DNA of 64,000 nt from Moniliella sp. 'wahieum'. Taxonomy: Eukaryota. Below the pieces are notes generated by a model. That model had not been told where the DNA came from. It saw only the letters and a program-made list of their open reading frames with translations, and searched no databases. The stretch spans positions 310,001 to 374,000 of the forward strand of contig RSEE01000024.1 of NCBI GenBank assembly GCA_003971905.1, written 5' to 3'. Positions 1 to 64,000 of this stretch are shown here, one piece after another. The stretch's first letter is position 1; each line of letters starts with the position of its first letter. Both the position numbers and the translations under genes were made by a program.

Positions 1-1356
1 ACGGGCTAGCACCGCCCGAGGATCCGGCACCGCTGGAATGCGAGTAGCCGCTACCGGAACCGTTCGACTTGCTGGCGCCACCCGAGGAACCGGCACCGCT
101 GGAGTGAGAATAGTTGCCGCCAGACTGGCTAGCGCCACCCGAAGATCCGGCCCCACCCGACTTCGAGTGCCCGCCATTGCCACCCGACGGGCTAGCACCG
201 CCCGAGGATCCGGCACCGCTGGAATGCGAGTAGCCGCTCCCAGACCCGTTCGACTTGCTGGCGCCGCCCGAGGATCCGGCACCGCTGGAGTGAGAATAGT
301 TGCCGCCAGACTGGCTAGCGCCACCCGAAGATCCGGCACCGCTGGAGTGAGAATAGTTGCCGCCAGACTGGCTAGCGCCACCCGAAGATCCGGCCCCACC
401 CGACTTCGAGTGCCCGCCATTGCCACCCGACGGGCTAGCACCCCCGAGGATCCGGCACCGCTGGAATGCGAGTAGCCGCTCCCAGACCCGCTCGACTTGC
501 TGGCGCCACCCGAGGAACCGGCACCGCTGGAATGAGAGTGGCCGCTACCGGAACCGTTTGACTTGCTGGCACCGCCCGTGGATCCGGCGCCGCTAGAGTG
601 CGAGTGGCCGCTGTTGCCGCCAGACTGGCTAGGACCGCCGGAGGATCCGGCACCGCTAGAGTGCGAGTAACCGCTGCCCGACCCGTTGGATTTGCTGGCA
701 GCGCCCGAAGAACCGGCGCCACTGGAGTGGGACCCGGTGGCGCTTCCACTCACACTCCCCGTGGCCCCACCATTGCCGCTGTGACTGCTGTTGTCACTCC
801 ATGATTTGTTTGATGCGCCACTTGCGCTCCATCCCCAGCTCCCGGACCCACCCCTGCTGTTAGACGCGCTCCCGCCCCCGGATTTAGACCACGATCCTCC
901 GGAGCCATTGTTTCCGGATTTACTGGCACCCCCGGACTTGGAAACGCCACCGGAAGCCCCTCCCGAGCCACTTCCATTGCCCGAAGCGCTTGCACCTTGC
1001 GATTTGGAAGCGATGCCAGTTGCAGCACTGCGACTTGCACGGGATCGGCTCTTCTTGGCGGCGCAGCCGCCTTCGGCCGAACCCTGGAAGTGCCCGCCGG
1101 CGCTGTAGCCACCATTGGCACCGCCGCTAGCACCCCAGTTCCAACCACCGTTACCGCCGTTTCCGTTACCGTTCCAGTGCCCTCCTTCGCTGAAACCGGC
1201 ACTGTAGTGGTCGCTGTAGCCCCATTGGCCGCTGACTTCGTCGCGCTTGGCTTGGTTGCGGCGATCAGGCGCAGGCGACGGTAGTGTGTATGCTTCAACC
1301 GCGACGGCGCCGACGAGCGCCGTTGCCAGAAGAGCGAATGAAGGTTGGAGTTGCAT
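1..1356 (-). CDS. Secreted Gly/Ser-rich repeat protein, paralog A (3' end runs off the window start)
   Basis: Manual translation from ATG at 1356 gives MQLQPSFALLATALVGAVAVEAYTLPSPAPDRRNQAKRDEVSGQWGY...GGWNWGASGG..., then repeats of the type SHSSGAGSSGGASKSNGSGSG. The N-terminus is homologous to the genes at 14587 and 19218. One repeat unit has a 1-bp deletion at ~441-445. Absent from the ORF track, probably because there is no stop inside the window. Confidence 0.85.
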   Translation of the reverse strand, partial: MQLQPSFALLATALVGAVAVEAYTLPSPAPDRRNQAKRDEVSGQWGYSDHYSAGFSEGGHWNGNGNGGNGGWNWGASGGANGGYSAGGHFQGSAEGGCAAKKSRSRASRSAATGIASKSQGASASGNGSGSGGASGGVSKSGGASKSGNNGSGGSWSKSGGGSASNSRGGSGSWGWSASGASNKSWSDNSSHSGNGGATGSVSGSATGSHSSGAGSSGAASKSNGSGSGYSHSSGAGSSGGPSQSGGNSGHSHSSGAGSTGGASKSNGSGSGHSHSSGAGSSGGASKSSGSGSGYSHSSGAGSSGVLARRVAMAGTRSRVGPDLRVALASLAATILTPAVPDLRVALASLAATILTPAVPDPRAAPASRTGLGAATRIPAVPDPRAVLARRVAMAGTRSRVGPDLRVALASLAATILTPAVPVPRVAPASRTVPVAATRIPAVPDPRAVLAR

Positions 1357-1459
1357 CAAAATGCCAGAGTGCGCTGCAAATGAGTGTTGCGCGCGGCAAG
1401 AAAGAAGAGGAAGGAGGGTGCAGAGGACCAAGAGGTGCAGCGAGGCAAAAGAAGAAGAA

Positions 1460-1466
1460 TTATATA
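1460..1466 (-). promoter_or_regulatory. Putative TATA box of paralog A
   Basis: TATATAA on the minus strand ~105 nt upstream of the ATG, followed by a pyrimidine-rich leader, as in the other two paralogs. Confidence 0.45.
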
Positions 1467-2076
1467 CTCCCAGGGAGATCACATATTTGGAACGAATGGC
1501 AAGACTGGCGTTATGCGTGTGCTGCGGGGGAAAGGGTCGCATTTTTGTTTTTTCCTTTGTCGACGTTGAGGCACTACAACAGCCACCCCTTATGGACCTG
1601 TTCCACGTATTCCTACCACCAGGTACTTGAGCCAGCGCAAGGCCCATTTCGGTTCCAGGGCCCCGTCAGGTACCCCCGTCACTCAACCACATGCACAAAC
1701 ATACCCTCGAGCACATATACTACCCGCCGCGCCCGCAGACACAGCATGGGAACATATCACCAGTGTGTCATTCTGTCCTAATAGACAGTTACCTGATCTG
1801 AGATTTGGATAGTCGAGAAGCACCCTGGACACTTCACCGTGCCGTCGAGGCATTCCAGCGCAACCCAAGGTATTTCCAAGGGGGGATGGGGTGATATAGG
1901 CACAATCGGACCCTATGCCTCATCTGTAGCTCAGTTTTCAGGCTTCAAGCCATCCCCCACCCAGCGTGTCGGGGGGGGGGGGGGGGGGGGGGGCATACAT
2001 TCTGGCACTACTACTGTACAACTGCACTTCGGCGTTGTGCGTATATGGTCCATGTATTATTCGGGTTGCAGACCAG

Positions 2077-2203
2077 CGATCGGAGAGACAAGCATCGAGG
2101 GATACTTGGCGACGATCGGAGAGACTGGCGACGATCGGAGAGACAAGCATCGAGGGATACTTGGCGACGATCGGAGAGACAAGCATCGAGGAGTACTTGG
2201 CGA
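2077..2203. repeat. 36-bp minisatellite (3 full units plus 1 internally deleted unit)
   Basis: Unit CGATCGGAGAGACAAGCATCGAGGGATACTTGGCGA read directly, with no spacers between units. Confidence 0.9.
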
Positions 2204-5200
2204 ACCGAAACGTTTTTGTCAGAGACATGGCAAACAGAAGGCGAGACATTGCATTTCAGCCGAACAGCAACCGCCCTGGAGTTATATGTCACACGTTTGC
2301 AGCGAGACAATGACTATTCCCCTGCTCTAAGGTCTCACATCCCGTCCATCATGCATGGTAGTCTCTGCAGCCGAATCCTAGTGTGGAAGGGGCTATGAAT
2401 ACGACCCACATGGGCAGCGCCTCCAGGCTAACCCTGGGTGCCCCCCGGCCTCAGATGTGACGGATTGGGCTGCGATGTGATCTTCCAGTTCGCGATAATA
2501 CACCCATCGAGAACAGTCTAGAATCCGCCATCGCTGCCAGCTTCTTTTTATTGAGCTTCATAGCTTCACATTCGGTGGCTTCTTCGAAGTTGCCGACTTA
2601 CCCTGAGAAACGTATATACATCTGTGCTAGAAGAGCATATTGGGATACCCTAGAAAACAGGTTTTGGATGGGGCCCGACCGATGTACGAGAAGACTCCCC
2701 TAGCAACACAGCCCAATGGGACGTATGAACGTTTATCTCGAGTTGTGGGTCTGTGATGCTATAATTATGGCTCGACCACATCAGCGACACTTCTTCGCGT
2801 TTCTACTGCCTTCTTTGAGAGTAGGCACATGCATCAAGTGAGCATGGATAGATGGTGAACGCTTCATTCATCATGCATGAAGCTTGGAGCAAAACCCCAT
2901 AGCCATCGTGACTCGTGACCGCGTGACCGGCAACCAAGGTTCAGAAGTTAGCTGGCATCCTGTTCATTAGTTCATCGTTTAGCGCTCCAGTTTTATACTG
3001 CGCCAACACTGGTCCTAAAGGTTAAGCACTGAGTTGCTGGGCAATCTTATTGGATAAAAGGTTGCTGTTTGTTACACAGGTGCTACCCGAAAATGAAGTT
3101 AAACGTATTTGGGGGGATGATCGCTCAGCTGAGCGCTGAGCGTCGAGCGCGGAGCGCACATAGGTTGAGCCGCTCAGCTGTGTGCGCCGCCGGACCCCGA
3201 GGAGACCGTAAGGCCTAAGATGTGTAGATCCATTGATGTGCACAACAAAACTGTGCGCAGGCGCGGCCGATGGTGGGTGCCGGTGTGACATGTGACAGAA
3301 GGGCCAGTGACGGACACGAGGTGACCGACACATGTCACAAGGGTCTGTCTCACCGGCACGCGTCACAAGGTGTCGGGCCTGCATCCAATGACCATGGCAC
3401 GCTCATCATCACGTCCATTAATCTCATCGACCAGCTTATTAAACTAGAGAAGGTGCGGTACCCGGGAATGCCGGGAACGTGGAACGCCAATAGTAGGAAC
3501 ATTATGGTAACAGAGTTCCTGCTGTCACTTGTCACTTGTCACATGTCACGTGCGCCAGTCCCGTCAGCGGTTCAAGCTTCTATTTATTTATTGTGACGGT
3601 GTGTTGTGTTTGTTGTAATTTGTTGTTGTGTAACATGTACCTGAGGCACATCATACAAGTATATATATGTAGTGCAGACTAGCACCTTTCTGGCCATAGA
3701 CAATATGGCCATTGGAATTCTCTGCCCATGTCATGTGCTTAGCTTAAGCGCTTGAGAGGCCTATAGACGCTATAAAGAAAAGATCGGGTCTTGATTATAA
3801 ATGGGGGGGCGTATATATACACCATCAACGGGAGATGATGATGATTGAAACTGAAGCTTCACTAATATATTAATCATAGCTCCTTTGAGGAAAGCGAGGC
3901 GTGGATCGAGTTAGCGGAGGTCACCGTGACTTGTCGAGTGTCAAGCATGTCAAGTATCAGGGGTCACCGTTCAGGCCTAGTCAAACCCAGGACAGAGAGG
4001 TGCCGATATAATCGTTGAGTTTGGACACATATGAGTTCTGTGACGGTGCTCGCACCCCAAGAACGTTGTCTCGCCTCTTGACTTCTTGAATTCCCAAAGC
4101 TCATCAATTCCTTTATCTGAGCATTTCCCTAAGCTCAATTGCTGTTTATATGTCCATTGCGCCTTCGCTGTCTATTCGCCCAGGCGAGGCGATCAAACTA
4201 GTATTCGATCTCGATCTCGATTATCTCTATCTCACTGAACTTTGAGACCCGCTTGCTTTCACCGTATCCGGCGACTCGTCTGCTTTTCCTTCTGATCTCT
4301 TCGATCTCGAGATCTGATCTTTTTTCCCTTGTTTCCTCGCAGCTTGGCTAATCTCTCCCTGCTCTTTTCGGAAATATGAAGACAGTTGTTACTTGATTCC
4401 GAATCAATCGCCAAGCCTCCAACCACATTCTCATCATTACCTCTTGAGCAAATTCTCTTCTTTCCTGCTAGTGTCTGATCCCGACCTACTCGACTACCTC
4501 TCCTTCTTTCTGCTACCTCCACTACGGCAAAGAGACCTTACTCCACCGCCCTTTGATCCCCATCAGAACCGGGAATACATGTTGCCAAGTCATTTTGACA
4601 CTGTGACGTCGGGATGGCTTGACTTACTTCCAAGAACATACGCAAACATACGCATATCTGCCCAGGATCAGCTGCTATATCCTTGACTACAGGATGCAGC
4701 TATTGGTTCCAAATTCTCGGTGAGTAGTCTTCATAAATGGATTAAGGAAAGAGGGGCGAAAGCCACCGAATCGATAATGGGATCCGGGCAGAATAGACCG
4801 GAATCTGCGCACGTCCGCACAAGACTCTGATTATCGATTACAAGGGGCATGAAGTATGAGACCATGATGCATATGAAGATCCTTGGTTCTTCTATTTCTC
4901 TTAATGAACCACATTAAAGCCCAGCCTAATTCGTAAGCCTGCTTCAGGCCATGCCTCATCCCAACTCCCTTACAAATGATTCAAAACTCACTGTTACATA
5001 GGCCCAACGTCCAGCATCGTCCTCATCGGCATCACCGGTATCGTCGCGCATACACTCTGCGATTCGGTTTCATTTCCTCCATCATGCATCAAGCTTGAAG
5101 CATATTCGCGGTGCATGGACTGCACACCCCTTCCTCCACCATACGTCCTCTCTGATCTCACGACCACCACTTTTCGCCCTTGCCTCTTTTCTTCAAGGTG

Positions 5201-8200
5201 AACTCGACTCCGTCCTTGAATCATTTATACCATCTCACTGGTACTCCCTTTGATAATGATCCTTGCCTCTACCTACACGTTAATCCAACAGCATCCAAAA
5301 CGTTTAGCCTTCAGGCGATCAAAGTATCAACGGTTAACGAAGAGTGTTGTTAAGCGTTTAGCATGCGAGTTGGAGCACACGAGATATACATCTTCCGGCT
5401 ATTAGCTAAACAAACTTCGCCCACTATACTATACGGAAAAACAGGCACTAATAGTGTGGGGGATCGCCCGACGGCGGAATACATAAATGTCACAGGCCTC
5501 AGGCCGCCTGAGAGTCTAGTGGCTAGTGACTCTAGACTGGCGACGCCTTATATGGTCACCATGCTGTGACCAGTGTGACAGCAAGCGTGGGCACACATGT
5601 GTCGTTTGATATCTGACTAACTACACAGTAGCTGTGATAGTGACTCGTGTGACGCGTGACGCTAGCGACTAGTAACTATAGTAACTAGTAATAGCCATAC
5701 CGGTTACCTGGTAGCCAGGGAGACGTCACTATGGTGAGTATTATAGTGACCCGGTGATCGAGGGCCCCAACCACAGCCGTTCAGATTCAATATTCAGAGG
5801 TGATATAGTGACAAATGCGGGCCCAATGGCTCAGCGCTCAGCGCTCAGTCTGAGCGTTCTACGTTCAAAAGTACGTGAGTGGCCCCGTCAGCCCCGTCTC
5901 GAGTGCCAGCCAGTCGGTGTTATTCGCCCTGAATCTTACTGATGCTGCACGTGTTTATGCTTTAAGGTTAAACGTTACACGTTAAGCGTTACAACGTTAA
6001 ACGTTAAACACTGTTTTGGGTTGGGTATCATCGATATCATCACTGAGACCGGGGCGTCCGGCAGCGGCCATTCTTGCGCCGCGGAAGCAGATCCCTGTAT
6101 TCGAAGCGTAGTCTTCAAGCTATAGAGGGATAATCCGGCGGTAGCAATGAACGGAAACGAGGTTACGAGTAGAGCGAAGACCTTGGCAACGGCAAGGAGA
6201 TAGGCAGCTACCGCAGGAAGAAAGAGGGGGGAGAAGGAACAGGAGGCTGCTCGCACGGAAGGCAGAGCAGGCGCTGAGTGGCCCCGTGCCGGAGCAGGTG
6301 CGGGTACGGCGCGAGCTAGGCCAGGTTAGGCCAGGCTGAGCCAGGCTAGGCCAGTTATCGACTATTTTCCACGTCACAACACCATAACCCCGTCAACAAT
6401 GTCACAGGCATTGCATGTAGGTCCAATTGGCCGCGTGAATACATAGAGGGTCGGGGTGTGAGACATACGCGGTGTCGCCGGTCGTCGGCCACACGTCACA
6501 CATCTTGTCACATGTCACCTGTGACATGTGACGCGCTGGTCTGATCCGTGGTGTGGTTTTGACTGCGCCGGAGAGTAAGCGTGCCGGGTGTTCGCGCCTG
6601 TTCGCGCACATGGGGGGTTCCAACAGTTGTTCGCGTTCCTGATTCAGCCTCTCTCCCATGGCACTTGGCTATTGCAGCATCTGGCCAGGGGTGATTAATG
6701 ATTCGACTACGATGACCCATGACGCGTGACGCATGACGCGTGACTAGTGATGCATGATGGATTAGATGCACACAGATCGATGGTGACGATGATGCAGATG
6801 ATGTACACAGATGATGGCCTCTCTAGGCGCTAACAGCGGACTTTGAAGATTCTATATTAATGACACAGTTGATGTCACGTAACGCGTAACGCATAACGCG
6901 TAACGCACAATGCATAGTAAATAGGACATCATGGAGTCCCCCCCTCGCGTGTTCCTTTGAGATCTGATTCCTTATTTCCTTCTTCGCTACGGTTGTCCGA
7001 GGTCTTCGCAAACGATCACACAACTTGTCTATTCAAGCTTCAAGCTTCACCAGGGGTAACGTGTAACATGTAACACGTAAGAGAATGACTGGTTGGTAAC
7101 TCTGTCCCCGCCACACCGCGACCGATCTCGAGCAGCAGCTGCCTCTCTGACACACCTCAGACTGCGCATCATCGCTGGGAGGTTCATGCCATCTTCCACG
7201 AGGCAACTAGTGCGCCCATAAAAATGGGTTATACCCTGGCCTTAACCATATAGCACTCCCTAGCCCTGGATCCGATGTGTTGCTCGGGACGCACCCCGGG
7301 TACATCGTGTACCGAAGAAGGCCATGCATTCACAGTGTGATGGGGTTGACATAGGTGACACGCATATGGGTAATTTGTAGCAGCCGTTCGCCTCTTGCAC
7401 TCCTCTTCAAACGTCTGGGAGCCCAAAATCAAGATCCCAGGTATGTCGTATGATATGATGCATCATACCATGATACAGGAGACCTGCCTAACCAGGCCTT
7501 CTTGCCTCTACAGTCTCACCTCAGTACACAGTTGTAAGGTGCGGGTAGCTCCGTTTGACATTAATCTTTGAAACAGACGGTGCACCATGAGATCTGAGAG
7601 GGGCACCCTCGCACAGATGGTGGTATTCTGTAGCCAACACACAATGATTTAATGATACAAGATGTATGCCGACTCTAACCCAAAGTGAAATGCGCCAGCC
7701 GGGTCATATGTTACGCATATCACAGGGCGCACATACCGTGCCGGTGACAGGTACAGTGTTTGCGTCCGTGTCACCTGTCGCGTGTCACATGTCACGTCAC
7801 ATGCACATCTTGTTGGCCGGCCGGTCGGGGAAAAACACACTGAACTAGGGACCATCGGAGTAGCCTAGGCCTGAGCAAGAAGGCAGAAGGCAGAAGGCAG
7901 AAGGAGGAAGGAGGAAGGAGAAGTAACGAGTACGTTTTAATATTAGTAGTGACTAGTGACTACTATAATCTCACAGTGACGGTGGTGACTCGCGCGATTG
8001 TATATCTCTTGCATCGATCATCTCTTCGCCATCATCACCAAGCCTCAGGCCTCAGGGGAGCAGCTAGTGACTGACTATATACCACAGTAACTAATAGCTG
8101 AGTTATAGCAGACTATATAGCTGACATCTTCATAATTCAGAATGTGGGCTCATTATCATGAACGCTCCCATGAACCATCTCGTTTGTTGGCCTAGGGAGC

Positions 8201-8642
8201 CGGACGGGCAGAAGGATGAGAAGGTGATGGATTGGAGCCAGAGTTGGGTCTGGGTCCAGAGGCATCTATATAGGAGGCCGGACTAGGCACAGGGACAGTG
8301 AGTCACACAGGAGAGAGTGCAGGGCACAGGGACAGTGACACGCAGGGACGTCAGCGTGGAAGCCGATGGAACCGAGGCGAACCTGGTCTACCGACTGGGA
8401 GCCTGAGGATCACAGTCAACATCGTTGAATTACTAGATTTATACGCGTTATGGAGAGGGGTGAGGCCTGAGGGGTGGTGTATCCAGTGGCCTTGTTTCGG
8501 ACGCTATAACGGTGGGTGTTATAGCTCTACCGAGCATCATTCGAAGCAGCCTTGACGACGGGGGTTGATTTTTTGGTATGGGCCTAAGAGTTAGACGGAT
8601 CAGGCCCGCGGCTCAGGCCGTAGAACTCAGGCCTAAAGGGCT

Positions 8643-8780
8643 GTAGAAGGCCAGATAGTAGGTAGTTGGTAGTGAATTGCATTGCAAATGAGCTATACAG
8701 GCTAGAGAATATTCCTGCCCGCCATCAAGAAGGAATATTGCATGCAATGAACCAGAAGGTTCCGAACTTGGGCTACCGAC
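8643..8780 (+). repeat. Dispersed repeat family R1, copy 1 (decayed coding-like relic)
   Basis: Shares TAGAAGGCCAGA...ATTGCATTGCA.ATGAGCTA...GGCTAGAGAATATTCCTGC...AAGGAATATTG...GAAGGTTCC...TGGGCTACCG with copies at 17776, 35045 and 41800. Confidence 0.75.
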
Positions 8781-11700
8781 TAACCACTATTAGGGCCAAC
8801 ATCATGTTCAACGCAACCTCAGAAGGTGGGGTTGGAGGGCTATTAGACCATATACGTATACTATAGCAAGCAGCCTACACGAGACGAGCAGAGGCGCACA
8901 GCGTTTCTTTGTCCCACCCTTAGGCTCTGTGGATGATATGAATGCGACAGTAAGATCAATAAATCAGTCGAATGATTGGCTTCTGTGACGCGTCTCTGGC
9001 CAGGAATAACTTCCCCGCTGTGATGATTGTGCCTGTCCTCCATCCAATTCACCTTTCTAATCCCTCTTTCCTCTCTCCCCTACCAGCTACTTTCCCTCAT
9101 CAGCAACCATTCCCCTTTCTTTCGATCGGACCTCTTGGTGGTTCTCTTGTGACACTTGAAGCTTGAGTGCCATTGGGCTGGGAATCGCATTGGGATCGGA
9201 ACGGTTGTATCACCCTTCTGTGCATACACCTCTGAATTTCTGTCGAGCACCCCAAATTTGATGTATACCAATAAAGAAACACTGCGTCCGAGATGGTTCA
9301 TCGAGTTCAGACGTAATCGCACATCGCATGTCCACCATCCCCTCCGCCTTCACCATAGAGGTTAGAGAATTATGGAATGAAGTGGATGCAGAAGGCCCTG
9401 ATGTCCTTAATTGCGATGATTTTTCTCGTGGCAATTAGGAGGGGGAAAGCTGCAGGAAAGGTCGCCTGTACCACAGGAGTACATGGGCTTTAAGTTTCCT
9501 TTACCCCTGTGGTCAGTATAGATTGATTGCCAATGATAGAGCTATGTTTCTATACATGAACTGGATGTGGCCGTGGACCCTTGCGCATGGCCAAAGTTTC
9601 TTCAGTGTCTCCTCAGGTCTAAGGGCTCAGCCGTTTCCTCGTTTCGTTCTGTCTTCCAATTTGTTCTGCAGGCCAACGCGGTGACGACCGGCTGCTTGAT
9701 TTCCCGCTGTAAGCGTTGTTGGTTTCATTAGACCACAACTCCATCATCACTAGTGAGATTGCATAGCCTTTTCAAGAAAAGGGACATCAAGACTCCAGGC
9801 CCCATAAAAAACTGGTGGAGGCAAGGGCGATAAGACGGAAACAGGGAAAGGGTACAGTCGAAAGTCACCGAGCGTCCGTCGCCTTGGCCTCCCAAAACTT
9901 CTTTCTAGCCGTAAATAACATCCCTCGCAGTCACAACAGCCTTAGAGCTCCTATGGAACCACGGACCACAGTAAAAGTAAAGAATGAAGGATACAATAAT
10001 CGCGTATGTACACTGCCAAAGAGAGAGAAGCGAATCTATACAAGCCATGGCATATCGGAACCCAGCCTAAAAGAAAAAGTGTGGGTAAAACAATTAAGCA
10101 TTGCATGAGCGGATAGTGTCACAGTCGGGGGGTTAAGACGAGGGAGAACACAGTTGAGGCAAGTCACGGAATGTGGTAATCGTTTATAAGGAAGATTCAA
10201 GGCACGAGGGAATGGATCGAAAAGCAGACAAAGAAAAACAGGGAAACAACGAGACGCTCCAAACAAATTAAGAAAATATAAATTGGAGCGAGATTGGCAG
10301 CAATCAACCCACATGCCTTCCTTTTGATGAGAGGAACCAGTGGATCAGTGCCATTATAGCAAAAGTACCTCATCCAAACAAATAGTTACTTTGGAGTTGT
10401 ACGAAGGGTTGTAAAACACGAAGGAAATAATATTATGGAATGTGGCCCTGAAGAAGCATTGGCTGCGATGCACTTTTGTGTTCAAAGGATGGGTGCAACC
10501 AATTTGTATCGGGAGATGCAAAATCCAGCCAAACGTGTGTGTGATTCGTGCGTGTGTGTCGTGAGGTCCTTCATGAACAAGGACAAGATGACTTTTCCCC
10601 ATTTGGAACCCATCCTCACCCGAAGTTGGATGTTACATGCTACGGGGGAGTCCGGCTATCTCCGGACGAAAATCACTGTGCATGTTGTTGGGATCTCTTC
10701 CGAACGCACACGTCCGTCGCGTTATACACGGAAGTTCTTATAAACGCCTTTAACCGGTCTTGACGATCTATGCACTCTACTCTGTCCACAGAGGGCCTGA
10801 GCTGCGCTCTTTGCATTCAACTGGCAGCCACCAAAACTAGAGTACCTTCCTCGGTTCTACACCCACTCGGGTTTTGACCACAGAACTCATCTGAGGCCGG
10901 ACATACCGTCGTCCGTGTGGCTTTGATTGGCCGTCCAAGGATTTGTATCCTCAAACTCAGCGACGTGTCCCGCCTCGTGGATTTCCCCGTGACAATTGTC
11001 ACTGGGATGAGTTTTCACTAGCAACTAGACACTAGTTGCCACAGTGATTGCTTCAGCGGCTGTTTGCCATAAGAGTAGAGGGAGAGGCGCGTCACTCGGA
11101 AGCACTTCATTCATATTCATCCGCATCATTCATCCCACCTCATCACATCACATTTCAAATGCGCGCAACTCGGTGATTATATTGATTACACACCTATCGC
11201 CATACATAAACTGTTCTCGACCCACCATTCATGCAGTCCCACCGGAAAGGTGGAGAGGAAGGCAAAAAGCAGTGTTAGAAGTAAGGTGATGGAGTGCATG
11301 ATATTTTAACTCATAACCGTGTGAGGTGCGGAAAGGGAAGGATGGGGGGATGGGGGAGGGGCGTTTCCCCTCCTCCGAACCTCTCTCGGCCTTCTGTTGG
11401 CGTCCACACACGGCTGAACATTCCAGAAAATGGGGTGATAGACCGTGCGATGAACATATGCTACTGCGCTGCTAACTGGGGATGGAGAGGTGATAAGATC
11501 ATAACATTCACAGCAGAGCCCCTGGGAGCTATGCTCACATGGACAGAAGGGAGAGAAGAAGAAAAATACGAACACTGCTTTTGCAGTGCCATCCGTTGGT
11601 CGTATTTCACCAGTGTCGCGCGCAATTCATCATCAATAGTCAATACAAAACACATATTTCTCGAACATAGAGAGTGTCGGTTTGGCGGGGGGGGGCAGGG

Positions 11701-12849
11701 CCGTCCCCGATCCGGTTTTCGGGGTATGAAATGGGCGTGACGGCATTGATACGAATGTGACGGAGTCTTGGCGTCGCACGGGGGCGTGTTCCGAAACCAG
11801 TTTGGATATACTGTAACTACGGGAAGTCCCCAACAAGAAGAATTGCGGGGGGATTGAGAACAATTCCTCTGTAATGCCGAAGGGTCGACTCTCACACGGT
11901 ATGTTTTCATATGATACTTTTATTGGGGTTGATGGTGACTCCGAGTGGGGCTATTGATAAGAAGGAGCGCCTCTCGGAATATACCAGAGGCAGCGACTTG
12001 TTGTGTTGCGAGGCTGTATAAGGAATATCCGCCGGCCGAGAAGCAGTAACGTGCATGAAGCCGTCCGGACTCGCCATCTGGACTGGAAAACGGGAAAAGT
12101 GGCAGTGGAGGATGTCTTGGCTAATAGAATACGACTCAGGACCGAAACTGAGGCCGAGACTGGAGCTGGGACTGACCTCTAGGGAGAATGGGTTCAGCAA
12201 GAGAGACTCTGAGCCACGGATTTGATTGAGGTGAGAGAGGAGTAGCCGTAAGGTGAACAGGCAAAGAGTTTTTGGAGATGGAATTAAGAGGAGAAGGAGT
12301 TCCTGCTGCTGTATGGATTGACGAAGATGGGAAGAGGCGGAGAAAACCCCACCAACCGTGAGTACAGGCTTTACATGCGTAAAAAATAACGAAAACAATA
12401 ATGTAATAGAAAGAGATGGTGGGAAACGAAAACGGGACTGGGGAAGCAGTGACCAGTAGAAAGACCGGTTTTGGACTTGGAACGAGGAATAATCTATCCG
12501 CCTCCCTTTTGTTCTCGATTCCTTCGTCATAGACGGGAGTCATGCATCATAGGACATCCGACTGTTGATGTCCTCATCTCGAACAACCGCTTTTGTGCAG
12601 TATCATACGTGTTCTTTTGCTCGTGCAATGTTAGACCTCGCACTACTGCTTCTTGCCGATTACGAAGATATAATTCCCAAGGGGATGTCTAAGTTCTCTC
12701 ATAATAAGAAGCTCATACTGCATGACTCATGTCCGTCGGTACATTGATGTTTCCAAAGATACCTTTTGTCACTCACTGCCACAAGTCCCAATAGTAAGAG
12801 TCGCTAGTCTCAGATCTCAGAATCCAATGCCGATCTCGTGTCAGATGTT

Positions 12850-13100
12850 GCCACGTCACCCACCGGTGCCTTGCCTGATTCGGAGATGTGAAAGCTAGAC
12901 CCTAGAGTTGCCGCGCGCAGGCCAGCAGGCCACGTGTACATTCCTGTCCCACTGCTTGCTCTGTCCTCTTCGCCACCACCTCTCCTTCCCCTTTCCCCTT
13001 CTTCTCGCTCACCTCGTTACTTTATTACTACTCGCTGATCGTCTGTGGTTTAGAGACTAATAGGTGTCTCCAGGTCAGAGCCTTCACGCGTCGCTACACA
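12850..13100 (+). repeat. Dispersed repeat family R2 (also present in both inverted-repeat arms)
   Basis: CAGCAGGCCAC.TGTACA...TCACCTCG...TCTGTGG.TTTAGAGACTA..GGTGTCTCC.AGGTCAG aligns by eye with 52535-52830 (+) and 38460-38760 (-). Confidence 0.75.
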
Positions 13101-22581: not shown

Positions 22582-23606
22582 TCAAGACGCGAGCGGGGTG
22601 TAGGCTTGAGCGTCGGGTAGGTCAGGAAGCAAAGCGACATCAACCTTGACGCCCTTTTGGACTGATCCATCGGCCAATCGGATGGTTACGGACCCGTCGG
22701 GGAACCCAAATAGGCCGCCTTGCATACCCCAACAAACAGGCCTACCTCCACCACGCCCGTCAGGGCTTTAAGTCGGCGAAGTAGTTCACCAGGCGCGGCC
22801 ATCTGCTGAGGCGGGAAGGGTGCGTCGATGATTAGGTTGCTGTAGGCGCAGGCGGGTTAGCAGAGTAGCAAGGCAAGGCAAAGCAAGGCAAAGCAAGGCA
22901 AAGCAAGGCAAAGCAAGGCAAAGCAAGGCAAAGCAAGGCAAAGCAAGGCAAAGCAAGGTAAGGCACAGCGAGGGGTGGCGAGGGGACGCACCCATTATCA
23001 GACACGACCGGTCCGGCCTTCATCTTGGCCATGCGCAACGAAGGTTGGATGGAGCCGGCAGCGACGAGCTGGTTCATGACCAAGCTCAGGGCAAATGGGA
23101 CGACCTCGATTGGTACGCGCCGCGGGTCCAGGTGGTACCGAGCACCTGGACGTCCTTACGGTCATCAGCAACAACCACAAACGTCTCTGCCATTTCTGCC
23201 AACACTTTTTCGCGCAGCTGGCACGCTCCGCCGCCCTTGATGCAGTTCAACTGTGCATCGCACTCGTCGGCGCCGTCAATGTCCACGTCGAGACGCGACA
23301 CGGACTCGGGGTCAGCGAGGGTCAGGCCGGCAGCCAAGATGAGACGTTTGGACTGGAAGCCGGTCGGGACAAAGAGGCGGCCAGTGTTGGCTGTAGGGCC
23401 CTGCTGGACGATGCGCTCAATGACGTAGGGCACAGTGGAGCCGCTGCCAATGCCAATGGCGCGTGGCGCGGGAGGATCTGGGCATCGACGGCGGCATAGG
23501 CAGCGGCGCGCTTGGCAGCCTCGACGGCAGACAGGACGGGAAGCACTTGCCGCGGCATGTCGGGGGGGGAGGTGGGGAGGGTGGTGACGGAGGGGGGGCT
23601 GCTCAT
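22582..23606 (-). CDS. RKI1: Ribose-5-phosphate isomerase A (one intron ~22840-22991; assembly frameshifts)
   Basis: RpiA motifs IGIGSGSTV, DIDGADE, IKGGGAC.LREK, KAGPVVSDNG and LTGVVEVGLF. Start could alternatively be at 23558. Confidence 0.92.
22867..22958. repeat. (GCAAGGCAAA)n microsatellite in the RKI1 intron
   Basis: About 9 tandem 10-bp units read directly. Confidence 0.9.
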
Positions 23607-24590
23607 GCGGGAGGGAGGGGCAGAAGGCAGAGGCAGAGCAGTGGCCGCAGCAGAAAAAGAAAAACGCAAGCGTGGCTTTGCGTTTTGCGTTCTGCGTTCT
23701 GCGTGTTGCGGGCAAAGCCCAAAGGCTGAGGCGCAGCAGCCACCCATCCGGCTGTGCGGGGTAGGCGGGCTGGGGTGGGCAGCACACCGCTGTCGGCTGT
23801 TCTCGGCTCTTTCTGGTCGGCGCGCACGGCTGCTGCTCCCGCGTGCTTCAGAGGAATCCAGGAATACTGAGCCTCGTCTCAGCCACCCACTCGGTTCCTG
23901 AGCGCCGGAGCCCTCGTGGGCCAGCCGCTGCGTCTTTTCCAGAAGCACAACGCGCTGACATCAGCACATGACGTCACTGCTCATCCGCCTGCTCTCCCCT
24001 CGTACGTAATGGTCATCTGCTGCCACGTGACCAGTCAGCTGACCCCTCCTGGCCGCCGTGATAATAAGAGCCCAGGCGCATGGCAGGCGCGAGGCCTTCG
24101 CTGCTAGCCATTCAAGGCGAAACGGAGCTCGTACCAGTGGGTGCTTGGCTGCATCGGTAGAAAAGAACGACTATCACGTCACTAGTCAAGCCACTAGTCC
24201 AGTCACTCACTAGTCAAGACGAGCTGCTGGCCGCCAGGGTACTTTAGTGGGGTAATGCGGGTAACGACCCCGATCCGTCGGGACGGATGCGGGCAGGATG
24301 GTCCGAACGGAGAGCACAAAACGGAAACGAGGGGGCCCAGAACAGGACAAGGGCCCACCGGGAACACGACGGAAAGCTGAGCGAATGTGCGGGCTGGGAA
24401 GACTTAGGAGCGGAGCGGAACAAAGGCGAACAAAGGCGAACAGCTGAGAGCAGAGCCGGGAAAAGCATAAACACGATGGGACAGAGAAGGGTGGTCAACA
24501 GGACATAAGCCTCACAGCCAACAACGGGCCACGACGGGCCAACGTCCCAATCCAAGGCCAAGTCCAATACTGGCAGCGCAGAGACCAGGT

Positions 24591-27500
24591 TCACACCGTA
24601 CTAGCTTCACTGTCATCGTCCGGAGGAAACGGAGTGCTGGCCAAGGTGGGCAAGCCATGGACAAAGCCATCCAGGATCAGGCGGGAGGTACGCTGACTCT
24701 GTGCCGGACTCTGCAACTCGTACTCGTCCAGCACCGGGACCTCCGTCGCTGGGGCCTCCGTTTCCGGGGCCTCCGTTTCCGGGGCCTCCGTTGCCGGGGC
24801 CGGCCCGAGAGAAGATAAGCTAAATGGGAAATCGACCGTTATACCAGCTCGCAAGTCCGTCACGCCCGTCTCCCCCTCGGACGTGGCGGATTCCACTTCG
24901 AGTGTGGGAGGGGTAAGGTGGGTACTAAGTGCGTGTCCATATGCTTGCTCTTGTTCTTGTTCTCGCCCTTGCCCCTGTTCTTGATCTTGTTCTTGTTCGT
25001 GTTCGTGTTCTTGTGGCGACCCGTGTGCCAGCTCTTGCCCGGGACGGGAGAGGGACAAAGACACAGACTGTACATGGTCCGCGGGGACAGGCTGTTCCGG
25101 CCCCTGCCCATGCACAGGGACATACTCCTTGTCCAAAGAACAATCCAGCTGGTCCAGTGCGCGCACCAAGAACGCCATTTGTTTTTCTTGCGCCGATGGG
25201 TGGGCTGGACCAAACAGGGCTGGGGCAAACGTGTACGCCAGCTGGGCAGGCACATCCACAGGCACATCCACATCCACAGCCACATCCACAGAAACAGGAA
25301 CAGAAACAGAAACAGAAACAGGCTCAGACGAATACAAGAGTTGGAGAAACTGATGAGAAAGACAAACACGCGGCGTGACAGTGTCGGGAGCGAGGCTACC
25401 GTGCGCGCCAAGCTACGGGGGGAAGAGACGTTAAGTTCGGCCACGTGGGGCGGGAGCAAGGCTGGTGTGAGATCGGTAAGGTAGGCGAGCAGTACGGCGG
25501 CGGGCAAATGTGGGTCGGAAGGGAGACCAGTCAAGGCATAGGTACCGCGGTCGATGCGGGAGCGCAGTTCATCCACATGCGCCAGGGTGGAGGCTGGGTC
25601 CAGAGTGCTGGTGTACGTGGCGCATTGAGTGCGAGCATAGCGTCTGCGCAAAAGGAGAGAACGACAGGGACCTTAGCGCGTGGGTAGACGGGTGCTTGTA
25701 CGATCATTGCGGCTTCCAAGCTCAGTCCAAACACGCACGGGTTGAACGGGCTTTCCAATGCGGCAACGATGGTTTCTGTACTGGGGCTATGCGAGCGAGG
25801 TCCATGGTACACCGCGGCAGCTAGGCGTGCTTCACATGCCGTTATCACGGTACGCATTGCGCTCCCCTCGAACGGGCGAGGGAGAGTTGCGATTTGGTCT
25901 TCAATCCATGCTTCGAGAGGACGCTGGAGCACCGACGACGGCGGAAACCCCGTGATGAGCACCACATTGAGCATTTGCCATGCGCGAAAAGTCGAGTCGG
26001 GAGAAGGGTTGTGCGTAAGCTGCTTGATGAGTTGGACAAACTACCCCACCAGGGTCAGAAGCAAGAACGTGGTAAGAACCTCACGAGTAGATATGCAAGG
26101 GGGAAGGAAAGGGAGGAGGGAGGAAAAAGGAAAGAAAGAGGGAGAGGGGGCGTACCACTTCGTCCCGCAAAGCTTGGTTGGTACGACCCGTATCCACCAA
26201 CCAACACAGTTCGTCCAGGACACTTGTCTGGGGTCCCAGGACGGTGGTGGACCGGTCTGCACAAACACGCAAGATGATCTTGAACATGGTCAGGGCTTCG
26301 CGCACCTGGTGTCGTGGCGTAGACTCAAGCAAGGGCGCACCAATCGGGTCGCGTTGCCACGCCAAAAGCCGGTCACGGGGATCTTACGACGGAACCGGAG
26401 CAGCCCGGACCGGTGCTCGGAAAACTGCTGGGCGGTATAGGCACCCCAAGGGTCCGATGCGCGTCGAGGCGAGACCGAGGGCCGTTGGGTGCCCGGCGAA
26501 GGACCTCGGCTGGGAGCACGCAGCATCGCACTGGTAATCTGCGCAGCAAACGTGGTCGGTTCCAGGGAGGGACTTTGCGTTCCCGAGTGGGAATTAGGGT
26601 GGGACCGGGTGGCGCCGAAGGCCGAGACTGGGACTTGCCCTGGCGCCCATGGCGGCGGGGACGGCTGTGCTGATGCGAGCGGGAACGGGTGGGTGGATCA
26701 CTCTGGCTGGCATGGCACAAGGAGAAGGAGAAGGGCAAGGAGCAGAAGCAGAAGGAGAAAGAGAAGGAGAAGCAGAAGCAGAAAGAGAAGGAGAAAGGGG
26801 GCGGGAAGGAGGTAAGGTCAAGGAAGGCCGCACACTGTCCGACCGAGGCACCAAGAGGGAAGTATGCCCATCCATCTCCAAATGGTCTGGGAGGTGAGCG
26901 GCTTCCTGGATAGCCGTGAGGGGGATGACCAAGCCCTCGGGGCGGTCCCACTGCGTCGCGTTCGACGTCGAGTTGTGGTAATACGGTCGGCCACGATGCG
27001 GGTCAAAGAATTCGAGCCAGGCACCTTCCTTGGGCGGAGGAAGGACAAGTGTGCCACTCGGTACTTGCCAACGACACTGGCCCGTGTGCGGATTGACAAA
27101 GAACGGTTGTCCTGTGGTGGGGTCGGTGATGACTGCCCAAAAGTAGGCCCCCCAGGGTATGGGCTGTGGTGGCCCGTGCGGCTCGAGCGTATGCAGGGGC
27201 AAGGGCGTCCGCGCATGGCTCGTGTCATCTGTTGTCGTCCCGTCGTCAGGCTCGGGTGGATGGGGAGCCAGAGGCTGGGTGGGAGGAGTGTGCCATGGCG
27301 GGGAAGGTGGCTCGCTGTGCGCGGCGGACGAAGAGCGGGAGGCGCGGGAGGCACGGGAGGTGCAAGGGCCATAACCAAAGGGGAACGGCTTTTCGTCCGA
27401 CACCGTGGGCTGGGTAAGCTGGATGGGAGCATCTTCCGAAGGCGAAGGCGAAGGCGAGGGGAGGGCGAGGGCGAGGGCGAGGGCGAGGGCGAGCGAGGGC

Positions 27501-27669
27501 CGAGAGGAAGTTCAGTAAGCGGGAAGGTGGCGGCGCTGGTGAGACTGCTGCGGGGACGATCGGACTCGGCGGAGCTGGCGCGGGAGGGGGTGGCGTGGCT
27601 GGCCCACTCGATGGGGTCTGCGGCGGGTGGAGGCGCAGGCATGGCAGGGAGACCGGTGGACATGGGCAT
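24591..27669 (-). CDS. WW-WW-MyTH4-RhoGAP protein (ARHGAP39/Vilse-like), multi-exon, frameshifted in this assembly
   Basis: Two WW domains (WAVITDPTTGQPFFVNPHTGQCRW; WLEFFDPHRGRPYYHNSTSNATQWDRP), MyTH4-like segments (WQRDPIGAPLL...ALTMFKIIL...ALRDEV; TGFPPS) and RhoGAP-like segments (VFGLSLE..KVPVVLSFCAD; DPHLPAAVLLAYLTDLTPALLP). Both ends are approximate. Confidence 0.8.
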
Positions 27670-28603
27670 GGACCAACGCCACCGCGCTCGCGGGCTCGGC
27701 CGCCGGGAGGGGGAGGTGGTGTGCCACACGGGCGGGGGCGAGGCAGGCTGGGATGGGACAGCCAGGGGGGGGCGGCAATCATCGAATGGCCTGAGCCGTC
27801 ATCGAGTCATCGGATCGGATCTGTGCCTGGCCAGACCTGTGTTTGACGTGACTGTGGCAGCTCTGCCGGGGCTCGGTGTTCCCGCCTTGCCCCCACGTCT
27901 AGTTGCCCCGCGTCTCGCGCTTGCCCCCAGACAGGGGTCGCCATGTCCCGTTCATCACGTTCCCGGCACGCGCGATTGTCCGTCCCAAGCCATAAAGAGT
28001 ACCCCTGCAGAACACATGAATGAACGGAACAAGATAACTGAAGAAGGGACAGCTTAGTCGTTGAACGTTGAGGCGAGGACGCCAGGGGCGTGCTGATGTG
28101 CTGATGGCGCATCCGATCCCCCGTAGCAATCACCTTTCTGGTCCTAGCCTGCTGGCACGTGCACGGCGGACGGGAGAGGCAAAGTGAACACCGACTGAGT
28201 TGCCTTGTGCCGCCACCCCGACCCATTTCCTGTCTTGTACTACCCGCTGTACCAAGGACGCACGAGGGACCTGTCGCTCCCAGGACGAGCACCACTGCGC
28301 CCGCTGCTTTGCTCCTTCTCGTGCACGTTCGTTGAGCTCACATGTTGGCCAGAACCGGCCAGACGGTGGACGACGGCTGTGGTGGTTTGCCCTGTGGAGG
28401 CCACATGCCAGGTTGGAGCGGCGCCAACCCTAGCGTGTGTGACTTCGCGTCGCTTATCAGGCGCCTGGGTTTTGCGATCAACAGCCGACGTCAGATTCAG
28501 ATCGCAGAGCTGCTTTTTTTTTTTTTTTGCGTCGTCTCCCCATTGGCTCGCTGGCTCGCTGCCCCGCTCACCACGGCCACCACCCTCCGCCTGCCTGGAT
28601 CCG

Positions 28604-31532
28604 ATGCACGCTGGTCTGATCTCTGGCGAAGCCACGCCGGGCGACGTGACACCGACGCGCGAGTCGCCCTCGGCGGCGCAGACCATTCCCGGAACCGAGT
28701 CTGCGCCTGCGGTTGATGGGTTCCCCGAGCTGTCCAGCTCGGCCGCCAGCGCCCACTCGCACACGGCCATCATGCTCTCCCACCTCTCTCCCAAGGAGAG
28801 AAACCGAGATTTGGAGATGAGTGTTGAGGGTCCCGTTCCTGCGCCGCACTTGTTTGGCCACCCGAGCGCGCCGTCCGGCCACCTATCGGAAGACGAACTG
28901 GCTGAAGAGAACTACGAAAATGAGGTGGCAGAGGAACATTGGGGTCTGAGTGGCTCCTATTCCCTTTCCTCGTACCTTCGCCAGGGAAGCCAGAAGGAGA
29001 AGGACGAAGAGGATAAGGACCAGGGTTATCCTTCTGCTGCCTCTGTAACTTCCTCGAAAGAGGGCAAGAGCGACTTTGCCGCCTCCCCTGCTGATGCAGC
29101 TACTCGTCTGGCCAGTTTGGGCTCCGGCTTGACAGACGGTAACCTCTCCGTGCCGATCCCCATCTCGGCCGAGCTGGAAGAACTCTACACCAACTTGCAG
29201 CACTGTCTTGAGCTGCGGGACAAGTACATGATGGCCTCGCACCAGGCTAGTTGGGAGGAGAATCCGAAAAATTGGGACGCCGAGTACGTGGAGCAATTCA
29301 ATGCTCAGCCCGGCGCGGGACACGCCAACAAAGATTACAAGATGGAGAAGGAGGTGTACGTGGATGGATGTTCGCTTGCCTATTCCCCCGACGACGACTA
29401 TTGGTCCGACGGGTCGGGGGACAAACCGGCTCTCAAGCCTTGGAGGGTGTACCCTGCGCCTCCTAGACCCCACTGGGAAACTTTTCACCCTGCTCTCGTC
29501 TTCCTCCTTTGTTGTTCGTCCCACCGCGGTTAACCCTCTTCCCCCTGCGATTGAGCCTGCCTCCCCAGCCAACGCGAATGCGGCAAGCCAGTTGCTCACT
29601 GCCACCGGGAGCGTGCCAGGCCACTTTGATATGAAGTTCATGCGCTTTCCTACTGCCCATACTCGCCAAGGCAGGCCCATCACGTTTCGACGGGTGGACG
29701 GGGTGTTTCAGGTGTACGATGAACAGGCTCCCAACTCGGTTGGCCAGGAAGCCAAACCCCTGTTTTCGGCGGTCACTATGCGACAGTACTACAAGGACCT
29801 AGATTTCCTTCTTAACGTTGTTTCCGATGGCCCGACACGCTCCTTTGCCTGGCGCAGGCTCAAGTACCTCGAGGCCAAGTGGAACTTGTACACGCTCTTA
29901 AACGAGTATCGCGAGTTGGATGGTATGAAGAAAGTTCCCCACCGCGACTTTTATAATGTGCGTAAGGTCGACACGCATATCCACCACTCGGCCTCGATGA
30001 ACCAGAAACACCTCCTGCGCTTCATCAAGGCCAAGATTAAGCGCCAACCGGACGATGTGGTCATTTTCCGTGATGGTCACAACCTCACACTGCAACAAGT
30101 GTTTGAATCGCTTGGGCTGACCGCGTACGATCTTTCGATTGACACGCTCGACATGCACGCTCACCAGGACGCGTTCCATCGGTTTGACAAGTTCAACCTT
30201 AAGTACAACCCGCTTGGCGAGTCGCGTCTCCGTGAGATCTTCCTCAAGACGGACAACTTGATTCGAGGTCGGTACCTGGCCGAGATCACCAAGGAGCTCA
30301 TGGCGGACCTGGAGGCTTCCAAGTACCAGATGACTGAGTACCGTCTTTCCATCTATGGCCGCAACAAGCAGGAATGGAACAAGCTTGCAGCCTGGGTTGT
30401 AGACAATGATTTGTTCTCCCCGAATGTACGCTGGTTGATTCAGGTGCCGCGACTGTACGATGTGTACAAGGCCAATGGAACGGTGGACAACTTTGACGAT
30501 GTGATCGACAGTACGTGCGCTTCTTGATTTCTTCCTTTGTTTCTTTGCACGGTCCTATTTGTTTGTTGCATGCGCGTGGGCAGAAAAGTCTGACTGCTAT
30601 TATGAAAAGATATCTTTGCCCCTCTCTTTGAGGCGACGCACAACCCCTCTGCGTATCCCAAACTGCATGTCTTCCTCCAACGTGTGGTCGGGTTCGATCT
30701 GGTCGACGACGAGTCCAAGCCTGAGCGTAGGATCCATCGCAAGTTTCCCCGTCCCGAATGGGACGGACCAGTATCGCCGCCCTACTCGTACTGGGCCTAC
30801 TTTATGCACGCCAACATCTCCACCCTCAACCAGTGGCGCCACATGCGCGGATACAGTACGTTTTTGTTTTTGTTTTTGCCCCCCCCCCCCCCTCCCTCTT
30901 CCTCCCTGGGCCGATGAGCCGACCTTGTCTGCTTGTTGCGGTCCCCCATGGAAAGTACTAACGACGCACAGATACGTTTGTGCTCCGCCCGCATGCTGGC
31001 GAGGCTGGTGACCCCGACATTTGGCCGCGACGTTTCTCACGTCGCAATCCATTTCGCATGGTATCCAGCTGCGCAAGGTGCCTACGCTGCAGTACCTGTA
31101 CTACCTCAAGCAAATTGGGTTGGCCATGTCACCGTTATCGAACAATGCTTTGTTCCTCTCCTACGACCGGAACCCGTTTCCAACATTTTTGAAGCTGGGC
31201 ATGAACGTGTCGCTGTCAACGGACGATCCGCTGCAGTTTCATCTATCGAAAGAACCTTTGTTGGAAGAGTACAGTGTCGCGACGCAGATTTACAAGCTGC
31301 GCGCATCGGATAGTGCGAGCTGGCACGTACCTCCGTCCTCCAGTCCGGTTGGGAAATGGAGATCAAGCGCCACTGGTTGGGCAAACACTTTTACCTGCCG
31401 GGACCGCGCGGTAACGTCGTATCTAAATCCAACGTGCCGTCCATCCGCCTTCGGTTCCGGGAACAAACCCTGCGCGAGGAACTGGACTTGGTCTGGTCCT
31501 GCGGTCACGACGTCACCCAGGCACGGCACTAA
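28604..31532 (+). CDS. AMD1: AMP deaminase (introns 30511-30609 and 30856-30971; 1-bp frameshifts)
   Basis: Motifs [73 protein letters not shown] and [11 protein letters not shown]. Splicing the GT-AG introns restores the frame. Confidence 0.96.
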
Positions 31533-32009
31533 CGTGCTAAGGCACTAAACGTACCGTAACGTAACGACTGCTGTACTAAAGGAAAGTACTCCCGGTCGTA
31601 CACGCCCTACCAACCTACTCACCGACCCTGTCTACAAAAGCTTCAAGCAAACGGCGATTCGTGCGTCCTGGCCATATCGTAGCCTCTGGCTTGGCTCCCC
31701 TCGCTCGCCTCGTTGGGTACAGGACGGGACGGGACGGGACAATACGATACGGCCTCGAACCATATCTCCCCTACTCTTACCTACCTGTCTACTCCCCCCT
31801 CCCCCTTAACTTACGAGGAGAAAAACAGACACATCGGACTAGGTGGGGGTTCCGCTGGGCTGAAGGAAATATAACAGGACACAGAGCATGCATCATCTCA
31901 ACATAACGTCCATCCTAGGTGGAGGTGCTCGTCGTGCGTCGGGGCCTCGGACCCTACGCTGCCGGTCGCGATGCACGTAAGGGACCGACCAGTCGGAAAC
32001 GAAACGAAG

Positions 32010-32078
32010 GGTAAGAGTAAGAGTAAGAGTAAGAGTAAGAGTAAGAGTAAGAGTAAGAGTAAGAGTAAGAGTAAGAGT
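32010..32078. repeat. (GTAAGA)n microsatellite
   Basis: About 11 tandem units. Confidence 0.9.
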
Positions 32079-32659
32079 AGAGTAAGGGTATGGGTAAGGG
32101 TAAAGGTCCAGAGCGGTAACAGGGGCTTGTCGGCTTGTAGCGGAGCAATACCGACTGAGAGAGCGCCTGGATCTATATGCTCTGTGGGAAGAAAGGGGGG
32201 GGAGTCCTCTGTCCCAACCCCCAGTGAACACAGTGGGCAACGGAGATGGAACAGCGGGCTGGTAAGAGAAACGGGAGCGGGGGGTGGCTTGTTATTGTGT
32301 GGCGCGTACGTGTAGCCTACTAGTACTGAGGGGTAGGGCTAATCAGTGGGAGGCTACAGCTGTGTGACTAGTAGTGCGTGGTGACTGGTAACCGGTAACG
32401 GGTAACTATAACTGGTAACTGGTAAGTGGTGAGTGGTAAGTGGTGAGTGATGAGTGGTGTCTGGTAACTGATGAGTGGTGACTGTTCGAGGCGTGAGATC
32501 TGAGAACTGAGAACTGAGAACGGGTACTACATGGCGCACGGTACCAAGACCCAACCTGCTCTCGCCCAGACCAGGGGCGGAGGGTCCCATGGCCCTTCTT
32601 CCTACCGCGTACCGTCCCCGCATCCAAAACAAACGGGAAGGACAACCCAACATCGCAAA

Positions 32660-32767
32660 GCAGTGAAGCAACAGTGAAGCAGTGAAACAGTGAAGCAGTG
32701 AAGCAGTGAAGCAGTGAAGCAGTGAAGCAGTGAAGCAGTGAAGCAGGGAAGCAGGGAAGCAGGGAAG
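32660..32767. repeat. (CAGTGAAG)n grading into (CAGGGAAG)n microsatellite
   Basis: Tandem 8-bp units read directly. Confidence 0.9.
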
Positions 32768-33075
32768 CCTAAGTACCAACTAACAAGAGAGGGTCGAACG
32801 TTGAGAGGGTACCATCGACAGGCGAACGTGCTACGCATCCACATAAAATCAAAAGCTTCGCAACGTTCATTTTCATGTATCTCATCCCGCTCTGTGCTGC
32901 CCACGATAACCCTCCACCCCACTCCGTAGATCGCCAGGCCTCGAGTGGTATAGTATTGAGGTACTCTGTGCGAGGGAGACGAGGGAAGATCGATGGGAGA
33001 GGAGAGAGGACAGATGACAGAGAGGAGAGAAGAGAGAGAAGGACGTGGGCCCGCAACCGTTGCCCTTCCACCCAT

Positions 33076-34134
33076 CTACTTGGGTCCGGTCGTGTCAGCG
33101 TCAGGCACGTTACGTTTACGAATGACGCCAGCCTCGGTGAGGTACACGTCGTCCTCCTCCCCCGGTTTGACTTTGAACAACTTTTGTTCGCCAGTGACGA
33201 TGCGTTCGGCCGTTGGTACGTCCAACGTCTTGGGCACCGTCTTGCGCTGGAACCGTTTGGACACGGCGCGCACCATGGCGCGGAACCAGATAAAGTTGAG
33301 TGAGTTGAGAACCAAGTTGCCTGTGCAGAAGAAGAGTTTGATCCCGATTGGAATAGCCGGCGTGTGGGGCACAAAGAGTGTCATGTGGAACCAGGAGAAG
33401 GAATTGTACACGCCCAAAATGAGACGGACGACAATGTACGTGCCCAGTAGGAACGCCGCATTGATCAGTTGCCAAATCGAGCCGGTCATGCCTAGTTTGT
33501 CCATAAACCAATGGATGTTGAGGAACGGTGACGACGCTTCCCAGAACAAAAAGCCCAGCCCATCGTACATAAAGATCGGCGAGAAGATGAGGACAAACGC
33601 AATAAAACTCACCAGCCCATGCGCAATGAACGCGATCCCTTCGTACTTGGGAAAAGGAACCGACAGGTCAGTGGGGACGCCCGACGCAACGAGGGGAGAA
33701 GGGCGGGGGAGACATACACGAAGGGAGATGTACATGTCCCAAGCAAAATAGCCAAGAGTAATGGCAAAGACGTGAGCGGCATCGGGGCTGTAGCCGCGCA
33801 GGCGGTCGATGGCCAAGGGGTGGGGGTGGGCCGAGCCGACGGGGTTGTTGTACACGTCGATCCACACGCGTGCAGCAAGGGGTGCAATGAGCGCAGCGTG
33901 GGCCAGGGCAACGAAATGCACGTCCCAGTTGCGGCGGGTGCGGCGGTCGAAGGACTGGAGGGTGCGCGGGAAGAGGCGCGGGGAGACGAGGCTGGAGAGG
34001 AACTGGAGCGAAAACCACGAGGCAGCACTGAGGAGGATGGTGGGGACGTGCTCGGGCATGCGCGGCACGCCCGCGGCGATGCACCAGGGCGTGACGGCGT
34101 CGACGACGGCGGCCTGCAGCTGGGCGACCGGCAT
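33076..34134 (-). CDS. TLC (TRAM/LAG1/CLN8)-domain membrane protein, TMEM56-like (intron 33646-33717)
   Basis: Multiple hydrophobic segments with WDVHFVALAHA, GYFAWD, FIAHG, FLFWEASSPFLNIHWFMDK, VRLILG and LNSLNFIWF. Confidence 0.85.
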   Translation of the reverse strand: MPVAQLQAAVVDAVTPWCIAAGVPRMPEHVPTILLSAASWFSLQFLSSLVSPRLFPRTLQSFDRRTRRNWDVHFVALAHAALIAPLAARVWIDVYNNPVGSAHPHPLAIDRLRGYSPDAAHVFAITLGYFAWDMYISLRVCLPRPSPLVASGVPTDLSVPFPKYEGIAFIAHGLVSFIAFVLIFSPIFMYDGLGFLFWEASSPFLNIHWFMDKLGMTGSIWQLINAAFLLGTYIVVRLILGVYNSFSWFHMTLFVPHTPAIPIGIKLFFCTGNLVLNSLNFIWFRAMVRAVSKRFQRKTVPKTLDVPTAERIVTGEQKLFKVKPGEEDDVYLTEAGVIRKRNVPDADTTGPK

Positions 34135-35044
34135 GAGGGGCAGAGGAGGAGGCAGAGGCCGAGGAGGAGCAGAGGCCAAGGAGGAGCAGACCAGACGGAA
34201 AAGACAGCGTAGGCCGCGGGAAGGCGGGGGAGCGGCGGGGCAGGTTTCTTCCCTCGGCCTTCGGCCTTCGGCGTCTCGGCGAGTGGCCGGCCGGGCGGCA
34301 GAAGCTGTTGATTGATCTGAGACTCGGATCTGATCATCCATCCATCCCGCCATCCAACACCCCGCCCGCCAGTCGCCTGCCTGCCACCGACGCCCCCCGC
34401 GTCTCTCCCGCCGCTGCCCACGCGCGCCAAGCCTCCCCCCCACACACGCCCACCCAGCAGCCTGGAGCCCCTAGCCCCCGCTCGCCCACTACCGGCTACC
34501 CCCATCCCCCGCGGCGCCGTCGCCCACGTCATCTCCCCCACCGCCAGCCGCCCCACACCCCATCGCGTGTCACCGGTCACACGTCACACGTCACGTGCAT
34601 CCATCGCCACCGCAGCCTGCTCCTCACCAGTCACACACTGCCCCCCCGCCGCCAAGTCACCATATCACACACTATGCATCATGCATCATGCATCCCGCAT
34701 CACACGCCCATCCATTCCGCCCGCCGTTCCCGCGTCCAATCGGTCCAATCTTGTCACGTGAGGTATGTGCATCCCTCTGTACCTTACCCTTTCATTCCCT
34801 CTGCCACACCACCGCCTGTGATTTTGACGCTTGCAAGATGGACGGTAGATTCATCCGATCGTCCGTTCCTCACGACGACGCCCCTCTCGCCCCGTCTCTG
34901 GTCCGCAATGCAACTCACCACAGACGACCGCGCCGCACATGCCCGTTTTGTCGTTCACCTCTGTCATCCCCTCCATCTTTTCCATGGGGTCTTATCAATG
35001 CAGCCACCAATATCATCTCGATATCAGTGTGACACCGCACAGGT

Positions 35045-35178
35045 GTAAAGGCGCCAGTAACCCAAGCCCAGAACCATGCTGTTCATTCCTTCTTGGTGGG
35101 CAGGCGTATTCCCTAGCCGCTTGCGTAGCTCATGTGCAATGCAATACACCATCCACTGCCTGCTCTCTGGTCTTCTAC
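35045..35178 (-). repeat. Dispersed repeat family R1, copy 3
   Basis: Translates as RRPESRQWMVYCIAHELRKRLGNTPAHQEGMNSMVLGLGYWR. Confidence 0.75.
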
Positions 35179-35407
35179 CCAGGCAGTGTCCCCATCCGTT
35201 CTCCCTCTGCACCAACGGAGCAACCCTGCCTGTCACATGTCACGCATCGTCTGCCGTCTCTACCAGGTGCGCTCAGGCTGAGCGATAAGCCGAATCGCTA
35301 ATCGGCGTCCACCTGGCATCATCACGTGACTGGCCCCTGCACCACTCGCAGCAGCATCCCCACTACCCGCAGCCCCGCGCCCAACCACCTCCCCACCGCC
35401 GGCTCCC

Positions 35408-37378
35408 ATGGCTCCGCTCGTCGAGTACCAAGCACCTTGTGCGTCCTGCTCCCCTTGGCTGCGCTTGGCTGCTGACTCACTCGACTTTGTCCCTGCCCCC
35501 GCCCCGCTCGCTCCGCCAGGGCCACTCTACTCACTGGCCTGGTCCTCGTCGCCCGTCATCTCCTCCACCACGGACTTCTCTGAGGACCTGACAGGCCAGC
35601 ACGCACCTGCTTCTACCGATACTCCCTACTCGGGCGATCTCCGCCGCCGCGCCAGCCGCCGCGGACGCCCAAACCACCGTCCCATTCCCGAGGGCGGCCG
35701 CGTGGCCATCGGCAGTTTCTTTGAAGAGTTTGCCAACCGAGTGCAGATCGTTGGGCTCGAAGTGGGCCCTGATGGGTGCGCAGTCTCTCCCTCCTCACTC
35801 CCCTCTCGCTTCTGCTTGCTTCGTAGATCTAACCCTACCCTTGCTGACGATCTGCAGCCAAGCGGAAATGCCGTTGCTGGCCGATGCGTCCCACCCGTAC
35901 CCAGCTACCAAACTAGCGTTCCAGCCTTCGACGCTCTCCTCTGCGCCTACCTTTCCTAGCTTAGGCGGTGCCCGCGCCGGGACTGGATCCGAAGCTGCCG
36001 CAGCTGCCGTGGCAGCGGCCAACAACTATAGTCCCAATACCAAGCAATCCACTTCCCAGGCCGCTGCGAGCGTTGGCTTACCAGACTTTTACCCGGACCG
36101 GGAGTTGCTCGCCTCGTCAGCCGACTCGCTGCGGATTTGGGAGATCAGTCGGAACGAGCGGTGGGCGAGCACAGCAGCAGAGGCGGAGGAAGAAACGCGC
36201 CGCGCCTCGGGGCGTATCAACGCATCGTCACGCTCGCGCCGTGCCGTGGCGGACGAGGTGGGAGTAACTTGCGCTTCAATTTGGTGGAAAAAAGTGTGTT
36301 GGCACATTCCCATTCCCATTCGGCCCGTAGCCCACCAGCACCTATGACGTCGTTTAGCTGGAACGTACCTTCGCCCTCGCTCGTCGTTACCAGTTCCATC
36401 GATACCACATGCACGATTTGGGACTTACCTACGCGCACGGCACTTACCCTGCTCATCGCACACGATAGCGAAGTGCACGATGTGGATTGGTGTCCCGGGA
36501 GTGCGGATGTGTTTGCGACAGTGGGCGCGGACGGGAGCGTGCGCATATTTGACCAACAACATCTCGAAAATTCCACTATCATCTACGAAACCTCGGCGTC
36601 GGATAGCATGCTGTCCCGGCCGGCGACGCGGAACGACAGTGCCAGTGCCAGTGGAGGTGGAGCGTCGGGGCGTGCACCGCCGTTGTTCCGGATCGCATTC
36701 AACCCCTGGGACGCGAATTACCTCGCGACGTTCAACCTCGAGTCCAATACGGTGCAGGTACTGGACGTGCGTGCGCCCGGCGCGCCCATTCTTGAGCTGC
36801 GTGGCCACACGGCCAGTATCAATGCTGTTTCCTGGGGCCCGCAGGGCGGCTGGGCCGGCCCAGGCCTCGGTCCATCCAAAGGAATGGTATGCACAGGCGG
36901 GGACGACTGTCAGTGCCTTGTGTACGACTTGGCTAGTACGACGCTCCGCACGGCAAGTCAACAAGGTCGGCGTAGTCGTAACTCCCACTCCAATCCCAAC
37001 GCCATGACCCCGGGCCAGTCGCACAGCTCGATGAGCATGCACGGTGTGCCCAGCCCGGCGCCCACTAGCTTGTCCACCTACTCAGCTTCGTCCTACACGT
37101 CTCGTGTGCCGGTGGAGCAGCCCGTGCTCGCCTACACGTCCCATGAGATGGTCAACAATGTGGCCTGGCTACGTGCGCCGGTTGTCAATCCCGAGCCGGT
37201 GGCGAGGGCAGCCTCGCACCCCAGTAGCGACACGGTCGTGCAAGAGTGGGACGAATACACCAAGGGTGTTCTGCCGCCGGGCCAGAGCCCGGTACCCGGA
37301 AGTCACACGGCCAAGTGGAAGGAACCTGATTGGCTGGCACTGGTCAGCGGTAACTCGGTACGGGCACTGCGGGTGTAA
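35408..37378 (+). CDS. DCAF7: WD40 scaffold protein, DCAF7/WDR68/AN11(TTG1) family, copy 1 (intron 35776-35857; frameshift ~36262)
   Basis: Family motifs HPYPATKL, LLASSADSLRIW, APMTSFSWN, TSSIDTTCTIWD, LIAHD.EV.D, FATVGADGSVRIFD, STIIYE and ELRGHTASINA. Confidence 0.9.
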
Positions 37379-38989
37379 GCGCTCAGAACACTTGCCTTCC
37401 CTCCTGGCGGGGTCGCTGGGATTGGTGGTGGCTAGTGAGCGCAGGAACTGGATCTGGATCTGGAATGGGAGACCTCCTCGTCCGGCTGTATATATGCACT
37501 TGGTTACGGACACACGTACCGCGTCCGTCGACTGCCGCGCTGGGCATGCGGAAGGGCACGGCAAGCAGGTAGGAGCGCTGGTGTGTCACCTTCTCTTCCA
37601 CAGGCAGGGCGCGTCTCAACCGTAGAAGAGACCGAGGGGAGAGGGTGGGTCGTGGGGTGAGGCAAAGCCTGAGGGGTAGTTAACCTGCCTGTGCGCATAG
37701 CCATCTGGCCTATGGTTTGCCCCGCATCCCATCCAGTAACTTTCCACGAGCAAGTGCTATCGGATTTGATGATATTCTTAGTGCCGCAGGGGGCTTCGCC
37801 TGCTTCGTCTGCTTCAGTCGCTGAGTCACTCAGTGGCAGCAAGTCCAATGTAGTTTACGGTGGGAGAGGGGATTACTACGGAACAGCCCAACAAGGCAGT
37901 TAGGGGATGGAGTTAGTAGCGTTAGGCCTCAACATTCAATGTCCTCCACGGGCTCCCATTGGCATCAAGACAGCAAGCAAGATGTGTGTCGGCACAGGAA
38001 CGAAATACTGAACTACTGCAGTGAGACTCAATGGAGATGATGTAGTTCACCGCTCGGATGTCGACCACAATGAAGTCCATCCGTCTCCACACGCGGTACC
38101 TCGGGCCAGTTTTATGGGAACGGGTGGCGGGCACCACAAAGAGTCCTGATCTGGCATTTTTCCTGGTTCCCTAAACGGGTTGGGCGCCACAAAGAAACAT
38201 ATTGCACGCCGGATGAGCGGGTCGGTTTAGGCGCAGCACTTTCTCTTTGCCGGGTCTCGGCCGTAAGCTCAGTCAATGATATGGGTGCCGAATAGAGATC
38301 GAGGGACATGTACTGATTCTGCACAATATACTCTAAACGATCACATACATACCTCTCACAAACCGGTGCGGACTAAGTGGAACATGTAGAGAAAAACAGC
38401 AGACGGAGATGTCCAAAACAGATGCGTTTTTTTTTTCTTTAAATAGTACTGTAGTGAACACATAAACCGTAAAGGCCCTGACCTAGGAGACAGCTAGTCT
38501 CTAAAGCCCACAGAACAGAACTTCAAGTGACGAAATATCAACAAGTAACGTCGGAGGAGACCGAGAGGTAAGGGATTGGGAAGGAGATGAGGAAGAAGAG
38601 GTGGTGGCGAAGAGGGCAATACAAGCAGTGGGAAAGGGAGTGTACACATGGCCTGCTGATAATGGCACTTGAAGCGTGCAGCAACTCAAGCCAGGGTCTG
38701 GCTTCCACAAAACTGTACCAATCAGGCCAGACGGCCACGCGTCACGGTGACATGGGAACAGGACGCCCAAGAGAGTATAAGAAGGAAAACAAAGCATGAA
38801 GATGAATGGCCCCGAGCAGAACGGATCGAGTCAGGAAAAGATGTAATACAAAATGATGAGAGATGAGGTATGTCAGATGCAGGAAAAAGTGCGGTGTGGC
38901 AAGATGGTGGTGTCGGAGGTGTTGAGTGGGTGTGGTGCATTGAGCAGTATGCTTGCAGAGTGGCATAGTTTGCAAACCAGGCAGCTTCA

Positions 38990-40488
38990 CTATGCTTCAG
39001 CTTTCTGCTGGTCGTCGAGGACACGCACAACAGCCCGACGCAGCCGGGGGCACTTCTTCAAGGCCTGGATAAACAGCTGGACAGCACGAGCTAGCAGGGG
39101 ATTCGTTTCGTCCACATCTGCATTCCGTGGAGCTGGCGCACCGGCTTCCTCCGCATCGATCCGGCTCAGGGCAAGGCGAGCAATGGCATTGTGGCCCGAG
39201 CCTTTGCAGGCAAGGTGGTACGCCAGGCCCTTGGTATCCTCAAACGTGCGGTTGCACGGGAACGAGTGGACTTGGGCACCCATGTACTGCGTATACTCGC
39301 TGTCCCCCCCTCCGACCTGGAGGGTGAGAGCGAGATCGAGTGGACTGCGCACTTGGCCCAGCGCTTCGGCCATGCAGGCCATTGGCTTGGGTGCCGCTCG
39401 AAGCAAGCCCGCCTGCATGAACGTGGCTGCTTCGGCGCGTGTCATGCCCTTGGAACAAGGGCCGGTGGCGTAACGCACCCCCCATCAGGGTCCTTTTGAA
39501 GCGCTCCGTGGCACAGATGCTTGACGCCCCTGCCAGTCACTTGGATGTGGTATTCAATCGCTTGCACTTTGTTGTACCCCGCCAGACAGTGGGGCAGGGA
39601 GCACATGTACAGCGAATTTCGCACGGCCGCCACTACCCCCGTGGCGTGCTTCACACCCACAAGTGCAGCATGACACCGTTGCACATGCTCTTGCAGTTCT
39701 TTGCCCGTGGCATATGTGGCCAAGATCCCCGTCCGCTCCTCCTTGTGCTCAGGTTCCAAAAGCGCCTGTTGATCGGACGGGAGGCGAGAGCAACGCTCCA
39801 GGATGGAAATTTCAGACGCGTCCGGCGTAAAGATCCGCATCCACTGCAACTTGCACCACGGTACGCCACAGCCGTACGGACGCACTAATGGGTCAGCCGG
39901 GCGTGCGACCACGTCGCATCGGATACTCCGGTTCCGGGTCCTGGGGGGCCTAGCTGGCGCCGTAGCCGTAGCCTCCACCTGGATGCTCCCTCCCGGCTCG
40001 CCCTGCTCGTCTCGCACCGGTCGCGAGCGCTGAGAAGGACGATATTGAATGTCTGGGGGCATGTCCATGCGGTCGCGGGAGGTAATGCGAGTGGGGGGAT
40101 GGGTAGGGGAAGAATCTGGCCCTGAAGCCATGACAGTGTCAACGGAGGTGAAACTGGAACGGGCACGAGAAGCGTCACCGTCGCCGGTGGGATCGTGAGA
40201 GGAAAAGCCAGACACGATAGGCGAAATATCAGTTGACGTGGGGTTGGACGGTGGCGTGGGAGGGATAAACACTACGGGGATGGGGGAAACGATGTGGTGT
40301 AGATCGGCATACGCATTCGATGATAGCCCCGTCGACATGCCACAAAGCGTCAGCGCGCCTCGCAACACATCATCATCACATTCGTAGCGGTTCGCTCCTG
40401 TGTTGCGAGATGGGATAAGCGACTTTCCTCGGAGAAGAGACGGACGGCGACGGAGATAGGGAGACGCACCAATGAGATAATGCGGCAT
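38990..40488 (-). CDS. Atypical C2H2 zinc-finger protein, copy 1 (1-bp deletion in a G run at ~39480)
   Basis: ORFs 39442..40488 and 38990..39478 join into a near-identical copy of the 499-aa ORF at 50759. Confidence 0.75.
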
Positions 40489-41799
40489 CGTCTATGCAGG
40501 CGTCGAAGAGAGTGAAGGGGGTGAAGGTGGTGGTGTGCGGTCTAGAAGGGATGCGACAGGCCGCTCATCCCCTTACAGCGGGGCGAGGAGGGGGCGGGCG
40601 TGGTAAGGGTGGCGGGCGTGTTGGGGGACGCAGCTGGGGTGAGGGCAGCATCTCTCCGCTTCTCTCCGTCTCCGACTTGAACATAATCATATTGAGTAAA
40701 CGGTCACTATTGCAAGGGTAAGCGTCACACCACACTCCCTCCGCAAGTGTAGGCACCGCGGAATCGCCTGGTGCGCCACTCTGCGCGTCCGTTGCTAGTC
40801 ATCAGCATCGGCGATACCGATGGAGTGCGCGGCAGAGGGGGGGCAGGGGATCGGTGCGCTGTTTTTTCGAGTGGGGCTGTCTCTGGAGGAGGAGGAGGTC
40901 GAGGAAGTTGCCCGTAAGACAGCTTGCTTCTCCCACTGCCTGCATCTCTTCGCTTGTGTGCCTCCCCCTCTTCCTTCCTCCCCCTCTTCCCTCCTTCCCG
41001 CCTTCCCCCGACGCCCGCGCTGCTGTGCGCTGCCCCCATTGCGAACGCGGCGGGGTGTGGGGGCGCAGGGTCTGGACAAGGGACTACCTGCGGGGCGTTT
41101 GCTCCGTCACACATCTCCCTGGTTCGATGCATCCGTAGGGACTGGGGACTGCCTGGACTATAGGGAGACGACTTGCAGCAATAATTGGTTTTGGTTACAC
41201 TGTTGGGCACGAGCCACATTGATTGGTTAAATTACACTGAGCACAGAAGAGCCGCTTTTGATAAAAAATTACACTACTGAGCAAGAGCCACCGCTTTTTT
41301 TCCCAGTACACTCTGCAAGCGCCACGCAGTCTCCAACTCCGTAATGTTCAACTTGAAGGCAAAGAGCTTGGAGACGGGGGATCTGAACTCCGCCGACAGA
41401 GCCTGCCATCAAAACCCGCGGGTAATGCATGGCTGGGTGGCCATCGCGCCAGTGTGAACGGGGATGGTGCTGCTACAGCCGAGGGGCGTGAGGTGGCGAT
41501 GATCGATGATTATCGAAAAGACGATACACCGGTTCAAACCATCTCTACCGCATATATTTTTTCCTGTTGGGTCCCTTTTGACTACACAGTTTCTGTGTGG
41601 GTAAAGACGCATAGTATGAACAGCAAGCGTGTGCGCTCTCTGCCGCGTAGTGCTTGATACTTCTCTTAGGTCTTCGACCTCTATATGCGGCCGTTAGTAG
41701 TAATAGGTGGACTCTGCTGCCGTCCAGTGCCTATCCCCAACCAACTATTCAAGTGATCACAGTCGGTGCTCACAGGGCCCACATCGGAGTGTAACGTAG

Positions 41800-41975
41800 T
41801 TCTAAGCCACTGGTTACTGTGGCGCCGGTAGCCCAGGCCTGGAACCTTCAGGTTCATTGCTTCCACAATATTCCTTCCTGGAGGCTGAAGTATTCTCTAG
41901 CCGCTGTATTTCATGTGCAAAATGCAATATACGCCATCATGCATTAACTGCAATGTCTGCTCTCTGGTCTTCTAT
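41800..41975 (-). repeat. Dispersed repeat family R1, copy 4
   Basis: Contains EAMNLKVPGLGYRR (copy 1 has HAMNQKVPNLGYR) and the same 5' end TAGAAGACCAGAGAGCAG. Confidence 0.75.
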
Positions 41976-42747
41976 TAAGTACGAAAGGCTACCACTCCTC
42001 GACTGATGCGGATTGAAAGAAAAAACAACGGGGAAAGGTAGAGTAGTACCGGGCCGGAAGATGACGTATCTTCATCCAAACACTAATACTAATACCTGAT
42101 CGCGCCAGCCATATTGGAGAACAGCTGGGTGCTTTTTTAGAACTATGGAGCCGAAGTGCGGATTTCCAGGACTGGGTCGGGCAAGAGAGAACTCGAGAGG
42201 AAATTGAATGTCGAGGACCGTCATGAAGCCCTAAGGGGGCTGACGGATGAGGCTTGACGTAGTCTGCGGGCTCGTGCACCGTCAGGACGTGTGCATTCAC
42301 ACGGGGTAACAATGATGATAGCGATAACTGTGGGTATATCGTGTCTCCCCTCTATGCCAGACCTCCCTACCATCACTCTCAATTTACTTGGCAGAGAAGT
42401 GTGTTCTCGCCACGCGAGAGTCGAGGAGACCTGGCATGGCAGTCTGAGATCCGACACATGGGAGTGAAAGTTGAAATGTGATGGGTGACGCGTGACGTGT
42501 GAGAAAGGCGGAGGGCGGAATGCGGCCTGAAACTTGAATCTGAAATTGCTGAAACGTGCAGTTTATGTTTACGATGCGGGCCTTTCACTTGGCTTCAATT
42601 TTTTTTTGGCTGCCCGACCGCCTCCACTCCACCTCCACCTCACCTCCATCTCCAACTCCATCTCCATCTCCATCTCCACTCCGTTTCCCTCTAGATCTCC
42701 ACCCACGCCGCCCCCACACAGTCGGCCCTGCTCTTCAACACCCGGCC

Positions 42748-45613
42748 ATGCCGCCACCGCTGCCAACGACAGCATCGCCACCGGCACCTGCGGGAACCAC
42801 GCCGCCGCCTACGGATCCAACTGCTGCCGCCCTGGCCGTTGCTCTTGCCGCAGCAAGGGCTGCTGCGCCCGCTGCGCCCACCGCCCCTCCCCCCTCCGCC
42901 ATTCCCGCTGCTCCCGCCGTACCTCCGTCCACCGGCCCACACGCCCCACCTCCTTCCCTCCCGACGGCCACCAACCGCAACCACCCAGCCTTTGTCAACA
43001 AGCTGCGCAGCATGGTTGACGACCCTTCGACCAACGATCTGATCCGCTGGAGTCCATCGGGCAAGTCCATCTTCATTTGCCACCCCGCCCGCTTTTCGGA
43101 ACAGCTGCTGCCCCGCTACTTTCTCCACCGCAAGCTCAGCAGCTTTGAGCGGCAGTTAAATATGTATGGCTTCCACAAGGTGCCGCACTTGCAGGCCGGT
43201 GCGCTGGCCCCGTCGTGGGGGGGCGCCAGCACGACCCAGCCATTGCCTTCCTCGGCTGGGTCTGCGGGGCCGATTCCCAGCACGCGCACCTCGGCTGAAC
43301 AACAGCAGGACGACCAAGCGATCAATGAGTTCCACGCGTCTGCCGCGCCCGGAGCAGAGGACTTGGAGCTGCGCGAGTTTATGCACGAGTATTTCCAACG
43401 CGACCATCCCGAATGGCTCAACCTGGTTGTGCGCAAGAAGTCCACTCCGCACGCCAATGCAGGGATGAAGAAGCGCTCCAAGGATGCAGTCTACGACGAA
43501 GAACTGTTGGCCCCGACGATTGAGGAGCCGCGAGACCGAACCCCGCCCCCCCATGGCCCGCTTCCGTGGCAACCAATGGGACTGATTGGCGCGCCCCCGC
43601 CGCCCGGGATGCCCAACGCCGTCTCGCCGTACTATGGGCGTCCTCCATCGGACGTGCCTCTTGCGCTGGTCGAAGCCATTCTGGTTGCCAACGGACTGCA
43701 CAGCACCCCCGCCGCCATCGCTGCCGTCGCAGCTACCTTGACGGGGAACAACCCGCATATGGCAGCGTTGAATTCGGGTGCATCTTCTTCTTCCATGCCC
43801 GTCCCTCCGCCCACGACAGCGAGTGGAAGTGGCAGTGGGAGCGGGAATGCGAGTGCGGGTGTTAGCTCTGGGGTGCCACCGGCGCCCGCACCCGAGCTGC
43901 GGAACAACTCTTCGGCCAAGCCACGTGGGTCACCCAACAAAGCGCCGGCAGGGAGCTCGAGCGGGTACACTCCGCCGGGTGGGATGCCGACGTTCCCCTT
44001 TCCCCCGATGGGGGCGGCCAACGCCTACCCCCCCGGTTCGCCCTGGAACATGAATGTGAACCTGGGTGCGGTGTTGCAAACGCTACAGACGACGCAGAGC
44101 GACTTGGTGCGGGAGATTGCGCATCTGCGCACGGCGCAGCACCGACTGTGGCAGGACAGTCAAGAAGAAAAGAAACGGTATCGGAAACACCAGGATGTGC
44201 TACAACGTATTCTTCGGTTCCTCGGGGGCGTATTTGGCGCGACGCCGGCGCTTCCGCCACCGGAAAGTGCGTTGGATCTCGATTCGCCCCCCGAGGCAGC
44301 AGGAAGACAGCCCGCATGCGCCCAAACGGCCGCGCACGTCCTCCTTCCGTACCGACCCTGTCGACCGCGTACCGTCGCCCCAAGGCGCCAACATCGAAGA
44401 ACTGCTCGACTCGGTTCCCGATCTCAGCCCGGCGCCCACATCCACGCCCCCGCCTACCTACACGTACCCGTCCACGTCCACGTCCACCTCCATGCCCCCC
44501 CATCCCGAGCCAGGCCCGTTCGACCCCACCCCGACGGGAAGCGGTACGGTGTTCCCCCCCGCTCGGCGGGGACTGATGATTGAAGGACCCAGCGGATGGA
44601 AAGGGGACCCGTCCTCAGGATCAGCATCGGGATCGGGACTGGCCGTGTCGCCCGCCGAGCTCCCCCCTGGTCCGCGGTTTACGCGACTGCGTTCGCCCCC
44701 TCCCCCGGCGAGCTCGGATGCGGGTGCGGGTGCGGGTGCAGGGTCAGGTTCAGGGCGAGAGGAACGACCGAACCTCTCCCGGTCCCAATCCTCCAGCAAT
44801 CAGGTGCTCAAGGCCACGCCGCCTCGTCGAGGGGCCAAGGCTGCGTCAGTGAGTAAGGACCAGGTAGCGTCGTGGATCCATCAATTGATGAACCAACCTG
44901 CTTCGCCAGCTGGAAGTCCTGGACTCGGACCTTCCTCCCCGCCGTCCGCGTCGGCCCATTGGGACGATGCCTTGAACTCGACCGACGCCCAGGTGCAAGC
45001 GCTGCAACTCTCCATTGCCGCGCTGGCTCAAAGCCTTCACCATGGTCCTGGTACCGGTACTGGCACTGGTATTGGTCCGGGACCAGGCGAGGCGTCGCAT
45101 GTGGATCCGACGCTGGCTCCCTCCTCGACAGCTACACCTTTTGTCCCCTTGGCCCCTTCGGGCTCCTCGGCGCCTACGGCTGCCCCCGACGCAGCGTCCG
45201 GGACCGGAACTGGGACAGAGGTATCGCCTTCGGACCCCACAGCGGAGGAAATGTTGTTCCACCAGTTCCTCCAACCGGATCGGGAGGCCGAAGTGACCAC
45301 GCCCCTTCCTGCGCGTGACTCGGCACGTTTCTCGCCCTCGCCTTCGTCCTCGTCCTCGCTTTCGGCTTCGGCTTTGCCTTCGCCTTCGTCCGTGCCCTCG
45401 GCCTTACCCTCGGCCTTGCCTGATTCGACCGACGGGAAATCCATCGTTCGGGAGATGACGCCGGCTATGCGGGTGCCTACGCCGCCTCCTGCGGCGGTCG
45501 AGGCGGGAGCAGAAGCAGAAGAAGGGAAAAGAGAAGGGGATGTGTTCTCCTTGTCGCCCTTTGAGCCGGACACTACGACTATGCATGTCCCCAGTCCTCG
45601 GCCTACGGCGTAA
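42748..45613 (+). CDS. HSF1: Heat shock transcription factor (frameshift ~44300)
   Basis: HSF DNA-binding domain PAFVNKLRSMVDD...LIRWS...LLPRYFLHRKLSSFERQLNMYGFHKV...EFMHEYFQRD, then a heptad region. No receiver domain is visible, which argues against Skn7/Prr1. Confidence 0.88.
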
Positions 45614-45951
45614 CCACTTCACCTCCACCTCCACCTACACCTACAACAGCCAATGTCCGACCCGACGTGGGAGAGTAGAATAGAATGTATCATCTGTACA
45701 GTAGTACTACCTACCTATGTTGCTACCTACCTACCTATGTGTCTACGTTTCTACGTTTCTACCGAAGTTTTAGTTCCCTCTTGGATCCTGGTGAGCGCGT
45801 CTTCATAACAATCAAGCAAGAACGCAGTCACAAGGCGAAACAACGTAGCCACGTAACGCGTAACCACGTAACCACATAGCCTCGTAAGTTCGGTGCGCAG
45901 ACCAACGAGAGGTAGGTACCGATTAAGAGATTAGGTAGTAATTGGCCAAAA

Positions 45952-48900
45952 CTAGAGCAGATCCTCGTCGTCGTCCTCGGCTCCGATGGCCTCTTGGTTT
46001 TGCGTCGGTGCGGACGCGGCAGGCACCGAGGCGGAGGCCTTGACGAAACCAGGGATGGTGCGTGCCTCGACCTGCTGCATGGCGTCCGCCTCCTCCGGTC
46101 CGGCAGGAACGTGAGCTTGAGCTTGGGCTTGTGCTTGCGCTTGCGCCTGGGAAACTGCCGAAGCGGCAATGTTGGCCACATTGGTATTGAACTGGGCTTG
46201 GACCGACCGTTTGATGCGCAACATTTCCCTAAACGTTTCTTCCGAGCCTGCGTCCACTTCAAATGTGTTCCATTGGGCCCAGTAGTCGGTGCCTGCATCG
46301 TGGCGTGGATCAACAAATTGTGCTCCATACGCGTAGATGGCACGTGCGCGATCGACCTCGCCCAACTTGCGCTCCAGCGCGGCAAACCGTAATGACATCT
46401 CGGCCGCTTGCTTGTCGGGCAACTGCGTGATGGCCGTCTCGTAGATCGGCCGTGTGGCAGGCAAGCCAGCGACCGAGGCAGTCTTGGCAATGTAGTACAC
46501 ATACATCTGCCCCATCCCATCGGGTCAGTTTCCACTTCAAACGAAAGAGGGGGTGGAAGGGAAGAACGAAGAGCGAGGTGCAAAGAACGAAGGGGAAGGC
46601 AAGTTGTACGTACATCAAACTTATCCTTGGGTTCGACGATCTGTGTGCCGCGCTGGTAGACCCCGAGGGCCCTTCGGGCCAGGCCATGTTCTTCCTCCAG
46701 CTTGCCATAGAGGAGGAGGATGGGTTTGGCAAACTTGGCAGGCACGCCATCCAACGCCTGTTCGAACAAGTCCCGCGCACGTTCCATTTTAGTCCCGCCG
46801 TATCGCTTGACAAACTTGCCGAGCAAAATGTTCCACAGCTCAAACGCAGCGGGGTAGCCCAGGGCATCAATCCCGCGCTGGTACACTTTGAGGCTATCTT
46901 CAAAGTAGCCTTCGTTTTCGAGGAACAGAGCATAGTTGGTAAAGATCTGCGGCGTGGCCAGTTTAAGGGAGAGGATGGTCTCGTACGCATTCTTGGTGCC
47001 TTGCATCCCGCCCACGGCCTCGCTCAGGTCGAGATAAAAGCTCCAGAGCTTGAGACTGCGCCACAGACGTTCTTGCGGCGGACGCGTCGCGTCGTGGTAC
47101 CGGATCTGCGCACGGAGGGACTTGCGTGGAGCAGTGACAGCAGAAGCAAGTAGCGACAGCGCCGTGGTCCACTGCGAATGACGTACCTCCATCTCGGCGT
47201 AGCGGCACCACACCTCGGCTAGCTCCTCAATGTTGCGGAAGGGCACGGCGGTGGCGCGACGGTACACTGCCCGTGCACTTTCGAGGTCGGGCGCCGCCTT
47301 ACCCTCCAGCCCGCCTTCCTCGTAAAACTTGGCAAACGCAGAGAACAGTCGACTGAGGTCCGCAGTAGCCCGGGCCGCCGAAACAGTGTCCACAGCACGG
47401 GCGTAGGTTTGCGTCACTCTAGCATTGGCAGCATCGTGAGCGCGTATCTTTTCTTCGGGAGACGCGTCCTCCGGATCGGCTGTGGCCGTGATCAAAGCAA
47501 TTCGCTTTTCCCATTCGGCCACATCGTGCGGATTGCGACGGAGAAGCGTCTCGTTTACAAGCCAAGGTCGACGGGACATGAGTGCCTCAAAGCGTTGCAG
47601 ACCATCGTCCACCTCTTTCTCCTTGGCTGCCACCTCGTCGCTTGGTGCATTGGACGCCTCCAATTCCCCCAACTCTTCCATGAGGAAATTCAAGGTGCTT
47701 TCCAACGTCTCGGCATACGCGTCAAATGTCAGAGTAAAATCGCGCATCGTAAATGCAGACCGAATGCCATGCTCAAACACGCGGATTGCAGCACCAAACT
47801 CGCTCCGGGTCAGATAATAGGTTGCGAGTCCCGTCCACAGGCGGCCCGCTTGATCCACAAACCGAGGTACACCCTCCGCCAAGATCAAGAGGCCGATCGG
47901 TTGGCGTGATGGGTTGTTCGGGTCGGCATCGCTGGCCCAAAGGTCCGAGGCTTTCTTTTCTGCCTCCGACAGCTTTTCTTGTCCTGCACTTTGGGCGTTG
48001 GGTGTTCTTGCCCAAACCGAGTCGGGATGGGAGGCAAGTTGTTGTCATCCCCCGTCTCAGCCTGGTGAACCGGCAACGGAGAAGCATCGACAAGGTCAAT
48101 TCCCAATTGAGGGAGATGGCGCAGCACTCGCTGCTCTTCCTCCTCTTGCAGGTCCATTCCAACTGCATCGGCATGTTTTGTAGCCAGCTCCATCCAGTCG
48201 AGGAAAAGCTGATGGGGAGACTTGCCATTGGGAGACACATATTCGCCCAACGCAGCGCGACGGGCAAGCCCCAAAAGCCGCTTGGCAGCTTCCAGGACAA
48301 ACATGCGGCTTTGGTGACGGGCCGCAGCGTGGGCCATCTCATCCTTCTCTTCGTCCTCCTCTTCGCTTTCATCGTCCTCTTCGGGCGCCTCTGCTGCCGC
48401 TTCAAGCAAGAGAGAGACATAGTGTTCTGTCAAGGTGCTGTCTACCGCAACAAAGCGGCGCCAAACACGAATGCCTGTCTCGCGGCCTAGGGGTGCGCCC
48501 GCACCGGCCCCCACGCTGCGCACCCGTTCCGTGGCCCAGGGGAGGTAGAGACGCCAAATCCGCGGCTGCATCGTCGGGGGCAGGGTGCGGAGGGCGCGAT
48601 CAAAGGTGCGCCGGGCAAAAGTATGGGACAACAGCGGCGGGCAATTGGGATGGAGGAAGAGACTGAGGTACATGATCCACAGTCGCGGCATATTGGGGAG
48701 AGAGGTCAAGGACCGTTCAAACGCAGCGGCCAACGAGATCCATTCCTCCACCCCGAGCACCCCGTCCAGAGCAGAGTCCAGGTCCCAATAGTCAGGTCCA
48801 AAATCATCGTCGCCGCTGTGCGTCGCCTCGGGATCGGCCAAAGCGTGTGCGCGCAACTCGTCAGTGGGGCCGCGGTTGCGCGAAGCAGTGATGGTGCGGC

Positions 48901-49439
48901 GGAACGCGTCGTCCTGCGAGTAGCGTTTGGGCCGACCGAGGACAAAGCGGGCGCAGCATGAGGTATTGCGTGTGCAGAGGGTAGCTCATCGGGAACGCTG
49001 CCAATGCGCGTTCAAACACGAGGGTGATACGCTGGAGCGCAAGGCGCTGGGCTGCGTTCCCGAGGAACCCGAGGCGGGGGCCTGCCAGGCCGAGGTCGGG
49101 GTCGGGAGCAGGGAGTGGGGTGTGGGAGGGCAAGGGGTCGGCAAGCTGGTTGTGCGCGCGGACATGGGCAATGTAGGAGACCCATACCCGCTCCGACGTG
49201 GCTCCGCTCTGCTGCAACGATGTTTCCCACGACGCGTCCGACGCGGGCACCAGGCCGGGAATGGCGAGCGGCGAAGGCACGGGCCAGGTGAGGGGGAAGA
49301 GCGACGTGGCGGCGGCCAGCTTGCTCGGCTGGGGCGAGGTGGGGGCAGCGGTGGGTGGGTCTTCTGGATGGAGTGTGGATGGCGGTGGCGGTGGCGAGGG
49401 CGAGGGCGCCTTGGGCTTGCGGCCCCGTTTGGGCGGCAT
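45952..49439 (-). CDS. SYF1: Pre-mRNA splicing factor Syf1/XAB2 (HAT repeats; intron 46507-46613; frameshifts)
   Basis: Motifs MPRLWIMYL, RRTFDRALRTLP, LLRRNPHDVAEWEKR, SLKLWSFYLDL, YGGTKMERARDLFEQAL, ERKLGEVDRARAIY and EETFREMLRIKRSVQA. Confidence 0.95.
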
Positions 49440-50758
49440 GGCGAGATGGTGGTGGAGTTGCATCCTTCGATCCCAGCCCGCGTCCTCGCAGCGGAAGCAG
49501 CGGATTACCTAACGCACAGGGCTCGTTTCAAGTTGCAATAGGCAGGTGCATGTTTCAATGTGTCTATAGCGCACTGTTGATACTGGGTACGGAGTGCTTG
49601 TTAATTAACCGCCAGCCGACAAGAGAAGCGCCGCTGTTGCGACTGGTCGCCTGAATCGGTTGGGGATGTGGGCTCAGCAGCAGCCCACCTACTGCCGCGT
49701 AGAGGTCGAAGACCTAAGAGAGTAGAGATGGTTTGAATCGGGGTATCATCTGTTCGATAATCATCGATTATCGCCACCTCACGCCTCTCGGCTGTAGCAG
49801 CACCGTCCCCGTCCAATACACTGGGGCGATGGCCACCCAGCCATGCATTACCCGCGGGTTTTGATGGCAGGCTGTCGGCGGGGTTCAGATCCCCATCTCC
49901 AATCACCCTGCGTTCAAGTTGAACATTACGGAGTTGGAGACTACGTGGCGCTTGCGGAGTGTACTGGAAAAAAAGCGGTGGCTCTTGCTCAGTAGTGTAA
50001 TTTTTTATCAAAAGCGGCTCTTCTGCTCAGTGTAATTTAACCAATCAATGTGGCTCGTGCCCAACAGTGTAACCAAAACCAATTATTGCTGCAAGTCGTC
50101 TCCCTATAGTTCAGGCAGTCCCCAGTCCCTACGGATGCATCGAACCAGGGAGATGTGTGATGGAGCAAACGCCCCGCAGGTAGTCCCTTGTCCAGACCCT
50201 GCGCCCCCACACCCCGCCGCGATCGCAATGGGGCAACGCACACCAGCGCGGGAAGGAGGGAAGAGGGGAGGAGGGAAGAGGGGGAGGCACACAAGCGAAG
50301 AGATGCAGGCAGTGGGAGAAGCAAGCTGTCTTACGGGCAACTTCCTCGACCTCCTCCTCCTCCAGAGACAGCCCCACTCGAAAAACAGCGCACCGATCCC
50401 CTGCCCCCCCCCTCCGCCGCGCACTCCATCGGTATCGCCGATGCTGATGACTAGCAACGGACGAGCAGAGTGGCGCACCAGGCGATTCCGCGGTGTCTAC
50501 ACTTGCGGAGAGAGTGTGGTGTGACGCCTACCCTTGCAATAGTGACCGTTTACTCAATATGATTATGTTCAAGTCGGAGACGGAGAGAAGCGGAGAGATG
50601 CTGCCCTCACCCCAGCTGCGTCCCCCAACACGCCCGCCACCCTTACCACGCCCGCCACCTCCTCACCCCGCTGTAAGGATGAGCGGCCTGTCGCATCCCT
50701 TCTAGACCGGACACCACCACCTTCACCCCCTTCACTCTCTTCGACGCCTGCATAGACG

Positions 50759-52258
50759 ATGCCGCATTATCTCATTGGTGCGTCTCCCTATCTCCGTCGC
50801 CGTCCGTCTCTTCTCCGAGGAAAGTCGCTGACCCCATCTCGCAATACAGAAGCGAACCGCTACGAATGTGATGATGATGTGTTGCGAGGCGCGCTGACGC
50901 TTTGTGGCATGTCGACGGGGCTATCATCGAATGCGTATGCCGATCTACACCACATCGTTTCCCCCATCCCCGTAGTGTTTATCCCTCCCACGCCACCGTC
51001 CAACCCCACGTCAACTGATATTTCGCCTATCGTGTCTGGCTTTTCCTCTCACGATCCCACCGGCGACGGTGACGCTTCTCGTGCCCGTTCCAGTTTCACC
51101 TCCGTTGACACTGTCATGGCTTCAGGGCCAGATTCTTCCCCTACCCATCCCCCCACTCGCATTACCTCCCGCGACCGCACGGACATGCCCCCAGCCCGTC
51201 AACCTCGCCCTTCTCGGCACTCGCGACCGGCGCCAGACCAGCAGGGCGAGCCAAGCGTGAGCATCCAGGTGGAGGCTACGGCGCCAGCTAAGCCCCCCAG
51301 GACCCGGGATCGGAGTATCCGATGCGACGTGGTCGCACGCCCGGCTGACCCATTGGTGCGTCCGTACGGCTGTGGCGTACCGTGGTGCAAGTTGCAGTGG
51401 ATGCGGATCTTTACGCCGGACGCGTCTGAGATTCCCATCCTGGAGCGGTGCCTCTCTCGCCTCCCGTCCGATCAACAGGCGCTTTTGGAACCTGAGCACA
51501 AGGAGGAGCGGACGGGGATCTTGGCCACATATGCCACGGGCAAAGAACTGCAAGAGCATGTGCAACGGTGTCATGCTGCACTTGTGGGTGTGAAGCACGC
51601 CACGGGGGTAGTGGCGGCCGTGCGAAATTCGCTGTACATGTGCTCCCTGCCCCACTGTCTGGCAGGGTACAACAAAGTGCAAGCGATTGAATACCACATC
51701 CAAGTGACTGGCAGGGGCGTCAAGCATCTGTGCCACGGAGCGCTTCAAAAGGACCCTGATGAGGGGGTGCGTTACGCCACCGGCCCTTGTTCCAAGGGCA
51801 TGACACGCGCCGAAGCAGCCACGTTCATGCAGCAGGCGGGCTTGCTTCGAGCGGCACCCAAGCCAATGGCCTGCATGGCCGAAGCGCTGGGCCAAGTGCG
51901 CAGTCCACTCGATCTCGCTCTCACCCTCCAGGTCGGAGGGGGGGACAGCGAGTATACGCAGTACATGGGTGCCCAAGTCCACTCGTTCCCGTGCAACCGC
52001 ACGTTTGAGGATACCAAGGGCCTGGCGTACCACCTTGCCTGCAAAGGCTCGGGCCACAATGCCATTGCTCGCCTTGCCCTGAGCCGGATCGATGCGGAGG
52101 AAGCCGGTGCGCCAGCTACCCGGAACGCAGATGTGGACGAAGCGAATCCCCTGCTAGCTCGTGCTGTCCAGCTGTTTATCCAGGCCATGAAGGAGTGCCC
52201 CCGGCTGAGTCGGGCTGTTATGCGTGTCCTCGACGACCAGCAGAACGCTGAAGCATAG
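50759..52258 (+). CDS. Atypical C2H2 zinc-finger protein, copy 2 (499 aa, intact)
   Basis: RPYGCGVPWC...YATGKELQEHVQRCH; YMCSLPHCLAGYNKVQAIEYHIQVTGRGVKH; FPCNRTFEDTKGLAYHLACKGSGH. Confidence 0.75.
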   Translation: MPHYLIGASPYLRRRPSLLRGKSLTPSRNTEANRYECDDDVLRGALTLCGMSTGLSSNAYADLHHIVSPIPVVFIPPTPPSNPTSTDISPIVSGFSSHDPTGDGDASRARSSFTSVDTVMASGPDSSPTHPPTRITSRDRTDMPPARQPRPSRHSRPAPDQQGEPSVSIQVEATAPAKPPRTRDRSIRCDVVARPADPLVRPYGCGVPWCKLQWMRIFTPDASEIPILERCLSRLPSDQQALLEPEHKEERTGILATYATGKELQEHVQRCHAALVGVKHATGVVAAVRNSLYMCSLPHCLAGYNKVQAIEYHIQVTGRGVKHLCHGALQKDPDEGVRYATGPCSKGMTRAEAATFMQQAGLLRAAPKPMACMAEALGQVRSPLDLALTLQVGGGDSEYTQYMGAQVHSFPCNRTFEDTKGLAYHLACKGSGHNAIARLALSRIDAEEAGAPATRNADVDEANPLLARAVQLFIQAMKECPRLSRAVMRVLDDQQNAEA

Positions 52259-53966
52259 TGAAGCTGCCTGGTTTGCAAACTATGCCACTCTGCAAGCATA
52301 CTGCTCAATGCACCACACCCACTCAACACCTCCGACACCACCATCTTGCCACACCGCACTTTTTCCTGCATCTGACATACCTCATCATCTCATCATTTTG
52401 TATTACATCTTGTCCTGACTCGATCCTACCTCATCATCTCATCTTTTTGTATTACATCTTTGCCTGACTCGATCCGTTCTGCTTGGGCCCGTTCATCTTC
52501 TTGTTTTCCTTGTTACTTTCTTGGGCGTCCTGTTCCCACGGCACCGTGAGGCAACGCCGTCTGGCCTGATTTGTAGTTGTGGAAGCCAGGCCCTGGCTTG
52601 AGTTGCTGCACGCTTGCCATCAGCAGGCCACATGTGTACACTCCCTTTCCCATTGCTTGTACTCCCCTCTGCGACACCACATCTCCTCTTCTTCCGCATC
52701 TCCTTCCCTTTCCCTTTCCTCTCGGTCACCTCGGTCGTTACTTGTTTATCATTCGTTGAAGTTCTGTTCTGTGGGCTTTAGAGACTAGGTGTCTCCTAGG
52801 TCAGGGTCTTTACGGTTTACGTGTCACTACAGTACTAAAAAAACGCATCTGTTTTGGACATCTCCGTCTTTTGTTTCTCTGCATATTCCACTTAGTCCGC
52901 ACCGGTTTGTTTGTTCCACTTAGTCCGCACTGGTTTGCGTGTTCCACTTAGTCCGCGCCGGTTTGTGAGGTATGTATGTGATCGTTAAGAGCATATTGTG
53001 CAGGTACCAACCATCAACGTATCCCTCGATCTTTGTTCTGCGACAGTCATTGACAGTGCTTACGGCTGAGACACAACCAACTGGACCAAGTGCTGCGCCT
53101 AATAAGCCGACACGCTTATCCGGCGTGCAGTGTGTTTCTTGGTGGCGCCCACCCCGTTTAGTGAGCCAGGGGAATCGTCAGATCCGGATCCTCTCAGTGT
53201 GGTGCCCGCCATCCGTTCCGATAAGACTTGCCCGGAGTAGCGCGTGTGGATACGGATGAACATATCATTGTGGTCGATATCCGAGCGCCGGTGAGAACTA
53301 CATCATCTCCATTGGGACTCACTGCAGTATAGTTCAGTATTTCGTTTCTGTGCCAACACACATCTTGCTTGCTGTCTTGGTACCAATGAGAGTCCGTGGA
53401 GGCACGGGCTCCCATTGAATGTTGAGGCTCAACCCTAAAGCTACGAACTCCATCCACTAATTGCCTCGTTGGGCTGTTCTGTAACATGTAATCCCCTCCC
53501 CCACCGTAAATTACATTGCACTTGCTACCACGGTGACCCAGCGACTGAAGCAGACGATGGAAGCAGGCGAAACCCCCTGCGGCACTAGTAAAAATATCAT
53601 CGAATCCGATAGCACTTGCTCGTGGAGGGATGCTGGGTGTGGGATGCGGGGCAAACCATAGGCCAGAGAGGGCTAAGTGCACAAGCCGTTTAACCACCCT
53701 CAGGCTTTGCCTCGCCCCACGACCCACCCTCTCCGCTCGGTTTCTTCTACGGTTGGGGCCCGCCCTGCCTGTGGAAGAGAAGGTGGCACACCAGCGCTCC
53801 TACCTGCTTGCCGTCCCATGCGAAAGCGTACACAGTACATGTATACGTAACCAAGTGCATAGACGGACGAGGACACCCGTTCCAGAACCAGATCCAGTTC
53901 CTGCGCCCACTAACCACCACGAATCACAGCGACCCCACCAGGAGGGAAGGCAAGTGTTCTGAGCGC

Positions 53967-55892
53967 TTACACCCGCAGCGCCCGTACCGAGTTGCCGCTC
54001 ACCAGTGCTAGCCAATCGGGTTCCTTCCATTTGGCCGTCTGGCTTCCGGGTGCCGGGCTCTGGCCCGGCGGCAGAACGCCCTTGGTGTATTCGTCCCACT
54101 CCTGCACGACCGTGTCGCTCCTGGGGTGCGACGCTGTGCTCACCGGCGGCTCGGGCTTGACAAATGGCGCCCGTAGCCAGGCGACATTGTTGACCATCTC
54201 GTGGGACGTGTAGGCGAGCACGGGCTGCTCCACCGGTACACGAGACGAGTAGGAGGAGGCCGAGTAGGTGGACATGCTGGTTGGCGCAGGGCTCGGCGCA
54301 CCGTGCATGCTCATCGAGCTGTGCGAGTGACCCGGGGTCATCGAGTTGGAGTTCCGACTGCGGCGGCCTTGTTGGCTTGCCGTGCGTAGCGTCGCACTGG
54401 CCAAGTCGTACACCAAGCACTGACAGTCGTCCGCGCCTGTGCACACCATGCCTTTCGACGGCCCGAGTCCGGCCCAGCCGCCCTGCGGCCCCCACGCCAC
54501 AGCATTGATGCTGGCTGTGTGGCCACGCAGTTCGAGAATGGGCGAGCCTGGCGCGCGGACATCCAGCACCTGCACCGTATCCGACTCGAGGTTGAACGTG
54601 GCGAGGTAATTCGCATCCCATGGGTTGAATGCGATCCGGAGCAACGGCGGCGCACGTACTGACGCAGCACTTGCACTCCCATTCCGCGTCGGAGGCCGGG
54701 ACAGCATGCTGTCCGACGACGAAGTTTCGTAAATGATGGTCGAGTTTTCGAGATTTTGCTGGTCAAAGATGCGCACACTCCCATCCGCGCCCACCGTCGC
54801 AAACACATCCGAACTCCCGGGGCACCAATCCACATCGTACACTTCGCGATCGTGGGCGATGAGCTGGGTAAGCGCGGTGCGCGTAGGCAAGTCCCAAATG
54901 GTGCACGTGGTATCGATGGAACTGGTAACGATGAGCGAGGGCGAAGGCACGTTCCAGCTAAACGACGTCATGGGCGCTGGCGGGCTACTGGCTGAATTGG
55001 AATGTGCCAACACGCTCTTTTCCGCCAACTCGAAGCGCAAGTTGGTCGCCACCTCGCCCCCCGCGTGACGGCGCGAGGATTGTTGATATGCGACGAGGCA
55101 CGTCGCGATTCTTCCTCCACCTCGGCCGCCGTGCCGGCCCACTGCTCGTTCCGACTGATCTCCCAAATCCGAAGCGAGTCGGCCGACGAAGCGAGCAACT
55201 CGCGGTCCGGGTAAAAGTCAGGTAAGCCAACGCTCGCAGCGGCCTGCGCAGAGGATTCCTTGGTATTGGGACTATAGTTGTTGGCCGCTGCCACAGCAGC
55301 TCGCGGCTTCGGACCGGCGCGGGCGCCGCCGGCACCAGGAAAGGTCGGCGCAGAGGAAAGCGTCGAGGGCTGGAAAGCTAGTTTGGTGGCTGGGTACGGG
55401 TGGGACGCATCGGCCAGCAGCGGCATCTCCGGTTGGCTGCAGATCGTCAGCAAGGGTCAGCTCCACGAAGCAAGAAGGGAGAGGGGAGTGAGGAGGAGGA
55501 GGAGGAAGGAGAGACTGCGCACCCATCAGGGCCCACTTCGAGCCCAACGATCTGCACTCGGTTGGCAAACTCCTCAAAGAAACTGCCGATGGCCAAGCGG
55601 CCGCCCTCGGGGATGGGGCGGTGGTGCGGGCGACCGCGGCGGCTGGCGCGTCGGCGGAGATCGCCCGAGTAGGGAGTGTCGGCAGAGGCAGATGTGTGCT
55701 GGCCCGTCAGATCCTCAGAGAAGTCCGTGTTGGAGGAGATGACGGGCGACGAGGACCAGGCCAGCGAGTAGAGCGGCCCTGGCGGAGCGAGCGGGGCGGG
55801 GGCAGGGACAAAGCCAAGCGAAGGTCAGCAGCCAAGCGCAGGCAAGGAGAGGAGAACGCACATGGTGCTTGGTACTCAACGAGCGGAGCCAT
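53967..55892 (-). CDS. DCAF7: WD40 scaffold protein, DCAF7/WDR68/AN11(TTG1) family, copy 2 (intron 55437-55522; frameshifts)
   Basis: Same motifs as copy 1, including TQLIAHDREVYD and PPLLRIAFN, with the intron in the same position. Confidence 0.9.
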
Positions 55893-56798
55893 AAGGGGCG
55901 GCGGCGGAGAGGTGGATGGGCGCGTGGATGCGGGTGGCGTGCGTGCTGCTGCGGATGGATGTGGATGCTGGTGTGGGTGCGCCGTTGGTCAGGGGCGGGG
56001 CGGAGCCAGGGCGGAACGGCGGGGCTCGGAATGCGCGCTGGGCCGCGCTGCCGTATCTGTGCGACTCAGCTGCAAGTCACGTGATCCCCAGGTGGCCACC
56101 AATCAGCCTGATTGCTCAGCGCAACTAAAGGGGCACGAGGACAGAGAGGGTTGTTCCTCCGTTGCTCCGTTGCTACAGAGAACCAATGGGGTACCTGGTT
56201 GGCCTCCCGCACATCCTTGATTGCTACCCGTTGTTCCAGCGTCCAAGGAATGAGGCGTGGTACGCCCCGCTCTTCCTTCTTCGTTCAAGGGGAGCCAGGG
56301 TTCAGTGCCTATCTTGTAGGAAAATGGCATGCATGTAATGGATCCGGCAGAAAATAAACCACGGATATCTGCGGGAGCATGGTGATGGACTCTGCCCACT
56401 GCAGGTGTGGTGCTGTGTGAGGCAAAGAGGGGGTGAGGCCAAAGAAAGAGCGGCGGGGATTGGTGGTGGAAGCTGGGCACGACGGATGAGAGGGCAATGT
56501 CGTCGTTCCATCCGTTCGATTGTCGTGCGGCATGGGCATCCGGAGGGAGCGCCCTGGTACTAGGCACGCTGGTTGGTGGTTGGGCTGCGGCGACCATTGG
56601 GAGGAGGCGCTATGCTGGCCTGGGATCGTATGATGGCTAGGGATGGATGGCCACATCGCTACTTCAGAGCACGCATCCCGGCGGGGCACGCGGGCGGAAC
56701 CAGCGCGGGCGCATTCCGCGCGTGGTCTTCCTGCGGCGCACTGGCCGCGCTGGGCTGGTAAAGTATTGGAGCAGTGCCTGGGGAAGCTACCTGCGACC

Positions 56799-58685
56799 AT
56801 GTCCGCCGTGCCCGATGGCTCTGCCTCGGGGGCTGCCTCCCTGAGCAGCGCCCTCGGCACGCTCCTCCCGCACGAGGATGGCAACCCCATCTCTCCGCCG
56901 GCCTGGGCCTGATGGTGCTCGGCGCCGGCTTTGGCATCTTGAAGCGCGGCGCAACCACCGGCCTGGGCGGCCTGCAGCGGCGCATGTTTGTCTCGCTCGA
57001 AATCACCTCCAAGGACCCGGCCTATCCCTGGCTGCTGTACTGGATGGGCAAGCAGGCTGCCGCTGCGTCGCTGCGCGAACAAGGGAGGCTCCCTGTGCTG
57101 CCCAAGGAAGTTGCTGCAGCTTGCGGGGCTTCGAAAGCCGCCTGCCTACTCCCTCTCGCCCGGGCGCGACGGCACGCCCAACCCACTGCAGTTGGCGGAC
57201 GAGTCGTCGTTGCAGCCGGTCCGGATGATCTCCCACGACTTGTCCGTCGAGACGTCGGTCACGTCGGGGGCCGAGGGCGAGGCACAGCGGTCCAGTACGA
57301 CCTTTATTCTCGTACCTGGGCCGGGCACGCACTACTTTCGCTACCAGGGCCGGTGGATGCGGTTGCACCGCGACCGTGTGGAACGGGCAGCGGACTTGAC
57401 GACGGGCAAGCCATTTGAAACGATCAAGTTGAGCACGCTCCGGGTCAACGCGCTCTTGTTCCCGCACTTGCTCGAGGAGGCACGCCGATTGGCTCTGACC
57501 GCACTGCAGGGCAAGACGACCATCTTTACCTCTTGGTCCATCGAATGGAGACCGTTTGGACGACCGCGCCGACCACGCGAACTGAGCAGTGTCATTCTTC
57601 AGGAGGGCTTGCGCGACAGCCTATTGGGCGACGTGGAGCGCTTCCTCGACCGGGGCAAGTGGTATGCTGAGCGTGGTACGTATATGTATCTTTTGTTTGG
57701 TCGGTTCGCGCGGTTCGCGTGATTTGCGCGGGTAGGGATGCCCAGCTAACCTGTCTGCCCTACCCTCTTCCTAGGCATTCCATACCGCCGCGGGTACCTT
57801 CTTCATGGAGCGCCTGGCTCAGGCAAGTCTTCTTTCATCATGGCGCTTGCTGGGTACCTCGACTACAACATCTGTCTTCTCAACCTTTCAGAGCGGGGGA
57901 TGACGGACGATCGCTTGACCCACCTCTTGTCGAATGTACCTGAGCGTTCGATCATCCTGTTGGAGGACATTGATGCTGCGTTTTCCGGGCGGCAGAGCAC
58001 AGGGGAGGACGGGTACCAGGCCAACGTGACGTTTTCCGGGTTGCTCAATGCTCTCGACGGCGTGGCGAGCGGAGAGAGTCGGATTGTGTTTATGACGACG
58101 AACCATGTGGAAAAGTTGGATCCGGCTTTGGTCCGACCTGGTCGCGCCGACGTCATAGCCGAGTTGGGCGATGCCGAGCCGGAACAGGTCCGACGCCTCG
58201 TCAAGCACTTTTACAAGGGCGCTATGTCCTACACTCCCGCCCGCCCAAACAAGACCGAGACCGTGAACGAGACCGAGACCGAGACCAAGACTGGGACCGA
58301 GACCGAGACCGAGACTGAGAACGATAAGCGACACCCCGCTGCCGCTGCCCTGCCGCCTTTGTCAGGGGACACTATCGATGCGCTGGCTGACCAACTTGCG
58401 GAAGCTACCCATCGTGTATCTCTGTCTCGCAGAAAGACATTGGGATTGGACCCCACAGGTCGCTACCTTACTACGGCCAGTCCGACCGACAGCCACCTCG
58501 CTGCGCAACGCACGGCTATTGGGCCCCGCCCTCCGGCTAGGGGAGGCGTGAGCATGGCAGAGCTGCAAGGCCTGTTCATTCGGTACCCAGATGACCCGCA
58601 GAGCGCTGTGCAGGCCTTTATCGATGAGAGCAGGGCCAAAGAAGCTGAGGTGTTTGAGCTGCAAGCCTCGGGACAAGGGCAGTAG
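56799..58685 (+). CDS. BCS1: Mitochondrial AAA chaperone Bcs1 (intron 57676-57774; frameshifts; start uncertain)
   Basis: Motifs [93 protein letters not shown] and [10 protein letters not shown]. Confidence 0.95.
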
Positions 58686-59173
58686 CTACCGCCCCAAAAA
58701 TCACTATACTATACAGCCATCGGCATCGGCACCACTCCCTGCGACCTACATGTAGCGTTTGCGTTTGCCCCCAGAGCGATTGTCAGAACCCCGAATGCGG
58801 ATCTAGACGTCTCCGTCTACGCCAGCCTGGGCGTTCACACGTCTAGGATTCTCTCCTGCACTGTCGCCCTATCCAGAAGAGGAAGATAGCGCTGAGCAAG
58901 GCGAACCCACTGGTCTACCGTAGCGCTGTTGTCAGCGAGTCCGTCAGCACGAAGTAGAGTACTACACTACCTCTGTCTGCTACGGGGAAGGAAAGCCGAT
59001 AGATGACGAACCGATCAGTTGTTTGCTAAAACGATAGAGAAGCGGGGAGGCGGGTCTGGCAGCTCCCCCAGCTCCCTCAGATCCACCAGACCCAAACAAA
59101 ACCCCTCAAATGCACAAATGCACAACTCCTCAACCCTTACCCGTCAAACCCTTCAACCGCTCACCGCCTCACC

Positions 59174-64000: not shown

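Follow-up and report, generated by a model that had tools for sequence, protein, structure and literature searches.

An inverted duplication around HSF-type and SYF1 genes in an Ustilaginomycotina fungus, with signs of patchy gene conversion between its arms

Introduction

Two genes of this fungal genome are present twice, in opposite orientation, on either side of a segment that carries an HSF-type transcription factor gene and the splicing-factor gene SYF1. Does such an arrangement act as a switch that inverts the enclosed segment, or is it the trace of an old duplication whose copies have gone on exchanging sequence? The original prediction, made from the DNA alone, had proposed both a regulatory flip-flop and exchange between the arms. 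We analysed the window, a stretch of 64,000 nucleotides from Moniliella sp. 'wahieum' (assembly GCA_003971905.1, contig RSEE01000024.1, positions 310,001 to 374,000), and all coordinates given here are positions within it. The most plausible explanation, and in our view a probable one, is an old inverted segmental duplication, the inner part of which would have been kept alike by patchy arm-to-arm gene conversion while the outer part escaped. The case for conversion is drawn from two sequences in one assembly.

Organisation of the locus

A repeat search across 30000-60000 returned 37 pairs, and all 25 of those listed were colinear pieces of one large inverted repeat. When one arm was aligned by blastn to the reverse-complemented other arm, three colinear HSPs were obtained: 35347-38384 versus 55953-52940 (84.7% identity, 3107 columns), 38358-38870 versus 52910-52427 (84.3%, 521 columns) and 38823-41548 versus 52426-49722 (95.7%, 2739 columns). 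By both searches the left arm occupies 35347-41548 and the right arm, its reverse complement, 49722-55953; at ~6.2 kb each, they are somewhat shorter than the ~6.5 kb first proposed, and the unique spacer between them (41549-49721) measures 8173 nt instead of ~7.9 kb. An extra 26-nt match near the inner arm ends (41658-41683 versus 49724-49700) suggests that arm homology resumes past a 110-nt indel.

Each arm is composed of a WD40 gene of the AN11/WDR68/DCAF7 type and a Cys/His-rich gene, placed tail-to-tail. The duplicated block starts ~60 nt upstream of the WD40 ATG and includes 1 kb of DNA upstream of the Cys/His-rich gene. The complete order is TLC(-), WD40(+), Cys/His(-), HSF-type(+), SYF1(-), Cys/His(+), WD40(-) and BCS1(+). 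Within the spacer, the HSF-type gene (42565-44583, plus strand) is a single ORF of 672 aa with a PF00447 match (E 2.7e-26), and SYF1 (45828-49463, minus strand) encodes HAT repeats in ~3 exons. On the outside, a TLC-domain gene (33076-34353, minus strand) stands head-to-head with the left WD40 copy and a BCS1 AAA-ATPase gene (56912-58685, plus strand) with the right one. The inverted duplication is real, with gene order, strands, gene identities and head-to-head pairings as originally described.

A dispersed element of ~130 nt lies just outside the left arm (35060-35200, plus strand), with a second direct copy just inside the spacer (41800-41950) and two further copies, both on the minus strand, at 17750-17890 and 8620-8800. 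Between 2 and 14 kb, at a distance of 21 kb from the left arm, lies a gene-poor block with a GC content of 0.48-0.53.

Uneven divergence of the arms

The aligned arms differ at 507 of 6098 compared positions. That they are homologous and diverged had been predicted and is confirmed, but the divergence is uneven and falls into two tiers of identity. A maximum chi-square break is situated at ~38815, with 12.4% of positions differing outside and 3.2% inside, a statistic reached in none of 300 permutations. The outer part (35347-38837, partner 52461-55953; ~3.5 kb) carries the WD40 gene and has a blastn identity of ~85%, whereas the inner part (38838-41548, partner 49722-52460; ~2.7 kb) comprises the Cys/His-rich gene and its upstream DNA. 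The two parts are colinear and abut directly; the sole feature at their junction is a 49-nt unit, present in 2.0 tandem copies in the right arm only (52378-52475), which sits exactly at the identity step and is likely a barrier to conversion tracts.

The inner part is itself a mosaic. Its 85 differences over 2669 positions are spaced such that stretches of 329, 282 and 209 nt match perfectly; a run as long as the first arose in one of 2000 permutations, and a sum as large as that of the top three in none. Within it lies an apparently unconverted island (39931-40067): of its 137 columns, 19 are mismatches and 6 are gaps, which puts mismatch at ~14%, on a par with the outer arms. On one side the island is bordered by the 329-nt perfect tract (40068-40396), and on the other by 39131-39788, where 662 columns contain one mismatch and four gap columns. 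The substitution spectrum is ordinary, with transition/transversion ratios of 1.25 in the outer and 1.59 in the inner part, and the arm differences of neither part revealed a GC shift, a GC-bias mark of conversion or a RIP-like pattern.

Could purifying selection alone have kept the inner part alike, with no conversion at all? The high-identity block does match one transcription unit, extending from the inner end of the arm to ~170-200 nt beyond the stop codon of the Cys/His-rich gene. Yet the WD40 genes show a dS of 0.37 and the Cys/His-rich genes one of 0.031, a 12-fold difference between adjoining genes at synonymous sites, and ~1 kb of non-coding DNA upstream of the Cys/His-rich gene is 96-98% identical, compared with ~89% for WD40 coding sequence. 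Since synonymous and upstream non-coding sites also differ between the tiers, the step is not explicable by constraint. Constraint on the Cys/His-rich protein is in any case weak, as indicated by an omega of 0.76 and one frameshifted copy, and we regard selection as an extremely unlikely explanation.

Another alternative is a two-step origin. An old inverted duplication would account for the 85% part, and a later, separate duplication or replacement for the inner 2.7 kb, with no ongoing conversion. In its favour, identity changes abruptly at the position of an indel, and one younger event could account for an inner divergence that averages 3.2%. Against this, inner divergence alternates between 0% in the three perfect tracts and ~14% in the island, the tiers are colinear with no foreign junction sequence, and a replacement templated by the other arm would be gene conversion anyway. 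We consider this scenario unlikely. Sequence exchange between the arms, as originally proposed, is supported by the step in identity, by the way perfect tracts are interspersed in the inner part and by the 12-fold gap in dS.

Fates of the duplicated genes

The left WD40 copy (35408-37378, plus strand) was modelled with exons 35408-35438, 35520-35775, 35858-36160 and 36295-37378, and the right copy (53967-55892, minus strand) with exons 55892-55862, 55778-55523, 55436-55143 and 55014-53967. The corresponding loop of each copy shows an apparent 1-nt frame break, near 36255-36268 on the left and near 55074-55087 on the right. Outside that loop, all coding indels are multiples of three, and indels of other lengths, including one of 2 nt, fall in GT-AG introns; judged from their sequences, both copies are otherwise intact. 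The paralogues are 91% identical in protein (493 of 542 aligned positions), with dN 0.046 and omega 0.12. Purifying selection is retained on both, and the left copy has changed more.

The assignment to DCAF7/AN11, a family of WD40 scaffold proteins, was well founded. PF00400 and β-propeller models match the gene, 1224 proteins match it at E <= 1e-20, and similarity to named members is full-length. Homologues carry names such as 'related to human and petunia an11 protein', 'WD repeat-containing protein 68' and 'DDB1- and CUL4-associated factor 7', with E values of 1e-57 to 1e-118 and 38-59% identity in basidiomycetes. Among the 120 matches listed, no species name occurs twice in the named rows, an observation weakened by there being one name per 90% cluster. 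The Candida albicans orthologue is described as working with the DYRK-type kinase Yak1 (PMC10820326).

The right copy is 96.8% identical to a protein of a close relative, P0011 (429 of 443 aligned residues). At 32 sites the right copy agrees with P0011 against the left, and at only one site does the left copy agree with it against the right. With Tilletiaria as reference, 14 changes are derived in the left copy, seven in the right and 27 are ambiguous. By these comparisons the left WD40 gene is the more derived paralogue. Whether the duplication preceded or followed the split from the closest relative was addressed with a protein tree, in which the two copies group together with support of 85-93 and a grouping of the right copy with P0011 is not rejected (p-AU 0.149); both topologies remain.

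The Cys/His-rich pair has fared differently, with dN 0.023 alongside its low dS. The right copy (50759-52258, plus strand) is an intact ORF of 499 aa in which each of the 12 Cys/His positions that are invariant across the aligned family is preserved. In the left copy (38990-40488, minus strand), a 1-nt deletion near 39482 leaves an ORF of 348 aa (39442-40488) without the last conserved Cys/His module, and this copy looks truncated. The family is tiny, unnamed and lineage-restricted, with four homologues besides the two copies. Cys and His are invariant at C205, C210, H267, H272, C295, C300, H313, H323, C372, C412, H425 and H433 in an alignment of only five sequences. The 'zinc finger' label originally given is not upheld by any match to a C2H2 profile, and no Pfam family was found in either copy or in any of the four homologues. 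A profile search against PDB chains gave weak best matches to a DPF2/ubi-d4 finger (E 0.12) and to GLI (E 0.76), an Atlas search provided leads only (score 0.92, 139 shared features), and the structure model, with a mean pLDDT of 41.9, is too poor to judge a Cys-x4-Cys ... His ... His spacing. The protein is referred to below as C2H2-like. The findings speak neither for nor against the original suggestion that the co-duplicated WD40 and C2H2-like proteins could work as a pair.

Altogether, the arms contain three apparent 1-nt frame breaks, one in each WD40 copy and one in the left C2H2-like copy, and none occurs in the non-duplicated genes and long ORFs of the window. They may be consensus errors caused by the repeat itself, which may distort local identity as well. 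This hint of a poorer consensus within the repeat is also what speaks for an assembly artefact, either a mis-joined haplotype or a chimeric fold-back contig. Several features are at odds with it. A fold-back chimera gives identical arms and no spacer, whereas here the arms differ at hundreds of positions and are separated by 8.2 kb of unique DNA in which both genes are intact. If haplotypes had been mis-joined, the flanks would be mirrored as well, but the DNA outside the left arm, with TLC, is unrelated to that outside the right arm, with BCS1, and 85% identity with a dS of 0.37 is, in our judgement, far above expected allelic divergence. Unrelated outer flanks and a window free of N make both mirrored assembly and straightforward mis-joining of haplotypes unlikely, in keeping with the original reading that the arms are neither mirrored nor collapsed, and we give an artefact of either kind hardly any credence.

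Inversion of the spacer

If the arms recombine, do they also serve to flip what lies between them? In its regulatory form, the proposal holds that they reversibly invert the HSF-SYF1 segment and thereby switch expression, as the flip-flop loci of Ogataea and Komagataella do. Inverted repeats with perfect tracts of up to 329 nt do surround the 8.2-kb segment and bear marks of recombination with each other; moreover, only one of the C2H2-like copies is intact, the other being truncated, and a crossover between promoter and frameshift would, we infer, change the allele beside each spacer gene. The remaining evidence is contrary. The ends of the segment hold only the single-copy HSF-type and SYF1 genes, with no alternative gene sets, and none of the window's ORFs that were scanned with Pfam showed a mating-type, homeodomain, pheromone-receptor or recombinase domain, as the original prediction had noted for recombinase and mating-type genes. 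No silencing site was found beside a repeat: neither arm adjoins a centromere- or telomere-like feature, and the sole gene-poor, lower-GC block is 21 kb off. The 2.7 kb flanking the spacer on both sides are nearly identical, which means that HSF and SYF1 would find themselves in practically the same surroundings after an inversion. For Ogataea, by comparison, the inverted-repeat copies are described as identical over 2 kb and the switch as operating by centromeric silencing (PMC5720833). Nothing points to a programmed or regulatory switch at this locus, and the proposal in that form appears highly improbable.

A related and likewise very unlikely reading is a working invertible cassette, in which crossovers in the inner arms flip the 8.2-kb segment and give two heritable, interconvertible expression states with no mating-type genes involved. 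The crossover point may then decide whether the intact and truncated C2H2-like alleles are swapped between the HSF-side and SYF1-side divergent promoters. If this were true, the arm-to-arm conversion would be the footprint of flipping, in a basidiomycete.

Discussion

The favoured explanation, old duplication followed by patchy conversion, can be set out as a series of events. A 6.2-kb block with the WD40 and C2H2-like genes would have been copied, inverted, to the far side of HSF-SYF1. Repeated and patchy non-reciprocal recombination between the arms would then hold the spacer-proximal 2.7 kb at 96-100% identity, while the distal 3.5 kb would have escaped conversion and are now ~85-88% identical. 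Heterology at the 49-nt indel and mismatch beyond it probably block extension of the heteroduplex. Since the intermediates of this recombination can also be resolved as crossovers, it seems plausible that the 8.2-kb spacer is now and then inverted passively.

The locus is, in effect, a small autosomal palindrome in an Ustilaginomycotina fungus whose nearest named relative is Tilletiaria. As in palindromes of the mammalian X and Y, inverted arms enclose a unique spacer and genes occur once per arm. In the human Y palindrome P6, the published account describes arm-to-arm conversion with multi-kb tracts and only rare inversions (PMC3723533). A signature of exchange is common to both; there, non-reciprocal tracts are reported to span hundreds to thousands of bases (PMC3723533). 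Mammalian palindromes, however, are described with >99% identity and arms of at least 10 kb, whereas the present arms are 6.2 kb long and reach 84.7% identity in their outer and 95.7% in their inner portions; homogenisation persists in no more than the spacer-proximal 44% of each. The fungal host, the lack of a detected GC bias and the absence of any link to a sex chromosome are further differences.

In Ogataea polymorpha (FF1) and Komagataella phaffii (FF2), inverted repeats of a few kb are reported to bracket ~10-20 kb (138 kb in Komagataella) and to recombine by homologous recombination, inverting the segment without a dedicated site-specific recombinase (PMC5720833, PMC6692504). The present locus shares with them the inverted repeats around a segment, here of 8173 nt. 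It differs in having no MATa/MATalpha or other alternative gene sets and no recognisable centromere or telomere beside a repeat; its repeats are diverged, its inner genes (HSF-type and SYF1) are housekeeping ones, and it is known in one orientation.

The identity step at ~38815 is a new result, in a genome structure that is itself of a known kind. Conversion may at first make duplicates evolve together, until mismatch or indels stop it and the copies diverge, thereby escaping concerted evolution. The locus resembles this model in having one block that still appears to exchange, another at dS 0.37 and an indel at the boundary; the model is a descriptive one that defines no family, and the succession of events proposed for this locus is inferred from one genome.

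Current understanding is unchanged by these observations, which add a clean fungal example. Divergence of the outer arms is sufficient for primers specific to each arm, and orientation could be scored with 3-kb PCR products. The locus would offer a compact natural system for asking what stops conversion tracts, the candidates being the 49-nt indel and >10% mismatch, how often inversion accompanies conversion, and how a paralogue changes once it has been relocated and has acquired a new promoter. Both fates of duplicated DNA, a concerted block and an escaped block with diverging DCAF7/AN11 paralogues, would be represented in one 20-kb stretch of a fungal genome.

Architecture of the inverted duplication

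The repeat search returned 37 inverted pairs in 30000-60000, and the 25 displayed are colinear pieces of a single structure. Comparison of the left region with the reverse complement of the right one by blastn gave three colinear alignments: 35347-38384 with 55953-52940 (84.7%, 3107 columns), 38358-38870 with 52910-52427 (84.3%, 521 columns) and 38823-41548 with 52426-49722 (95.7%, 2739 columns). This puts the arm length at about 6.2 kb (left 35347-41548, right 49722-55953), with a unique spacer of 8173 nt (41549-49721) in between. Beyond the arm ends, a 26-nt match (41658-41683 versus 49724-49700) suggests that the homology briefly picks up again past a 110-nt indel. The flanks outside the two arms have no sequence in common, and the window contains no N bases. 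By both the repeat pairs and the alignments, the inverted duplication claimed in the original prediction is confirmed, far above chance.

Pfam also bears out the gene order proposed there: a TLC-domain gene (33076-34353, -), the left WD40 gene (35408-37378, +), an HSF-type gene (42565-44583, +; PF00447, E 2.7e-26), SYF1 with its HAT repeats (45828-49463, -), the right WD40 gene (53967-55892, -) and BCS1 (56912-58685, +). Further out lie genes for a MyTH4 plus WW domain protein (25534-27511, -), AMP deaminase (29232-31545, introns of about 100 nt), a fungal-specific transcription factor (59245-62337, -) and a DnaJ-domain protein (63112-63717, +). Intact long ORFs outside the arms include those of the HSF-type (672 aa), fungal-type transcription factor (1030 aa) and TLC (425 aa) genes, while the Pfam coordinates of AMP deaminase, SYF1 and BCS1 run on across gaps of about 100-140 nt, as expected of ordinary introns. 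The Rfam search gave no matches at gathering scores and the tRNA scan no genes.

The HSF-type gene of the spacer matches in PDB the DNA-binding domains of HSF1, HSF2 and HSF4. It could be either HSF1 proper or an Sfl1-like factor, Sfl1 being a protein with an HSF-type domain. In Candida albicans, Sfl1 is a reported candidate target of the Yak1-WDR68/DCAF7 pair (PMC10820326).

Other features of the window

A block of about 12 kb (2000-14000) has a GC content of 0.48-0.53, against about 0.60 elsewhere, and holds a single ATG-started ORF of at least 150 aa (207 aa). None of its 19 scanned stop-to-stop ORFs had a Pfam match; the block could consist of degenerate repeats or be a centromere-like region. 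Two long ORFs (14587-16621 and 19218-21032; 581-604 aa) are built of 30-nt periodic Gly/Trp-rich repeats, comprising a 90-nt family with 26 copies as well as 233-nt and 165-nt families. Neither contains a Pfam family, and they look like repeat-rich, possibly secreted or wall proteins. A 10-nt microsatellite array with GCAAAGCAAG-type units (22848-22997) adjoins the gene for ribose-5-phosphate isomerase A (23089-23847, -). At the window start (1-777), a 154-nt unit occurs in six tandem or dispersed copies of 68-100% identity, all inside an open frame of 549 aa that continues beyond the edge of the window.

The WD40 paralogues

The WD40 gene is assigned by homology to the AN11/WDR68/DCAF7 family. 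It is matched by 1224 proteins at E <= 1e-20, with names such as ‘related to human and petunia an11 protein’, ‘WD repeat-containing protein 68’ and ‘DDB1- and CUL4-associated factor 7’. Among the matches listed, Tilletiaria anomala is the nearest organism with a name (65% identity, last exon), followed by other Ustilaginomycotina, which places the window in a fungus of this subphylum. A PDB search with exon 4 retrieved generic WD40 chains only, and a DCAF7 entry was absent from the best 60. Duplication of this orthologue is perhaps unusual; in the list of 120 WD40 matches, where one name is displayed per cluster, no species name is repeated in the rows that bear one.

Both copies have GT-AG introns at identical places, and it is within these that the 2-nt and other indels not divisible by three are found. 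The modelled proteins (left 557 aa, right 542 aa) share 493 identical residues over 542 aligned positions. With dS of 0.37, dN of 0.046 and omega of 0.12, both copies have therefore been under purifying selection through most of their history. Each has one 1-nt frame break, at differing positions, in the loop between the residues EISRNE and NLRF: near 36255-36268 in the left copy (loop 36161-36294) and near 55074-55087 in the right one (loop 55015-55142). This poorly conserved loop is annotated as coding in T. anomala and in frame in three near-identical proteins of close relatives (P0011, P0131 and P0132). GT..AG pairs able to splice it out are present in both copies, at different positions, and are devoid of the CTGAC-type branch site found in the clear WD40 introns. 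The breaks may represent small introns, consensus errors induced by the repeat or lesions of recent origin.

The C2H2-like gene pair

The second gene of each arm is the one called a zinc finger in the original prediction. Only four relatives (738-1245 aa, E 1.1e-15 to 3.2e-7) emerged from an exhaustive HMMER search covering 1.84 billion representatives; the names of their cluster members are uninformative, and a word-seeded search found no homologue at near or at shorter lengths. Neither the gene nor its four relatives contain a Pfam family. Twelve Cys/His positions are invariant in all five sequences and form the modules C-x4-C...H-x4-H and C-x4-C-x12-H-x9-H plus a third one. Against PDB chains, the profile found weak C2H2 matches only (DPF2/ubi-d4 finger, E 0.12; GLI, E 0.76). 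‘C2H2-like’ is a fair label, membership of the C2H2 proteins being putative. The structure predicted from the five-row alignment (mean pLDDT 41.9, pTM 0.27) was too poor for a fold search, and an ESM Atlas search supplied leads only.

The positional GC of the ORF is similar to that of other genes. The right copy is intact (499 aa), whereas a 1-nt deletion near 39482 shortens the left one to 348 aa, with loss of the last conserved module; the remaining three indels between the two ORFs are multiples of three. The pair has 11.5 synonymous and 25.5 non-synonymous differences (dS 0.031, omega 0.76). Since other long ORFs of the window have no frame problem, the three 1-nt breaks are confined to the repeat.

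Two tiers of identity and probable arm-to-arm gene conversion

The arm alignment contains 507 differences over 6098 positions, each gap run being counted as one event, and these are very unevenly spread. Measured over 200 columns at a time, ungapped identity lies at 0.81-0.93 over 35371-38837, the outer, WD40-bearing part, and 0.92-1.00 over 38838-41378, the inner part next to the spacer. A maximum chi-square break at 38815 separates 12.4% differences outside from 3.2% inside, and its statistic was reached in none of 300 permutations; the inner block accounts for roughly 85 of the paralogous differences. The step lies 170-200 nt beyond the stop codon of the C2H2-like gene and coincides exactly with a 49-nt unit present as two tandem copies in the right arm and one in the left. 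It is seen across coding and non-coding DNA: the arms share 96-98% identity over the 1 kb of non-coding DNA preceding the C2H2-like gene, against about 89% over the WD40 coding sequence, and neutral divergence changes 12-fold between the two gene pairs (dS 0.37 versus 0.031).

Selection as the cause of this step is ruled out, because synonymous and intergenic sites are affected, omega of the inner gene is 0.76 and one of its copies is truncated. RIP-like hypermutation as the source of arm divergence is likewise rejected by a transition/transversion ratio of 1.25 in the outer part and the lack of an AT shift; together with 1.59 in the inner part, this ratio reflects an ordinary substitution spectrum. 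GC content is equal in both tiers, with no detectable GC-biased conversion.

Had the inner part arisen by a single later duplication, its divergence should be uniform, but it is a mosaic. Perfect runs of 329 nt (40068-40396), 282 nt (39131-39412) and 209 nt (39581-39789) occur in it; the longest was reached in one of 2000 permutations and the sum of the top three in none of 2000. Between perfect runs lies an island of 137 columns (39931-40067); it contains 19 mismatches plus 6 gap columns, a divergence equal to that of the outer arms. The step in neutral divergence, the perfect tracts and the old-looking island make up the footprint to be expected if gene conversion between the arms has been repeated and patchy, and they support the exchange of sequence that the original prediction had proposed. 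An old duplication would thus have been homogenised in its inner part by conversion, from which the outer part presumably escaped. In yeasts, mismatch-repair-dependent anti-recombination is established to suppress recombination between copies when mismatch rises above about 10% and indels build up. The 49-nt indel could plausibly act as a barrier to conversion.

Age and polarity of the duplication

The three WD40 proteins from close relatives differ from one another by 1-2 residues; their identity with the right copy is 96.8%, against 89.9% with the left one. The right copy agrees with P0011 against the left at 32 sites, both copies agree against P0011 at four, and the left copy agrees with P0011 against the right at one; relative to T. 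anomala, 14 changes are derived in the left copy and 7 in the right, with 27 ambiguous. Of the two paralogues, the left one has therefore changed faster. The WD40 tree joins the two copies with support of 85-93, and the alternative that groups the right copy with P0011 has a p-AU of 0.149, so it is unrejected; on this tree, the duplication could be older or younger than the split from that relative.

Four copies of a dispersed, roughly 130-nt element occur in the window with 75-82% identity (35060-35200, 41800-41950, 17750-17890 (-) and 8620-8800 (-)); the first two, in direct orientation, stand on either side of the left arm, and the right arm has none nearby. The element may hint at the way in which the duplicate was inserted, or at the side on which this happened. 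The left arm could be the daughter copy, a polarity compatible with its derived WD40 gene, its truncated C2H2-like copy and the bracketing elements.

Three assemblies carry a right-copy-like WD40 orthologue on contigs of 5419, 5662 and 5666 nt, similar sizes that would fit contig ends at a repeat boundary in the relative too. Searches at near and at shorter lengths gave no C2H2-like protein from this P0011-type relative. A metagenome scan with the WD40 alignment identified seven loci at 54-59% identity and one fragment at 79%, in which tblastn detected no C2H2-like, HSF, SYF1, BCS1, TLC, fungal-TF or AMP-deaminase protein. With no neighbouring gene shared at 54-59% protein identity, synteny is therefore uninformative at that distance.

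Spacer inversion and comparison with known systems

Occasional passive inversion of the spacer is mechanistically plausible, because crossovers and conversions share intermediates and the inner arms hold perfect tracts of 200-330 nt. In the human Y palindrome P6, where conversion is frequent, only three inversions came to light among 378 chromosomes (PMC3723533).

The regulatory flip-flop suggested in the original prediction, a switch of the Ogataea/Komagataella kind, is unlikely. This locus shares the bare architecture of those loci but lacks one of their defining features, alternative gene sets at the segment ends; nothing centromere- or telomere-like was seen adjoining either arm as a candidate for another, a silencing site beside the repeat (PMC5720833, PMC6692504). 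The inner arms are nearly the same on both sides; with 2.7 kb so alike flanking the spacer, inversion would barely alter the surroundings of the HSF-type gene and SYF1. In accord with the first reading, which had seen no recombinase or mating-type gene, mating-type, homeodomain, receptor, transposase and recombinase domains were absent from all Pfam scans. A crossover could reshuffle just one functional asymmetry, that between the intact and the truncated C2H2-like allele.

Closest in behaviour are palindromes with arm-to-arm conversion, although this locus is much smaller, much more diverged and homogenised only in part, and falls outside the mammalian palindrome definition (at least 10 kb, with >99% identity). 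The most fitting label is that of an inverted segmental duplication, part of which undergoes concerted evolution.
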